From the NCBI GenBank assembly GCA_965197475.1, contig CBDANF010000002.1, forward strand, positions 896,001 to 960,000: a DNA stretch of 64,000 nucleotides, given 5' to 3'. Each line of letters opens with the position of its first letter. Position 1 is the stretch's first letter. The notes under the pieces were generated by a model that was not told the origin of the DNA, searched no databases, and saw nothing but the letters and a program-made list of their open reading frames with translations. The DNA comes from Candidatus Poribacteria bacterium (lineage in GTDB: Bacteria > Poribacteria > WGA-4E > WGA-3G). A program made the translations under genes and the position numbers. Below, one piece after another: positions 1-64,000 of this stretch.

Positions 1-849
1 AGCAGCAGGTCATATCTACAACCTCATCAAAGGGACAGGGTTAAAACACGCCTTTGCTGCGACACATCTATACGATCCGAGTGTCGCTTATGTACGTCAA
101 CTGCTGACGCAGCAGAAAATCATCGGAGATTTGGCAGCCGTTGATATTGGATACACACGCAGAATTCCAGGTCAGCCTTCGGATATGATTAAGCCGTGGA
201 ATTGGATGAGTTCACTGGCACACGGTGGCGGTGCGTTGAACAATGGCTTACGCACCGACTCGGCATGCTCGAACGGATGACGGGCATGGAAGTTATGTCT
301 GCAGTGGGTGAGGCAAAAATCTATCCGAGGAAAGCTCCAGTCGTGCCAGAGATTCGAGACTTTCGGGTGTGGCGCAGCAAGATGATCACCTCCGAAGAAG
401 CATCATAATTGGAGTGGCGTGAGTGTGACGCAGAATGGGATTATTCGGCGTTTTTTAAGTTAGGGCATCCAAACCCAGATGTCGGCAATTCTATACTTGT
501 GACAATGCACACAAATCCGGGAGTGCCATCACATAAACCCACTGGCGGCTGGTTTTTCTACGGCACACACGGAACGCTGGTCGGCAGAGGCGGACACATT
601 CTGTCCCATATCACAAAACATATTGGTGAGGAAGTTGAAGAGTTATCTGTTCCACAAGAATTACAAGATGATTTGCCACAAATCGGGGACGAGATCCAAA
701 ACAAATGGACTGCACTCGTACGTGATTTCCTCGCGGATATTGAGGATCGCCCACACGAACCGTATTTGACGTTTCTTGACGGATGGCGTTACCAAATCGC
801 TATTGATGCTATACGGGGAAGTAAAGGATGGGCTCAAATGCCTGATTGA
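1..849 (+). pseudogene. Gfo/Idh/MocA-like oxidoreductase, C-terminal part, disrupted (5' end outside window)
   Basis: Frame +2 from base 2 reads ...KPWNWMSSLAHGGGALNNG. It shifts near 248-250 into frame +1 (LTHRLGMLERMTG...), hits an in-frame TAA at 406-408 and continues LEWRECDAEW...PTFLDG-like C-terminus (YLTFLDGWRYQIAIDAI). Confidence 0.65.
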
Positions 850-890
850 GTGCAAGGGACAAGCGTTTCATATCATAAGGATAAATATCA

Positions 891-2066
891 ATGTATGAAA
901 AGCATGGGGAGACGATTGAAGCGCGAGAATTTCTTGATGTGTTGCAAAGCGATGCTTCACACATCACCTTGAGCAATTGTACGATTAAAGGTGTTGTTGA
1001 CCTCTTTTCTACCGATCTTGAACGCGACGAAAATGACCGAATCTGCATCAATAAAACACTTTCTTGTATCGGATGCACCTTCAAAAATGTTGTCAATTTC
1101 CGGACAGCAGTTTTCCAACAAGGAAATTCCTCCCAAGAAGAAAATTCCTTCCGGCGTTCTGTCTTTGAGGCAGATTTTGACTTTGACGAAGCCACGATGC
1201 AACATCAGTGCAGTTTTCGCGAGACTACGTTCCAAGGTCGTGCCAACTTCCATAGTGCGACCTTCCAGGAAAGCGTTAGTTTTTGGCGTGCGAAATTTCA
1301 CAATGTCGCCGATTTTCACCAGGCACAATTCTACGATAACGCAGTTTTTCATGAAGCACAATTCCAGAAGGAAGCAAACTTTAGCCGTGTACTTTTCCAA
1401 CAGACACTTGATTGCACAGGCACAAGTTTCGCGGGCGTAGCTATCTATAATCGCGCAACATTTCTCGGCACATCTCTTTTCACCGCTGCCAAATTTGCTG
1501 CTGTCGCCTCATTTCGCGATGTTCAATATACCCCCAACACAATCCGACAATCAATTTCCAACAGGTTTACCAAAAATTCAAAAAATCCGACTGAATTCTA
1601 TTTAGATAGCCAACATGTGGACGAGGTGGCAAATCCGTTTTTCAAAAGGTATGTTGCAGACCAGCAGTTTATCCGTGCCTTCAATAAAGCAAATCCGATG
1701 TTGGCACACCTATGGCGATGGAGTTCTGATTATGGACGCAATCTTGGGCTTTGGGCATTCTGGTCACTATTCATCGCGTTTCTGTTTGCGATTGCATACC
1801 TGCCGTATCCATCGTGGATGCCAGAGTGGATGCAGGATTGGTCACCACAATTTCATCAAGCAACCGGTCAGTACAGTGGTGAACCGCTAACATTCTGGAA
1901 TTCATTCTATTTCAGCGTCGTTACCTTTACGACGCTCGGTTTTGGTGATGTCGTTGCGGATAACGCCACTGCACGTCTACTTGTAACGCTGGAAGTGATT
2001 TTTGGATATCTGATGTTAGGTGGGTTAATCAGTATTTTCGCTAATAAATTGGCAAGTCGGAGTTAG
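891..2066 (+). CDS. Pentapeptide-repeat protein with C-terminal two-TM potassium-channel (Ion_trans_2) domain
   Basis: A-x-F-x-x periodic repeats (ANFHSATFQESVSF...); pore motif YFSVVTFTTLGFGD followed by a TM helix. Confidence 0.85.
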   Translation: MYEKHGETIEAREFLDVLQSDASHITLSNCTIKGVVDLFSTDLERDENDRICINKTLSCIGCTFKNVVNFRTAVFQQGNSSQEENSFRRSVFEADFDFDEATMQHQCSFRETTFQGRANFHSATFQESVSFWRAKFHNVADFHQAQFYDNAVFHEAQFQKEANFSRVLFQQTLDCTGTSFAGVAIYNRATFLGTSLFTAAKFAAVASFRDVQYTPNTIRQSISNRFTKNSKNPTEFYLDSQHVDEVANPFFKRYVADQQFIRAFNKANPMLAHLWRWSSDYGRNLGLWAFWSLFIAFLFAIAYLPYPSWMPEWMQDWSPQFHQATGQYSGEPLTFWNSFYFSVVTFTTLGFGDVVADNATARLLVTLEVIFGYLMLGGLISIFANKLASRS

Positions 2067-2372
2067 TTTATTTCTGTTAATGCATTCTGAACTTCTTACG
2101 TCAGACTAATCGTGACATTGATTCCCTCCTGCAAGAGTATGTTGCAAGAATAGAAACTCTGAAGATATCTGAAGCCAAAACTTTAGAATTTGACATCAAG
2201 TCCGCAATTTAGCATACCTACCTAAGTTATCCCTAAAAATCATCGAATTTCCTCCCATATGTTGTTGAAGTCACACTTGAATCAATTCTTATATCTTCAA
2301 TGAATTCCCGAAGATGAAAAGTTAGGTGAATAATCATTATTTCGGGTGAATTTGACTTTCTACAGATTTAAT

Positions 2373-2401
2373 TTGACAAAATAAGCCAATTATAATATTA
2401 T
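2373..2401 (+). promoter_or_regulatory. Putative sigma70 promoter upstream of the Hsp70/caspase cluster
   Basis: TTGACA (2373-2378), 17-bp spacer, TATTAT (2396-2401) in an AT-rich intergenic region. Confidence 0.55.
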
Positions 2402-2520
2402 GTTAAGACATAATAAATTAATTAGTATAAATAATAATATAGTGTCCTGATATTTATTAAAATTCTTCAAATATCAATGTTTATCAGTGTTTTCTTGGTA
2501 GTTGTTCATGAAAATGTTCG

Positions 2521-2778
2521 CTGATAGAACTTATTTTTGACGAAGCCGTTTGGTTCAACGAAGAAATACACGTAAAAATTGAAGTTCAAACCTTAGCGGG
2601 TGATAACATGGGCTGGGAGGAAGAATTCTAGTTGTTAAGTTTTAAGGATAACGAGATCGTTATTGCCCGTTCTGATGGGAAACCGTTTGAGCGTGAAACC
2701 ACTTACGTTGTCGTCGGGACTGTCACAGACCTTGCCAACGAGATAGAATTCAAGCGTACTTTTACTACAGGCGATTAA
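2521..2778 (+). pseudogene. Remnant of an Ig-like (Big_5-type) beta-sandwich domain gene
   Basis: Frame +1 reads LIELIFDEAV...QTLAGDNMGWEEEF*...ETTYVVVGTVTDLANEIEFKRTFTTGD*. Internal TAG at 2629-2631, no start codon; ends in the typical F-T-T strand directly before the next ATG. Confidence 0.5.
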
Positions 2779-5685
2779 ATGGAGGATCTTATGAAAAATA
2801 GATTTATTAACCTTACGCTAATTGTTCTAATTTTGATTAGTACGGTAGGTTGCTCAGCTGTGAAGGTTGTGCAAACACAGGCCCGTATTGGTGTTGAGAA
2901 AACTGTAGGTGCTGCAGAGGAACGCCGGACGAAATTGAATCGAAGAGATTTCCGACTTGGGTTCAACGCAACGGAAAACCAACTCGGGGTCCGTCTTGAA
3001 TATCGACCGTATTATAGTCTCGAAAAACAAGAAATAGTAACATACCATCCTACTAAAACAACCGCACTCGAAAAGATCATGATGCTTGCGTACGCAGGAG
3101 GCTTTGTATGGATATTATCTGATGTTCTTGTCGAGACAGGTGAAGTTGCGGTAAATGATGAAGGGAAATTATATAATGTCACTGAATTCGACTGGAGTAG
3201 GACAAATTCAACGCAAAGGGCAATTATGGTTGCGGCTCCACTGGACTTAATTTTATGGGGTTTTGCCCATGGAGATAAGACGGTCCGTGAACCGTGGCGG
3301 AAGACAAGTGAAGTTGCAGGAGAATGGCAATTCTTGGAAAAACATCCCTACCGCTTAGAACTCCCTACCTATAACTTTGGTAAGGATTACCTATCAAATA
3401 CTGGCAATGAAAGTATTCGAATCTACGACTTCCTGTCTGGCGTGGATAATCCACTTCGGTTCAGAGATATAAATTCTGTTTCACTTCGTGCTTCAACTAA
3501 GGTTGATGAGGAAACATACCTAAAAGACCTCAATCTTACCTCACAAGCACAACTAAGACCTTTTCATGACTCAGTCCTTGCCGCTTTGAATATTGATATG
3601 ATTTCAACGGGAAAACCGCGCCTCATGCCGAGGCCTGAAGTCCAAACAGAATGGCATAAAGGGGCTGTTCAAGCCGGTGAGCAGGCAACCCTAATCGTGA
3701 CGGTTAAAAATACAGGTAAAGGCGAACTTTATCGACTCACCGCACGCACAGTCAGTTCGAATAAAGCATTTAACAATAAGGAACTGAAATTTGGCAAAAT
3801 TGATCCAGGTGATTCAAAAATAGCCTCTGTCACTTTCAACATAGACAAATTGATGCACACACAAGAAATCCCTATAAGTGTCAAGTTTGCGGAATTCAAC
3901 GGTCATATTCCCGATAATATTGCTGCGAAACTTCAAGTTAGCGAAATACCGCGTCCGAAGTTTGATTATGCCTATCGTGTCATTGATGGCGGTACTGACA
4001 CCTCAGTTGGAAATGGAGATGGCATTTTCCAACGAGGTGAATCAGCAGATATCCGCGTGATGGTGCGAAACGGTGGCAAAGGAAAAGCGGCAGGGGTCAC
4101 GGCAAAATTGAATCTACTGGACCGCACAGGCGTTGACATCTATGGAGATACACTCGTAAATCTTCAGACACTTGAACCCGGGAAATCTAAGACTGCAACC
4201 TTTAACGTCGGTGTTAAACGTTCGACCTCAATTAGAAACTTACGTGTGAATTTGTCTGTCCAAGAAAATTACTTCGGCTCAGAAACGAGTCTCACGGAGA
4301 CGCTCAATCTGCCAATAGATAGGGTCGCCGCGCCAAAGGTTAAAGACCTTGATTTAGTCGCGACGACAACGTCAAATTCTGTGCAGGTATATAATGGCGC
4401 GTCAAGGATCACACCCATCAGTGCAGAAATTCCAGGAAATGCACAGGTCAAGGTTTCCGGGCAACTTGGGGAATGGTATCGTGTAGAACTTAGTGTCAGC
4501 GACCAAAAGACTACAGGATGGGTTCATCGGGAGCAACTGACAACACTGAGGGTTGCAAGACAACCGAATGCCCAAATAGAACCCCCCGAAGTGGTAGAAG
4601 TGTTCCAAAACACGCCGCCAACATTAGCACTCTTTGAACCGGCACAGCAGCAGGTAGAGGTAGAGGAAAGCACACTTGTCCTCGAAGCAATTGCTGTTGC
4701 GAATAAAGGTGTTAAAAACGTGGCGTTAACTGTCAATGGAAGAGCTACAAGCACTATGAAACAGGGAATGAACAATACTCAGCAGACACACCCGACTGTG
4801 GTTAGAATAAAACAGACCCTATCGCTTCGCTATGGTAAGAACATCATTATGTTGAGTGCTATTGATACAGAGAACCGTTCTTCTGAACCTATCGTGCTTT
4901 CTGTGACCCGCGCACGTGAATTGGTCAGACAGGACTACGCTTTGTTGTTTGGTGTGAACAGTTATGAACACTTTGACCCGTGGCATAAACTCAATAATCC
5001 TATTCCTGACGCGGAAGCTATCCGAGATGAACTAAAAAATAAATACGGATTTGCCGTTGAATTGGTTAGTGACCCATCGCGAGATGAGATTCTTACGAAA
5101 ATCAACGAATATGCTCAGAAAAAGTATAATGAGAACGACCAGATCCTGATATTTTTCGCAGGTCACGGCTATTTTGAGGAAACAAATGATGTCGGCATCG
5201 GCTACCTCGTTGCAAGCGATACAAAGCCGCCAGAGGCTGACCGGGGCAAATCAAGCTATATCTCACACGGAGATCTCCGTGAACGGGTTGAAAATATCGG
5301 GTGTGAACACATTTTTCTGATGATTGATGCCTGTTTTAGTGGTACGTTCGACCCGCTTGTGGCGCAGTTCAATCGAGCGCGAGGTGCAAATAGAATACCC
5401 GATAATGTCTCTCGCTCAAAATATATTAAACAAACGTTAACTTACAAAACTCGGTTGTTTCTTACATCAGGTGGCAAAGAGTATGTATCAGATGGTGTTC
5501 CAAACCGTCATTCGCCATTTACACGTCGGGTGCTTGATGCATTGCGTAGTGGTGGTGGGCAACACGGCATCCTGACGTTAGATGATATTCGGCGTTCCGT
5601 TGAAAAAGCCACACCTCAACCGCGTGCAGGCGAATTTGGCACGAATGCGCCGGGGAGCAACTTCTTGTTCATCCGTGACCAATAA
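2779..5685 (+). CDS. Lipoprotein/membrane-anchored caspase-family (peptidase C14) protein with CARDB/Ig-like and SH3b domains
   Basis: Lipobox-like STVGC; Ig/CARDB-like VKNTGKG and VRNGGKG strands; SH3b-like GEWYRV...GWVHR; C-terminal YALLFGVNSY, FFAGHG and DACFSG His/Cys dyad. Confidence 0.85.
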   Translation: MEDLMKNRFINLTLIVLILISTVGCSAVKVVQTQARIGVEKTVGAAEERRTKLNRRDFRLGFNATENQLGVRLEYRPYYSLEKQEIVTYHPTKTTALEKIMMLAYAGGFVWILSDVLVETGEVAVNDEGKLYNVTEFDWSRTNSTQRAIMVAAPLDLILWGFAHGDKTVREPWRKTSEVAGEWQFLEKHPYRLELPTYNFGKDYLSNTGNESIRIYDFLSGVDNPLRFRDINSVSLRASTKVDEETYLKDLNLTSQAQLRPFHDSVLAALNIDMISTGKPRLMPRPEVQTEWHKGAVQAGEQATLIVTVKNTGKGELYRLTARTVSSNKAFNNKELKFGKIDPGDSKIASVTFNIDKLMHTQEIPISVKFAEFNGHIPDNIAAKLQVSEIPRPKFDYAYRVIDGGTDTSVGNGDGIFQRGESADIRVMVRNGGKGKAAGVTAKLNLLDRTGVDIYGDTLVNLQTLEPGKSKTATFNVGVKRSTSIRNLRVNLSVQENYFGSETSLTETLNLPIDRVAAPKVKDLDLVATTTSNSVQVYNGASRITPISAEIPGNAQVKVSGQLGEWYRVELSVSDQKTTGWVHREQLTTLRVARQPNAQIEPPEVVEVFQNTPPTLALFEPAQQQVEVEESTLVLEAIAVANKGVKNVALTVNGRATSTMKQGMNNTQQTHPTVVRIKQTLSLRYGKNIIMLSAIDTENRSSEPIVLSVTRARELVRQDYALLFGVNSYEHFDPWHKLNNPIPDAEAIRDELKNKYGFAVELVSDPSRDEILTKINEYAQKKYNENDQILIFFAGHGYFEETNDVGIGYLVASDTKPPEADRGKSSYISHGDLRERVENIGCEHIFLMIDACFSGTFDPLVAQFNRARGANRIPDNVSRSKYIKQTLTYKTRLFLTSGGKEYVSDGVPNRHSPFTRRVLDALRSGGGQHGILTLDDIRRSVEKATPQPRAGEFGTNAPGSNFLFIRDQ

Positions 5686-5723
5686 AGCACATTTTAAAAT
5701 AAAAAATTAGGAGGTTACAAATA

Positions 5724-6077
5724 ATGGCTAAAGTTTTTCAAGGTCAAAAGGGTTGGCTTGACGATCCTATTTTGATGGTAGAGAAAGGGGAGGTATTTAC
5801 CTATCCAAAGGGTTGGCTTGACGATCCCATTCTGACTATTGAAGGTAGCACTATCTACAACGGAGAGAAGGGTTGGAATGACGACCCGATTGCCACTGTT
5901 GAAGATAACAAGGTTTACGAGGGAGAGAAGGGTTGGAATGACGACCCGATTGCCACGATTGAAGGTGATGAAGTTTATGAGGGTGAGAAAGGTTGGAGTG
6001 ATGACCCCATCGCAACTATTGAAGAAGGTGGACGTATGTCTGCAGCTGCTGCCGCAGTGTATTTACTTCTCATGTAG
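5724..6077 (+). CDS. Small protein with five 20-aa repeats and a C-terminal hydrophobic helix (beta-flower-like)
   Basis: Five copies of VYxGEKGWxDDPIATIE with a 60-bp DNA period; C-terminal SAAAAAVYLLLM; strong RBS AGGAGG. Confidence 0.8.
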   Translation: MAKVFQGQKGWLDDPILMVEKGEVFTYPKGWLDDPILTIEGSTIYNGEKGWNDDPIATVEDNKVYEGEKGWNDDPIATIEGDEVYEGEKGWSDDPIATIEEGGRMSAAAAAVYLLLM

Positions 6078-6139
6078 GCAACGCAGCATCCCGAATGGTT
6101 GAAAATCATTCGGATTATATATAGAAAGGAGGAATACAA

Positions 6140-8221
6140 TTGTCTAAAATTGTTGGAATTGATTTAGGAACAACGTTTTCCGCTGTCGCACACATCAACG
6201 AAAACGGGGTTCCCGAACTCATCCCTAATGAAGACGGTAAGCGTCTAACCCCAAGCGTCATCTTCTACAATAATAGCGAATTCATTGTAGGAGAATATGC
6301 GAAACAGAATGCTTTAGCAGAACCTGAAAATACTGTTGAGTTCATCAAACGCGAAATGGGTAAGCCGCTCTCGGAATTCTCCCGCGAATTCGGAGGAAAA
6401 GAATACTCATCAGAAGAACTCTCCGCCGAGATACTTAAAACTCTCAAAAAGGATGCGGAAGCTAAACTTAAAGAACAGGTAACTGACGCTGTTATTACAG
6501 TTCCTGCTTACTTTAATGACCCAGAACGTAAAGCGACTATCCGTGCAGGTGAAATCGCCGGACTGAACGTTCAACGCATCATAAATGAACCTACGGCTGC
6601 CGCGCTATCTTACGGCATGCACCACAGCGGCGATACAGCAACAGTCTTAGTCTTTGACCTCGGCGGTGGCACCTTTGATGTGACGATTATGGAAGTTGAG
6701 GGACAGGAGATGAAAATTTTAGGGACCAACGGCGACCATCGACTCGGTGGGAAGGATTGGGACGATAAAATTATTATCCACGCAGCAGAACGTTTTAAAA
6801 GCGAACACGGCGAAAATCCTTTGACTGACCTTTCTACATACCTGGAAATACAGACAAGAGCAGTTGAAGCAAAGATTCAGTTGTCAACTCTCAACAGAGC
6901 CACTATCATTACCAATTATGCCGGAAAATCCCACCGACTTCAACTCACTCGGCAGGAATATGAGGCGATGACGACTGATCTCGTTGAACGATGCAGAAGT
7001 CTTGTAGAAGTAGTTTTACATGAGGTTAAACTTACTGCTGATCAGATTGATACTGTGCTCCTTGTTGGCGGGTCAACACGACTGCCGATGATTCAAAATA
7101 TGTTAACAGAATACTTCGGAAAGCCACCGGATACCTCAGTTAATCCTGATGAGACTGTTGTGTTTGGCGCGGCGATCATGGGTGAGCTTATTCAATCCGA
7201 AGAAACGAAAAAACGTCCATACCTCGGTGCAGGTCCGAAGCAGAACCTTGGTATCATGCGGATTAGCGATGTTTGTTCTCATAGTCTCGGCATGGTTGCA
7301 CTTGACAATATCGGTGAATTGTGTAATAGCATTATTATCCCCAAGAACACCAATATCCCATGCAATGTAAGCAAAGACAACTATTTGACAACGAGTCCTA
7401 ATCAGACTGAATTTGATATAATTGTTTTACAAGGCGGCGAGGAACTTGCCCCGCGTGAGTGCCCAGTGCGCGATGCTTACGAAGTTTTTGATATTCCACC
7501 ACGCCCTGCCGGAGAGACGCGTCTTAAAGTAACTTTTAAATATAATGCAAGCGGTATTATTGAAGTTGAGGCAGAAGATGTGCAATCTAAAAAAGTGCTC
7601 CCAATTCGAAAAAAAGTAGAGGACATTGATTGGGACGAACTGGAATCACCGACACCTGTTGCCATGCCCATGGACATCGCTCTCGCTATTGACTGTTCTG
7701 GCAGTATGAGTGGAGGTGACATTGACGATGCGAAAGCTGCTTCATCTCGGTTCCTTGATAACATTGATCCAAGTTCACAAGTCGGGCTCGTCAGTTTCGG
7801 GGGCTCTGAGATTGAAATTGAGATGCATCTTACACAAGATTTTGACCAACTCCGGCAGGCAATTGAAAACCTCAGAACAAGAGGCACTACACCTATGACT
7901 GAAGCAATTGCCTTGGTGAGAAAACATGTCCTCATTAACAGCCAAAATACCAATGTGCTTATTCTTTTGACCGACGGCTTTCCTGACGAGAAAAACACCA
8001 CTCTTACAGAGGCTGAGTTTGCTAAACAACAGGGTATCCAAATTATTGCAATAGGTGTCGGCGATGGCGTTGGAAGCGACTATCTTAAGCAGATTGCTTC
8101 AACACCTGAAGATTACTACTTTGTGGAGGAGAGCGTCCAGCTTGAATCCACATTTACGTCGATCGCGAGTCGCCTTGTCACGGAATCCTTAGGGCGCACT
8201 GCCGGAATCTCAAGACGTTAA
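6140..8221 (+). CDS. Hsp70-family protein lacking the helical lid, fused to a C-terminal vWA domain
   Basis: GIDLGTT, TVPAYF, NEPTAAA, DLGGGTFD and VGGSTR motifs; C-terminal MIDAS DCSGS...T...LLTDG; TTG start with AGGAGG RBS. Confidence 0.92.
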   Translation: MSKIVGIDLGTTFSAVAHINENGVPELIPNEDGKRLTPSVIFYNNSEFIVGEYAKQNALAEPENTVEFIKREMGKPLSEFSREFGGKEYSSEELSAEILKTLKKDAEAKLKEQVTDAVITVPAYFNDPERKATIRAGEIAGLNVQRIINEPTAAALSYGMHHSGDTATVLVFDLGGGTFDVTIMEVEGQEMKILGTNGDHRLGGKDWDDKIIIHAAERFKSEHGENPLTDLSTYLEIQTRAVEAKIQLSTLNRATIITNYAGKSHRLQLTRQEYEAMTTDLVERCRSLVEVVLHEVKLTADQIDTVLLVGGSTRLPMIQNMLTEYFGKPPDTSVNPDETVVFGAAIMGELIQSEETKKRPYLGAGPKQNLGIMRISDVCSHSLGMVALDNIGELCNSIIIPKNTNIPCNVSKDNYLTTSPNQTEFDIIVLQGGEELAPRECPVRDAYEVFDIPPRPAGETRLKVTFKYNASGIIEVEAEDVQSKKVLPIRKKVEDIDWDELESPTPVAMPMDIALAIDCSGSMSGGDIDDAKAASSRFLDNIDPSSQVGLVSFGGSEIEIEMHLTQDFDQLRQAIENLRTRGTTPMTEAIALVRKHVLINSQNTNVLILLTDGFPDEKNTTLTEAEFAKQQGIQIIAIGVGDGVGSDYLKQIASTPEDYYFVEESVQLESTFTSIASRLVTESLGRTAGISRR

Positions 8222-8262
8222 CGCATATACAAATTAGATGTTCAACAAAGGAGGTAATAATC

Positions 8263-9177
8263 TTGAATAATGAAGATCAAACAATTAATGATACGACTGA
8301 AGTTACCGATACAGACACGACCGAGAGTCTGCCTGTAGAGGAACAGAACGCTGATACAGAAACAGGTCAGGAATCGGAGACAGAGCCGCCAGATGAAAAT
8401 GGAGATGACTCGCAAACCGAACCAGATCACGATGAAACAGCAGAACCACAAACCTCAAGAACTGAACCTGATCTGGAATACATGAACGTACTCAGATCGG
8501 TGGATCAGCACCTGTCAAGTTTGCAGGAGTTGTTTACAGGACAGATCACACGCAACCAAAACCAAAAGCAGATGTTCGATACGGTCTATCGTGAAATGAA
8601 GGAGTATAAGGAAAACACGCTTCTGGATACGTATCAGAAACCTGTTATCCATAATCTTATTCAATTCTATGATAACTATGTAGAGGTAGAATCCCAACTG
8701 GCCGATATCAATGAAACACTTCAAGTATTTGAGCCCTTGTTTGAGAATACCTCAGATAAAAAACTGAAAAAACTTCTATCCAAAGAAGTGGGTGACGATC
8801 TTGACAAGATTTGGAGGAATCTGAGAAAAACACTGTCTGAATTTAGCAATAATATGGAAAATGTCCGTGTTGAATTGGAAGAGGTGTTATATCGTATGGA
8901 TGTAGAACCTTATGAGCAGCAAGCGGAACAACCAAAGAAACTTGATCGGGCATTACACAAAACCCTTAAAACGACACCGACAGATAACCCCGATCAAGAT
9001 CAAGACGTGGCAGAAGTGCACAAAATCGGTTTCTATTGGCGTGAGAAGGTGTTTCGTCCAGAAGAGGTAACAATTTTCCGATACACGCCTCCCGCTGGTG
9101 AAGTTGAAGTAACACCAAGTGAAGAAACAGTGGGTGAAATCCCTACAGAAGAAAAAGGAGATAAAACAGATGGGTAA
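8263..9177 (+). CDS. GrpE-like nucleotide exchange factor
   Basis: Acidic N-terminus and long coiled coil; C-terminal VAEVHKIGFYWREKVFRPEEV matches the GrpE beta-domain pattern; lies between two Hsp70 genes. Confidence 0.75.
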   Translation: MNNEDQTINDTTEVTDTDTTESLPVEEQNADTETGQESETEPPDENGDDSQTEPDHDETAEPQTSRTEPDLEYMNVLRSVDQHLSSLQELFTGQITRNQNQKQMFDTVYREMKEYKENTLLDTYQKPVIHNLIQFYDNYVEVESQLADINETLQVFEPLFENTSDKKLKKLLSKEVGDDLDKIWRNLRKTLSEFSNNMENVRVELEEVLYRMDVEPYEQQAEQPKKLDRALHKTLKTTPTDNPDQDQDVAEVHKIGFYWREKVFRPEEVTIFRYTPPAGEVEVTPSEETVGEIPTEEKGDKTDG

Positions 9178-10771
9178 AGTTGTTGGAATAGATTTAGGAA
9201 CGACATTCTCCGCGATTGCGTATGTCAACGACCATGCACAGGAGGAGATTATCCCGAATGCTGAAGGTGACCGCACGACTCCATCAGTGATCATGTTTGA
9301 AGATGAGAACGTTGTCGTTGGGAAAATTGCCAAGCAGAATGCAAGTGCGGTGCCAGAACAGATTGTTGAATTCGTTAAACGCGAGATGGGGAAATCCAAA
9401 GAAGAGTACTCCCGTGAGTATGGCGGCAAGGTGTATTCGGCTGAAGAACTCTCCGCGCTGATTTTACAGAAACTCAAACAGGATGCTGAAGCGGAGCTTA
9501 ATGAAGAAATCACGGATGCGGTCATTACTGTCCCCGCCTATTTCAAGGATGCAGAACGAGAGGCAACACGGAATGCTGGGAAAATCGCGGGATTAAATGT
9601 CTTGCAAGTAGTGAATGAACCGACCGCTGCTGCACTTGCTTACGGGATTGATCAACACGGTAGCGATCAGACTGTGTTTGTGTTTGACCTCGGCGGTGGA
9701 ACGTTCGACGTGGCCATCATGAGGGTTTCTGGGTCCGAGTTAGAGATGATTGCAACAAACGGAGACCACAGACTCGGTGGAAAGGACTGGGACGATAAGA
9801 TTATCACGTTTGTAGCTGATACGTTTCAGAATGAACACCGTGTAAATCCGTTGCTGGACCTTCATGCATATCAGGAAATCCAACTGAGTGCAATTAGTGC
9901 GAAAGAGTCTTTATCGCAACGACAAAAAGCTCGTATCAGATGTAGCCACGATGGCAAAAGTAGCAATGTTGAGGTAACGCGAGAAAAGTTTGAAGAACTC
10001 ACTGCAGATTTGGTCGAAAGATGCAGTTCCCTCTGTGTTATCGTTCTTGATGAAGCTGGGATGACGTGGGAAGATATTGATACGGTGTTAATGGTCGGTG
10101 GTTCAACACGCATGCCGATGGTGCAAGAGATGGTTACAAAGATTAGCGGTAAAGATATCAACCCGCGGGAGGTCAATCCTGATGATGCGGTAGCACTCGG
10201 TGCAGCAATCCAGGGTACACTCCGTCAACTTGAGGAAGTAGTGATTGAAGGCAAAGATGATACAACAAAGGAAGAAGATATTGCAGATGCTGTCATGGAG
10301 CGGTTCATTGCGCCTGACGGAGGTCTCGCAATAACGGTAACCGACCGTGCCACACACAACCTTGGGCTTGTGGTATATACATCCGCAGATAGTGAGGGGT
10401 CCATCCATGTGATGATTGCCAAGATGACATCCGTGCCATGTGAGGTTGAAGATCAGTTTGGAACACTCGTTGAAAAGCAATCTTCACTCCTGGTAGAGGT
10501 CATTCAAGGGCTTGAACAGGGTCAAGAAGAGGATGAAATTATCAAGTTTGAGAATCACAAGTTGGGTGAATGTCTCCTTGAATTGCCTCCTGGTCTACCA
10601 AAGGGAACACCCATTGATGTTACCTATAAGTATAACTTGGACCAAACGCTTGAGGTAACGGCAAAAGGACCGGATGGGCGCACAGCAAATGTGACGATTG
10701 ATCGTCCGACGCTTGACGAGGCTGAAGTTGCTGAAGCGATTACACACCTGCAAAGCCTGGAAGTTGAATAG
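9170..10771 (+). CDS. Second Hsp70-family protein, lidless
   Basis: All Hsp70 ATPase motifs present; SBD-beta present but the protein ends after one short helix. ATG at 9170 follows an AAGGAG RBS and overlaps the end of the grpE-like gene. Confidence 0.92.
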   Translation: MGKVVGIDLGTTFSAIAYVNDHAQEEIIPNAEGDRTTPSVIMFEDENVVVGKIAKQNASAVPEQIVEFVKREMGKSKEEYSREYGGKVYSAEELSALILQKLKQDAEAELNEEITDAVITVPAYFKDAEREATRNAGKIAGLNVLQVVNEPTAAALAYGIDQHGSDQTVFVFDLGGGTFDVAIMRVSGSELEMIATNGDHRLGGKDWDDKIITFVADTFQNEHRVNPLLDLHAYQEIQLSAISAKESLSQRQKARIRCSHDGKSSNVEVTREKFEELTADLVERCSSLCVIVLDEAGMTWEDIDTVLMVGGSTRMPMVQEMVTKISGKDINPREVNPDDAVALGAAIQGTLRQLEEVVIEGKDDTTKEEDIADAVMERFIAPDGGLAITVTDRATHNLGLVVYTSADSEGSIHVMIAKMTSVPCEVEDQFGTLVEKQSSLLVEVIQGLEQGQEEDEIIKFENHKLGECLLELPPGLPKGTPIDVTYKYNLDQTLEVTAKGPDGRTANVTIDRPTLDEAEVAEAITHLQSLEVE

Positions 10772-10791
10772 AGAATATGTTTAGTTTTCGG

Positions 10792-10846
10792 TTAGGCGCG
10801 TCCTAAAAGGATCTGTTTTCACACGCCAAACATTGTGACGCGCCTA
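10792..10846. terminator. Hairpin (REP-like or terminator) after second Hsp70
   Basis: TAGGCGCGTC ... GACGCGCCTA inverted repeat; reads GTAGGCGCG on the minus strand. Confidence 0.45.
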
Positions 10847-10860
10847 CAAAGGAGAAAATA

Positions 10861-11439
10861 ATGAAAATCAACCCATCATTCCATATCTTAGTCTTTTTCA
10901 TATCAATACTAACTTGTGTTGTCCCCCTTGCTACCTATGCACAACATAGCTCAACATCTACAAGAGTTAGACCTACTTCAGAAGGGAAGATACCAAGTGA
11001 AGTTTATTATGACGTAGGAATTTTCGCAGGTTTGGTCCCTGACAAGGATTTCATCGGCACCATTGGCTATAGGATTGGTCTGTCCTATGAGACACCATCT
11101 TATGCTATAGAGGTTAAAGGACTGATTTTCGCGACTGATCTTGTCCACTTCGCCGCTTCTTCGCTCGGTGCTCACTACTTCTTGAACAGACAGAATATTT
11201 CATCCTACGTGGGTGGTGGATACACCATATCCAGTACCTCCCATGGCACTTCGTATGGAAGAGGCATGGGTGTGTTTTTGATTACCGGACTACAGATGTT
11301 TCGTTTCAAGAAGCATCGCTTGAAATTCGAATTTCGTGTAGACAGACCTTTTTATACGTTGGATACCCTTAGTCCGACACCTATAACAATTGGCATCTTC
11401 TATTCACGTGATTTGAGAAGCATCTTAAGGTGGCGATAA
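10861..11439 (+). CDS. Secreted small beta-barrel/outer-membrane-like protein
   Basis: Signal peptide ending ATYA; alternating amphipathic strands (GAHYFLN, SYVGGG, LKFEFRVD). Confidence 0.55.
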   Translation: MKINPSFHILVFFISILTCVVPLATYAQHSSTSTRVRPTSEGKIPSEVYYDVGIFAGLVPDKDFIGTIGYRIGLSYETPSYAIEVKGLIFATDLVHFAASSLGAHYFLNRQNISSYVGGGYTISSTSHGTSYGRGMGVFLITGLQMFRFKKHRLKFEFRVDRPFYTLDTLSPTPITIGIFYSRDLRSILRWR

Positions 11440-11440
11440 A

Positions 11441-12910
11441 ATGATGAACTATTTTGGCGTGTTTGAACTCTCAATTGACGATATCCAAGGCAAAGATGAG
11501 ACAACTATTCAAAACCTTGTTACCGCCGCACACACAAGACTCTATAAACTAACAACAGGTTCGTATGCCAATGTGCCACGCCCGGATGGAAAAACCCAAG
11601 CACAGTGGCAGAAGATTCTGAATAACGCGAAGACTTCGCTGTTAGACCCGCAGAAGCGACGAGCACACATTGCAGAGTTGAAAGGTATCAGACGAGATGA
11701 ATTCATCAATCTTATCAACACGCTTAAAGCTGCATCGCCGACTATCACCCGTGAACAACATCGTGGATTTCTCCAACAAGCACAAGACGACTACGGACTC
11801 ACATCCCAGGAAGCCGAAGAAATCCTGCAAAATTCAGGATTGATGGTTACGGAGATATTATCGGATGTGAACAAAAAAGACAAAGATGGTTATACACCTT
11901 TGCATCAGACGGCAAATATGGATGATTATGGCGAAGCAGAAATATTAGTCGAAAAAAGTACTGATATTAACGCAGAGAATTATTTGGACTTTAGAAATCA
12001 GCAGCTGCACGATGCAATGTATGGACTTAGTCATAAATACGACATTATAGATGAATCGCTTGAAAACGGTGCTGATATCAACGCAAAGAACGAATATGGC
12101 AAAACACCACTACACATTGCGGTATCGAAAAATGAAGGTCAACGGTGGGATGACGCTTATTACGACCCAGACTACTCAGATCTGGTATTATACTTGCTTA
12201 GAAAAGGTGCAGACGTCAACGTATCTGACAGTTATGGTAATACACCGCTACACATTGTGACAAGGGGAGATACTGTTAATTACACAATAGCATTAGCATT
12301 GTTGGACAAAGGTGCGGACGTCAACGCAAAGAATGAAGATGACGATACACCATTACACAATAGTGCGGCGATGCCTGCGTTGAGTGCAGGCATCGCATCC
12401 ATGTTGCTTGAAAATGGTGCGGATGTCAACGCAAAGAATAAAGATGACAATACACCATTACACAATGCGGCGAAGAACAACGCGGCGAAACCTGCCGTGA
12501 TAGCAAGGATAGCATCCGTATTGCTTGAAAATGGTGCGGATGTTAACGCAAAAAATAAAGAGGGCGACACACCGCTGGACATCGCTTTGGAAATGGATAA
12601 TAAAAAGTTAGTAGCGGTGTTGCGTAAACGTGGTAAGCGAAAACCTATAGCAAATGAAAATAATGCTGATGTTAACACAAAGAACAATACGCGCAAACAA
12701 AGGGAGGATAAACCAAGACACTTAGTTTTGGCTTTGATCCTAAGCAGTTTGTGTTGCGGATTGTTTTGGGGTGGCATTAGTTCTGTAGTTGCTATTCCTT
12801 TTCTTATTTCTATAGGTGTAGGTGCTGCAGGTATTGTATTGTTTCTTGGTGTTATACTTGGGGGAATCTACGGATTCATATCTGTATGGCGTAATAGGGA
12901 CAAGGGATGA
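11441..12910 (+). CDS. J-domain-like module + helical domain + ~7 ankyrin repeats + two C-terminal TM helices
   Basis: N-terminal NYFGVFELS...LLDPQKRRAH; repeated TPLH...GADVNAKN; hydrophobic C-terminus. Confidence 0.85.
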   Translation: MMNYFGVFELSIDDIQGKDETTIQNLVTAAHTRLYKLTTGSYANVPRPDGKTQAQWQKILNNAKTSLLDPQKRRAHIAELKGIRRDEFINLINTLKAASPTITREQHRGFLQQAQDDYGLTSQEAEEILQNSGLMVTEILSDVNKKDKDGYTPLHQTANMDDYGEAEILVEKSTDINAENYLDFRNQQLHDAMYGLSHKYDIIDESLENGADINAKNEYGKTPLHIAVSKNEGQRWDDAYYDPDYSDLVLYLLRKGADVNVSDSYGNTPLHIVTRGDTVNYTIALALLDKGADVNAKNEDDDTPLHNSAAMPALSAGIASMLLENGADVNAKNKDDNTPLHNAAKNNAAKPAVIARIASVLLENGADVNAKNKEGDTPLDIALEMDNKKLVAVLRKRGKRKPIANENNADVNTKNNTRKQREDKPRHLVLALILSSLCCGLFWGGISSVVAIPFLISIGVGAAGIVLFLGVILGGIYGFISVWRNRDKG

Positions 12911-15342
12911 ACTATTTTGACGTGCTTGAACTCTCAATTGACAAAATACAAGGTCAAGACGAGGCAACTATTCAAAGCGATGTTACCGCCGCTCACAAGA
13001 GGCTCTATGCGCGCACGGTTGGTGCGTATGCCAACGTGCCACGCCCGGACGGAAAAACTCAAGCACAGTGGCAAGTAATCTTGAATGATGCGCGGGATAC
13101 CTTGTTAGACCCACAGAAGCGACAGGAGCATATTGCGCAGATTATACCAGATCCAGTCCCCGTTCCTAAGCCTGACCCAGACCTCATACCGGGAACACGC
13201 ACGAATGCTCGTCCTTTCTTAAAAGTGTCTATTGCTGCTGTCCTGTTCGCGCTCTCGGTTGTGGGTGGTATTGTTATTTATTCTGAATGGACAGCTGAAA
13301 GTACAAGACGCGCACAGGAACAAACCGAAACACAACGTCAAGGACAAGCAGCATTAGAAAAGCAGCGTCAAGAAAAGGCAGCAACGGAAGCACAACTCGC
13401 AGTAGAGAGAACGATACTCGCGGAGAGGCGCGATAAATTTATTGAGAAAATGGGATTTGCAGGCGCAACCGACCTACATGTTGCAGCAGGACTGAATCTG
13501 CCCCTACTGACTCAATCGTTCCTGGATCGGGGGGCGGATGTTAACGTGAATGATTACAATGGTGCAACTCCGCTGCACTATGCTGCAATTGAAAATGCAA
13601 ATGAAACAGCAACAGTTTTACTTAAAAACGGTGCTAAAGTAAATGAGCCTGCTCTCGCGGGATCTACCTACGTCATCACGCCGCTACACGAAGCGGCGGA
13701 ACACAATGCTGCTGAGACAGCAGAGGCGTTGCTGAATTACGGTGCAAATGTTAACGAAATGAACAAATATATTACATCACCGTTGCACTGGGCAGCAGAG
13801 GAGAACGCTTATGAGGTGGCAAAAGTGTTGCTGCAAAACGGCGCAAAGGTCAATGCTGAAACCGAATATGGTGAAACACCGCTGCATATGACAGCATGGA
13901 ACAATGCATATGAAACAGCGGAGGTACTTCTAAAAAACGGTGCACAAGCCAACGTAAGGGATGGAGAAAGTAAGACACCGCTTCACATGGCGGCAGAGAA
14001 AAATGCTCATGAAGTAGCGGGACTTCTATTGAAAAGTGGTGCACACGTCAACGCAAAGGATTACAAAAACAGAACACCACTATACTTTGCAGCAGAGCGC
14101 AATGCGCGGGAAATGGTAACCCTCCTACTAAATGCTTATCCAGCCACACCACTACATTTTGCTGCCAGAGACAATGACCATAAGACTGTAGAAACTTTAC
14201 TGGAAAACGGGGCAGATATCAATGAGAAGATAGAAGATGGTTTTACACCGCTGCACTTCGCGGTAAGAGCGAATGCTACTGCGACCGTGGAACTTCTGTT
14301 GATAAATAATACAGATGTTAACGCTAAAACCGTATACGGTGGCACACCACTACATGATGCAGCGATATACGATGTTTATGCAATAACGGAATTCTTGGTG
14401 CAAAACGGTGCTGATATAAACGCAAGGAACTCTTTTGGTAATACACCCCTACACGATGCAGCGTGGAATAGTGCATATAAGACAGCAGATATCCTACTCA
14501 ATTATGATGCTAATGTGAATGCAAAGAATGATACAGAAGAGGAATCTTTATATCTGAATTGGGGGAAAATGAGGAATGGCGAAACACCGCTACATATTGC
14601 AGCACTAAACAATGATGATAGGATGACAAAACTTTTACTAAAAAGTGGCGCGGAGGTAAACACAAAAGACAAGGATGGTGACATACCCCTGCACTATGCA
14701 GCTAAGAGAAACGGACATAAAACTGTGGAATTGCTAATCAATCACGGTGCAAGTGTCAACGAAAAAGGTGATTCATATTACGGTTATACTGCACTGCACT
14801 GGGCAGCGGAGAAAAACGCGTATGATACAATACAAATCCTACTAAGATACGGTGCTAAGGTCAACGCAAAGTGCAAACGTGGCAATACTCCGCTGCATTC
14901 GGCAGCAGATGGAAATGCTCGTGAAACATCGGAGTTATTACTAAAAAATGGCGCAGATGTCAACGCAAAGAATGAATCTAACGAGACACCGCTACATACC
15001 ATCACTACTCCGGAGTATCGTGATGATCCAAAGGGGTTTGTTGAGACAGTGGAGTTATTGCTCAACAATGGTGCGGCTGTCAACGCAAAGAATGAATCTA
15101 ACGAGACACCGCTACATAGGGTTTTAACTCCATTCGGTGTTGTTCATCATGACAGAAAGGGGTTTGTTGAGACAGTGGAGTTATTGCTCAACAATGGTGC
15201 GGCTGTCAACACAAAGGATAAAGATGGTAAGACACCGTTGCACAAGGCAACGGACTTGTACGAGAAAACGGTCGACACTGGACCACAAAAGGCTTATAAG
15301 AGAGTAGTAGATCTGCTGCACCAGCACGGTGGCATAAAATAA
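12907..15342 (+). CDS. J-domain-like module + TM helix + coiled coil + ~18 ankyrin repeats
   Basis: Same N-terminal module; TM VSIAAVLFALSVVGGIVIY; about 18 TPLH-type repeats; ATGA coupling to the upstream gene. Confidence 0.88.
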   Translation: MNYFDVLELSIDKIQGQDEATIQSDVTAAHKRLYARTVGAYANVPRPDGKTQAQWQVILNDARDTLLDPQKRQEHIAQIIPDPVPVPKPDPDLIPGTRTNARPFLKVSIAAVLFALSVVGGIVIYSEWTAESTRRAQEQTETQRQGQAALEKQRQEKAATEAQLAVERTILAERRDKFIEKMGFAGATDLHVAAGLNLPLLTQSFLDRGADVNVNDYNGATPLHYAAIENANETATVLLKNGAKVNEPALAGSTYVITPLHEAAEHNAAETAEALLNYGANVNEMNKYITSPLHWAAEENAYEVAKVLLQNGAKVNAETEYGETPLHMTAWNNAYETAEVLLKNGAQANVRDGESKTPLHMAAEKNAHEVAGLLLKSGAHVNAKDYKNRTPLYFAAERNAREMVTLLLNAYPATPLHFAARDNDHKTVETLLENGADINEKIEDGFTPLHFAVRANATATVELLLINNTDVNAKTVYGGTPLHDAAIYDVYAITEFLVQNGADINARNSFGNTPLHDAAWNSAYKTADILLNYDANVNAKNDTEEESLYLNWGKMRNGETPLHIAALNNDDRMTKLLLKSGAEVNTKDKDGDIPLHYAAKRNGHKTVELLINHGASVNEKGDSYYGYTALHWAAEKNAYDTIQILLRYGAKVNAKCKRGNTPLHSAADGNARETSELLLKNGADVNAKNESNETPLHTITTPEYRDDPKGFVETVELLLNNGAAVNAKNESNETPLHRVLTPFGVVHHDRKGFVETVELLLNNGAAVNTKDKDGKTPLHKATDLYEKTVDTGPQKAYKRVVDLLHQHGGIK

Positions 15343-15358
15343 GGAGGATTGACATAGA

Positions 15359-16711
15359 ATGGAAAACTATTTTGATGTACTTGAACTCTCAATTGATGAT
15401 ATTCAAGGCAAAGATGAGACAACTATTCAAAACCTTGTTAACGCCGCTCACAAAAGACTCTATGCGTTCACGATTGGTTCGTATGCCCCAGTGCCACGCC
15501 CGGACGGAAAAACCCAAGCCCAGTGGCAGGTAATCTTGAATAATGCGCTAAAAACCCTGTTAGACCCGCAGAAGCGGCAAGACCATATTGCGCAGCTGCA
15601 ACCGGATCCAGTCCCTGTTCCCTCGCGAACCATCATCAGGTTCCGAAACGGAGATGAAGCCACCAGCATACCTCAGTTGATAACCTTAATGGAAAAGAAC
15701 GCCAGTGAAGCTACCGATATACTCTATCAAGGTTATCTGGAACAAGGTCTGGCAGGAGCTGGAGAAACTCCCTTTGCCATTGCGGCGAAGGCGGTCGTCA
15801 GTCAATTTTCAAGTAATCGTTCCATAGGATTGATGGCGATGGTGGCAATTCTTCGCGGTAAAGTAAAAATGCACAGAGGTGGTGAAGCAAGCAACCCAAA
15901 ACAGCTGGCAAGTCTGATAGACCAGAATTGGGAAGATGCAAAAACACTTCTCTATAACGGATTTTTTGAGTTCTGGTTCGAATATACTAACCAAACACAA
16001 CTTGCGGGTACAACGAAAAAAATAACGAGCACCTTTAGGAACGAGCAAGACATCGGTTTAGAAGAACTTATTCAAAGACTTGACCCACAAATTGGGAAGC
16101 CGGAACCTGAGGTAAGTCACACCAAGTTGGACTTCGGGAGTATGATCAAAAAAAGTGAAAAAACGATCCGTTTAAAAATTAAGAATATTGGTCGGGGTTT
16201 TCTCTCTGGCGACGTCCAGATAGAAAGCGGGCTACCGGGTCTGCAGATTTCAGAGACTGAAATCATTGGGGACGGTGTTATCACTGTTAAATTAGATGCC
16301 AGTGCCCTAAAAGCCAAACAAACGCATAAAACGTCCCTTATTATTGACACCAATGCTGGAAATATAATAGTCCCGATTTCTTGCTACATTGATGATCCAA
16401 AGCAACAAGCTGTCCAACGCATCGCTATCAGTGGTTTCTCTGTGGCAGCGATAGCACTTGTTGCGCGCCTGATCGTTCAGCAATTCGTGAGTTCTGGGTG
16501 GTTAGCAACCGGTTTGACAGGGGCAGGTTTCACAGACTGGGCACAACATTGGAACTGGGTCAAATGGTTTGAATGGCCAGGTTTTGAATGGCAAGTCTAT
16601 ACACTTGGAGCATCCAGAGCTGATTTAGGATTTGTAATTGCGCTCACATCCCTCGGAGCAGGCGTATTTGTCTACTGGAAATATGTCTTCAAGAAAAATA
16701 GAGTTAGCTGA
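15359..16711 (+). CDS. J-domain-like module + duplicated helical domain + Ig-like (ASH/BACON-type) domain + TM helices
   Basis: Same N-terminal module; two internal repeats (GDEATSIPQL...LYQGYLE and GGEASNPKQL...LYNGFFE); LDFG...IKNIGRGFLSGDV; C-terminal hydrophobic segments. Confidence 0.75.
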   Translation: MENYFDVLELSIDDIQGKDETTIQNLVNAAHKRLYAFTIGSYAPVPRPDGKTQAQWQVILNNALKTLLDPQKRQDHIAQLQPDPVPVPSRTIIRFRNGDEATSIPQLITLMEKNASEATDILYQGYLEQGLAGAGETPFAIAAKAVVSQFSSNRSIGLMAMVAILRGKVKMHRGGEASNPKQLASLIDQNWEDAKTLLYNGFFEFWFEYTNQTQLAGTTKKITSTFRNEQDIGLEELIQRLDPQIGKPEPEVSHTKLDFGSMIKKSEKTIRLKIKNIGRGFLSGDVQIESGLPGLQISETEIIGDGVITVKLDASALKAKQTHKTSLIIDTNAGNIIVPISCYIDDPKQQAVQRIAISGFSVAAIALVARLIVQQFVSSGWLATGLTGAGFTDWAQHWNWVKWFEWPGFEWQVYTLGASRADLGFVIALTSLGAGVFVYWKYVFKKNRVS

Positions 16712-16894
16712 TGATTTGGGATGTTCCTATCAATCCGGCAATTGAATGGCTCTGGGTCAGGGGAACTTCGGTTCTCGACTATCAGTGTGTTCGTCGCGAT
16801 TCGGAGATCGCTCCTACAGCAGAGTAAATTGAATAAACCGCCAAAAAAATGGAAAACTAAATGGTTCTGACTATTCATAGCAAGGAGTTGCTAA

Positions 16895-18409
16895 ATGTTA
16901 GAAGAACTAATTATCCGTATCATGGGGCACGCCGTTGCGCAACGGATTTTCGGTCGCCGCTCAACCAATACGACTACAAATACACAACAACGTCGCGGTT
17001 GTTGGGATAGGTGGGGTAGATGGGGTTGTGCAATTGTTCTTGGTATTGTCGTTACTATTATTGCAGCGTTTTGGGCAATTGCTTTCGGGATTGTTGTTGC
17101 TGTCACATACACAGGGCTCAGTTTATATACCGGTTTGAAGTTCCTTGCTACGAATGCTTTTATTGCGCTGGATAAACTGTTTTATCCCGGATTTGAAGCA
17201 CCAACTGTTGTGGTTTGGGGGCTGTGGGGACTTGTCGGTGGTGCAGCGATCCAGGGATGCCGTGAATTGTTAAACTATGGACGAAAGGGAATGGGGATAT
17301 TGGTGGTGGTGCTTGCTCCCGTGATTTTATTTGTTCTTACAGGAATAGTTAAAAACAACATCAGTGTGCCGAATACATCAGATATAAAACCCATAACGAC
17401 AGTAGAACAAAAAACATCCAGACCAGAAACGGAACCTATAAAGACAACGAAACCGACACCATCTGCAACAGAGCAGACCACAACTGAACCTGAGAAGAAA
17501 CCTGTCAAGACGACAACACGTAGGGAACCGGTCCAAACTACCAAACGAAAAGACACCGCTCCAGTCAAACCTACGGAGCCGACACGGGTTACCACAAAGC
17601 AGAATACGGTTACGACACCGCCTGTAGCACCAAAACCCTCAACGCTTTCAGTACCTGTCGGTATGGTGTTGATTCCTGCTGGCGAGTTTCAGATGGGCAG
17701 CACCGACAACGCAGACGAGAAACCGGTGCACACTGTCTACACAGACGCTTTTTATATGGACAAATATGAGGTAACAAACGCGCAATATAAGGTGTTTATT
17801 GATGCGAACCCACAGTGGCGGAAAGACCGGATACCGACCAAATATCACGATGGCGATTACCTAAAACATTGGAATGGAAACAACTACCCAAGCGGAAAAG
17901 GCAACCATCCGGTGAACTATGTGAGTTGGTATGGCGCAATGGCTTATGCGAAATGGGCAGGCAAGCGGTTGCCAACAGAGGCTGAATGGGAGAAAGCCGC
18001 ACGCGGTGGATTAGTCAGCAAGAAATACCCATGGGGTAATGATATTGATCCCACAAAAGCAAATTATGATAAGAACGTTGGCAATACGAGGTTTGTAGGG
18101 TGGTATGGCGCCAATGATTATGGCTTGTATGACATGGCGGGGAACGTGCTTGAATGGTGTCTTGATAGGTATGATGAAAATTTCTATGGCACCGCCTCGC
18201 GACAGAATCCGATTGCAGGTGGAAACATAAAGGGTATTACAGGAAACTTTCTTAATAGTACAGCAACTCGTGTGTTGCGCGGTGGTTCATGGAGTGTCCT
18301 TGCACAAAACGTGCGTGTCGCTGATCGGACGAAGGGAAATCCTACGCTCTCTTACTTTGGGCTGGGGTTTCGGTGTGTGAGAGCAGTCCCACAGTCGGAT
18401 AGAGATTAG
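16895..18409 (+). CDS. Membrane protein with Pro/Thr/Lys-rich stalk and C-terminal FGE-sulfatase (SUMF1/CLec-fold) domain
   Basis: N-terminal TMs; FQMGS, YEVTNAQY, RLPTEAEWEKAARGG, GLYDMAGNV, RGGSW and GFRCV motifs; lacks the catalytic Cys pair after RGGSW. Confidence 0.88.
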   Translation: MLEELIIRIMGHAVAQRIFGRRSTNTTTNTQQRRGCWDRWGRWGCAIVLGIVVTIIAAFWAIAFGIVVAVTYTGLSLYTGLKFLATNAFIALDKLFYPGFEAPTVVVWGLWGLVGGAAIQGCRELLNYGRKGMGILVVVLAPVILFVLTGIVKNNISVPNTSDIKPITTVEQKTSRPETEPIKTTKPTPSATEQTTTEPEKKPVKTTTRREPVQTTKRKDTAPVKPTEPTRVTTKQNTVTTPPVAPKPSTLSVPVGMVLIPAGEFQMGSTDNADEKPVHTVYTDAFYMDKYEVTNAQYKVFIDANPQWRKDRIPTKYHDGDYLKHWNGNNYPSGKGNHPVNYVSWYGAMAYAKWAGKRLPTEAEWEKAARGGLVSKKYPWGNDIDPTKANYDKNVGNTRFVGWYGANDYGLYDMAGNVLEWCLDRYDENFYGTASRQNPIAGGNIKGITGNFLNSTATRVLRGGSWSVLAQNVRVADRTKGNPTLSYFGLGFRCVRAVPQSDRD

Positions 18410-18452
18410 ATCCTTCTATATGCCAACTAATGAATTCAAAGGAGATTAATTA

Positions 18453-19751
18453 ATGATTCCTATGAAAAATCTGATTATTTCAAGCCTATTGCTTTTGGTG
18501 TTTACGTCACTGTGTTTAACAGGTTGTGGCGGTCAACACAGCCAATTCATGGAGAGCGCACAAGCAAATTATCGAGTTAAAGATTATGATGCTGCCTTAC
18601 GCGATACAGTAATGGCGTTGCAGTATAAGCCAAATTATGAGAAAGCACAGATTTACGTCAAAGCATTTTTCGACACCGCAGTGCAAGTTCATCAAGGCAG
18701 AATAAAAGCTCTTGAAACCACTTCGGACAAATTCAGGTGGGACCAGATCGTGGCAGAGTATGATGGTCTTATCGAAATCAACAGACTGGTGAGCAGTTTA
18801 CCGCCCTTGAAGCGTAAAAAGACCTCGGAACCAATTATTTTTGACATAAAAGATTATACTGCTCAATTTAATGAGGCATTAGAAGAAGCTGCAGCGGCAC
18901 ACTACCAGGAAGGTATTCGCTTGGCTGATTTATCTGATGATCCCGATACTCAGAAGCGCGCGGCGAAAGAATTCAAAATGGTTGAAGAATTCGTTATTGG
19001 CTATAAGGATACACAAACTCGGTATGAACAAGCCAGAAGTGCAGGCGTTAAGAGAATCGCAATTTTGACGTTTGAGGACAAAAGTGGGAGAAGACGTGCT
19101 TATGGTGCGATTTCAGAGACAATCACCGACAATATCATTGGTAGTCTCCTGAACGACCCAGAATCGACTGAATTCCTGACAATTGTCTCTCGAAATCACC
19201 TTGAACAGGTTATTGCGGAACAAGACTTAAATTTTGCAGGCCTGCTTGATAGGCGCACAGTTGCAAGTTTAGGCAAGGTACTCGGTGTACACGAAATAGT
19301 GGTCGGACAAATTACCCAAATTATCTACATACCTCCAGATATCAAAAGGACAACATTAAATCGTGAAAGAACAGAAAATAAGAAGACAGGAACAGTAAAA
19401 TACGTTGGTAAAAATGGCAAAACCAAAACCAGACCGAAGTATTCTGATGTGACTGTCACTGCGAAACTCCTACATTATGAACTGAAATCTTCTGTCTCAA
19501 TTATCGGTTCCTACAAAATCCTTGACGCGCAAACCGCTGAACTTAAGAAAGCAGATAACTTTACCACAAAGCATGAATTCATATCGGAGTGGGCGAGTTT
19601 TATAGGGAACGAAGACGCGTTAACCAGAAATGACCTGATTCTTGTTGACCGCGATAAAGAAAATGCACCTATTGAAAAGGTTATGGTGCTTGAAGCGTCA
19701 AATAAACTGTCTCATGAACTTGCAGAAGCACTAAAAACGTACGTGCGATAA
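18453..19751 (+). CDS. Lipoprotein with TPR-like helices and CsgG/HfaB-like domain
   Basis: Lipobox LTGC; KRIAILTFED...IVSRNHLEQVIAEQ...LGKVLGVHEIVVGQI pattern. Confidence 0.7.
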   Translation: MIPMKNLIISSLLLLVFTSLCLTGCGGQHSQFMESAQANYRVKDYDAALRDTVMALQYKPNYEKAQIYVKAFFDTAVQVHQGRIKALETTSDKFRWDQIVAEYDGLIEINRLVSSLPPLKRKKTSEPIIFDIKDYTAQFNEALEEAAAAHYQEGIRLADLSDDPDTQKRAAKEFKMVEEFVIGYKDTQTRYEQARSAGVKRIAILTFEDKSGRRRAYGAISETITDNIIGSLLNDPESTEFLTIVSRNHLEQVIAEQDLNFAGLLDRRTVASLGKVLGVHEIVVGQITQIIYIPPDIKRTTLNRERTENKKTGTVKYVGKNGKTKTRPKYSDVTVTAKLLHYELKSSVSIIGSYKILDAQTAELKKADNFTTKHEFISEWASFIGNEDALTRNDLILVDRDKENAPIEKVMVLEASNKLSHELAEALKTYVR

Positions 19752-19950
19752 TTCCAGGCAATCTTATGCCATGTTGCAGGCGATTGTTTCGTGAGTTTTG
19801 TAAATGTCAAATCATGCCGATTGTGAAGCGCATATTCGGTGGTGATTCGTTCAATAAAAGTCCTTGACATCCCAATACTGAATGCCTCAGGTAACACTTC
19901 AATTCGAACTTTTTCCAAAAACTTTACCCACCCACACCAAAAATCAATTG

Positions 19951-19979
19951 TTGACAAAATATATGAATAAAAATATAAT
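19951..19979 (+). promoter_or_regulatory. Consensus sigma70 promoter
   Basis: TTGACA-17bp-TATAAT upstream of the ATG at 20046. Confidence 0.75.
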
Positions 19980-20045
19980 TGACATTGAAAGTGCCTTACA
20001 TAGTCCAGCAAGCCACGACTCATCATTTGCTCAAGGAATTTCTTT

Positions 20046-22469
20046 ATGTCAATCAGGATATTACTCGTTCTTCTCGTTATCACTCTCATCTCCATAACAC
20101 CTGTAACAGCACAGGAGTCTTCTGACAACGGAACAGCCACGCTCCCTGCCTCCGATTATTTCGATCACATCACCGTATTCTCTGATGGCAGAATCACCCG
20201 CTTTACACAGACGCCGATCAAGGTGTATATTTCGCCAGTAATAAAAGAGAGTCCGTACTTACCAGAACTTCGCCACGCGATGCGCGAATGGGAAACTGCA
20301 GTTGAAGGACTGATCCGATTTCAGGAAACTGATATACCTGTGAACGCAGACATCCGTGTTAGTTGGGGATACAGTAGCCTAATGGATATTCATGACACTC
20401 GACTCGGTAGCGCGCGGTTAAGACGTTTACAGGACAAAACGAAATCATTTCCCTATCCAACCGAATATGCCAGCACAGATGAACAGACTCAGCAGGATTC
20501 AATCAATGACAAACAGACAGCAGCTAACACTAATAACATTAGAGTAGAAATAATCCTTATGCTGGAAGGTGATAAAACCATCACAGAACTATCCCAAAAG
20601 GAGATGCGGACGGTGTGCCTACACGAGTTTGGACATGCACTTGGGTTGTGGGGGCACAGTCCGCACCCTGGTGATATCTGTTATCCCACTGCAACAACAC
20701 AACGTCTGACACAGCGCGATATCAACACACTACGTAAGCTCTATGATACACCGGTTGACACACCACAACACAATATCGCTATCAATGCTTTGAAAACCGA
20801 GATTTCGCTGGAACCGAGAGAGCATTATCCCCACTACTTACTGGGTGCTGTCTACTTTGACAAAGGCGATATGGAAGCCGCAATTGGTAGTTTTAAGGAT
20901 TGCCTCCAATTAAATGAAAATTTCCAACCCGCCATTGAAAAACTTCTACTGGCTTATGAAGAAACCGGACAGTTAGGGACAGCGATTAATCTGCTTGAAA
21001 GGAGGGTCAGCGAAAAACCCTCGGCCGCAGACTATAACACCCTCGGCATTCACTACTACCGTCAAGGCGAAGTCAATAGAGCCATAGATGTGTTTAAAAG
21101 TGCCGTTCAACTTGGACCTTATCACAAAGCCGCAAAACATAACCTACACCAACTTTTCAGAGAAAAGGCACTCCAAGCTTTGAATGCTAAAGACTTCGAA
21201 TCGGCAATGGCAACTTTTGAAAAAATAATAAAACTTAACCCGTTGGATTCAACGACATATATGTTGATGGGAGATGGGTTTTTACGTGCCGAACGCTACA
21301 CAACAGCCATCCAACACTATCAAAATGCACTTGAATTGAATCCTGTTAGCAGATTAGCCAAACGAGGTCTTGCTCGATGTTATAATAACTATGGGGTTAC
21401 TCTCAGAAATAGTGAACAATGGGATGACGCAATCACCATCTACCGCAAGGCTTTGGAAATACAACCGACATTCCATATTGCACGTGCAAATTTGAGCGAC
21501 GCGTTTTGGCAGAGAGCAAACGCCTATCGAAAATCGGGCCAAGTGGATAAGGCTATCAACGCTTATCTTGAATTGCAAAAACTTCAGCCAAAAGACAATC
21601 AAATCTCCAGTTTGCTTGGCGAATTATACCTCAAGAAACGTAATTTTTCAGCTGCTGTATCTGCTTTTCAAAAGGTTTACATGACAGAACCTGATGCGCC
21701 TCAAGCGCAACATAACCTGATAGCAGCGTATCATCAATCCGCGCAGCACCTCATAGACAGGAAAGATTACCAATCCGCTATTGAATTACTTCAGAAGGCA
21801 GTGGAATTTGTCCCGACTGCATCTAATCTCCGTGTAAGTTTAGCACAGGCATATCAAAACATAGGAAATTATCAGCGCGCCGAAGCTGAGCTTGCACATG
21901 TTTTAAAGGGCGAACCCGACAATCACCCAGCAACAACGGAACAGATTAACCTCTACATTCGTCGCGGAAACACTTTTGTGCAGCAGAAGAATTATCCTGC
22001 CGCGCTCACACAATTCACCGTAATTCCTGACAGTGAAAGAGATATCGTTATTGACAACATCATCGGTTACCTATATCTTGTTCAGGGAAAATTTCCAGAA
22101 GCTTTGACAGCATTTGAAAAAGTTGTTGCTCAAAATCCGCGCAATATATCTACATACTTAAATCTGGTTTCGCTTGAATCGCAACTTGCCAACCGCCTTT
22201 TTGAAAAGAACAAAACGGATAAACTGATCCGAACGCGATGTGTTCTTGCTATCTGCTTACTGCACCAGAATCAATATGACGTTGCGCTTTCTAAATACAA
22301 ACAAGCAAAAGATAGCAAATCAGAAAAACATCAGCAGATTCTATTTAACACGGGAATAAAATTGGCACGAGGTTTTGAAGCACAGAACGATACGGAGCGA
22401 AGTGCTACAATTCTCCGTTGGCTTAGAGAAATAAACCAAAACTTCAATGGGGTGCTTGATGACCGTTAG
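20046..22469 (+). CDS. Secreted matrixin (M10-like) zinc metalloprotease with long TPR array
   Basis: Signal peptide; HEFGHALGLWGHS zinc motif; multiple TPRs. Confidence 0.85.
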   Translation: MSIRILLVLLVITLISITPVTAQESSDNGTATLPASDYFDHITVFSDGRITRFTQTPIKVYISPVIKESPYLPELRHAMREWETAVEGLIRFQETDIPVNADIRVSWGYSSLMDIHDTRLGSARLRRLQDKTKSFPYPTEYASTDEQTQQDSINDKQTAANTNNIRVEIILMLEGDKTITELSQKEMRTVCLHEFGHALGLWGHSPHPGDICYPTATTQRLTQRDINTLRKLYDTPVDTPQHNIAINALKTEISLEPREHYPHYLLGAVYFDKGDMEAAIGSFKDCLQLNENFQPAIEKLLLAYEETGQLGTAINLLERRVSEKPSAADYNTLGIHYYRQGEVNRAIDVFKSAVQLGPYHKAAKHNLHQLFREKALQALNAKDFESAMATFEKIIKLNPLDSTTYMLMGDGFLRAERYTTAIQHYQNALELNPVSRLAKRGLARCYNNYGVTLRNSEQWDDAITIYRKALEIQPTFHIARANLSDAFWQRANAYRKSGQVDKAINAYLELQKLQPKDNQISSLLGELYLKKRNFSAAVSAFQKVYMTEPDAPQAQHNLIAAYHQSAQHLIDRKDYQSAIELLQKAVEFVPTASNLRVSLAQAYQNIGNYQRAEAELAHVLKGEPDNHPATTEQINLYIRRGNTFVQQKNYPAALTQFTVIPDSERDIVIDNIIGYLYLVQGKFPEALTAFEKVVAQNPRNISTYLNLVSLESQLANRLFEKNKTDKLIRTRCVLAICLLHQNQYDVALSKYKQAKDSKSEKHQQILFNTGIKLARGFEAQNDTERSATILRWLREINQNFNGVLDDR

Positions 22470-22532
22470 AGGGCAATTTCTTGTGGGAAGGATTTCAAAT
22501 TTGCGAAGATTTTGAACCTAAATAATTGTCAC

Positions 22533-22560
22533 AAAAAAGGTCGGGTGTGTTCACCCGACC
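22533..22560 (-). terminator. Rho-independent terminator
   Basis: GGTCGGGTG-4nt-CACCCGACC stem followed by a T-run on the minus strand, just after the 22582 stop. Confidence 0.75.
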
Positions 22561-22581
22561 TGATTTACTGTCTTCAAAACA

Positions 22582-23136
22582 TTATTGCGTGGGACGCTGA
22601 CCGCGTTGTCCGCCTTGTCCTTGGCCGCCACGAAATCTGTTTCGGCGTTCCTGTTCGGCTGCAGTACGTTTCTTCATCAACTCAGTCAGTTTCGTCAACT
22701 CCTCTTTAGTCAATACCTCTTTGAGCCCCAAATGAAGTTCTTTGATGGCAGCTGTGGAAAAAGTTTGTATCTCTGTCCTAGCTGCTCGCATATCACCGGA
22801 TGCCATAATCTCTTTCATTTTCATTTCAATTTTATCGCGAGTGGCCTGATGGATAGATCGTGCTTTCACGAGTGTTTCATCATTAACTTTCACTTGAAAC
22901 GTCAAATCGAGCCATGAATTATCAACAAAGGAAGCTGGATTAAACATCCTCATCATGTCTCTTGCGCGGTCACCGCCAGGGCGTTCACCACGTTGACCTT
23001 GTTCGGGCTGTGCGTCACGATCAGGGCGTTGTGCCGAAGTTGCATGTTCAAAAACTAAAAGACTAACGACTGCGATAAGTGCGATTGCGCTGAGTACGAA
23101 AAATTTATGTTTCATTTCTTTCTCCTTAAAATGCAT
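22582..23136 (-). CDS. Secreted helical hypothetical protein (Spy/CpxP-like composition); start may be ~23115
   Basis: Signal peptide, Gly/Arg-rich termini, helical charged core; followed by a terminator. Confidence 0.6.
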   Translation of the reverse strand: MHFKEKEMKHKFFVLSAIALIAVVSLLVFEHATSAQRPDRDAQPEQGQRGERPGGDRARDMMRMFNPASFVDNSWLDLTFQVKVNDETLVKARSIHQATRDKIEMKMKEIMASGDMRAARTEIQTFSTAAIKELHLGLKEVLTKEELTKLTELMKKRTAAEQERRNRFRGGQGQGGQRGQRPTQ

Positions 23137-23295
23137 AATACATTATTGAACATCAACAATTCGTTTCCGAATGAATGTTCCTATTGGTTTCATTTGTTTA
23201 GTCAAACCTACTCAAAAAAGGTTCGTTTTTAATTTACCATTAACCGAAATCCCGATGTTTAAAGCAGGTTCCTGCCCTTATTCAAAATGAATTTG

Positions 23296-23517
23296 TTATT
23301 CATCTTTCTGATCTGCGTTCTCCACATTTAGCAGTGGGTCTTCTTTTGTAAGCTCACCATTTGGGAGTTCATAGTAGAGATGTCCGTTAAAATCATACAC
23401 ATTCGGAATGCCTTTTTTGCGGTTTTCTTCTTGCGCTCGTTTAGCAGCACGATTACCAATCCGTAAGAGTTCCCTTACTTGTTTGTAGTTTTCAAGGTTT
23501 AGTTCGTCTTGATGCAT
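23296..23517 (-). CDS. Small partner protein of zeta-toxin-like ATPase
   Basis: Overlaps the upstream stop; GNRAAKRAQEENRKKGIPNVY pattern typical of genes downstream of this ATPase family. Confidence 0.6.
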   Translation of the reverse strand: MHQDELNLENYKQVRELLRIGNRAAKRAQEENRKKGIPNVYDFNGHLYYELPNGELTKEDPLLNVENADQKDE

Positions 23518-24206
23518 TATGTGCCTCCATTGTTAATGTTTTCCATAAATAGGTCAAAGAAAACCTCATTTGCTACCGTGAACCGGTTGCCTTTACCAGA
23601 AGCAGCTTCCTGAAAATGCTCTCCAGAATTATAAAACAGATACCATCGGTCAACCTGATTTTTGTAGATGTGCCAGAAGTTATACTTGCTCCGATAGAAT
23701 CGTCTCACAATGTCCTCCGTTGGCACATCGTGTCCGCCTGCCCTTACCCTATTTCGCACGCGAGCAATACACGTTTCTGGTGACTTAAGAAAAAGAAATA
23801 TAATTGTAACTGTATACCCGGCGCGCCTCAATTGAGAGATAATTTTCTGAAACCCTCTACCTGCGAGTGTTACTTCAACGACAAAATCCTTTTCTGTTTG
23901 GATGAGGCGGTAGATTTCGTCAAAAAATTGGCGACCCGCTTGGATCTTGACTTTGTTGAACGCCTTTGGTGTAGACACAAGCCTTTCCGCTATAGCGTCG
24001 GCACTGAGATATTCAAAATTCTCTGAGTCATGAAGAAATTCAGACGCAAATGTTGTTTTACCAGATCCGTTTGGACCAGCGATGATCATGACATTTTTTA
24101 ACAAGAGTTCCTCCAGTTTCCCGATATTAATCCTGCTTTCTGTAAGAGCAGTGCTTCTTTGAAATGTAAGTGACATAAATTTTCGCTGATCGTTTATCTT
24201 TTGCAT
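23517..24206 (-). CDS. Zeta-toxin-like / AAA_33 P-loop ATPase
   Basis: IIAGPNGSGKTT; RVRNRVRAGGHDVP...IVRRF motif; true start probably downstream of the listed one. Confidence 0.8.
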   Translation of the reverse strand: MQKINDQRKFMSLTFQRSTALTESRINIGKLEELLLKNVMIIAGPNGSGKTTFASEFLHDSENFEYLSADAIAERLVSTPKAFNKVKIQAGRQFFDEIYRLIQTEKDFVVEVTLAGRGFQKIISQLRRAGYTVTIIFLFLKSPETCIARVRNRVRAGGHDVPTEDIVRRFYRSKYNFWHIYKNQVDRWYLFYNSGEHFQEAASGKGNRFTVANEVFFDLFMENINNGGT

Positions 24207-24287
24207 TATACCAAGTTAACTTATTCCTGCCAATTAAATTCTTAAAGAGTGAAAAACATGACGAACGACCTCAGTAAGATCCGCTTC

Positions 24288-24316
24288 TTGATACTGCACA
24301 TTTTATATGCTATAAT
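24288..24316 (+). promoter_or_regulatory. Putative sigma70 promoter of murB
   Basis: TTGATA-17bp-TATAAT with extended -10 TG. Confidence 0.65.
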
Positions 24317-24337
24317 TGAGAGGAAAGGAAGGACATA

Positions 24338-25246
24338 ATGGATTGGAAAGACGCACTATCGCAAATTGTCACGCAACCCGGCACACGACTCCGGTTTGAT
24401 GAACCACTTGCAAAGCATACCTACTTCGGCATCGGTGGAGAAGCAATTGCTTACATAGAAGTCAGTACCATAGACGAATTAGCAGCATTAGCACGTTTTC
24501 ATCGCAAATGGGAAGTTCCCGTTGCAATTATAGGCAGAGGCGCGAATCTATTGGTGAGCGATAAAGGTTTCAAAGGAATCGGGGTCGGGTTAGTTGGAGA
24601 ATTAGCAACACTGGAGGTAGACGGGAACGTTGTTACCGTTGGTGCGGGGCATCCACTGCCGAGTCTCTCCAAAGTAATGTCAAAAAGTGGATTAAGCGGT
24701 GTTGAATTTGCGCTCGGTATCCCTGGTACTGTCGGTGGCGCGCTTATTATGAACGCAGGTGCATGGGGGAGTAGTTTCGGAGATGTTGTCACGGATGTTA
24801 CCGTAATGCGTGATACCGGTGAACTCGTGACGTTAACCCATGACGAAGCAAACTTTGAATATCGGCACAGCGGACTGGATGCCTATTTCTGCGTTGTAGG
24901 TGCTACACTCAAGCTTCAACCTGGGAATGTAGACACAATTACAGCACGGATGAATACCTTCTTCAAACAGAAAATCGCAACACAACCCTTCGCTGAAGAG
25001 AATGCAGGATGTATGTTTAAAAATCCGCCTGGCGATTCTGCCGGACGACTCATAGATGTCAGTGGTTTGAAGGGGTATCGTATCGGTGGGGCAGAGGTAT
25101 CCACGGTACACGGCAATTTTATCCTAAATATTGACAACGCTACGGCGGCAGATGTTTTAAACTTAATAGCGCATATCCAAAAGCAGGTCCGCAAAAAGAC
25201 AGGAATCTCGCTCCAAACAGAGGTAAAACGTTTAGGTTTTGACTAA
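24338..25246 (+). CDS. murB: UDP-N-acetylenolpyruvoylglucosamine reductase
   Basis: HTYFGIGG, GIPGTVGGALIMNAGA, FEYRHS, NAGCMFKNP, HGNFILN and LQTEV motifs. Confidence 0.95.
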   Translation: MDWKDALSQIVTQPGTRLRFDEPLAKHTYFGIGGEAIAYIEVSTIDELAALARFHRKWEVPVAIIGRGANLLVSDKGFKGIGVGLVGELATLEVDGNVVTVGAGHPLPSLSKVMSKSGLSGVEFALGIPGTVGGALIMNAGAWGSSFGDVVTDVTVMRDTGELVTLTHDEANFEYRHSGLDAYFCVVGATLKLQPGNVDTITARMNTFFKQKIATQPFAEENAGCMFKNPPGDSAGRLIDVSGLKGYRIGGAEVSTVHGNFILNIDNATAADVLNLIAHIQKQVRKKTGISLQTEVKRLGFD

Positions 25247-25298
25247 GGGAGTTGAGATGCTTCATCAGATAACTGATTCACGACAAGAATGAGAACTC

Positions 25299-25483
25299 AT
25301 ACTAAATTAACTCGATTCGTAGCGCGAAGTCTCTGGGTTCTCCTCACACTGCTGACTTTATCAGAAAACTTCAAATCCCGTTAATTTGGTATAATCCCGA
25401 ATTAGTTTGAATTGTAGTGCGAGGTCCCCGTGCCTCGCAATGCTAACTTTATCGGAAAACTTTGAATCCCGTTAATTTGGTAT
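25299..25483. repeat. Two tandem ~90-bp MITE-like units (25299-25393, 25394-25483)
   Basis: Ends ATAC(C/T)AAATTAAC ... GTTAATTTGGTAT (left end degenerate in the second unit); internal GTAG-led hairpin. Confidence 0.75.
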
Positions 25484-25560
25484 TATTGGTGGGTATGTGG
25501 ATCATGGATGGAATAGTTAATGAGCGGCAACCAATTGCCAATCTATTTCAGGAGGATATC

Positions 25561-25848
25561 ATGCAAGAATCAACTGTTTACCAAAATATAATCAGAAAAG
25601 GCAGAGTAGAAGGTTTTGAGCAAGGCATAAGACAAGGTCTTGAACAAGGAGAGCGGAAAAACACCATTGAAAGCATTCTGGAACTCCTTAACATTCGTTT
25701 TCAAGACAGCACAACAGAAACCTTAGAGACTACGATTGAAGGTATTGACGATCTGACACGTCTCAAACAGTTGCGTCGCGCGGCAGCACAGGTGCAAACT
25801 TTGGCAGCATTCATACGTACACTTGAAAACGGTGACGAATCAGTCTAA
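25561..25848 (+). CDS. Rpn-family C-terminal domain only (DUF4351-like, RpnS-like)
   Basis: MQESTVYQNIIRKGRVEGFEQGIRQGLEQG...LLNIRF; AGGAGG RBS before ATG 25561; upstream nuclease domain absent. Confidence 0.7.
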   Translation: MQESTVYQNIIRKGRVEGFEQGIRQGLEQGERKNTIESILELLNIRFQDSTTETLETTIEGIDDLTRLKQLRRAAAQVQTLAAFIRTLENGDESV

Positions 25849-26033
25849 TACCAAATTAACTTGATCCCACTCGGTAGGCGCGCTTTGTAAGCACGCAGTC
25901 TGCCCAGAAAAATAAGACTAATCCCATTAATTTGGTATAATACCCAATTAACCCGATTTGTAGCGCGAGGTCTCTGGGTCCTCGTCGCAATGTCGACTTT
26001 ATCTGAAGACATCGAATCAGGTTAATTTGGTAT
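25848..26033. repeat. Two tandem ~90-bp MITE-like units (25848-25938, 25940-26033)
   Basis: Same 13-bp terminal inverted repeats; internal GTAGGCGCG and GTAGCGCGAGG hairpins. Confidence 0.8.
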
Positions 26034-26062
26034 AACCTGGATAAGCAGATTTTCTGTACAGC

Positions 26063-27256
26063 TTAAGGCCGGATAACCGTACCGTCCATCCTCCGCACTG
26101 GTGCCCAACCGCCGTTGAGTGGATGTTCTGGAAACGGGAATCGTGCCGCGAGTTCCTCGTTGACATCAATGCCGAGTCCCGGTGCTTCATTCGCCCAATA
26201 ACAACCATCCCTAATTTCTGGACAACCCGGGAAAACCTCTTTTGTGTTTTCACCGAAGACATGCTGCTCCTGAATCCCGAAGTTATAACACGCTAAATCC
26301 AAAGCGACGTTGGCGGCATGCCCAATGGGTGAAACATCACCTGGTCCGTGCCATGCGGTACGCACGCCGAAGAATTCACAGAGTGAAGCAAGTTTCCGCG
26401 CGGGACTAATACCACCAATCTGTGAAATATGCACCCGAATAAAATCTATAAGACGGTCTTTGATAAGATGAACATACTCATTTGGATTGTTAAACAGTTC
26501 TCCCATTGCAATTGGGATGCTTGTCTGTTGGCGCATCAGTTGGAAATAATCAACATCCTCCGGTGCAAACGGATCTTCAAGGAAAAAGAGATTATACGGT
26601 TCCAACCCTTTGGCAAGATTAATCGCTTGGATCGGCGGTATCCGTTCATGCACATCGTGCAGAAGTTCTACCTCATCACCTAACTTCGTCCGTAGATGAT
26701 CAAAAAGTTTAATGACCGTGTTGACATACGGTGTCGGTTCAAAAGCAGGGGAACTCCGCTTTCCGCCCCCTGCACCATAAGTAGAATAGCCGGAAATTGC
26801 AACTTGCGCGCGCACATAGCGATACCCTTGTTCCATATACCGCCTGACGCTGTTCTCTACATCCTCAAAACTTCCACCGCCTGCGTGTGCATAAAGCGTT
26901 GCTGCCTCACGACACTTACCGCCAAGCAGTTGGTAGACAGGCATGTTCGCTCTTTTGCCCATGATGTCCCACAGCGCAATATCCACACCGCTCAATGCGT
27001 TGTTCAGCACCGGTCCGTTTCGCCAATATGAACTGACAAAACTGGTCTGGAAAATATCCTCTATGTTGGTAGGGTCTTTTCCTATCAGAAAGGGTTTTAG
27101 GTATTCATCAACAGCGGTTGCCACGGCAAGCGGACGCTGGGTAAACGTAGCGCAACCCACTCCGTATAAACCGGGATCACTTGTTTCAATCTTCACAACG
27201 ACAAGACGTATCCCATCGGGTGCTGTTAGTATGGTTTTGACATCTGTTATTTTCAA
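26063..27256 (-). CDS. Enolase-superfamily acid-sugar dehydratase (RspA/ManD-like)
   Basis: GVGCATFTQR, YWRNGPV, LLHDVHER, FFLEDP, AMGELF and TAWHGPGD motifs. Confidence 0.9.
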   Translation of the reverse strand: MKITDVKTILTAPDGIRLVVVKIETSDPGLYGVGCATFTQRPLAVATAVDEYLKPFLIGKDPTNIEDIFQTSFVSSYWRNGPVLNNALSGVDIALWDIMGKRANMPVYQLLGGKCREAATLYAHAGGGSFEDVENSVRRYMEQGYRYVRAQVAISGYSTYGAGGGKRSSPAFEPTPYVNTVIKLFDHLRTKLGDEVELLHDVHERIPPIQAINLAKGLEPYNLFFLEDPFAPEDVDYFQLMRQQTSIPIAMGELFNNPNEYVHLIKDRLIDFIRVHISQIGGISPARKLASLCEFFGVRTAWHGPGDVSPIGHAANVALDLACYNFGIQEQHVFGENTKEVFPGCPEIRDGCYWANEAPGLGIDVNEELAARFPFPEHPLNGGWAPVRRMDGTVIRP

Positions 27257-27494
27257 AGTGGAGGCTCTCCTATTTTCTTGATAGTGAAAGTTCTATGTTC
27301 AGCAGCATTACCATCTTTTGAAACTTCATTGATAAATTTACCAAACTGAACATGACTTGTCAAGCGAAACCTTTTGCTTGACCTTTTTTGGGCAAATATG
27401 GTACTATTTTGATAAGCAAATTGTAGTGGTTCTGTTGAAGGTTTTTTCCGGACACTGTAATGGCATTTATTGATAGCATAAGGTATATCGCACA

Positions 27495-28347
27495 ATGACA
27501 GAAATAAACACAAACCTCTATCTTGGGGATTGCATAGAGGTACTTGCCGATTTTGACACCGAATTCATTTGACCTGATTGTGACCTCTCCTCCGTATGCG
27601 GACCACCGATCTAAAACTTATGGAGGAATCAAACCCAATGAATATGTGGATTGGTTTATGCCTCGCGCTGAACAATTTTTAAGGGTCCTCAAGCCATCCG
27701 GCACATTCATCTTCAACATTAAAGAGAAAGCCGTTAACGGAGAACGACATACTTATGTTATTGAATTGATCCTTGAAATGAAAAAACAGGGATGGCTGTG
27801 GACAGAGGAGTTTATCTGGCACAAGAAAAACAGTTATCCGGGCAAATGGCCAAACAGATTCAGAGATGCTTGGGAAAGATGTCTACAGTTCAACAAAACG
27901 AAAAAGTTCAATATGTATCAAGAGGCTGTTATGGTGCCAATGGGAGATTGGGCAGAGAAAAGGTTGAAAAATATGAGCAAGACAGATAAAAGTCGGGACA
28001 CGTCGAAAGTGGGTAGCGGGTTCGGTAAAAATGTTTCAAATTGGTTAGACCGAAAAATGGCGTATCCGACGAATGTTTTGCATCTCGCAACGGAGACGGG
28101 AAATCGAAAACATAGTGCTGTTTTTCCAAAGACGTTACCTGAATGGTTTATTAAGCTGTTTACGAAAGAAAATGATTGGGTGCTTGATCCTTTTGCGGGT
28201 TCCGGAACAACATGTCAGGTCGCTCAGAAATTACTAAGAAATTCCGCAGGCATTGAAATTTTGCCACAGTATTATCAGGTCGCAAAGGAAAACATCAAAT
28301 CGACACAATATAAGATTGAATGCCAACAAATAAGGGCAACTATTTGA
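27495..28347 (+). pseudogene. Beta-class N4-C/N6-A DNA methyltransferase with an apparent frameshift near the 5' end
   Basis: ATG 27495 gives MTEINTNLYLGDCIEVL, then a stop. The +1 frame from ~27544 carries DLIVTSPPY, HSAVFP and VLDPFAGSGTT. Confidence 0.7.
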
Positions 28348-28442
28348 AAATGTGCGGACAAAATTTGGCAGTTTATTCTGGTGACGGTAACGTGCTTTGG
28401 GAAGAAATCGTCAAATTTAATTCAGCAGAGAACATATCTTGA
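28329..28442 (+). pseudogene. Deleted remnant of a type II restriction endonuclease (PmeII-like C-terminus)
   Basis: Reads NKGNYLKMCGQ...SGDGNVLWEEIVKFNSAENIS*, resembling the C-terminal motifs of REases that follow this MTase family; recognised from memory. Confidence 0.5.
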
Positions 28443-28657
28443 AAGTCAATTTCAAATCGGAGTACTTTTAAAACCGCTGCTAAGCGAAGGAATCAAAATC
28501 TGCTATACACTAACCCATCCTTCAGCAGCAGACGTGACACAAATCCCTCATCAGTGCTTCCCTCCCACAGAAAAATCAGTTGAATTTTCTGCGTAAATCT
28601 TGTATAATTTCATAATCTAATACACACTAATGCGCTCACAAACTGATATAACAAAAC

Positions 28658-29371
28658 TTGGAGGTATTCATCATGTGGTTTGGTTGGTTTGATCCAATGT
28701 ATTTCGTATTTCTCGCCCCTGGTCTTGCTTTATCGCTATATGCGACATGGAAGACAAAATCAACATTCTCTAAATATTCAAAAATCGGTTCGCAAAAGCG
28801 GATGACAGGCGCGCAAGCAGCAGCACTCATGTTGCAAAGAAGCGGCATTGATAATATCAAAATTGAACACACAGGTGGGTGGTTGAGTGACCACTACGAC
28901 CCCCGCAAAAAAGTCCTACGGTTGTCGAACGATGTGTACTCAAGTCATTCACTATCCGCAATTGGAGTTGCATGTCATGAAGCAGGGCATGCGATGCAGG
29001 ACGCAAACGGCTACGCAATGTTAAACCTCCGTAGTGCGCTTGTTCCAGTAACTAACTTTAGTTCTATTTTTTCGTATATCGTAATGATAGGCGGATTTCT
29101 TCTCCAGTTTAGAGGTTTAATATTGGTAGGTGTATGTCTATTTTCAGTGGGTGTAGTGTTTACACTGGTAACACTTCCAGTGGAATGGGATGCGAGTCGG
29201 CGAGCCAAAATTGCCATTGACGAGGTAGGGATGTTATCACCCGAAGAAAGTCGTCATGCAAGCAAAGTGCTTAATGCTGCATTTTTAACATATCTCGCAG
29301 CAGCAATTACAAGCCTGCTTACGCTTCTTTACTATCTGTTCCGGTTAGGGATTTTGGGTGGTGATGAATAA
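28658..29371 (+). CDS. Membrane zinc metallopeptidase (YugP / Zn_peptidase_2 family)
   Basis: LSDHYDP, VACHEAGHAMQ, TLPVEWDASRRA and AAFLTY motifs. Confidence 0.92.
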   Translation: MEVFIMWFGWFDPMYFVFLAPGLALSLYATWKTKSTFSKYSKIGSQKRMTGAQAAALMLQRSGIDNIKIEHTGGWLSDHYDPRKKVLRLSNDVYSSHSLSAIGVACHEAGHAMQDANGYAMLNLRSALVPVTNFSSIFSYIVMIGGFLLQFRGLILVGVCLFSVGVVFTLVTLPVEWDASRRAKIAIDEVGMLSPEESRHASKVLNAAFLTYLAAAITSLLTLLYYLFRLGILGGDE

Positions 29372-29376
29372 ATTAT

Positions 29377-29403
29377 GTAGATGGCGCGGCGTGGAACCGC
29401 GCC
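29377..29403. repeat. GTAG-led REP-like hairpin between convergent genes
   Basis: GTAG AT GGCGCGG CGTGGAA CCGCGCC. Confidence 0.5.
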
Positions 29404-29422
29404 TTTTAAGAATGTAAACGAT

Positions 29423-29851
29423 TCAACCCTTGCTCTCAATATCAACACCGGGCCACTGATCGTTCCGTTCGGTAATATCAACGACAATGCCGTCAGGGTC
29501 TTCAACTTTGAAAGCTTCAGAGGGCAACTCATTAGAGTTCGGGTTGTAAGGTTTGGTGCCATCTAAACCTTCCCAAGTAATTTCAAAGCCGAGGTCCTCA
29601 CACCGCTTTGCTGCTTCTCGCAAATCCGGAACGCGCACGCCGATGTGAAGATAGTCTAACATTCCACCGGCATGTTCGGGACGTTCTGGACCATTGTGCT
29701 GAAACACGCGAAAATTGTGATAACCGTCTGTCAGATCGTAGCATCCGTTTTTAGTTGAGGAAACGCTCAAACCGAGCGCATCGCGCCAGAAACGGATACT
29801 TTTTTCTAAATTCGTTGTGCGAACACCGATATGTACAAGTGTTGTTGACAT
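29423..29851 (-). CDS. VOC/glyoxalase family protein
   Basis: HIGVRTTNLEKSIRFW, HIGVRVPD and DPDGIVVD motifs. Confidence 0.88.
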   Translation of the reverse strand: MSTTLVHIGVRTTNLEKSIRFWRDALGLSVSSTKNGCYDLTDGYHNFRVFQHNGPERPEHAGGMLDYLHIGVRVPDLREAAKRCEDLGFEITWEGLDGTKPYNPNSNELPSEAFKVEDPDGIVVDITERNDQWPGVDIESKG

Positions 29852-29902
29852 GAATGATTCTCCTTTTTGGTAATGTAAGGAAGCACGAAATTTGTTTATC
29901 GC

Positions 29903-30694
29903 TTAGACCCATACAGTTGGTTCCCGATCTTCAGCGCGGTGTTCAAATAGCAGTTTGACACCATCCGGGAACTGGTCAAACGTTTCACCAGGGACCGTAG
30001 CGGTATTGACACCGAAGAGTTCCAAATTCAACCACCACGGAGCATACCTGACAACAACCGCAGTGCGGCGACCATCGCTTGGATTTTCTGCATTGGAATG
30101 CCAAATTCGGCTGTCCATGATAAGCACACTGCCCGCGCCACCGACGGCTTGCATTTCACCCTCAAGCGGGTTGCGATCACCGATGCCGTCCTCTTTGCCT
30201 CGCGGATTCCGGAGGTCAACATGTGACTTTGGTACAATCCAAGTGCCACCGTTTTCTGTCGTAAAATCGGTGAGCATCCACAGTGTCGTGATACCGATTA
30301 CAGCAGTCGGAAACGGTTGAGTGATATGCCATTTCTGGTTCAAATCATACGGAAAGTCAGAGTGATATGCACGCATCAATTTGTAATGTGGCGGTCGAAT
30401 CTTATACTCTGCTTGGGAGATACGCACCTGCGGTCCCAATAATTCGCGGATGACTGCAAGGAGACGTTCGTTCGCCAGATGTTCGGCAAAATGCGGCATA
30501 AAACTTATAACGTTGCGTTCCCATCTACCGTTTTCTTTGCTGAATTGGTTGTAGTCTTCTGATGAGGTTTCTACCTCTTCTCGAATTGAATCAACAACAT
30601 CTGTGGGAATAACATTCTCAAGCACACACCAACCTTCTTCACGCAGCTGCGTAATATAAGGATTGAGGGTTTCTGATAAATTATCAGTAGTCAT
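29903..30694 (-). CDS. Phytanoyl-CoA dioxygenase (PhyH) family protein
   Basis: YHSD (HxD), DFTTENGGTWIVPKSH, GSVLIMDSRIWH and distal R motif. Confidence 0.9.
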   Translation of the reverse strand: MTTDNLSETLNPYITQLREEGWCVLENVIPTDVVDSIREEVETSSEDYNQFSKENGRWERNVISFMPHFAEHLANERLLAVIRELLGPQVRISQAEYKIRPPHYKLMRAYHSDFPYDLNQKWHITQPFPTAVIGITTLWMLTDFTTENGGTWIVPKSHVDLRNPRGKEDGIGDRNPLEGEMQAVGGAGSVLIMDSRIWHSNAENPSDGRRTAVVVRYAPWWLNLELFGVNTATVPGETFDQFPDGVKLLFEHRAEDREPTVWV

Positions 30695-30753
30695 TCTGTC
30701 CTCCTTTGGAATACTGAAATTGGAAAGGATAATACAGTTCTACAGTCTAACTA

Positions 30754-30844
30754 ATACCAAATTGACTTGATCCCACTCGGTAGGTGCGGTTTCTAACCGC
30801 ACCTAATACCAAGAAAAATGAGATAAATCCGGTTAATTTGGTAT
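30754..30844. repeat. Single MITE-like unit with REP hairpin
   Basis: ATACCAAATTGAC...GTTAATTTGGTAT; internal GTAGGTGCGG-TTTCTAA-CCGCACC. Confidence 0.8.
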
Positions 30845-30889
30845 AATAAATCGTGTGAGGGGTTATAAACCCGAATTTCAACGTTCTAC

Positions 30890-31276
30890 TTAATCATCAC
30901 GCTCTTTGTTATGGCTAATTGCGACCTTAATAAGCGGTGTGAGACGCATAATTTTGCCGAGTGAACCGGTGATACCGATTTCGCGCGTTGTAATCGCACC
31001 CATGACGTTGAGTTCACCTGTCCAAAATTTGTATGCAACATCCCCTGTCATTGTCAGTTCCACATCGGGAGTAGCATCACTACGGACATCTCTGGAGATG
31101 GTATATTCACCATTCGCTGCAGTTAACGTCATTACACAATCTGGCATCGTATAATTAAATCTAACGCACAACGTCAGTGATTTGATAGTCTCTTGCGCTT
31201 CTGGTAAGGTGGCAATTTCTTCAAACAGTTCGCTGATATAACAATAAAGTTGATCTGGAGTTTCAAATATAGCCAT
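30890..31276 (-). CDS. SCP2 sterol-binding domain protein
   Basis: PDVELTMTGDVAYKFWTGELNVMGAITTREIGITGSL; likely start MAIFETPDQ. Confidence 0.75.
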   Translation of the reverse strand: MAIFETPDQLYCYISELFEEIATLPEAQETIKSLTLCVRFNYTMPDCVMTLTAANGEYTISRDVRSDATPDVELTMTGDVAYKFWTGELNVMGAITTREIGITGSLGKIMRLTPLIKVAISHNKERDD

Positions 31277-31307
31277 AGTTTGTGGTATAGCATACCTTAA
31301 TAACACA

Positions 31308-31937
31308 TTGAAGGTCAAATTAAAAATGAAAAAAAACCCTTTTCACTATTTTGTCAAAGGTTTTGAAAAAATAACGGATATGGATCCTTACAATAAGGAA
31401 GGAATTGTAGAAACATTCCAAGAATTTTATGGTCAGGACAATCTCCGATACAAATCACCTGCAGGTTATATAGACATAGTACAAACCCGTTTCCATATTT
31501 CACATTTATTTTTTAACGATAATTCCACTTTTTACGCGCCGCTATCAACACCAGAAACCGAATTGCTTAAGCGTACAAAAGATATATTGGATAAATATTT
31601 TTGTGGCGATCCAGTAGACTTCCGAGAAATTCCTGTTGCAGTAGAGATGGGAACTGCTTTTCAGGATGCGGTTTGGGATACTATTTATCAGATTCCGTAT
31701 GGCGAGGTACGCAGCTACAAATGGATAGCAGAACAGATTGGTAAACCGAAAGCTGTTCGCGCTGTAGGAAATGCTACTGGGAGCAATCCGATTTCAATTA
31801 TCATTCCGTGCCATCGTGTAATTGGGAGTAATGGCAATTTAGGCGGTTATGGTGGTGGTATTGAACGGAAACGTCAATTGCTAACGTTTGAAGGATATCC
31901 GATTGAGGTGTTAAAAAAACCGCGTGGGGGTTTTTGA
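31308..31937 (+). CDS. ogt: Methylated-DNA--protein-cysteine methyltransferase (start uncertain)
   Basis: GTAFQDAVW, IPYGEVRSY, RAVGNA and PCHRV active site. Confidence 0.92.
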   Translation: MKVKLKMKKNPFHYFVKGFEKITDMDPYNKEGIVETFQEFYGQDNLRYKSPAGYIDIVQTRFHISHLFFNDNSTFYAPLSTPETELLKRTKDILDKYFCGDPVDFREIPVAVEMGTAFQDAVWDTIYQIPYGEVRSYKWIAEQIGKPKAVRAVGNATGSNPISIIIPCHRVIGSNGNLGGYGGGIERKRQLLTFEGYPIEVLKKPRGGF

Positions 31938-33172
31938 TTGTGGAAAATAAGAAGTATAAAGGCAAATCAACCGAAGCTATTCATGCGGGAGAAGGGTTAC
32001 CGATACTTCCGACAGATGGGCAAGACTATCAGTCAGGAAAAACCGGTATTCCGTTACTACCACCTATCTATCAAAACAGCACTTTCCGTTTTCAGACAGC
32101 AGCGGAATGTGCATCAGCGTTTATTGATGAAGAGAGTGGTTATGTCTACACCCGATGGGGAAACCCTACGCAGAAGGTATTAGAACAGAAACTTGCAACA
32201 CTTGAGGCAGGAGAAGCCGCGTTAGCAACAGCCTCAGGGATGGGGGCAATTAGCACTGCACTGCTCACCGCCTTACCCGAAGGTGGACACGTTGTCGCGA
32301 TGGAAACCCTCTATTCAGCCACGTACAATCTGCTAAATGAAGAACTTGCGCGGATGGGAATTGAGACAACATTTGTGGATGCAACTGACCCCAACAAAAT
32401 TGAAAGTGCAATTCGTCCTGACACAAAGGTTATCTACATTGAAAGTCCTACCAACCCTTTACTCAAACTTGTTGACCTTGCTGCATGTGCCGATATCGCA
32501 AAGGCGCACAAGGTAACTTCAATTATTGACAATACGTTTGCAACGGCTTGCAGTCAGCAGCCAATTGTTCTTGGGATTGACGTAGTGCTTCACAGCATGA
32601 CAAAATACTTGAGTGGTAATGGGGCAGTTATCACTGGCGCGATAGTCGGGGAAAAAGAGTTCATTGTGCGCGCGCGAAAAGGGGCATTACGCAACTTCGG
32701 CGCAGTGATAAGTCCGTTCAATGCGTGGCTAACACTACTCGGCATACCGACCTTGCCGCTTCGGTTTGCGCGGCACTGTGAGAACGCAGCGAGCATCGCA
32801 GCATTTCTTGAGACACATCCTACAGTTGCGTGGGTTCGTTACCCAGGTTTGCCCAGTCATCCACAGCATGAACTTGCCAAACGCCAGATGAACGGATTCG
32901 GCGGTATGATTACAATGGAACTTAAAGGGGGACGTGCCGCGGGCGAACATCTTGTGAACCATCTTGAAATCTGCGCGCTTGCAGTTAGTTTAGGCGATGT
33001 GCGTACCTTAGTCTGTCATCCCGCGTCAACGACACACTCACATGTTCCAACCGAAGTCCGTCAGCAGACCGGTATCACAGATGGTTTAGTTAGGTTTTCA
33101 ATAGGTTTAGAGGATACTGAGGATATTATTGATGACCTTGAACAAGCGTTGGAATCACTTCTTTTTTTATAG
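31934..33172 (+). CDS. PLP-dependent Cys/Met metabolism enzyme (methionine gamma-lyase / cystathionine gamma-synthase family)
   Basis: YTRWGNPT, SGMGAI, ESPTNP, DNTFAT, SMTKY and HPASTTH motifs. Confidence 0.92.
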   Translation: MIVENKKYKGKSTEAIHAGEGLPILPTDGQDYQSGKTGIPLLPPIYQNSTFRFQTAAECASAFIDEESGYVYTRWGNPTQKVLEQKLATLEAGEAALATASGMGAISTALLTALPEGGHVVAMETLYSATYNLLNEELARMGIETTFVDATDPNKIESAIRPDTKVIYIESPTNPLLKLVDLAACADIAKAHKVTSIIDNTFATACSQQPIVLGIDVVLHSMTKYLSGNGAVITGAIVGEKEFIVRARKGALRNFGAVISPFNAWLTLLGIPTLPLRFARHCENAASIAAFLETHPTVAWVRYPGLPSHPQHELAKRQMNGFGGMITMELKGGRAAGEHLVNHLEICALAVSLGDVRTLVCHPASTTHSHVPTEVRQQTGITDGLVRFSIGLEDTEDIIDDLEQALESLLFL

Positions 33173-33200
33173 ATCCTCTGCGGCTAGGGTTGGATACTCT

Positions 33201-33292
33201 TGTGGGAGGCGTTTCCAACGCCGATTTTCTTATGTAACGTAAACTTTCAGTTGGTGCACGCACAATAGCACAAACTTTCAGTTTGCGCTACA
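33201..33292. repeat. Cluster of REP-like hairpins
   Basis: GGCGTT-TCC-AACGCC (~33208-33222); two copies of AAACTTTCAGTT, the second within TAGCACAAAC...GTTTGCGCTA, which reads GTAGCGCAAAC on the minus strand. Confidence 0.55.
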
Positions 33293-33566
33293 GCAGAAGA
33301 CAATCTGCAATACAGATGTACTATCTTAAGTTGACACATATTGAGTAGAACAACGTGAAACTTGACACTTCTTCAGATTTACAGCGTTTAGGTTGTTGGG
33401 TTTCGCTCCATCTATCTACACAAATGCGCAGCGAAATACAGTATTCTTCATGCCAAGATGATAGTATTTTGTCTTTTACCGCTCTTCCCAACCTACGATT
33501 ATACTTTCGCACTGCTGGTGTTACCGACAATCTTGTCCACCTGAAAATTCTGGTTCAAACAGAAAT

Positions 33567-33592
33567 GGCGAGGCACAGAGACCCCGCCCTAC
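33567..33592 (-). repeat. Free-standing GTAG REP hairpin related to the one inside the MITE units
   Basis: Minus strand GTAGGGCGGGGTCTCTGTGCCTCGCC resembles GTAGTGCGAGGTCCCCGTGCCTCGC at ~25414. Confidence 0.65.
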
Positions 33593-33698
33593 AATGTTAG
33601 CTAGGCATGGCAACGCTAAATTGAAGGTTAGAAACCCGTATCTGCCTGGTTTAGGGCGTAAACCAACGCGCTAAATTGCCATCTCACTACGACCTTAT

Positions 33699-34946
33699 TT
33701 ATTCTTCACCTATATGCTTTGCTTTCAACTTCTGGACATAACTCTCCGTGATTTTACGTGACGGATGTGAAGGGTTTTGATACGGATCTGGATAATCTTT
33801 CAGAAATTTTTCGTAGGCATCTATCGCTTGTTCAATATCACCAATTTCCTCATAAATCTGTCCGACTTTGTATTGTGCTATTAGGCGATGGTCGTATATA
33901 TGCATGGGGTCATCTGCAAATTTTTGAAAATCTTCAATTGCACGGGCAGTATCCTTGTTGCGATGTGCAATTTGAGCGATATAAAACTTCGAATTGGTAG
34001 TTTCCTTGTTATTCGGGTAGTTCTCTATTGCAGTCTCAAGTCGAGTAATAGCTTCGTCGTACTCTTCAAGATTGTCATACGCCCATGCGATATAGAAGTG
34101 TGCGTCCTCTCCGGAATTAGTATCAGGATAGAGGTCAATGACTTTCTGATAAGCTTTAACTGCTTCCTCATGTTTCCCTTCCTGCAAGTATGCTTGCGCA
34201 ATACCAAAACTTGCAGATGGTGCCAAGTTTGGGTCACCAGTGTCTATCACATTTTTAAATTCAATCCGTGCATTCTCATAGTCGTGCATATCATAGTATA
34301 TTCTTCCAATAGTGTATAAAATGCGATAAATAAGCGGATTATTCCTGAGTTCCATTTTGAGATTCTCAAATTGCGTCAGTGCTATAGTTAAATCGCCTCT
34401 CCCATAGTAACACATCGCAACATTAAACTGTGCTTCTTCTTGTAGCACACTACCAGGGTATATAGCGATTAATTGATTGAATAGGGCAATTGACCTATCG
34501 TAATACGCAGCAAGAGATTCAAGTGTGCCTGTCTTTTTTAATTCCTCTGCAATTCTATAGGTTGCGATAGCGATAGCGTACATTGAATCATCTGTCAATT
34601 CACTGTCAGGATAGTTATTAATTAATCGGCGGAACAGTGCAAAAGCCTCCTCATCTGTACGTGGGATCCGTGATGCCAACTGGTAAATAGCATCATCTGC
34701 CCACAAACTGTCTGGGTAATTTTCAAAAACTGCGCGATAGGCAGCACGCACTTTGCGCAATCGGTTTTTATCGGGTTCATCATACGATATAGGTGGAGTA
34801 TCTATCTGTTGGACTTTAGCCCAAGCTTTATCAGCGTTTTCGTAATACTGTGCATAATCATTAAAAGGACTTGTCAACCGTCCGATCCAAAAACCCACAG
34901 CAATGGCAATAATAACGCAAATTTCCACGATTATGAACTTTTTCAT
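33699..34946 (-). CDS. Membrane-anchored TPR protein (YbgF/BamD-like repeats)
   Basis: N-terminal TM; repeated YP(D/G)S...A.(Y/F) TPR pattern. Confidence 0.85.
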   Translation of the reverse strand: MKKFIIVEICVIIAIAVGFWIGRLTSPFNDYAQYYENADKAWAKVQQIDTPPISYDEPDKNRLRKVRAAYRAVFENYPDSLWADDAIYQLASRIPRTDEEAFALFRRLINNYPDSELTDDSMYAIAIATYRIAEELKKTGTLESLAAYYDRSIALFNQLIAIYPGSVLQEEAQFNVAMCYYGRGDLTIALTQFENLKMELRNNPLIYRILYTIGRIYYDMHDYENARIEFKNVIDTGDPNLAPSASFGIAQAYLQEGKHEEAVKAYQKVIDLYPDTNSGEDAHFYIAWAYDNLEEYDEAITRLETAIENYPNNKETTNSKFYIAQIAHRNKDTARAIEDFQKFADDPMHIYDHRLIAQYKVGQIYEEIGDIEQAIDAYEKFLKDYPDPYQNPSHPSRKITESYVQKLKAKHIGEE

Positions 34947-35430
34947 CCATTTTCTCCTTTCGGACTACTGAATACGGGATATCAATCTGAATTTTAACGC
35001 GGTTTTAAAAAGATGTCAAGATGTTTATTTTGAATAGCACAGAATTGTTTGAAGTTTCACCTTTTATAGTTGCCCATTCATTTTGGGCTATCGTTTATAT
35101 CTGTTGCTACAGAATGAGCAATTTATATGCCAAGTCCAAAACTGCTAACAAGCGAATTCGCAACCTGCTAAAATCTGCCTGCTGCACAAAAATGTGCATG
35201 TTCTGCTTAAGGTTGCACAATATGGGGCAACTAAAACTTAATCACTAAATCACCCAGATTCCCAACTACTCCTGAAAATTGTATGTGAAAATTAAACCGA
35301 TTAGTGCTATACTACTTTACTACAATGAAGTTGTAAAGCGCATAATCTAATTTGAACTTGGAAAAGATCAAATTTAGGTTCTGACACTATAGTATATCAC
35401 TTTTCAAACAACAGGATTAATCACAATCTC

Positions 35431-36612
35431 ATGAACATATCAGTTTTATTTCGTGCTATCACGATATCCTCTACCTTTGCGGCAACTGCTGCCACCGTTG
35501 AGATGCCAACTGAACCTCCATTTAATGTACGCCAAAATTTTGAGTTGCCGTCTTTTTACCGACAGTGGATTGATGTAGGTGGATTCCCCGTTGTAGCATC
35601 GGAAAAGGTGAATCCAAACGCTATGCAAGAGGCAGCATGGTTGATTCAGCGTATGATCGGACACCGTCCAGATTTACTGCAAGCGTTGGTACAAAACAGT
35701 GTCCGTTTCTCCGTCATGGCTTATGATGAGATGACGACAGAGATTCCCGAACATAGCGATCTAAAACCTGATTTCTATTGGGATCGGCGAGCGCGCGGCT
35801 TGGGTGCTACGTCCGCACGTCCGTCAACAAGTTGCGGTGAAGAAAATCTGCTTAATTATCCGGGGGATCCGTACCTGACTGAGAATATCCTGATTCACGA
35901 ATTCAGTCATGCTATACACCAAATGGGGCTTAGTACCGTTGACCCAGATTTTGATAAACGGCTTAAGACTTTGTATGAAGTAGCGATGGAAAAAGGATTA
36001 TGGAAAGGCACTTATGCTTCCACAAACAAGGAAGAGTATTGGGCTGAAGGCACGCAATCTTGGTTCAATGCGAACCGGGAAAACGATGCACAACATAACC
36101 ATGTCAGCAAACGGAAAATATTGAAAGAGTATGATCCGGATTTGGCAACGTTGTTAACTGAAATCTATGGTGATACCGACTGGTGGTATACTACGGCTTT
36201 AACGCGCACCGAGCTACCGCATTTGCAAGGATTCGATCCCGATAATTCGCCAAAGTTTGAATGGCCTGCTGAACTGACTGCGTGCTATGAACAGTTGTTT
36301 GACCAGAATTGCGCTGGCGATGACAAATGGACGGATTTGAACCGATATGAACCGAGTCAACTTTCAACTCTAAAATCAAATGACGGTGAGCATACTGCAG
36401 TCCTTTTTGTGAACAAAACTGAATCAGATATTACCTACCATTGGATAGATGCTGAGGGCAATGAGTCATACCGTGGACGTGCCGCTTCTAATGCATACAG
36501 CATTCACCATACGCATGCCGGTCATATCTGGCTCGTCAAGAACCAACACGGAGAAGACATAGCCGTGTTTCAATCTGAAGAAAAAACCGGTCGGGCATTT
36601 ATCGGGGAGTAA
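35431..36612 (+). CDS. Zinc metallopeptidase-like protein (HExxH...E) with C-terminal VHL beta-domain
   Basis: ILIHEFSHAIH and YASTNKEEYWAEG; C-terminal FVNKTESDITYHWIDAEG...THAGHIWLV. Confidence 0.75.
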   Translation: MNISVLFRAITISSTFAATAATVEMPTEPPFNVRQNFELPSFYRQWIDVGGFPVVASEKVNPNAMQEAAWLIQRMIGHRPDLLQALVQNSVRFSVMAYDEMTTEIPEHSDLKPDFYWDRRARGLGATSARPSTSCGEENLLNYPGDPYLTENILIHEFSHAIHQMGLSTVDPDFDKRLKTLYEVAMEKGLWKGTYASTNKEEYWAEGTQSWFNANRENDAQHNHVSKRKILKEYDPDLATLLTEIYGDTDWWYTTALTRTELPHLQGFDPDNSPKFEWPAELTACYEQLFDQNCAGDDKWTDLNRYEPSQLSTLKSNDGEHTAVLFVNKTESDITYHWIDAEGNESYRGRAASNAYSIHHTHAGHIWLVKNQHGEDIAVFQSEEKTGRAFIGE

Positions 36613-36668
36613 TATGCCATTATGGTATTTGTCAAACTCACTTTAACACATCAATTCGAGAGTATTGG

Positions 36669-37397
36669 TTAAATAATGATATTCATGTTTTCTATTCCGT
36701 CGAGTTTTAAAATGTCAAACACGTTGCCATTGACACGAAATCGTGCGAACAAAGCAATCGTCAAATCCACCATTTCTATGCTTTTGGAAACAATAATGGA
36801 CTTGCGCTTGAAGCGTCCGAACCAGTGGCGCATCCGACCATTGTTGCGTTCAATGCGATGCGTCTCCGCTTTATCCTGAACATGTTTTACGGCAGGTAGG
36901 ACCGACTCATAGACCTGCCATTTGTCTGTGTAATATATCTTAGCATTGAGGGTTGAGAGCCTTGCCGTGAGTTTTTCAAGGGTTTGTTTATCACGCCCAC
37001 CACATTCCCAGTCAATGAGGTATCCTGTGTTTCTGTCAAGTGCCTTCCATATCCAGAGTTTGTTTTTCTTGTTCCCAATATAGTGCCACATCTCATCAAG
37101 TTCCAAGCAGGCGGTGGTGCCGGGTGTGAGTGTTTGTTTCGGTGCCTGTTTTTTAGCAAAGGTGCGTATCCATTGAAGCACAGTTGTTACGTGGCATCCG
37201 ACAAGTTTTGAGATAGCATTCATTGAGATGCCGTGGCAATATAAGAGAACGGCGAGAGTTTTCTGTGCTTGTGGTTTCCCCCGGGGTGTTGTGCGCGTCC
37301 ATTGATAACCGCAGTTTTTGCATTTATAGCGTTGTTTAGTTTTGACGAACCCGTTTTTGACGAAGTGAGTGTGTTGACATCTTGGGCAATTCTTCAT
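36669..37397 (-). CDS. IS1-family transposase, single in-frame ORF
   Basis: Zn ribbon CPRC...RYKCKNC, HTH, ELDEMWHYIG, YYTDKWQVY and IERNN (DDE) motifs. Confidence 0.92.
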   Translation of the reverse strand: MKNCPRCQHTHFVKNGFVKTKQRYKCKNCGYQWTRTTPRGKPQAQKTLAVLLYCHGISMNAISKLVGCHVTTVLQWIRTFAKKQAPKQTLTPGTTACLELDEMWHYIGNKKNKLWIWKALDRNTGYLIDWECGGRDKQTLEKLTARLSTLNAKIYYTDKWQVYESVLPAVKHVQDKAETHRIERNNGRMRHWFGRFKRKSIIVSKSIEMVDLTIALFARFRVNGNVFDILKLDGIENMNIII

Positions 37398-37433
37398 GGT
37401 GTCCTCTATAGAGCAGCGAGTTTGTTTTCAATA

Positions 37434-37520
37434 AGGATATAGGTTTTAGATACATCTGTCAATCAAAATCAGTTTATTAGTTTGATTTTGATTGACAATT
37501 TTTGTCATAAGTGTTATCAT
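37434..37520. promoter_or_regulatory. Back-to-back promoters built on a 15-bp inverted repeat inside the IS
   Basis: TGTCAATCAAAATCA (37457-37471) / TGATTTTGATTGACA (37483-37497). Plus strand: TTGACA-17-TATCAT with extended TG. Minus strand: TTGACA-17-TATCCT. Confidence 0.65.
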
Positions 37521-37634
37521 TAACTCTACTCTAATTGAAATGTGATGCAGAGTGGTTCAGAGGGTACCCACTAATTACCGCATCATTATTTAACCAATAC
37601 CCTCATCAATTCTATTCATCTTGGGAGAATCTTA

Positions 37635-38651
37635 ATGAAAAAAATCTGTTTTCGGATTTTCGTATTAGTTTTAACGATTTTATTGGTAACACCGCTACTT
37701 GCTGAAAATGGCGAGAGTGTTCTGGATAAAGTAAAAAATAGAGGACGACTGATATGTGGGGTGAACAAAGAATTGCCCGGTTTCGGTTACCTTGGTCAGG
37801 ATGGTAAATGGAAAGGCTTTGACGTAGATTTTGGTCGAGCGATTGCAGCTGCAGTCTTGGGCGATCCGAATAAAGTTGAGTTCCGATCATTAAAGGGGGC
37901 AGACCGTTTTCCCGCGCTTCAGACAGGTGAAATAGATGTTTTAATCCGAAACACTACTTGGACGTTGACCCGCGACACAGCAAACGGTGCAGACTTCGCT
38001 CCACCTACCTTTTACGATGGGCAAGGCTTCATGCTCCGCAAAGACCTGGGTGTAACATCACTTAAGGAGTTGGATGGTGCAACTATTGGTGTCACTGCAG
38101 GCAGCACCACTGAGTTAAATCTTGCTGATACTATGCGGGCTTTGGGAATCAAAGTTGAATCTATTGTTTTTGATGAAACGGAGACGCTTTACCAAAGTTA
38201 TGATCAGGGACGTTGTGATGCTGTGACCAGCGACAAGTCCCAATTAATTTCCCGCCGTCAATACTTGAAAAATCCCGATGACCATATTATCCTTGATGTA
38301 ACCATTTCAAAGGAACCTTTGGGACCTGTTACTGTCCACGGAGACAACAAGTGGAATGATGTCGTGAGTTGGGTCGTTTATGCCACGTTCTTTGCGGAGG
38401 AACATGGAATTACGCAAGCTAATGTAAAAACCTATAAAACCGGAAAACTTGAAATAAAACGTTTCCTCGGCGAGACCGGAGATATGGGAAAGAAACTTGG
38501 CTTACCTAATGGCTGGGCGCGTCAAGTCATTACTGCTGTCGGCAATTATGGCGAAATCTTTGAACGGAACCTTACACCTCTCGGTCTTCCGCGCGGTGTT
38601 AATAAACCGTGGACGCAGGGCGGTCTGCTCTACGCGATGCCGTTCCGTTAG
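37635..38651 (+). CDS. aapJ: General L-amino acid ABC transporter substrate-binding protein
   Basis: GFDVDFGRAIAAAVLGD, RNTTWTLTRD, FYDGQGF, ISKEPLGP and VGNYGEIFERN motifs. Confidence 0.9.
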   Translation: MKKICFRIFVLVLTILLVTPLLAENGESVLDKVKNRGRLICGVNKELPGFGYLGQDGKWKGFDVDFGRAIAAAVLGDPNKVEFRSLKGADRFPALQTGEIDVLIRNTTWTLTRDTANGADFAPPTFYDGQGFMLRKDLGVTSLKELDGATIGVTAGSTTELNLADTMRALGIKVESIVFDETETLYQSYDQGRCDAVTSDKSQLISRRQYLKNPDDHIILDVTISKEPLGPVTVHGDNKWNDVVSWVVYATFFAEEHGITQANVKTYKTGKLEIKRFLGETGDMGKKLGLPNGWARQVITAVGNYGEIFERNLTPLGLPRGVNKPWTQGGLLYAMPFR

Positions 38652-38661
38652 AATCTGTTTC

Positions 38662-38824
38662 TTGTCTGAACCAGGATTCTCAGGATTATAGGATTACCAG
38701 GATTTCCCTCATCAAATCTTTTTCCTGTGTCATGCGCTGATGTGAATACTGCGGGTTTAGTTCTTTGTTGCGGAGACTGCTAATCCTGAAAATCTGGTAA
38801 TCTTGTCCATCCTGGTTCAGACAA
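38662..38824. repeat. 163-bp element with ~43-bp imperfect inverted arms made of AGGATT subrepeats
   Basis: Perfect 16-bp ends TTGTCTGAACCAGGAT / ATCCTGGTTCAGACAA; AGGATT at 38673, 38682, 38690 and 38699, mirrored on the right arm. Confidence 0.8.
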
Positions 38825-38862
38825 ATGACAAGACTTCACCCCACCCCGCTTGATGTTTTGAC

Positions 38863-38891
38863 TTGAATTGTATGTTGAAACCTGTTATAAT
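38863..38891 (+). promoter_or_regulatory. Putative hsdM promoter
   Basis: TTGAAT-17bp-TATAAT with extended -10 TG. Confidence 0.6.
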
Positions 38892-38914
38892 TATTTTAAC
38901 CTGAAAGGAAACAC

Positions 38915-40642
38915 ATGGCAAATTATCAAGAACTGGCACAACTCGTTTGGAATGTGGCGGATGATGTACTGCGAAACTTGTTCAAACAGCACGAATACGG
39001 GGACATCACCCTCCCATTTCTGGTACTGCGTAGGTTGGATTGCTTATTAGACGAGGACGGACGAAAAGAGGAAGCCATCAAGATTTACAATCAGTATAAG
39101 GATCAAGTCTCCGAAGAGGCACTCCCACCGATTATCATAAATAAAATTAACACCAATTTCTACAATATCTCTAAATACGACCTATCCCGACTGAAAGACG
39201 ACCCAAACAATATCCATCTCAACTTTGAGAACTACATCGGTGGATTCAGTCAGAACGTGCGCGACATCATTGAAAACTTCAATCTTGATGGATTTATTGA
39301 ACGGCTATACAAAAACAACCGCCTGTTCATCTTCTGCGATAAATTTACCGAAGTTGATTTGCACCCTGATGAGGTGGACAACCGCACAATGGGATTGGTC
39401 TTTGAGGAACTGCTCCGCAAATTCTCGGAAATGTCCAACGAAACCAGCGGGGAACACTACACGCCACGGGATGTCGTGCAGTTGTTGGTCTCACTGCTGT
39501 TTGCAGAACACCATGAAGATTTACGTGGGCAGGGGGTTATCCGCAGTATCTTCGATCCGTGTTGCGGAACAGGTGGCATGTTGACTATTGGAAAAAAATA
39601 CTTCAACGAACAGATCAATTCCGATGCTGATATTCGCTTGTTAGGACAGGAACTGAACGCGCAGACTTATGCAATCTGCAAGTCGGATATGCTCATCATC
39701 GGAGAGGACCCTAATAATATCCGACACGGTTCCAGTCTCTCTAATGACCAATTTCAGGGTGAACGATTTGATTATATGATAACAAATCCACCCTTTGGCG
39801 TTAGTTGGAAATCTGACGAAGACGCGGTGAAAGCGGATGCACAAACCGCCAACGGCAGATTCTCTGCAGGTACGCCTCGCTCCTCAGATGGCGCGTTGCT
39901 GTTTCTGCAACACATGCTCTCCAAGATGGAGGACCGTGGGAGTCGGGTTGGAATTGTCTTTAACGGGTCGCCACTCTTTACGGGGGATGCCGGTAGCGGT
40001 GAGAGTGAAATCCGACGTTGGATTATTGAAAACGATTGGCTGGAGTGTATTATCGCGTTGCCTGAAAAGTTGTTTTTCAATACCAGTATTGCCACATATA
40101 TTTGGATTTTAACGAATAAAAAATCGGAGGCACGCCAAGGTAAGATCCAACTGATAAACGCCGTTGACTTTCACAACGATATGAAAAGGAATCTTGGACA
40201 AAAAAATGCTCTGATTTCCGATACCCATATCCGTCAAATAGCGGAACTGTACACCAATTTTGAAGAGACAGAACACTGCAAAATCTATCCTAACGAATTC
40301 TTCGGATATACAAAAGTAACGGTTGAGAGGCCGCTCATTGACGAGGAGACAGAGGAAATCATCACGGACAAGAAGGGCAATCCAAAACCGGATTCTGCAC
40401 TCCGAGACCATGAACGCGTTCCCCTCACACAGAACATTGAGGATTACTACCAACGAGAAGTGAAACCGCATGTACCTGATAGTTGGATAGACAAAAAGAA
40501 GGATAAGGTGGGCTACGAAATTAACTTCAACAGGTATTTCTATCAGTACACACCGCTGCGGTCACTGAAGAAAATCACGGACGAATTGTTGGCACTGGAG
40601 CGGAAAAGTGAAAACTTGCTGAATGAGGTGTTGGGTTTATAA
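38915..40642 (+). CDS. hsdM: Type I restriction-modification methyltransferase subunit
   Basis: GEHYTPRDVV, DPCCGTGGML, NPPF and GYEINFNRYFY motifs. Confidence 0.95.
   Translation: MANYQELAQLVWNVADDVLRNLFKQHEYGDITLPFLVLRRLDCLLDEDGRKEEAIKIYNQYKDQVSEEALPPIIINKINTNFYNISKYDLSRLKDDPNNIHLNFENYIGGFSQNVRDIIENFNLDGFIERLYKNNRLFIFCDKFTEVDLHPDEVDNRTMGLVFEELLRKFSEMSNETSGEHYTPRDVVQLLVSLLFAEHHEDLRGQGVIRSIFDPCCGTGGMLTIGKKYFNEQINSDADIRLLGQELNAQTYAICKSDMLIIGEDPNNIRHGSSLSNDQFQGERFDYMITNPPFGVSWKSDEDAVKADAQTANGRFSAGTPRSSDGALLFLQHMLSKMEDRGSRVGIVFNGSPLFTGDAGSGESEIRRWIIENDWLECIIALPEKLFFNTSIATYIWILTNKKSEARQGKIQLINAVDFHNDMKRNLGQKNALISDTHIRQIAELYTNFEETEHCKIYPNEFFGYTKVTVERPLIDEETEEIITDKKGNPKPDSALRDHERVPLTQNIEDYYQREVKPHVPDSWIDKKKDKVGYEINFNRYFYQYTPLRSLKKITDELLALERKSENLLNEVLGL
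40592..40642 (+). repeat. 51-bp direct repeat copy 1 (hsdM 3' end)
   Basis: GCACTGGAGCGGAAAAGTGAAAACTTGCTGAATGAGGTGTTGGGTTTATAA = ALERKSENLLNEVLGL*. Confidence 0.9.
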
Positions 40643-40654
40643 GAGGGATAAGTT

Positions 40655-41881
40655 ATGATTACCGAACTCAGGGCGCAAAATTTCAAATCATGGCAAGATA
40701 CTGATAAGCTACAGTTCGCCCCATTAACTGGACTTTTCGGCGCGAATAGCTCCGGCAAAACCAGTATCTTACAGGTACTGTTAATGCTCAAGCAGACTGT
40801 AAAAGATAATGATTCCAATTTACCACTGAACTTTGGTAAAAGCAATTTTGATACTGTTATTCACCGTCACGATAAGAATCTAAGTTTAGGTTTTTCGGTG
40901 TCGTGGAAACTACCTAAGCAAATAAAAATTCAAGGTGACTTAATCAATTCCCTTTCTTTTTCAACCGTCATTCTTGAAAAATATGGAAGTGTGATGGTGG
41001 TACGTTTTTGTTATTCAACAAATCATAACGACTTTGAGATAGGTTGGACAGAACGAGGATATAGGTACTTACCTAATGTTATAGATGAAGAAGCAGACAC
41101 ATACAAATGTTATGGAGTTGATAGTCCAGTAGGACCTTTAGAAGAATTTAAGCCTCTTAGCGAGGAATTTGAAGACCTATTCTCTCGAATCATCCATCTC
41201 GGTCCACTCCGCGAGTATCCTCAACACAGTTATACTTGGGAGGGTGACCATCCACAAGACATTGGGATCTACGGTGAAAAGATGATATCTGCCCTGCTTT
41301 CGAGCCGGATTCTACGCCATCCAATTGAAGTTCAGATTTTGAAATGGTTACAGAAATTAGACCTGATCTACTCCTATGATGTCCCTCCTGTCACCGAAGA
41401 GGGTAAAAATTATGAATGTCTTGTCAAACAATATAAAGACGGACCAGAAGTCCCACTGACTGATGTTGGTTTTGGTGTTTCTCAAGTACTGCCTGTGCTC
41501 ACACTTTGCTATTATGCTGATGAGGGCTCAATCCTCATCCTTGAACAACCGGAGGCACATCTACATCCGAAAGTGCAATCAGACTTAGCAGATGTTCTCA
41601 TTGATGTTGTGAAAAATCGAAACGTACAGATTATCCTTGAAAGTCATAGCGAACATCTGCTACTACGTTTGATGCGTCGGATTGCTGAAGAAGATATTTC
41701 AGTAGATCAAACAGCACTCTATTTCTGCCAGATAAACGAAGGGACCTCCGAAATTGAACGACTCAAGGTTGACGAATATGGTAACATCAGCAATTGGCCT
41801 CAAAATTTCTTTGGCGATGAGATGGGTGACTTGGTAGAAAAGACGAAAGCCGAAATGCGGCGGCGGAAAGAAAACAAATAA
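40655..41881 (+). CDS. ABC/AAA_15-type ATPase with DUF3696-like C-terminus
   Basis: NFKS, GANSSGKTS, DVGFGVSQVLP, EQPEAHLHP, ESHSEH and WPQNFFG motifs. Confidence 0.88.
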   Translation: MITELRAQNFKSWQDTDKLQFAPLTGLFGANSSGKTSILQVLLMLKQTVKDNDSNLPLNFGKSNFDTVIHRHDKNLSLGFSVSWKLPKQIKIQGDLINSLSFSTVILEKYGSVMVVRFCYSTNHNDFEIGWTERGYRYLPNVIDEEADTYKCYGVDSPVGPLEEFKPLSEEFEDLFSRIIHLGPLREYPQHSYTWEGDHPQDIGIYGEKMISALLSSRILRHPIEVQILKWLQKLDLIYSYDVPPVTEEGKNYECLVKQYKDGPEVPLTDVGFGVSQVLPVLTLCYYADEGSILILEQPEAHLHPKVQSDLADVLIDVVKNRNVQIILESHSEHLLLRLMRRIAEEDISVDQTALYFCQINEGTSEIERLKVDEYGNISNWPQNFFGDEMGDLVEKTKAEMRRRKENK

Positions 41882-42399
41882 TGGCAGTGATTGTAGATAC
41901 AAATGTAGCTTTAGTCGCCAGTGGCCAGTCAGAACAGGCATCTGAGGATTGTGTCGCAGTTTGTGCTGAGAAGCTTGGACAAATTAACAATGGTGAAGTG
42001 AAATTAGTTTTGGATAATCAGCGGCGAATCATTGATGAATACCGGGGACATCTAAATCCAGATGGTCAACCCAGTATCGGCGATGTGTTTCTCAAATGGG
42101 TAGAGATGAATTGGGCAAATCCTGCACGGTGTGATTTAGTTTCAATTACACCTGTTGATGGTTCAGAGAATGAGTTTGAAGAGTTCCCAGATGATCCAGC
42201 GTTGGATAGTTTTGATCCAGATGATCGGAAATTTATCGCTGTCGCATGTGCACATTTAGAGAGACCTCCTATTTTGCAGGCAGTAGATAGTCAGTGGTTA
42301 GATTTCCGCAACGCATTCCGTCGAAACGGTGTGACAGTGGAGTTTATTTGCGAGGATGATATACAACGATTGCATCGGAGCACTGGAACGGAAAAGTGA
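41881..42399 (+). CDS. PIN-like domain protein coupled to the ATPase
   Basis: VIVDTNV start, IIDEY, DPDDRKFIAVA; TAATG overlap with the ATPase gene. Confidence 0.7.
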   Translation: MAVIVDTNVALVASGQSEQASEDCVAVCAEKLGQINNGEVKLVLDNQRRIIDEYRGHLNPDGQPSIGDVFLKWVEMNWANPARCDLVSITPVDGSENEFEEFPDDPALDSFDPDDRKFIAVACAHLERPPILQAVDSQWLDFRNAFRRNGVTVEFICEDDIQRLHRSTGTEK

Positions 42400-42430
42400 A
42401 GGCTTGCTGAATGAGGTTTTGCGGTTATGA
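42355..42430 (+). repeat. Direct repeat copy 2 (PIN-gene tail + hsdM 3' end)
   Basis: Core 42380-42430 encodes ALERKSEGLLNEVLRL*; the full 76 bp aligns with 45334-45409. Confidence 0.9.
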
Positions 42431-42459
42431 ACAGTTCTTGTCTTGTTGACAAATTCTGT

Positions 42460-42488
42460 TTGACAAATAGCAAATTTTAACGTATAAT
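42460..42488 (+). promoter_or_regulatory. Consensus sigma70 promoter at start of second cargo cassette
   Basis: TTGACA-17bp-TATAAT, 30 bp after repeat copy 2. Confidence 0.75.
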
Positions 42489-42547
42489 TGCCACATGATA
42501 TGTTTCTGGGATATTTAAAAGGATATATAAACTAATGGAGAATTACA

Positions 42548-42817
42548 ATGTCTGCCGAAAGAATGACTGTGGAGGAGATGTCTAAGAAATACCCAAACGA
42601 ATGGCTGTTTATTATTGAGCCTGAAATTCGCGAGGGTACTACTATCCTTGTCTCTGGGATAGTTCAAGTTCATAGCAAATCGCGCGATGATGTGTCCGAG
42701 GCATCAAGGAAATTCAAGGGTGATGCAGCTATAAGGTGGACGGGTGATGACACATCTCAAGAACGAAGACCTAAAATGCCTTTGTATAGACCAAGAAATC
42801 TACAACTTATCTCATAA
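42548..42817 (+). CDS. Small DUF5678-like protein
   Basis: MTVEEMSKKYPNEWLFI...GIVQVHSKSRDDV pattern; GGAG RBS. Confidence 0.6.
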   Translation: MSAERMTVEEMSKKYPNEWLFIIEPEIREGTTILVSGIVQVHSKSRDDVSEASRKFKGDAAIRWTGDDTSQERRPKMPLYRPRNLQLIS

Positions 42818-43044
42818 ATCACTTGTAGTGAAAGGACTCTGTATCTTGTATGTCTCGGTTATGGAAATGCTATTCTAACAAAAAAATGAAAATAATCATG
42901 TAAATTACTTCAGAGATAAGAGGTTGTTCTTGGGCAAGTCTATACGGGTAGAATGGATAAGATTTTTCTTTGAACAAAAATTGTAGGTTGTAGTATAATT
43001 TAAATGGATGGGTTAGCCAAACCTCATAAAGAAGGGATGAATTT

Positions 43045-43830
43045 ATGCACTTTGATAATTTTGAACCTATTGAACATAGACCTAGTACTTTATATAATGT
43101 CATTTTTGAAATTCGTTTTCCTGATATTCTAAGAATAGCAAGTGAACTACCTGTTCTTTTTCAGGATTCTGTAATGAAAGAAGGTTATACTGAATTTGAA
43201 CAAGGATCCACTTCTAATCTGACTGGGCGAGTTGAAAATTATCTGCCGGACGATTTTAGAGCCTTTCATTTCTTCACTGAACAAGGGGACTGGCATTGTG
43301 TTTTAAGCAGAAATTCTCTCGGTTTACATTGCCTAGCAAATTACATGAATTCTAGTGATTTCAGGCAGAAATTAGAAAAAATTTTACAAATATTTTGTAA
43401 AATTTACACAGTTCCTTATTTCACTCGTGTTGGTATTAAACATGATAATATGGCAAATAGTGTATTTCTCCCGAATCTACAAGTGGACTTACAATCTTTT
43501 ATACCAGAATATATTTTTCCTCTGTTAAAGACATCTGTAGCAAACGATATTTTGAACTTGCAAACACAATCTGTATTTGATGACGGTGAAATAAGAGCAA
43601 TTGTAACACATTCTCTATTGCAAGTATCTGGAATATTTGCTCAAAAGCAGGTATCTAATGAGTTATCGTACGTGGTTGAGGCAGATTGTTTTTATGAACA
43701 AAAAATAGGAGTAAGAATAGATGAGATTCTCAGCAAATATGATAGACTCCATGAATTATGGTGGAATATCTTTCAGTGGAGTATCACCGAAGATTTACGG
43801 ACTGTCATCACAGAAACTTCTAACGTCTAA
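43045..43830 (+). CDS. TIGR04255-family protein
   Basis: LYNVIFEIRFP, RVGIKHDN, YVVEADCF and FQWSITE motifs; AT-rich DNA. Confidence 0.7.
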   Translation: MHFDNFEPIEHRPSTLYNVIFEIRFPDILRIASELPVLFQDSVMKEGYTEFEQGSTSNLTGRVENYLPDDFRAFHFFTEQGDWHCVLSRNSLGLHCLANYMNSSDFRQKLEKILQIFCKIYTVPYFTRVGIKHDNMANSVFLPNLQVDLQSFIPEYIFPLLKTSVANDILNLQTQSVFDDGEIRAIVTHSLLQVSGIFAQKQVSNELSYVVEADCFYEQKIGVRIDEILSKYDRLHELWWNIFQWSITEDLRTVITETSNV

Positions 43831-44632
43831 ATATGCTAATTTTCCTTCTCAAATATTAGAATATACTCAAGGTTTTGATTCAACAGGACATATTCAAAAA
43901 AATGTTTTGACATTGCCTGTGCCTACCACACAAACGCAAACACCAGCAAAGGCAACTATAGGTTCCATATCTGAACTTCTGGACGATAAAAACACACGTT
44001 TCAAGTATGATTTATTAGAATTTGAAAATCAAAAAAGACGACCCCAAGATTTTTTCTTAAATATGATTGATGACAAATTCAATCCGCAAAAGAAAATGGG
44101 ATATAATAGACCTGAAGTTTCAAATAAAAGTTTTTGGGAACACATGACACCTATTAATAGAACGAGAGACCCAATTATATCATATAAGCAGCAGGATACT
44201 ATAAAACGGATTTTTAAAGACTTGCTGAAAAAGCCTAACAGGGTATCTAGTAAATTGGATCTCCGTATTCAGCAAGATGAAATCTCAAAACAATTTGATG
44301 TGGTGAAGGAATGGAAAGAGAGCTGGAGTGAACATGGTTTAGAAAAACCTAATGATTTAACTATATCTCATGCAGAAACTGTGATAGAAACATTATTAAG
44401 CTTAATCATTCCTGCTGACTATAGATTTATTACACCATTCATTTCTGGTGATGGTGATGGTAATGTAACAGCAATATGGTATAACCAAAAACGTCAATTA
44501 CATCTTAAAATCGGAGAAAATGATGTAGAATACTTTAAAGTTTGGGGTACGAATATTAATACAGAAATGGAAGTTGATTTTCTAAAATTTGAGCATTGTT
44601 TAGAACTCTGGAAATGGTTAATTAATGGATAA
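43721..44632 (+). CDS. Hypothetical protein with low-complexity N-terminus and conserved-looking C-terminal domain (start uncertain)
   Basis: C-terminal WKESWSEHGLEKP...PFISGDGDGNVTAIW, a pattern often found next to TIGR04255 genes; overlaps both neighbours. Confidence 0.55.
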   Translation: MRFSANMIDSMNYGGISFSGVSPKIYGLSSQKLLTSKYANFPSQILEYTQGFDSTGHIQKNVLTLPVPTTQTQTPAKATIGSISELLDDKNTRFKYDLLEFENQKRRPQDFFLNMIDDKFNPQKKMGYNRPEVSNKSFWEHMTPINRTRDPIISYKQQDTIKRIFKDLLKKPNRVSSKLDLRIQQDEISKQFDVVKEWKESWSEHGLEKPNDLTISHAETVIETLLSLIIPADYRFITPFISGDGDGNVTAIWYNQKRQLHLKIGENDVEYFKVWGTNINTEMEVDFLKFEHCLELWKWLING

Positions 44633-45128
44633 TCAAGATATTGTCCGAGATGATGAAGGTCTCTATAGGAGAGTTCCAGCGGAGTTAAAAGGTATAGCCT
44701 ATTCGGTTGTGAATGGACAATTCAAAATTCTCCCTGCGGCATTTAGGGATAGAGCGTTAACTCCATCTGTATATAGAGCTGAATTAATAAATCACGATGC
44801 TAATTTACCTCAAGAAAAAGTAGAAGACGGAGTTGTTGAAATAACAACCATACAAATACGCCAAATAGGAAGTGTGGTGACTAAAGATGAGGGACAAGTT
44901 ATCAAAGAACATTCTGTGGATGTCATTGCTGATCCTGTTGTTGCCACTAATTCTATTCTATTAGACTCTGCACATGCACTAATTGTTGTAAATCCAAAAT
45001 ACCTTGGCTCAAAAAACAAGCAAAGGAATACATTTGATTTGTTAAAAATAGCACTTTCTACGCTTGCTAATGAAAATGGATGGATAATAGAACCAACTCC
45101 GCCTCAATCTAATAGCATTGATAGTTAG
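44625..45128 (+). CDS. Hypothetical protein, possible ADP-ribosyltransferase-fold toxin
   Basis: DDEGLYRRVP...AF...PSVYR...SAHALI spacing (R...S...H); overlaps the upstream stop. Confidence 0.45.
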   Translation: MDNQDIVRDDEGLYRRVPAELKGIAYSVVNGQFKILPAAFRDRALTPSVYRAELINHDANLPQEKVEDGVVEITTIQIRQIGSVVTKDEGQVIKEHSVDVIADPVVATNSILLDSAHALIVVNPKYLGSKNKQRNTFDLLKIALSTLANENGWIIEPTPPQSNSIDS

Positions 45129-45216
45129 TGGTGTATTTATAGTGAGGCATATATGTCAAATCGTAACACGAGTGTATCGTTAAAATATATGCTGTGTAAC
45201 AGTCAAGTAAATTGTC

Positions 45217-45247
45217 AGGCGTGTTTCTCTCTTATGGTTACACGCCT
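45217..45247 (+). terminator. Possible terminator hairpin at end of cargo cassette
   Basis: AGGCGTGT...ACACGCCT stem followed by ATATCTTTT. Confidence 0.4.
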
Positions 45248-45333
45248 ATATCTTTTCTAATGAGGCAGGGGAAGAGTCAATAGTTACTGAGCAACTTTGA
45301 TAAATATCAGATTATATTTTAGAAATGGTATTA

Positions 45334-45409
45334 GATGATATACAACGATCGCAAAGGAGCACTGGAGCGGAAAAGTGAAGGCTTGCTGAATGAGGTATTG
45401 GAATTATGA
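45334..45409 (+). repeat. Direct repeat copy 3 (PIN-gene tail + hsdM 3' end), overlapping hsdS start
   Basis: Core 45359-45409 encodes ALERKSEGLLNEVLEL*; its TGA overlaps the hsdS ATG (ATGA). Confidence 0.9.
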
Positions 45410-46692
45410 GACGTTATCCTGAATATAAAGAGAGTGGTGTGGAGTGGATTGGAAAGATGCCACAGGATTGGGAACTTGTCAGAGGCAAGTTTATATTAAG
45501 TCATAAAAAAGAGATAAATTCTGATTTCCAATGTGACAATTTGCTCTCACTTACTCTAAACGGTGTCTTGAGAAAAGATATGAATTCAGCTGAGGGACTT
45601 AGACCAAGTGATTATGCAACTTATCAGGTTTTCTACCCAGAAAATCTTGTGTTTAAGTTAATTGATTTAGAGAATATTCAGACGAGTAGAGTCGGTATAG
45701 TTCCTGAAAAAGGTATTATGAGTCCCGTATATATTAGACTTGAGAGTAACAGTGATTTACACGAAAGATATTACTTCTATCAATACTATGATTTGTACAA
45801 GAAACACATTTTCAATTTCTTAGGAAAGGGTGTGCGTTCTTCCCTTAGTCCATCAAATTTATTAGAGATTCCGTTGGTCTTCCCAACGCCCTCTGAACAA
45901 ATCCAAATCGCCAACTTCCTTGACCGCAAAACCGAACAGATTGACGAACTCATCCGCATCAAAGAAAGACGGATAGAACTACTGCAGGAACAACGCACCG
46001 CACTGATAAATCAGGCAGTGACAAAGGGGCTTGACCCAAATGTGGAGATGAAACCGTCGGGCGCGGAGTGGATTGGGGAGATACCAAAGAATTGGTGTAA
46101 AGTTACCGTTGGTAATTTAGGAAAGGTGATCACAGGTTATACTCCACCAACCCAAAATATAGAGTATTTTGGCAATAAGTATCCCTTCATTACTCCGACG
46201 GACATAATGACAGATTCTCGTACCGTTCAAACTGAACGTTTTTTATCTCAGAAAGGTCATGAATATAATAAGAGTCGCTTGCTTCCCAAAAATGCTGTTT
46301 GTGTCACCTGTATTGCAAGCATCGGTAAGATTTGCATGACAACTGTCTCCAGCATAACGAATCAACAAATAAACAGTGTCGTAGTGAATCAAGACAAATA
46401 CAATCCATGCTTTGTCTATTATCTTTTAAAAAACACAACAGATGTAATTCAAAGTGTCGCAAATAGCGCGACAACTCCTATAGTCAATAAATCAACCTTT
46501 GTAAACATCAATATTTGTGTTCCACCACTAAATGAGCAAACCCAAATTGCTAACTTCCTTGACCAAAAAACCGAACAGATTGACGAACTCATAGCCGCAG
46601 AACATCAAAAAATTGAACTCCTTAAAGAATACCGTCAATCCCTCATCTCCGAAGCAGTGACTGGCAAGATAGATGTCCGAAACGAGGTTTAG
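45406..46692 (+). CDS. hsdS: Type I R-M specificity subunit
   Basis: YKESGVEWIG, two TRDs, repeated EQxQIANFLDxKTEQIDELI conserved regions and EAVTGKIDV. Confidence 0.95.
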   Translation: MRRYPEYKESGVEWIGKMPQDWELVRGKFILSHKKEINSDFQCDNLLSLTLNGVLRKDMNSAEGLRPSDYATYQVFYPENLVFKLIDLENIQTSRVGIVPEKGIMSPVYIRLESNSDLHERYYFYQYYDLYKKHIFNFLGKGVRSSLSPSNLLEIPLVFPTPSEQIQIANFLDRKTEQIDELIRIKERRIELLQEQRTALINQAVTKGLDPNVEMKPSGAEWIGEIPKNWCKVTVGNLGKVITGYTPPTQNIEYFGNKYPFITPTDIMTDSRTVQTERFLSQKGHEYNKSRLLPKNAVCVTCIASIGKICMTTVSSITNQQINSVVVNQDKYNPCFVYYLLKNTTDVIQSVANSATTPIVNKSTFVNINICVPPLNEQTQIANFLDQKTEQIDELIAAEHQKIELLKEYRQSLISEAVTGKIDVRNEV

Positions 46693-46695
46693 ACC

Positions 46696-49600
46696 ATGCC
46701 GACATATACAGAAGAAAGATTTGAAGATCACATTGAAGCACATCTGAATCAGTCGGGCTACCAGTCGTTACAATCTACTGACTACGATGAATCTCTCTGC
46801 CAAATACCCGATGAGACGTTAAAGTTTATTCAAGACACGCAATCGGAGGAGTATCAAAAACTGGAACGTCAGTATGGCACGGATACACCAATTAAACTTT
46901 TGGACCGTGTGAATAGAGAAATCGACCGTCGTGGCGTAAATGACCGTCGTGGCGTGCTGGACGTGTTACGGAATGGCGTTAAGGATCGGGGTTGTCACTT
47001 TAAACTGGCATACCCACCACCATCAAGTGACATGAACCCCGAACATAAAGAATTCTACGATAAAAACCGATTCTCACTAATTCGGCAATTGCACTATTCA
47101 CAGCAGAACGAGAAATCGGTTGATATGGTGTTGTTCCTCAACGGTCTACCGTTAGTAACAATGGAACTGAAAAACAGCCTCACAGGACAGACGGTGGCAG
47201 ATGCAGAGAAACAGTACCGAACAGATCGGGATCCGAGAGAACCGTTGTTCCAATTTAAGCGGTGTCTGGTTCACTTTGCGGTGGGCAACGAGAAGGTGTC
47301 CATGACAACGCGATTGCAGCTTGACAAAACACGGTTCTTTCCGTTTAACAAGGACATCGAAAATCCTGTTAATCCGAATGGACACAAAACCGCATATTTG
47401 TGGGAGGACATCCTGCAGCCTGATAACCTGATGGAATTAATCTATAACTTTATTCATGAGCAAGAGGCCACAGAAAAGGTTTACGATCCCAAAATTGCAA
47501 TGGTAAAAGATGTGAAACACAACGTGCTTATATTCCCTCGATACCATCAACTTGATGTGATTCGTAATTTGAAAGCTACTATCGTCAATGAGGATGTGGG
47601 ACATAACTATCTGATCCAACACACCACAGGAAGCGGCAAATCAAACTCCATCGCGTGGTTAGCACATCTGCTAACACATCTTTACAGTGATAAGACACAG
47701 ACAAAACGTATTTTCGACTCTGTCATCGTTGTAACCGATCGACGCGTGCTTGATAGGCAGCTGCAGGAGACGATCAAGCAGTCGGAGCAGGTTGAAGGAG
47801 TCGTTCATTCTGTTGATAAGAACTCGGCACAACTCAGGGAATACCTTGAATCTGGTAAGAACATCATTATCTCAACGATTCAGAAGTTTAATGTAATAGC
47901 AGAGACGATCGGCGCGCTCAAAAGCAAGACCTTTGCAGTAATTATAGACGAAGTGCACTCCTCACAGACAGGCGAGTCCGCACGAAACCTCAGAGCCTCA
48001 CTCTCAAGAGGGATAGAGCAAGAGGAAAATATAGAAGATAATGACCCAGACGAGGTAGAATCAGATATTGATGCTAAAATTATTGCGGAGATGGAACAGC
48101 GTAGGATGCAGGATCATATCTCCTATTTCGGTTTCAGCGGCACACCGAAAAACAAGACTTTAGAACTGTTTGGACGAAAAAATGAAGATGGTGCATTTTT
48201 TCCATTCGACGTTTATCCGATGCACCAGAGCATCAGCGAAGGTTTTACACTGGACGTATTACAGAACTACACGACCTTTAAGCGGTATTTTCAACTGGTG
48301 AAAAGTGTTTCGGAGGATAAGGAGTACGAAAAGGCGCGCACACTTCGCACACTCACCAATTACGTTGACCTGCAACGCCACAGTATTGAGATGAAAACCA
48401 AGATAATGTTGGAACACTTCATCGAACACACGGCAAAAACGATACAAGGTAAGGGACGTGCAATGTTAATCACACCGTCCCGATTGCACTGTGTCAGATA
48501 CAAGCAGGAGTTTGATAAACAGATGCGTGTAATGGCACTTCCTTACGGTTGTCTGGTGGCTTTCAGTGGCACAGTGACCGATAAAGATAACGGACTGGAT
48601 TATACTGAAAATGGGATGAATGCGTTGCCTCCAGGGGTTAAGACAGAAGATGCATTCAAGGATCCACAGTATCGGATTTTGATTGTGGCTAATAAGTTCC
48701 AGACCGGATATGATGAACCACTATTACAGACAATGTATGTTGATAAGAAGTTAGAGGGGTTGCAATGTGTTCAGACTCTGAGTCGACTGAACCGCGTCAT
48801 GTCCGGTAAAACAGATGTGTTGGTGCTTGACTTTGTGAATGACCCAGAACAGGTACAAGAAGCGTTTCAACAATACTATGGGACCACGACACTCGCGGAG
48901 GAGACGGATCCGAACAAGTTGTATGACCTACAGAGCCTTTTAGAAGGTTTTGACCTTTACGACGAGGAGACCATTGAGAAATTCTGCGGTATTTTTTATA
49001 GCAAGAATAAACCTGACGAATTGCTGCAGGGCATCCTTGATGGTGTTGTTGAGAAATGGTCCGAACGTGAAACAGATGAAAGAGAGGAGTTTCGTTCTGC
49101 CTTACAAAGTTATATCCGACTCTACGGATACATCTCACAGTTGATTACCTTTAACGATGTGGCGTGGGAAAAGTTGTATATCTTTGGTCGCCACCTGAAC
49201 AAGAAACTACCGAAGCGGGAACACTCGGACTTACAAGGTCTCCTTGAGTCTGTGGACTTGGATTCGTTTCGAGTGCAAAAGACCTATGAAAACCTAAACC
49301 TTTCCCTTGACCCACGGGATAGTGAGTTAGAAGGGATAAGCAGCGGTGTGGGTGCAATCAGAGAACCTGAGCAGGATTTCCTCTCCAATATCATTAACAC
49401 GCTAAACGATGCCCATCAGACAAATTTTACATCAGGAGATAAGGTTGACATTGCGACTATTAACCAAAAAGTGTTAGATCACGAAGAACTTCGGCAGGTA
49501 ATTGATGGTGATAATACGGAGACCAACAAAAGGTATAAGTTTGATCAAGTGATTGATGAGATTTTATTGGATTTTGTCAATAGCAAACTGGAACTCTATA

Positions 49601-49698
49601 CGAAATTATCAAAACCAGAGATCAATGACGATCTCAAGCAACGTCTCTATCAAGCCTATTGTGAGCAACCGTCTACCGCCGTGCAAAGGAGCGATTAG
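46696..49698 (+). CDS. hsdR: Type I R-M restriction subunit
   Basis: VDMVLFLNGLPLVTMELK nuclease motif; HTTGSGKS, IIDEVH, KFQTGYD and QTLSRLNR. Confidence 0.95.
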   Translation: MPTYTEERFEDHIEAHLNQSGYQSLQSTDYDESLCQIPDETLKFIQDTQSEEYQKLERQYGTDTPIKLLDRVNREIDRRGVNDRRGVLDVLRNGVKDRGCHFKLAYPPPSSDMNPEHKEFYDKNRFSLIRQLHYSQQNEKSVDMVLFLNGLPLVTMELKNSLTGQTVADAEKQYRTDRDPREPLFQFKRCLVHFAVGNEKVSMTTRLQLDKTRFFPFNKDIENPVNPNGHKTAYLWEDILQPDNLMELIYNFIHEQEATEKVYDPKIAMVKDVKHNVLIFPRYHQLDVIRNLKATIVNEDVGHNYLIQHTTGSGKSNSIAWLAHLLTHLYSDKTQTKRIFDSVIVVTDRRVLDRQLQETIKQSEQVEGVVHSVDKNSAQLREYLESGKNIIISTIQKFNVIAETIGALKSKTFAVIIDEVHSSQTGESARNLRASLSRGIEQEENIEDNDPDEVESDIDAKIIAEMEQRRMQDHISYFGFSGTPKNKTLELFGRKNEDGAFFPFDVYPMHQSISEGFTLDVLQNYTTFKRYFQLVKSVSEDKEYEKARTLRTLTNYVDLQRHSIEMKTKIMLEHFIEHTAKTIQGKGRAMLITPSRLHCVRYKQEFDKQMRVMALPYGCLVAFSGTVTDKDNGLDYTENGMNALPPGVKTEDAFKDPQYRILIVANKFQTGYDEPLLQTMYVDKKLEGLQCVQTLSRLNRVMSGKTDVLVLDFVNDPEQVQEAFQQYYGTTTLAEETDPNKLYDLQSLLEGFDLYDEETIEKFCGIFYSKNKPDELLQGILDGVVEKWSERETDEREEFRSALQSYIRLYGYISQLITFNDVAWEKLYIFGRHLNKKLPKREHSDLQGLLESVDLDSFRVQKTYENLNLSLDPRDSELEGISSGVGAIREPEQDFLSNIINTLNDAHQTNFTSGDKVDIATINQKVLDHEELRQVIDGDNTETNKRYKFDQVIDEILLDFVNSKLELYTKLSKPEINDDLKQRLYQAYCEQPSTAVQRSD

Positions 49699-49758
49699 GG
49701 AAAGTGGTGGAGCGACACCGCGGGTATCTGTTCAAGCACCTGCTGTGAATCTTGGTAA

Positions 49759-50949
49759 ATGGAATCATCAAATACTATGGCACAAAATTCTACAAACATC
49801 CCCTTCTGGCGAGATATTCGCGTTCTACGCGTACTGTTCCAAATCCTTTTTCTCGTTGGAGTATGCTTGTTAGCAGGTGTTCTCTACACAAATATGTTAA
49901 AAGGGTTGAACGATCTCGATTTAACGCTCAACCTTGATTTTTTGGGAAATGAAGCGGGATTTGGTATCTCCGAAAGTATTATTGAATATGACCCTTCAGA
50001 ATCGTATCTCAAAGCTTTTTGGGTGGGGGTGCTCAATACCCTAAAGGTTAGCTTGATAGGAATTGTATGTGCAACAGTATTGGGACTCTTTTTCGGCATC
50101 GGTCGATTATCAAGCAACTGGTTGATTCGAAACATAGCGACTGCCTATGTTGAATGTTTCCGTAATATTCCGCTCCTACTTCAGATATTGTTTTGGTACA
50201 CTGCAGTTATAAGGCAACTTCCCTCAGTTAGCAAAAGTATTTCGCTTTCAGAATCGGTGTTCATTAATAACAGAGGAATATATTTACCTTCACTCATACC
50301 AACCCCGGAGATAAGATTTTGGCTCGGTTTTCTGGTTGCGGGTTTTCTATTAGCTGTAATTCTCTACATGTGGCGGTGGCGAAAACTTCAAAAGTTGGAT
50401 CGTCCCGGTTTTCGAGCTAAGTGGGCACTTCCTGCTTTCCTTATAGTTGCAGTCTTTGGATGGTTTCTCACACCGGGCAGACCGTTGACGCTGGATTTAC
50501 CGGCCCTTGAAGGTTTCAACTTCATGGGAGGGCTACGGTTTACGCCCGAATTCTCTGCACTTTTAATTGGGCTCTCTATGTATACGGGAGCATTTATAGC
50601 TGAGATCGTGAGGAGTGGTATACAGGCAGTAGCAAAAGGACAGCGGGAAGCCGCAAATGCTGTCGGTTTAAAAGCAGGACAGACGTTACGTCTAATTGTT
50701 CTACCCCAAGCTGTTCCCATCATTGTTCCACCACTTACGAGCCAGTACCTGAACCTCGCGAAAAACTCAAGTTTAGCAGTCGCAATCGGTTTTCCAGACC
50801 TATTTAGAATTGGAGAAACCATGATATCTCAAACTGGACAATCAATCCCCGTTTTTGCAATGATTATGGTAAGTTATCTGATAATGAGTCTTACGACATC
50901 AGCTGCTATGAATTGGTACAACAACCGGATTACCCGGATTAGAAGATGA
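49759..50949 (+). CDS. aapQ: General L-amino acid ABC transporter permease
   Basis: RNIPLLLQILFWY, AEIVRSGI and YLNLAKNSSLA motifs. Confidence 0.9.
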   Translation: MESSNTMAQNSTNIPFWRDIRVLRVLFQILFLVGVCLLAGVLYTNMLKGLNDLDLTLNLDFLGNEAGFGISESIIEYDPSESYLKAFWVGVLNTLKVSLIGIVCATVLGLFFGIGRLSSNWLIRNIATAYVECFRNIPLLLQILFWYTAVIRQLPSVSKSISLSESVFINNRGIYLPSLIPTPEIRFWLGFLVAGFLLAVILYMWRWRKLQKLDRPGFRAKWALPAFLIVAVFGWFLTPGRPLTLDLPALEGFNFMGGLRFTPEFSALLIGLSMYTGAFIAEIVRSGIQAVAKGQREAANAVGLKAGQTLRLIVLPQAVPIIVPPLTSQYLNLAKNSSLAVAIGFPDLFRIGETMISQTGQSIPVFAMIMVSYLIMSLTTSAAMNWYNNRITRIRR

Positions 50950-51010
50950 TGAAAGTATGTCTGTTGATGTGCTGTCAAAATATACGTATTAATACAAGGA
51001 ACATCACATA

Positions 51011-52192
51011 GTGGAAGCACAAGAAGATATTCAACAAATTAAACCTCCAACTCACGCGAAAGGACTGGCGGGTTGGCTTAGGGAAAACCTATTTAGCACT
51101 TGGTATAACGTCCTTCTGACCTTAGCGGCTCTTACGTTTCTATTTTTTATTTTTAAGGGTTTTTTGACGTGGGCGTTCACAGGTGCAAAGTGGAGCGTTA
51201 TTCCTGCCAACCTTCAACTTTTTGCAGTCGGTACTTATCCGAGGGAACATATCTGGCGTGTATGGAGCGTGATTTATATTTTAAGCGTGTTGATAGGTTT
51301 GAGTGCTGGAATATGGAGTGGATTGGTTCGCCGATTTGCCGTTGTGATCGGTGGTATTTGGTTGATTGGTGCCCTTCTCCCTTTTGAACTCTCAACTCGC
51401 GGATGGTTCTTAGGTGCAGTCGCTTTGATAGGAATCTCTCTTTTTCTGGGGCGTGGTCGGAACAGTTTGCGACGTTGGATTTTGGGATGCTGGCTTCTCT
51501 CTTTTCCCTTGATAATGATAGTGCTACATGGGTTCGGAGAAAATGCTGTGCTGACAAGCAAATGGGGAGGGCTGCTCCTTACACTAATTCTGGCAGTTGT
51601 GGGGATTGTCGTTTCCTTTCCGCTTGGTGTGTTTTTAGCACTCTGCCGCCAGAGTACGCTACCAGCTATCCGATGGGTTTCAACTGCCTATATTGAAACG
51701 GTTCGCGGCGTTCCTTTAATAACAATCCTGTTCATGGGAAGTGTCTTAATACCGATCTTTATGTCGGGTATTGAAATTGACCAAGTTTTACGGATGATGA
51801 TCGGAATAACCCTCTTTTCTGCAGCATACATGGCAGAAAACATCCGTGGCGGACTGCAATCGATTCCCAGAGGGCAACATGAGGCTGCGCAAGCAGTGGG
51901 ACTCAATTATGTGCAGACGATGTTGTTTATCGTTTTACCACAAGCACTCCGTTCAGTGATACCCGCAATTGTTGGGCAGTTTATAGCACTCTTTAAAGAT
52001 ACATCTTTAGTGTCTATCATTGGGCTCATTGATCTATTAGGTGTTGCCAAAAGCGTTATCGCAAATCCCGACTGGCAAGGTCTTCAAGCCGAGGTATATC
52101 TGTTCGCCGCAGTTATCTATTTTGTTTTCAGTTATTCAATGTCCTATGTCAGCAAGGAAGTTGAAACATCCCTCGGTGTAGGAAAAATGTAG
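51011..52192 (+). CDS. aapM: General L-amino acid ABC transporter permease
   Basis: WLRENLFS, WGGLLLTL, AYMAENIRGGLQ and FKDTSLV motifs. Confidence 0.9.
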   Translation: MEAQEDIQQIKPPTHAKGLAGWLRENLFSTWYNVLLTLAALTFLFFIFKGFLTWAFTGAKWSVIPANLQLFAVGTYPREHIWRVWSVIYILSVLIGLSAGIWSGLVRRFAVVIGGIWLIGALLPFELSTRGWFLGAVALIGISLFLGRGRNSLRRWILGCWLLSFPLIMIVLHGFGENAVLTSKWGGLLLTLILAVVGIVVSFPLGVFLALCRQSTLPAIRWVSTAYIETVRGVPLITILFMGSVLIPIFMSGIEIDQVLRMMIGITLFSAAYMAENIRGGLQSIPRGQHEAAQAVGLNYVQTMLFIVLPQALRSVIPAIVGQFIALFKDTSLVSIIGLIDLLGVAKSVIANPDWQGLQAEVYLFAAVIYFVFSYSMSYVSKEVETSLGVGKM

Positions 52193-52229
52193 CATCTTTT
52201 AATCGCAAATCCCGTTAAGGAATATAAAA

Positions 52230-52991
52230 ATGGCAAATCTTGAAAACGCTCCGAATGACCCAATTATTATCTGTGAAGATGTCCACAAATGGTATGATGA
52301 GTTCCATGTCCTCAAAGGGATTACCACCTCTTTCCAAAAAGGCGAAAGAGCGGTGATATGCGGTCCCTCTGGTTCAGGAAAATCTACGTTTATCCGTACA
52401 ATTAACCGATTGGAGGAACATCAACGGGGTAGAATCATCGTTGAAGGCATTGAGCTTACGAATGACCTCCGTAATATCAATCTTATCCGTCAGGAAGTTG
52501 GTATGGTCTTCCAACAATTCAACCTATTTCCGCACTTGACGAACCTGCAGAATATAACGTTGAGTCCCATTAGAGTGAGAAAACTTTCGAAAAGTCAGGC
52601 TAAATCTGAAGCTTTGGCATTATTGGAACGGATGGATATTGCTGATCAAGCGGAAAAGTATCCCTCAGAGATTTCGGGTGGACAGCAGCAACGTGTCGCA
52701 ATTGCGAGGGCCTTGGCAATGGAACCCAAGATTATGTTATTTGATGAACCGACAAGTGCGCTTGATCCTGAAATGATAACGGAAGTATTAGATGTGATGC
52801 GTGAACTCGCACATTCAGGTATGACAATGCTGGTTGTTACGCATGAGATGGGATTTGCACGTGAAGTTGCTGATCGGATACTCTTTTTTGATGAGGGAAT
52901 GATTGTAGAGGATGCAGCACCAACAGATTTCTTTGATAACCCGCAGCATGAACGCACAAAACTTTTTATTTCGCAAACGCTGCAACATTAG
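52230..52991 (+). CDS. aapP: Amino acid ABC transporter ATP-binding protein
   Basis: [23 protein letters not shown] and [11 protein letters not shown] motifs. Confidence 0.92.
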
Positions 52992-53038
52992 GATTTATAC
53001 TTGGAACCAGAGTTGGGGTATAATCAGGAATTTAATTG

Positions 53039-53863
53039 ATGAAAACAGAATATGATTTTTCAAAAGGTGAACGTGGTAAATTCTATGATGTGAGGCACAA
53101 ACGGATGCGGTTAAAAGATAAAATAGCTATTGTCACAGGAGCAGGACGCGGTATCGGCAGAGCAATCGCCATTCGGTTTGCCGAAGAGGGAGCTAAAGTT
53201 GTCGTTGATGATGTAAACGATGACATCGGAATAGCAACCGTTTCCGTTATAACCGGTGCAGGCGGCGAAGCATTGTTTGTGAAGGCTGATGTCTCTGATG
53301 CCAAGGATGCGGAAAAACTCATTGCTCAGACTGTTGATACATATCAAACAGTTGACATACTCGTAAATAATGCTATCTGTTCCACAGAAAACGTTTTGAA
53401 TAATAATTGGGAAGCAAACTTAGCAGTTGCACTTCAAGGTACCAGTCATTGCACCAACGCAGTTATACCAATTATGCAGCAGGGAGGCGGCGGTAGTATT
53501 GTCAATATCGCATCAGTCAACGGTCTCATCGGACTGCAGGGAATTCATGCGTATTCTGCAGCAAAGGGAGGCGTTATCGCGTTGACCCGCTCTATGGCAG
53601 TCACACACGGTAAAGACAACATCCGTATCAACTGTATTTGTCCTGGCACCGTGCAAACCGAAGTATGGGAGCCGATGATCGAACGGAATCCGCGTATCTT
53701 GGACGAAATCACGCCGTGGTATCCACTGGGACGCATCGGAAAACCTGTGGACATTGCCAACGCCGCGCTTTTCCTTGCATCCGGTGAGGCAAATTTTGCG
53801 ACAGGGGCGGTTTTTGTCATTGATGGCGGATTGACCGCTGGTAACCACCAGTTTCCAATTTAA
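53039..53863 (+). CDS. SDR-family oxidoreductase (core from ATG 53105) with in-frame antitoxin-like leader
   Basis: TGAGRGIG, NNA, YSAAK and IDGG motifs; upstream MKTEYDFSKGERGKFY resembles CopG/BrnA-type antitoxin N-termini. Confidence 0.85.
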   Translation: MKTEYDFSKGERGKFYDVRHKRMRLKDKIAIVTGAGRGIGRAIAIRFAEEGAKVVVDDVNDDIGIATVSVITGAGGEALFVKADVSDAKDAEKLIAQTVDTYQTVDILVNNAICSTENVLNNNWEANLAVALQGTSHCTNAVIPIMQQGGGGSIVNIASVNGLIGLQGIHAYSAAKGGVIALTRSMAVTHGKDNIRINCICPGTVQTEVWEPMIERNPRILDEITPWYPLGRIGKPVDIANAALFLASGEANFATGAVFVIDGGLTAGNHQFPI

Positions 53864-53972
53864 ATTTCGCATCTTTGTAGTTCAGAATCGTTAATCTTAA
53901 AAGACACATTTGATCTTATATTGCAATTTACTAATAAAGTCAATCAACATCAAATTCACAGGGAGATACGCA

Positions 53973-54824
53973 ATGGTAACACAAGAACAAGTTGGCTTTT
54001 TTCAGGAAAACGGATATCTCAAGTTTGGTAAAGTTTTAGACAGCGATGGCATAGAAGCCATGCGCGCGGGGTTAGATACCATCATTGAATTAGAACTCAA
54101 TGATGGCGATGATTCATCACCGGAATTCAAGTACGGGCATGACCGCCAAGGACAGCGACTCAATAGAGGCAGAGATCACCCGCGCGCAATCCATCAATTC
54201 GTCAATATGTGGAAACGTGAACCCAGTTACGAGGCAGCTATCCATAATCCGCTCATTGCTGGAACAGCGCGTGCATTACTGGAGACTTCTGAAGTGCGTC
54301 TCTGGCATGATCAAGTTATTTCCAAACCACCACAAGATAACGGACATTTTGGCTTTCATCATGATTTCTTTTTCTGGCCCCTAAGTCCTCCGAACATTGT
54401 GAGCTGCTGGCTTGCTTTAGATGATGCCACGGTGGATAGCGGTTGCATGCACGTTATGCCGAAAAGCCACAAAGACGAACATTTCTCAGTTACAGCAAAA
54501 GCAGAATTTGATGCGGAAACCGCAAAAGCACGCGAAGAAGGACGTGAACCGCCACCGAATCCGTGGACAGAAAGACGGGGCTTGGACATAAGCCACGGTA
54601 TTCCAGTGGAGTTAAAAGCGGGCGAGTGCATGTTTCATCACTGCCTCAATTTTCACGGAACACCACCGAATGTTACAGATCACCAACGTCGTGCGTTTGT
54701 CATGATCTTTATGGCGCAAGACGTTTGCTATAACAACGCGCAATCATCGGGGCACGTCCTTGTCCCAACAATTGAGGTTGCGGATGGTGAACCGCTTGTC
54801 GGTGATGGATTTCCGGTGGCATAA
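53973..54824 (+). CDS. Phytanoyl-CoA dioxygenase (PhyH) family protein
   Basis: FHHD, WLALDDATVDSGCM and FHHCLNFHGT...RRA motifs. Confidence 0.9.
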   Translation: MVTQEQVGFFQENGYLKFGKVLDSDGIEAMRAGLDTIIELELNDGDDSSPEFKYGHDRQGQRLNRGRDHPRAIHQFVNMWKREPSYEAAIHNPLIAGTARALLETSEVRLWHDQVISKPPQDNGHFGFHHDFFFWPLSPPNIVSCWLALDDATVDSGCMHVMPKSHKDEHFSVTAKAEFDAETAKAREEGREPPPNPWTERRGLDISHGIPVELKAGECMFHHCLNFHGTPPNVTDHQRRAFVMIFMAQDVCYNNAQSSGHVLVPTIEVADGEPLVGDGFPVA

Positions 54825-54842
54825 CGAGGTTTGAATACTGAA

Positions 54843-56072
54843 ATGAAAGATTCAACGTTTATTACAAGAGTTATTCTGAAAAACTATAAGAGTATCGCCG
54901 CATGTGATGTGCAATTACAACCTCTGACGTTTCTTGTAGGTCGAAATGGGTCTGGAAAGAGCAATTTTCTTGATTCGCTGCGGTTCGTTTCCGATGCTTT
55001 GAATTCATCATTGGAACACGCAATACGCGATCGTGGAGGTATCAACGATGTTCGCCGTCGTTCTCGGGGACATCCAAACCATTTTAGTATTGGGTTTGCA
55101 TTTACTTTACCGAATAGTGCTACGGGACACTATATCTTTAGCATTGGATCTCGTCCACGTGGGGGATACGAGGTTCAGTCTGAAACGTGTATATTTCAGA
55201 GGCAATACTTCCATGTGAATAAAGATTCTGTAGTTACGACTAGTGTAAAGGCTGCACCGGCTGCTGTAACAGATCGTCTCTATTTGGTAAATGCTTCTGG
55301 GTTGCCCGAGTTTCGTCCTGTCTACGATGCGTTTTCTCGGATGGGATTTTATAATTTCAATCCAGATATAATCAGAGATCTCCAAGCACCGGACCCTCGC
55401 GATGTTCTCGCTCGGGACGGAAGCAACCTGACAAGTGTACTCAATCAACTCTCATCTTCTGTCAAGAAAGACATTGAGGAATATCTGGCATTGGTAGTTC
55501 CTAGTGTGCATAGCGTAGATGTAGAAAAGTTTGGGCACAAGGAAACATTGGAGTTCAGACAGGATGTTGCAGGTGATAAATATCCATGGCGATTTCTGGC
55601 AAACAATATGTCTGATGGTACACTCCGTGTATTAGGAATGTTGGTAGCACTTTTTCAAGGAGATCAGGACGCGCAAAAGCGCGTGCCACTCGTGGGAATT
55701 GAGGAACCAGAGATTGCACTTCATCCAGCAGCAGTAGGAGTGTTGCTGGATGCGCTTCGTGATGCTTCCCATAAGACACAGGTTATCATCACCAGTCACA
55801 GTCCAGATCTACTTGATAACAAGGACCTTGATGTGGATTCAATTCTTGCTGTTGAAGCGCATGGTGGAAACACTGCAATCGCCCAAGTAGATGAGGCTAG
55901 TAGGTCTGTAGTACGAGATCGATTGTTTACAACAGGTGAACTTCTACGTCTTGATCAATTACAACCCGATCCAGCGTCTGTTGCTGCTGCTGCAAAAACT
56001 AAACAACCCACTTTATCTGATTTACAGAACGGGAATCTTAACCAACCGAAGAACAAGGAAAAGGACAGATGA
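54843..56072 (+). CDS. AAA_21/ABC-type ATPase
   Basis: NYKSI, GRNGSGKSN, MSDGTLR, IEEPEIALHP and TSHSP motifs. Confidence 0.9.
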   Translation: MKDSTFITRVILKNYKSIAACDVQLQPLTFLVGRNGSGKSNFLDSLRFVSDALNSSLEHAIRDRGGINDVRRRSRGHPNHFSIGFAFTLPNSATGHYIFSIGSRPRGGYEVQSETCIFQRQYFHVNKDSVVTTSVKAAPAAVTDRLYLVNASGLPEFRPVYDAFSRMGFYNFNPDIIRDLQAPDPRDVLARDGSNLTSVLNQLSSSVKKDIEEYLALVVPSVHSVDVEKFGHKETLEFRQDVAGDKYPWRFLANNMSDGTLRVLGMLVALFQGDQDAQKRVPLVGIEEPEIALHPAAVGVLLDALRDASHKTQVIITSHSPDLLDNKDLDVDSILAVEAHGGNTAIAQVDEASRSVVRDRLFTTGELLRLDQLQPDPASVAAAAKTKQPTLSDLQNGNLNQPKNKEKDR

Positions 56073-56686
56073 CCGTTAAAATTGGCTGTATTGTTGAGGG
56101 AGATGGCGAAGTTGAAGCTGTCCCTGTCTTGATTCGGCGTATAGCGTGGGACCTCTATCCAGAGCTACCGATTATTGTAGAGCGTCCAATACGTGCACCT
56201 AGAAATCTGGTGGTTAAAGCAGATGAACTTGAGCGAAGAGTCGAATTAGCAGCTCGAAGGGTTGATGGACAGGGGGTTATTTTTATAATCCTTGACAGCG
56301 ATGTTGAATGTCCTGCTGAACTGGGACCTGCACTACTTGACAGAGCATCGCAAACTCGTAGCGATTTACCAATTGCTGTTGTCCTTGCAAAGCAAGAATT
56401 CGAGGCGTGGTTTCTTGCCGCCGCCGAATCACTTCGCGGACAAAGAGGATTAAAAGACGATATTGATTCTCCAAACGATCCAGAGGCAATCCGCGATGCA
56501 AAGGGATGGCTTAGCAAGCGAATGGAAGACAGCAGAACGTATCGTGAAACGCGCGATCAAGCCGCATTCGCAGCACTCTTTGACATTGAACAAGCGCGTG
56601 AAGCAGACTCATTTGACAAATGCTACCGAGACATCGTTCGTCTCCTTGAAGAATTGCAGAAAGCAAATGATTCAACTAATGAATAA
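56069..56686 (+). CDS. DUF4276-family (TOPRIM-like) protein
   Basis: IVEGDGE, ILDSD, EFEAWFLA and Y.ET.DQ motifs; ATGA coupling to the ATPase. Confidence 0.8.
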   Translation: MTVKIGCIVEGDGEVEAVPVLIRRIAWDLYPELPIIVERPIRAPRNLVVKADELERRVELAARRVDGQGVIFIILDSDVECPAELGPALLDRASQTRSDLPIAVVLAKQEFEAWFLAAAESLRGQRGLKDDIDSPNDPEAIRDAKGWLSKRMEDSRTYRETRDQAAFAALFDIEQAREADSFDKCYRDIVRLLEELQKANDSTNE

Positions 56687-56745
56687 ATGTAAGAAAAAGA
56701 ATATTGACTATCGTATCAAATTTACCAACTAAATGGAGAATTCAA

Positions 56746-58149
56746 ATGGAAAACAAACCAAATGTCATTTTTATATTAACAGACGACCAAGGACCTTGGG
56801 CAATGGGTTGTAGTGGTAACGACGAGGTACGCACACCCTATATTGACCAACTTGCCTCAGAAGGCACACGTTTTCCCAACTTCTTCTGCACGAGTCCTGT
56901 GTGCTCACCTGCACGCGCAAGCCTGATGACAGGACGCATTCCATCAGCACACGGCGTACACGACTGGATTCGCGATGGGAACATGCCACCTGACCCCGCA
57001 AGGTATCTTGAAGGGTTAACTTGTTATACCGATGTTCTCACAGAGAATAATTACACAGTAGGATTGAGCGGTAAATGGCATCTCGGTGATAGTTTAACAC
57101 CACAACACGGGTTCAGCCACTGGTTTGCTTTACCCACTGGTGGTAGCCAATACAACAATGCGAATATGATACGAGATGGACAAGTAGAGCAACAACCGGG
57201 CTACCTCACTGATGTTATCACCGAGGATGCATTAGAATTTATCTCCGCAAATAGCGAAGGACCTTTCTATCTTAGTGTCAACTATAACGCGCCGCATACG
57301 CCGTTTAACGGGCATCCACAAGACATCGTGGATTCTTATGACGATTGTCCATTCAAGACATGTCCACAAGAGTCGTTACATCCATGGGCAGTACAGGGGG
57401 CAGCAGCGCACATGGGCAATCGCGAGTCGTTGAAAGGTTATTTTGCAGCCATAACAGCACTCGATTTAAACGTCGGACGGATTTTAGATCGACTCGGTGA
57501 GTTAGGTATCCGCGAGAATACGCTTGTTGTCTTTAGTAGCGATAACGGCTATTCGTGTGGACATAACGGATTTTGGCACAAAGGCAATGGCACGTTCCCA
57601 CTGAATATGTATGAGAATTCGGTCAAGGTTCCCTTTGTTATCAGCCAACCCGGCAGAATTCCTGAAGGACGTGTCAGTGAGGCGATGGTAAGTCAATACG
57701 ATTTCATGCCGACACTTCTGGATTATCTCGGTTTGCCCGATCCGAATGATGATATGTCACCTGGAAGAAGTTTCGTCTCGGCACTTTCCGGTGAAACAAA
57801 CGATGCCCAAGATGAGATCGTTGTCTTTGATGAATATGGTCCTGTCCGCATGATCCGTACGCAAGAGTGGAAATATGTCCACCGTTATGCTTACGGTCCG
57901 CATGAACTTTACAATTTAACAAAAGACCCGCGTGAACGGAATAACCTTGTAGACGAGAAGGAGCATAACGCACTGATAGGCGATCTGCGGCGACAGATGG
58001 GAGCATGGTTTGAGCGATATGTAGTACCGGAATTGGATGGCGCAAGATGTTCGGTCACCGGCGGCGGACAAGCAGCAAAGATTGGAGAAGGGAATTATGG
58101 TGAAAATTCCTTCCATCCAAGATATGCACCACCTCGACGAAATGTTTAG
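56746..58149 (+). CDS. Formylglycine-dependent sulfatase, no signal peptide
   Basis: PNVIFILTDDQG, CSPARAS, GKWHLG and SDNG motifs; GGAG RBS before ATG 56746. Confidence 0.93.
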   Translation: MENKPNVIFILTDDQGPWAMGCSGNDEVRTPYIDQLASEGTRFPNFFCTSPVCSPARASLMTGRIPSAHGVHDWIRDGNMPPDPARYLEGLTCYTDVLTENNYTVGLSGKWHLGDSLTPQHGFSHWFALPTGGSQYNNANMIRDGQVEQQPGYLTDVITEDALEFISANSEGPFYLSVNYNAPHTPFNGHPQDIVDSYDDCPFKTCPQESLHPWAVQGAAAHMGNRESLKGYFAAITALDLNVGRILDRLGELGIRENTLVVFSSDNGYSCGHNGFWHKGNGTFPLNMYENSVKVPFVISQPGRIPEGRVSEAMVSQYDFMPTLLDYLGLPDPNDDMSPGRSFVSALSGETNDAQDEIVVFDEYGPVRMIRTQEWKYVHRYAYGPHELYNLTKDPRERNNLVDEKEHNALIGDLRRQMGAWFERYVVPELDGARCSVTGGGQAAKIGEGNYGENSFHPRYAPPRRNV

Positions 58150-58233
58150 ATGATACATATTCATCTGAGTCGGATGCGCTGAATGCTAAATGTGCATTCA
58201 GCGTTGATGTAGTAGCATCAATGGAGGAAAGAC

Positions 58234-59772
58234 ATGTCAGATCAGGAGAAAAACAAAAGCAGAAATATATCACGCCGGAGTTTTTTGAAGAACGTAGGCA
58301 CCAGTACTGTTGCTGCTGCAGTTGCTCCAGCGATCTTGATCGGTGCAGAGAAAACAGGAGAAACCCAAATGCAAAACCAACCAAATGTCATTTTTATTCT
58401 AACGGACGACCAGGGACCTTGGGCAGCAGGATGTTGCGGCAACGACGAGGTGCGAACTCCGTATATTGACCAACTCGCTTCAGAAGGCACGCGTTTTCCC
58501 AATTTTTTCTGCACAAGTCCTGTTTGCTCACCGGCGCGCGCAAGTCTGATGACTGGACGTATCCCTTCAGCACACGGTGTCCATGATTTTATCCCTACCG
58601 GGAACATGCCCCCCAACCCTATACGCTACCTTGAAGGACTCACCTGCTATACCGACGTACTCGCTGACAATGATTACACTGTCGGGTTGAGTGGCAAATG
58701 GCATCTCGGCGATAGCTTAAGCCCACAACACGGGTTTAGTCACTGGTTTGCTATGCCCTTAGGTGGAAGCAAATACAACAACGCCAATATGATTAGAGAT
58801 GGGAAGGTAGAGGTGCAACCGGGCTACCTCACTAACGTAATTACTGATGACGCATTGAATTTTATCTCCGAGAATCAAGAGGGACCATTCTATCTCAGTG
58901 TCCACTATAATGCACCACACACTCCATTCAATGGACATCCAAAAGACATCGTGGCTTCTTATGACAATTGTCCGTTTAAGACATGCCCACAGGAAGCATT
59001 GCATCCGTGGGCAGGGCGAGGATCGTTACCGCACATGGGTAATCGCCAGTCGTTGAAGGGTTATTTCGCTGCTATCACAGCACTTGATTTAAATGTCGGA
59101 CGGATTTTAGATCGACTCGGTGAGTTAGGTATCCGCGATAACACGCTTATTGTTTTCAGTAGTGATAACGGCTATTCATGTGGACATAATGGATTTTGGC
59201 ACAAAGGCAACGGAACGTTTCCGCTGAATATGTATGAGAATTCGGTCAAGGTGCCTTTTATCATGAGCCAACCCGGCAAAATTCCAGAAGGACGCGTCAA
59301 CGAAGCGATGGTAAGTCAATATGATTTTATGCCGACACTTCTCGATTATCTCGGCTTACCCGATCCCAATGACGATATGTCACCCGGTAGAAGTTTCGTC
59401 CCGGCACTTTCCGGTGAAACAAACGATGCCCAAGATAGAATCGTTGTCTTTGATGAATATGGTCCTGTCCGTATGATTCGCACGCAAGAGTGGAAATATG
59501 TCCACCGCTATCCTTACGGACCACATGAACTTTATGACTTAGTGAATGACCCGCGCGAGCGAAAAAACCTGATAGACGACAAGTCAAATAACGCACTGAT
59601 AAGCGATATGCGGCGACAGATGGGTGCATGGTTTGAACAGTATGTAATACCAAGATTAGACGGTACAAGATGTGCAGTCACCGGTAGAGGACAAGCTGGA
59701 AAGATTGGAGATGGGTTGTATGGTGAAGATGCTTTTCATCCAAGGGAAGGTAGACAACGTAAGAAGGCTTAG
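58234..59772 (+). CDS. Formylglycine-dependent sulfatase with Tat signal; tandem paralog of upstream gene
   Basis: SRRSFLK twin-arginine leader; same catalytic motifs; long identical stretches with the upstream gene. Confidence 0.93.
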   Translation: MSDQEKNKSRNISRRSFLKNVGTSTVAAAVAPAILIGAEKTGETQMQNQPNVIFILTDDQGPWAAGCCGNDEVRTPYIDQLASEGTRFPNFFCTSPVCSPARASLMTGRIPSAHGVHDFIPTGNMPPNPIRYLEGLTCYTDVLADNDYTVGLSGKWHLGDSLSPQHGFSHWFAMPLGGSKYNNANMIRDGKVEVQPGYLTNVITDDALNFISENQEGPFYLSVHYNAPHTPFNGHPKDIVASYDNCPFKTCPQEALHPWAGRGSLPHMGNRQSLKGYFAAITALDLNVGRILDRLGELGIRDNTLIVFSSDNGYSCGHNGFWHKGNGTFPLNMYENSVKVPFIMSQPGKIPEGRVNEAMVSQYDFMPTLLDYLGLPDPNDDMSPGRSFVPALSGETNDAQDRIVVFDEYGPVRMIRTQEWKYVHRYPYGPHELYDLVNDPRERKNLIDDKSNNALISDMRRQMGAWFEQYVIPRLDGTRCAVTGRGQAGKIGDGLYGEDAFHPREGRQRKKA

Positions 59773-59850
59773 AATTTATCACATAAATACTATTGTAAAT
59801 AAATTCGCCCTACAAACATTTTCTGAAATGGTTCGTTAGAAAGGAGTGAT

Positions 59851-60696
59851 ATGGCGAGTGCGTTTGCCCCCGGCAACATTTCGTGTGTCTTTAAAATTAT
59901 TCACCATCCCGATCCGTCCCGTATGCATTCTCTCGGCATGGGTTTCACCGTCCAAGAGGGAGTAGAGGTTACCGTTTCTGAACATCATGAGACAAAGGTC
60001 CTATTTAACGGACAAGACATCAATTTTCCGACAGTCCGCGCTGTCGTCAAACGTCTAACCCAAAATACAGATGTCCCAGGCATAAAAGTAAATCTCACGT
60101 CCCCGCTTCCGCTGGGGTGTGGTTTCGGACTGAGTGGTGCTGCCTCACTTGCCACAGCTTACGCGATCAACGAGCTGATAGCATTACGTAAAGAAAATGA
60201 AGAGCTCGCCATGATTACGCATGTAGCTGAAGTTGAAAATCGGACTGGGTTAGGCGATGTTTGCTCGCAATACCACGGCGGATGCCTCGTTAAGTTGAAG
60301 GAAGGCGCGCCTTTAGTTGCCGATAAGTTGCCGATTCCTGAACAACCTATCTATTATCGCTACTTTGGACCAATTCAGACGAGCGAAGTACTCAGAAACA
60401 GTGAACAGACGAAACGTATCAACCGCGCTGCTGATACAGCGTTAGCCGTATTGCAAAAACTTACACGTACTCAGTCGAATCCTGAACTCTTTACCGCATG
60501 TTTTACAGTTGCAAAGCAATTTTCTGTGGAAAGCGAGTTACTCAGCGATGCGCGGGTGATTGACACGATTGCACAAATTGAAGAAGCAGGCGGTGTTGCA
60601 TCAATGATTATGTTAGGAAACGGGGTTTTTAGCACACACGCATTTGATGGTGCAACGGAGACACGACTTGTTGAAAACCCAGCGCGACTCATCTAA
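59851..60696 (+). CDS. GHMP kinase, archaeal-type pantoate kinase-like
   Basis: AFAPGNIS, SLGMGF, PLGCGFGLSGAA, HVAEVENRTGLGDV and SMIMLGNGVF motifs. Confidence 0.8.
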   Translation: MASAFAPGNISCVFKIIHHPDPSRMHSLGMGFTVQEGVEVTVSEHHETKVLFNGQDINFPTVRAVVKRLTQNTDVPGIKVNLTSPLPLGCGFGLSGAASLATAYAINELIALRKENEELAMITHVAEVENRTGLGDVCSQYHGGCLVKLKEGAPLVADKLPIPEQPIYYRYFGPIQTSEVLRNSEQTKRINRAADTALAVLQKLTRTQSNPELFTACFTVAKQFSVESELLSDARVIDTIAQIEEAGGVASMIMLGNGVFSTHAFDGATETRLVENPARLI

Positions 60697-60716
60697 ATCA
60701 GTTGTTTTTACGTCTT

Positions 60717-60807
60717 ATACCAAATTAACGGGATTAGTCTTATTTTTTTGGGCAGACAGCGCGCTTACAAAGCGCGCCTACCGAGTGGGATCAAGTTAAT
60801 TTGGTAT
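60717..60807. repeat. Single MITE-like unit, inverted relative to the 25848 copy
   Basis: ATACCAAATTAAC...GTTAATTTGGTAT; its reverse complement is nearly identical to 25848-25938. Confidence 0.85.
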
Positions 60808-60872
60808 TATAGTAAAGTCTACGATTATTTGACACCATTAAAAGCACGCTTGCAAAGCATACTTACAGACTA

Positions 60873-62828
60873 ATGAGAACAATAGTCACACTTTTCTTAG
60901 CATTTTTTGTGGCATCTTCAGCCTTCTCTACGGTGGATTTTGAGGATGTAACCTTTGGGTTCAACAACGAATATAAATCAGGGAAATGGGCACTCCTGAA
61001 TGTTACCGTACGGAGTCAGAATGAACCTACTACGTTTAACGGGAAACTCACAGTTGAGGTTCACAATTCTTATTCAGACAAACCCATTTACCGTTATGCG
61101 ACTCCATTGCAGCTAAGTAAAACCGATCGGAAGCATAAAAAACTCTATATTTATTATCCAAAAACCAAAGTAAAACTACTCATACAACTAGTGCGATCAG
61201 AAAGATATGATCAGGAAATTGAGACATCTATTTCAGAACCACGTGCAATGCAGGAAATTATTCCACCAACACCGATTGCAAACAAAAACTATTTCGTGTT
61301 GGTATTAGCACCGAGTGGCGACAAAATACGAAAATTTATTGACAAAAAACAATTAAATGAAGATGGCACACGAGCACATATCAGATACCTTCCAAATTCA
61401 CACGCAATGCCGACACAGTGGATAGGTTATAGTGCTGTTGATCTGGTCGTTATTCGTGAGGTTTCCCTCACTGAGAGACGTATTTCTAAACAACAACGAG
61501 CAGCACTATTAGATTGGGTGCAGCGTGGTGGGACACTTGTTGTTTCAGGTGGTAGCAACTTTCGCTATCTAAAAGGTAGTTTTATTGAGCAATTTCTTCC
61601 GGTCAAATTGATACGTGAAGAGATAATTGATAAGGTGCCGCCTATCTTACAACAACAGTTGGGACTTAATACAAAAGATGTAGTATCAACGTTCAAGAGC
61701 ATTCACTTTGAACCTAAACTTGAATGTCACACTTTGCTCGGAACAGATGAACAGATTTACATCGCGAAACGAAACTTTGGGAGCGGACAGATTATATGTC
61801 TGGCGTTTAATTACAATGTTCCACCATTTTCAGAATTGAATGGAGGAGAAACCTTTTGGCGTTGGTTACTCAAAACCCATGGAAAATCACCCCGTTTTTT
61901 TGCGGATCGGTACTCGCCGTTTCGGCAACACGAGGAAAAGATTCATGAACAGTTTCTGTCGAAAATGCCGACACAGATTCCACTCGTCAAATTTTTGGCT
62001 GTTGTCCTACCGGTATATCTGCTCTGTTTTGGTGGTCTTCTTCTCTATGCTGGGAAACGTGGGCGTTCCTCACATAATAGAATTCGTCGTTACTGGATAG
62101 GAGGATTAATCTTTGTGCTAGTGTCCGTTAGTGCCATAAGTGTGGCGCGGACGGTCTTACCTAAAAAGATAGAGACGGACAAATTTTCAATACTATCGAT
62201 TTATCCTGAGCGGAAAAACGCGCACTTGCAAAGTTATGTTTCGCTTAGGACTGCTGCACGTACTAAAACATCAATTTCACTGACACCAAACACTTTTATT
62301 CGCCCTTTAAGGATTGAAAATGTCGTAAAATCAGCACAGTTCTCACAAGGATCAACGTCTCAGTTGCGAGAAACCACTATAGAACCGTGGAGTCCCAGCA
62401 CTTATGTGCGAGAAACTTTTTTTTCATTGGATACGCAAAAATCTCCAATAATGCTTGAGAATTCGTGGAGAATTAAAGGTGGAAAAGCAACCTACTTGGG
62501 AGATGTCACACTCGGAAAGAATAACATACGGTCACCAGATTCACCACCTGAAACGTTAAAAAAACTACCTCCTCACAAAGGGCTTAATGAAACTCGAAAC
62601 GCGTTTGCACAAATTTTACAGCGGGAAGGTATACTACAATATCTGTCTAAACTGGAAAACGGACTTACCATGGACAAAGCGCAGTTCCGCACTGTATTAA
62701 TTGGGTGGACTTCGCAGTTGGAACAGGTTTCAACAACGATTCCGCGCATGTCGACAGATGAAAATGTTAACGCAAATGATGAAACGTTAGTTATTTTATA
62801 TCTTAATGAAAAGAACACTGGAATGTAG
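60873..62828 (+). CDS. Secreted/membrane protein with glutamine-amidotransferase-like domain
   Basis: Signal peptide; ALLDWVQRGGTLVVSGG and RNFGSGQI; two internal TMs. Confidence 0.65.
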   Translation: MRTIVTLFLAFFVASSAFSTVDFEDVTFGFNNEYKSGKWALLNVTVRSQNEPTTFNGKLTVEVHNSYSDKPIYRYATPLQLSKTDRKHKKLYIYYPKTKVKLLIQLVRSERYDQEIETSISEPRAMQEIIPPTPIANKNYFVLVLAPSGDKIRKFIDKKQLNEDGTRAHIRYLPNSHAMPTQWIGYSAVDLVVIREVSLTERRISKQQRAALLDWVQRGGTLVVSGGSNFRYLKGSFIEQFLPVKLIREEIIDKVPPILQQQLGLNTKDVVSTFKSIHFEPKLECHTLLGTDEQIYIAKRNFGSGQIICLAFNYNVPPFSELNGGETFWRWLLKTHGKSPRFFADRYSPFRQHEEKIHEQFLSKMPTQIPLVKFLAVVLPVYLLCFGGLLLYAGKRGRSSHNRIRRYWIGGLIFVLVSVSAISVARTVLPKKIETDKFSILSIYPERKNAHLQSYVSLRTAARTKTSISLTPNTFIRPLRIENVVKSAQFSQGSTSQLRETTIEPWSPSTYVRETFFSLDTQKSPIMLENSWRIKGGKATYLGDVTLGKNNIRSPDSPPETLKKLPPHKGLNETRNAFAQILQREGILQYLSKLENGLTMDKAQFRTVLIGWTSQLEQVSTTIPRMSTDENVNANDETLVILYLNEKNTGM

Positions 62829-62842
62829 CCTCACGCTATTAA

Positions 62843-63802
62843 ATGCAGGAGATGAGAGGTGAAGAGATGGATGTGCTATCGCTTGGAATTTTTGTCGTTG
62901 ATGTGCTCGGAAGACCAATTGACCGTTTTCCTGAAAAAGGAAAATTGGTGCTTTTTGACGAACTGGAAATCCATACCGGTGGTTGTGCCAATAACACAGC
63001 GATTGCACTTGCACGACTCGGTATTTCCGTTGGGGCTATGGGTAAAATCGGTAACGACCATTTTGGAAATTTAGTTCTGCAAACTCTTACAGAAAATCGG
63101 GTTGATACAGCAGGCATAGAGCGGGATGCAAACGTGAACACCTCTTTTACATTCGTGGCGATTGCGTCCGATGGTGAACGGAGTTTCTGCCACTACATCG
63201 GGGCAAACGGTGAACTTTGCGAAGACGACCTCAATTGGGATATTATAAAAACTGCCAAAATTATGCACATTGCAGGTGCGCTTGTCATGCCCAAATTTGA
63301 TGGGCAACCAATGACGAATGTCCTCAAAAAAGCAAAAACATTCGGAATAACGACCTCTCTTGACACTGCATGGGACGCAACAGGCAAATGGTTGGAAACT
63401 TTGGAACCGTGTTTGCCGTTCGTTGATATCTTTCTGCCGAGTTTGACCGAAGCAGAACATCTGACGGGCACATCCGAATTGCGCGAAATATCCAAATTTT
63501 TGAGGAACTACGGCATCAGCACTATTGGAATTAAAATGGGTGAACGCGGTAGTTACGTTTCAACTTCTGAAGAAGAACTTTTTGTCCCGGCATATTCCGT
63601 TGACATCGTTGATGCGACTGGTGCTGGCGATGCTTATGTGGCAGGTTTTCTGGCTGGAACGGTAAAAGGATGGGATATTAAAACAACATCTGAATTGGCA
63701 TCAGCGACTGGTGCTGCTTGTGTAACCGCTATCGGAACCACCGCGGGTATCCAAAATCTTGAAGAAACCTTGAAAATCTGTAAAAATGGCACAGTATCGT
63801 AA
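62843..63802 (+). CDS. PfkB-family carbohydrate kinase
   Basis: [15 protein letters not shown] and [14 protein letters not shown] motifs. Confidence 0.93.
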
Positions 63803-63825
63803 GTGCGGAAATAGGAACTTACATC

Positions 63826-64000
63826 ATGAATGAGACTGCAATCGTTCAAACAGAAAACCTATCAAAATGGTATGGCGAAGTTATGGGCGTGAATGATGTT
63901 ACACTGACGATTCACCCTGGAATTACCGGTTTGCTTGGTCCCAACGGCGCAGGCAAAACGAGTCTACTCAAACTAATGACAGGTCAACTCAAACCGAACA
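63826..64000 (+). CDS. ABC transporter ATP-binding protein (truncated by window end)
   Basis: [17 protein letters not shown]...[12 protein letters not shown]. Confidence 0.85.

Follow-up and report, generated by a model that had tools for sequence, protein, structure and literature searches.

A predicted operon centered on a dedicated Hsp70 pair with GrpE-like and HPD-less J-domain proteins in a Candidatus Poribacteria genome

The window, that is, the whole stretch of 64,000 nucleotides analyzed here, contains a run of eleven genes (2779-19751) that our sequence analysis confirms as a real predicted operon around a dedicated pair of Hsp70 proteins with their own GrpE-like factor and putative J-domain adaptors. 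Comparison of gene neighborhoods shows the core of this system to be four genes, encoding an Hsp70 fused to a vWA domain (Hsp70-vWA), the GrpE-like factor, a second, lidless Hsp70 (Hsp70b) and a J-domain protein that is anchored in the membrane and lacks the HPD motif. In the reading that we favor, with a probability of roughly 0.55, the cassette encodes a GTPase-free, dedicated two-Hsp70 chaperone engine that would work at the inner membrane.

Organization of the locus

All 11 open reading frames are present on the plus strand and are separated by gaps of -8 to 183 nt (Table 1), in agreement with a preceding sequence-only reading that described eleven co-oriented, closely spaced genes. The gene contents listed there hold as well, with small corrections; for example, the "5-repeat protein" is a six-fold beta-flower protein. 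The "one strong promoter" of that reading fared less well: a TTGACA-17-TATTAT site does exist upstream of the first gene, but such sites are no more frequent in the region than in shuffled sequences (39 observed compared to 34.1 +/- 6.5), so that it is only a candidate. A type I R-M island is located 19 kb downstream of the operon. Immediately downstream is the gene of an M10 metallopeptidase-TPR protein, a homologue of which is found upstream of the cassette at another locus (L022).

Table 1. Predicted features of the locus (positions in the window)
Feature	Position	Strand	Evidence and remarks
Promoter-like site TTGACA-17-TATTAT, candidate only	2373-2401	+	378 nt before first gene
Caspase (C14) lipoprotein	2779-5685	+	Peptidase_C14 E 1.3e-18, CARDB, N-terminal signal/lipobox-like segment
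Six-fold beta-flower protein, C-terminal hydrophobic helix	5724-6077	+	PF21786 E 3.6e-14
Hsp70-vWA: NBD, linker, beta SBD, vWA	6140-8221	+	Pfam HSP70 E 5.8e-135, VWA E 2e-27
GrpE-like nucleotide exchange factor	8263-9177	+	Pfam GrpE E 4.1e-9, above cut-off
Hsp70b: second, lidless HSP70	9170-10771	+	Pfam HSP70 without lid; Gln at DnaK position 167
Small 8-stranded outer-membrane beta-barrel, signal peptide	10861-11439	+	No Pfam match; AlphaFold 8 strands, pLDDT 79
J1: HPD-less J head, helical linker, ~5 ankyrin repeats, two C-terminal TM helices	11441-12910	+	
J2: HPD-less J head, one TM helix (residues 107-125), coiled coil, ~13 ankyrin repeats	12907-15342	+	
J3: HPD-less J head, two-repeat helical domain, ASH/PapD-like Ig domain, C-terminal TM helices	15359-16711	+	
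Multi-TM protein, Pro/Thr-rich linker, FGE-sulfatase (FGS, C-type-lectin-fold) domain	16895-18409	+	E 1.4e-60
CsgG/HfaB-family lipoprotein, TPR-like N-terminus	18453-19751	+	Partial CsgG match, 35.7 bits (cut-off 20.8)
M10 metallopeptidase-TPR protein, secreted; possible associate only	20046-22469	+	Own perfect promoter-like site 19951-19979

The Hsp70 pair

In Hsp70-vWA, the vWA domain takes the place of the helical lid and retains an intact MIDAS motif, with D-C-S-G-S, T and D invariant among 8 sequences of 34-79% identity. The ATPase residues are intact in both Hsp70s (K70, E171, D194, T199 and D201 in Hsp70-vWA). The Hsp70b reading frame opens at a GTG at 9119, the likely start being the ATG at 9170. 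The two proteins differ at the position of DnaK Arg167, which is R or K in 19 of 27 Hsp70-vWA sequences and in none of 27 Hsp70b sequences.

Phylogenetic analysis unites Hsp70-vWA and Hsp70b in a single clade, with SH-aLRT values of 99 and 97, and separates them from the DnaK proteins of the same genome and of E. coli as well as from HscA and HscC, so that the pair does not group with housekeeping DnaK. Consistently, both score below the cut-off of the DnaK equivalog model (448 and 431 bits, with a cut-off of 648) and are not DnaK equivalogs. The trees of the two families have mirror topologies, and these comparisons show the two Hsp70s to be ancient paralogues that were inherited together. 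Elsewhere, the genome encodes a separate DnaK, a separate GrpE and three DnaJ proteins with HPD, which bears out the view that the locus is not the housekeeping dnaK-dnaJ-grpE arrangement.

GrpE-like and J-domain proteins

The GrpE-like factor carries an acidic N-terminal tail of ~70 residues. The three J heads are not matched by Pfam DnaJ even at E<=10; nevertheless, a profile built from 20 such heads matches solved J-domains in PDB (best E 1.5e-12), with 60 of the 60 chains listed being J proteins, and Pfam DnaJ scores above the cut-off in Myxococcota and clade-3 orthologues of the J protein. On these profile matches, the heads are assigned as true J-domain homologues, and the label "J-like" that they were given from the sequence alone is justified. 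The HPD motif is found in 0 of the 20 heads compared to 3 of the 3 canonical DnaJ proteins of the same genome, and is also missing in the J heads of clades 3 and 4.

The three heads in the window are 72-84% identical in DNA, whereas the remainders of the respective genes are unrelated. TM helices are predicted in J1, J2 and J3, of which J3 is the conserved fourth core gene, as well as in the Myxococcota orthologues. The ankyrin repeat proteins lack a signal peptide and are predicted to be membrane-anchored; the J2 repeats would be extracytoplasmic, provided that the J head is cytoplasmic. The same genome contains a second, decaying locus (L106), at which J heads are fused to FGE domains without TM helices. 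In other clades, the J protein carries HEAT, PEGA or fn3 tails; periplasmic PEGA domains, in particular, are found in other phyla either on the J-TM protein or in the product of the next gene.

Structure prediction for the complex of Hsp70b with a J head gave a median ipSAE of 0.64 (runs 0.64, 0.70 and 0.13), compared to 0.00 for the best of 3 controls; the mark of 0.64 is reached by 58 of 80 solved complexes and by 2 of 110 mismatched pairs. In the modeled interface, J residues 37-50 face Hsp70b residues 62-71, 82 and 205-234. The partner pLDDT is at least 82, and the contact agreement of the runs is at least 0%, with no shared contacts. The model supports binding of the J head to Hsp70b, with the qualification that this is a textbook type of pair, so that the score might reflect likeness to solved DnaK-DnaJ structures. 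A J protein without HPD may bind and yet not stimulate the ATPase, and the heads could therefore be clients or inhibitors rather than adaptors.

Distribution of the core cassette

Among the assessable loci out of 80 genome loci, Hsp70-vWA is followed by the GrpE-like gene in 70 of 74, by Hsp70b in 56 of 56 and by the J-TM protein in 44 of 47. The core order is kept in these 80 plus 71 loci, and the same quartet is present in the metagenome clades 3 and 4. The core genes thus co-occur across several bacterial phyla and the accessory genes differ, which is the pattern that a neighborhood search had been proposed to look for. In particular, ankyrin genes are found in the window and at two other loci (L024 and L025), and the core persists without them, including in free-living lineages.

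The distribution is uneven. In Poribacteria, the cassette is patchy (6 of 151 genomes; 1 of 38 others of the same genus), and in one order of Myxococcota it is near-universal (141 of 151), single-copy and adjoined by secDF-yajC-tgt-queA-like housekeeping neighbors. In the Myxococcota cassettes, a TPR-Zincin_1 gene comes next in 27 of 45 assessable loci.

Against this background, it is hardly credible that unrelated operons have come to lie side by side here by chance. Gaps of 183 and 294 nt, the perfect promoter-like site in front of the M10-TPR gene and the independence of the CsgG-like family from the cassette would fit this view, but the conserved gene order contradicts it for the core, the J head ties the ankyrin, ASH and FGE genes to that core, and the caspase, beta-flower and FGE genes recur at related loci.

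Accessory genes

Judging from gene neighborhoods, the caspase lipoprotein, the beta-flower protein, the FGE protein, the barrel and the CsgG/HfaB-like lipoprotein are lineage-specific additions. Among the other Poribacteria/Latescibacteria loci, the caspase domain is present in 4 of 8, the barrel in 1 of 8 and the CsgG-like gene in 2 of 8. The stalk of the caspase lipoprotein, residues 287-702, resembles the C-terminal half of TIGR03900 (E 6.9e-64) without reaching the cut-off of that model. Full-length homologues are encoded upstream of the cassette at L019, L020, L021 (two copies) and L024, and the N-terminal module alone at L025. The beta-flower protein, the fold of which is described in the available text of PMC10584680, lacks a signal peptide; it is the sole copy in the genome and is also encoded at L019, L021, L024 and L025. 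The barrel model is grouped by Foldseek with the OmpA transmembrane domain, NspA, OmpX and OmpW (E 7.6e-7 and up); among the loci, a homologue is found at L019 only, and longer homologues bear an extra N-terminal domain.

The FGE domain contains no Cys in its "RGGSW..." segment, and its side of the membrane is ambiguous in the TM topology prediction; FGE genes are also present at L019 and L020 (two each), L024, L025, L017 and L112. The inclusion of the CsgG-like lipoprotein in the module is the weaker assignment: the gene recurs next to the cassette at L019 and L020, and a CsgG/FlgO/LpoB-like lipoprotein does so in clade 3 (L113 and L116), but its family extends well beyond the cassette, and an unlinked paralogue exists elsewhere in the genome. 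The CsgG match of the lipoprotein spans only positions 7-100 of 210; homologues are named "CsgG/HfaB family" in the sources.

Possible functions

In the favored reading, the HPD-less J heads would serve as interchangeable adaptors that connect the Hsp70 pair to different binding modules (ankyrin repeats, ASH/Ig and FGE lectin-like domains and, in other phyla, periplasmic PEGA). As modeled, the J head would dock onto subdomain IIA of the Hsp70b NBD through the loop that stands in place of HPD. The vWA MIDAS might grip a partner or client by an acidic motif, and ATP cycles that the GrpE-like factor resets could then clamp, release or remodel this complex close to the membrane. The engine of this Poribacteria genome would be coupled to envelope proteins, namely the caspase lipoprotein, the small outer-membrane barrel and the CsgG/HfaB-like lipoprotein; this coupling we infer from adjacency in a few related genomes. 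The output is likely to be a regulated change of the cell envelope, by proteolysis or export, and not general protein folding. The trigger could be an invader, a host cue or envelope stress.

A possible but doubtful alternative is an anti-invader conflict system. In such a system, the NTP-dependent threshold switch would be the Hsp70 pair instead of MoxR, STAND or GTPase; invader molecules would be sensed by the ankyrin, ASH and FGE modules on the J heads, with the caspase as the effector. The presence of a distant clade of the same cassette within GAP1-N2 GTPase operons described in the available text of Kaur et al. (2020), where caspase, vWA and FGS recur in predicted conflict systems, as the sequence-only reading had noted, is compatible with this role, as are the patchiness within the phylum, the multiplied J heads, the decaying second locus and the R-M island. 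However, the published GAP1-N2 systems are themselves predictions, and a search of this genome and of three other carriers found no GAP1-N2. PADLOC gave no system-level match, only generic caspase and ankyrin matches, no relatives were found on viral contigs, and no DGR-type template/variable repeat pair for the FGE gene was detected within the window. The near-universal presence and housekeeping neighbors in the Myxococcota order are unlike patchy defense islands, and an extracytoplasmic caspase fits suicide signaling poorly. As worded, the proposal of a role in defense or host interaction is not supported by these results.

Interaction with a sponge host, with the ankyrin proteins as the active agents and the chaperones serving only their folding or display, is highly improbable: related loci do come from Poribacteria MAGs, 2 of the 3 J proteins carry ankyrin repeats and those of J2 are predicted to lie outside the cytoplasm, but the sparse distribution of the ankyrin genes, the persistence of the core in their absence and the predicted membrane anchoring of proteins that lack signal peptides all speak against it.

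It is unlikely, too, that the locus is an aid to the assembly or export of a surface structure, in which cytoplasmic Hsp70s would hold a client (perhaps the beta-flower protein) or pass it on to an envelope route; membrane J proteins, the outer-membrane barrel and a channel of the CsgG/HfaB type would make up this route. The CsgG match and family name, the CsgG-related lipoprotein in the independent clade 3, the periplasmic PEGA domains, the core-gene status in a Myxococcota order and the lidless StkA and SglK of M. xanthus, which regulate exopolysaccharide according to the available text of PMC4319316, can be read this way. Nevertheless, the CsgG match is partial, a scan of 12 genes found nothing like CsgA, B, E or F, a CsgG-like neighbor is absent from most cassettes, the beta-flower protein has no signal peptide and a CsgG-like paralogue exists without the cassette.

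Comparison with known systems

The housekeeping DnaK-DnaJ-GrpE system shares with the window three protein families, intact ATPase residues, the linker and the beta SBD. In contrast, the window Hsp70s are only 35-40% identical to the DnaK of the same genome, fall below equivalog cut-offs and lack the helical lid, and the J proteins have neither HPD nor Zn-finger/CTD. E. coli HscC is likewise a specialized Hsp70 outside the heat-shock set, adjoining genes for J-domain (DjlB/DjlC) and TPR-like (Sel1) repeat proteins; DjlB and DjlC have C-terminal membrane anchors and are HPD-bearing. HscC falls outside the Hsp70-vWA/Hsp70b clade, is a single Hsp70 without vWA or private GrpE and keeps Arg at 167. 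In mitochondria, the HPD-less J-like protein Pam16 acts with Pam18, mtHsp70 and Mge1, and DjlA is a membrane J-protein that works with DnaK and GrpE. Both cases resemble the window in that J or J-like domains tethered to a membrane are combined with an Hsp70 and a GrpE-type factor; in the window, however, HPD is missing from all J heads, and the cassette does not encode a partner that has it.

The Myxococcus xanthus proteins StkA and SglK are lidless, non-heat-shock Hsp70s (PMC4319316, PMC8265645), but their neighbors differ (StkB, of the SCP2 superfamily, and StkC), and the available text of these sources describes no vWA, GrpE or J gene there. The MoxR AAA+/vWA chaperone-co-chaperone pairs and MoxR-vWA ternary systems, in the available text of Kaur et al. 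(2020), likewise combine an ATP-driven remodeler with a MIDAS vWA and have caspase and FGS associates; in the window, the ATPase is an Hsp70 fused to the vWA, and there is no MoxR, VMAP or iSTAND component.

One of the closest likenesses is to the HSP70-GrpE theme of the GAP1-N2 GTPase-centric conflict systems, which were predicted computationally (Kaur, Burroughs, Iyer and Aravind, eLife 2020, PMC7159879). As far as the available text describes it, that theme resembles the window in combining two HSP70 proteins with GrpE and with a J-domain that is joined to a variable repeat protein, in a membrane-proximal setting. Clade-4 loci (with DO-GTPase2, GAP1-N2/M, J-ZnR-fn3 and a HerA-like ATPase) contain orthologues of both window Hsp70s, with 28-33% identity in the SBD-vWA part. 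The operons that embed the distant clade contain two copies of DO-GTPase2, GAP1-N2/GAP1-M and a HerA/FtsK-like ATPase; GAP1 is present in 14 of 16 loci. The operon in the window contains no GTPase or HerA gene, its order is A-G-B-J instead of G-B-A-J, and its second Hsp70 keeps the beta SBD, unlike that of the GAP1-N2 theme; the vWA fusion, the missing HPD and a GTPase-free form are not mentioned in the available text of PMC7159879. The claim of a candidate new system is thus to be narrowed, given that a distant clade of the same cassette sits in these GTPase-centric systems: by sequence comparison, the system is not wholly new but a GTPase-free, GAP1-free form of a computationally described kind.

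Organization of the operon and gene identities

The eleven ORFs of the operon are separated by intergenic gaps of -8 to 183 nt, and a twelfth gene on the same strand lies 294 nt past the eleventh ORF. Nearly all gene labels proposed in the sequence-only reading were borne out by domain searches of the operon genes (see the table). The single strong promoter assumed in that reading fared less well: a promoter-like site is present, but such sites are no commoner in this DNA than in shuffled sequences.

Several neighboring features were recorded. The pentapeptide repeat/ion-channel gene immediately upstream of the operon is found with 79-86% DNA identity in cassette-free genomes of the same genus. 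The type I restriction-modification set is interrupted by an ATPase gene and by a low-GC stretch, and the 3' end of hsdM is represented by three repeats. Two intergenic repeats with terminal 'TTAATTTGGTATAAT' look like members of a small dispersed repeat family, with dozens of copies scattered in same-genus genomes, and the adjacent genes that share a 300-nt direct repeat (80% identity) are probably tandem paralogues.

Features of the operon region, of the remainder of the window and of related loci
Feature	Position	Strand	Basis or remark
Pentapeptide repeat/Ion_trans_2 fusion gene	891-2066		immediately upstream of operon
Promoter-like site	2373-2401		
Operon, eleven ORFs	2779-19751	+	
Caspase (C14) + CARDB domains	2779-5685	+	domain search
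117-residue repeat protein, six-fold beta-flower (PF21786)			domain search
HSP70-VWA fusion			domain search
GrpE-family protein			domain search
Second HSP70, no lid			domain search
Two ankyrin proteins			domain search
192-residue protein (barrel)	10861-11439		no Pfam family
Membrane protein with FGE-sulfatase domain			domain search
Lipoprotein with partial CsgG match			domain search
AAA_33/Zeta-toxin-like kinase gene	23517-24206	-	between operon and murB
Intergenic repeats ending in 'TTAATTTGGTATAAT'	25299-26036; 30751-30848		
Type I restriction-modification set	38915-49698		hsdM 38915, hsdS 45406, hsdR 46696
AAA_15/AAA_21-DUF3696 ATPase gene	40655-41881		within the type I set
hsdM 3'-end repeats	40567; 42355; 45334		
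Low-GC stretch	42-46 kb		GC 0.35-0.37
Adjacent genes with 300-nt direct repeat	56704-58149; 58234-59772		repeat at 56743-57042 and 58366-58665
L106, second cassette of the same genome	G000:C2:1391000-1410999, ~9600-16100		partly decayed
L107, Hsp70 locus of the same genome	G000:C3:4046000-4061999, 3686-9024	-	
L169, metagenome locus of clade 4	443-11563		

The two Hsp70s

Hsp70-vWA and Hsp70b are 48% identical to each other, compared to 35-40% identity of each to the DnaK of the same genome. Both are below the cut-off of the DnaK equivalog NF001413 (448 and 430.8 bits; cut-off 648), and the HscA equivalog cut-off is likewise unmet by both. In quick maximum-likelihood IQ-TREE searches that covered DnaK, HscA and HscC, the two families group together in a single clade (SH-aLRT 99 and 97) that excludes all three; HscC sits on a long branch, so that its exact position is unsure. 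The grouping with housekeeping DnaK that would have spoken against a dedicated system is thus not what the trees show. The lineage pattern of one paralogue is mirrored in the other in these quick trees, which points to an old duplication followed by joint inheritance of both, as judged from sequence.

Both proteins keep K70, E171, D194, T199 and D201, and have Phe or Tyr at the position of DnaK Asn13. Both also have the linker and the beta SBD, and neither has the helical lid; in Hsp70-vWA, the lid position is occupied by the vWA domain. The MIDAS motif DxSxS...T...D of this domain is intact, with D139, S141, S143, T186 and D233 invariant in an alignment of sequences that are 34-79% identical. 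In DnaK, Arg167 pairs with the Asp of the HPD motif of J-domains. The corresponding position holds R or K in 0 of 27 Hsp70b sequences vs 19 of 27 Hsp70-vWA sequences.

Two other loci with unusual Hsp70 genes came to light. At L107, the gene for an 861-residue Hsp70 that contains a cadherin-like domain precedes two genes (415 and 489 residues) with 'NPFHILG'-type J-like N-termini and no Pfam match; the locus looks like another non-housekeeping Hsp70 set. At L169, GrpE-like and Hsp70b genes are followed by four tandem Hsp70-vWA-like genes.

The J heads

The three J heads of the window have no match to Pfam DnaJ, even at E<=10. A profile built from 20 heads matched J-domains among solved structures (best E 1.5e-12), and all 60 chains listed were J proteins. 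The window heads can also be aligned with the product of the fourth cassette gene in related loci; this product passes the Pfam DnaJ cut-off in Myxococcota and in a third clade (34 and 53.6 bits). By these profile matches, the three heads are true J-domain homologues. The HPD motif is present in 0 of the 20 heads vs all three canonical DnaJ proteins of the same genome, and is likewise absent from the heads of two further clades. The equivalog scores, the separate tree clade and the lack of HPD uphold the statement of the sequence-only reading that this is not the housekeeping dnaK-dnaJ-grpE set.

At the DNA level, the three window heads are 72-84% identical over 257 nt and the remainder of each gene is unrelated, so that the J head is, by sequence comparison, a copied module. 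The fourth protein of the Myxococcota cassettes is bitopic: its J and ASH/Ig parts lie in the cytoplasm, it has a single TM helix, and its PEGA domain is periplasmic. The J and ASH/Ig parts are found also in the window protein J3 (model pLDDT 76; HYDIN/PapD-like matches). In a Foldseek search with the J3 model, the Ig/ASH domain dominated the matches, with nothing informative on the helical middle domain.

Conservation and distribution of the core cassette

For SBD-vWA, 187 database relatives were found, nearly all of them annotated HSP70+VWA; at E<=1e-30, cluster representatives number 88. By our own count, the full Hsp70-vWA layout is present in 42 of the best 150. A genome scan yielded 252 confirmed relatives. 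The best 80 of these 252 loci, on which the synteny counts are based, come from Poribacteria, Latescibacteria, Nitrospirota, Chlorobiales and many Myxococcota MAGs. Downstream of Hsp70-vWA in these 80 loci, a GrpE-like gene is found in 70 of 74 and Hsp70b in 56 of 56 assessable cases; a J-bearing membrane protein comes next in 44 of 47, and a TPR-zincin gene is present in 27 of 45. The core genes thus co-occur in other genomes and the accessory genes vary, a pattern for which the sequence-only reading had proposed a check.

A search of 151 genomes from the phylum of the window detected SBD-vWA in 6; among other genomes of the same genus, it was detected in 1 of 38. Within the order to which one Myxococcota carrier belongs, it is present in 141 of 151 genomes, as a single copy in nearly all, and the cassette adjoins secDF-yajC-tgt-queA-like, S1, UDG and Maf-like genes. 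Among viral contigs, 73 pattern matches included no relatives. In five same-genus genomes, the upstream and downstream flanks of the window locus are at least 0.25 Mb apart, so that an insertion site could not be cleanly identified.

The core-gene status in one lineage counts in part against the defense or host-interaction role proposed in the sequence-only reading, and we regard a conflict response as a rather unlikely account of the biological role. The same apparent core gene set bears on the choice between an immune device and cell-envelope machinery; a role of the cassette as an aid to surface assembly seems very unlikely to us, and further alternatives are minor.

Accessory genes

The accessory genes were counted in eight other Poribacteria and Latescibacteria genomes that carry the cassette. 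The full caspase lipoprotein is encoded upstream of the cassette in four of the eight, and its N-terminal module alone in a fifth; the beta-flower protein is present in four, FGE genes in five, the CsgG-like lipoprotein in two and the barrel in one.

The NCBIfam model 'caspase, EACC1-associated type' was not assigned to the window caspase (72.8 vs cut-off 140). The stalk of this protein (residues 287-702) aligns with TIGR03900 (E 6.9e-64), the model for the long serine peptidases of the MXAN_5808 family, over the C-terminal half, and appears to be, from this profile match, an MXAN_5808-family stalk carrying another protease head. The beta-flower protein has no meaningful match among PDB sequences. 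The model of the 192-residue protein has eight long strands (pLDDT 79) and resembles the OmpA transmembrane domain, NspA, OmpX and OmpW. Its homologues have 311-333 residues; they carry an additional domain (~110 residues) behind the signal peptide and end in Phe. The window protein is missing this domain and ends in 'RSILRWR'.

A catalytic formylglycine-generating enzyme has paired active-site cysteines. The 'RVLRGGSWSVLAQNVR' segment of the window FGE protein contains no Cys. A repeat search for a DGR-type template/variable pair for this gene found none in the window. The second, partly decayed cassette of the genome (L106) has no Hsp70-vWA; it consists of a GrpE-like gene, an N-terminally truncated Hsp70b, which groups with the subtype of two other loci (L022/L023), and three to four fusions of J/linker heads with FGE-sulfatase domains that have no TM helices. 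Such fusions connect the FGE domain with the idea of J heads as adaptors.

The CsgG match in the window lipoprotein covers only profile positions 7-100 of 210, and the curli partners CsgA, CsgB, CsgE and CsgF are not among the families of the 12 genes scanned. The CsgG/HfaB-like family extends far beyond the cassette, with an unlinked paralogue in the same genome, and a CsgG/FlgO/LpoB-like lipoprotein again lies beside the cassette in an independent clade (L113, L116).

Model of the Hsp70b-J head complex and proposed mechanism

A complex model of Hsp70b with a J head passed its controls, with a median ipSAE of 0.64 compared to 0.00 for the best of three controls; 58 of 80 solved complexes attain the ipSAE mark, as do 2 of 110 mismatched pairs. 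Contact overlap among runs was at least 0% and partner pLDDT at least 82. In the model, J residues 37-50, which form the loop in place of HPD, face Hsp70b residues 62-71, 82 and 205-234. Since this type of Hsp70/J pair has solved relatives, the pass shows likeness of the predicted complex to solved pairs and not binding.

We propose that the cassette could be a membrane-tethered chaperone switch. The J heads would dock and deliver to the Hsp70 pair whatever is held by their ankyrin, ASH or FGE modules, the vWA MIDAS would grip a partner, and the private GrpE would restore the cycle to the start; in this genome, the output would be directed to envelope proteins. We give this engine-and-adaptor picture a probability of about 0.55, and infer the steps from J-head docking onward. 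A broader proposal by analogy, which we consider unlikely, is that HPD-less J-domains might serve as a prokaryotic adaptor currency comparable to death-fold or effector-associated domains. Swappable sensors (ankyrin, ASH, FGE lectin-like, fn3, PEGA) would then be mounted on a two-Hsp70/vWA engine that sets the threshold for a cross-envelope output, here an extracytoplasmic caspase. Taken together, this would amount to a transmembrane signalling or immune machine that is free-standing and centred on Hsp70, with the GAP1-N2 GTPase systems as one elaborated branch.

Unexplained extra Hsp70s are common in bacteria. The cassette is a sharply delimited, cross-phylum case that breaks the textbook Hsp70 cycle: its two Hsp70s are inherited together, a vWA domain takes over the lid position, none of the J-domains has HPD and Hsp70b never has Arg167. 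It makes testable how an Hsp70 functions with an HPD-less J-domain and what the vWA domain holds, and is a well-defined, attractive object for chaperone biochemistry.

Relation to GAP1-N2 GTPase systems and other known systems

A further clade of metagenome loci, with 28-33% identity, has a permuted gene order: DO-GTPase2, GrpE-like, Hsp70b and Hsp70-vWA (genes 1-4), a 998-residue protein with a J-like head, zinc ribbon and fn3 (gene 5), and a second DO-GTPase2, GAP1-N2/GAP1-M and a HerA/FtsK-like ATPase (genes 6-8). GAP1-N2/GAP1-M is present in 14 of 16 such loci, and the contigs of the other two stop before that point. The permuted operon is the GAP1-N2 GTPase-centric 'second theme' of Kaur et al. 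2020 (PMC7159879), described there as HSP70, GrpE, a second HSP70 and a DnaJ-fused FNIII protein. The window locus shares with this theme the two HSP70s, GrpE and a J-domain on a variable repeat protein, and its cassette is orthologous to the one within the GAP1-N2 operons. The system is not wholly new, as a distant clade of the same cassette belongs to a theme sketched in that paper; in the window locus, the chaperone part of a conflict system that has been predicted in print stands alone.

Unlike the GAP1-N2 systems, the window form contains no GTPase, GAP1 or HerA parts. No Pfam match to GAP1-N2 or a DO-type GTPase was obtained for the 12 operon-region genes, and PF20013 (GAP1-N2) was not found in the window's genome (92.7% complete) or in three other carrier genomes (G123, G152 and G153). 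Section 29 of Kaur 2020 (PMC7159879) is silent on the vWA fusion, the missing HPD and the GTPase-free form. In the literature searched, a bacterial Hsp70-vWA fusion cassette is nowhere described as such; the neighborhoods, with the vWA fusion, may already be listed in the supplements of Kaur 2020 and 2021.

As for defense systems, for which a database check had been suggested, comparison of 10 of the 12 genes with PADLOC-DB 2.0 returned only generic caspase and ankyrin models, together with noise-level matches. The Hsp70-like domains of CoCoNuT systems, as characterized in PMC11090510, are fused to McrB/C and have degenerate ATPase motifs, and are not relatives in kind. MoxR-vWA ternary systems combine a MoxR AAA+ ATPase with VMAP, iSTAND or similar components, whereas the window operon genes have no AAA+/MoxR match, and the window Hsp70s do not group with the specialized Hsp70s of the HscC type. 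In the window, a module already sketched computationally is present in a variant form that has no GTPase, carries a vWA fusion and lacks HPD.
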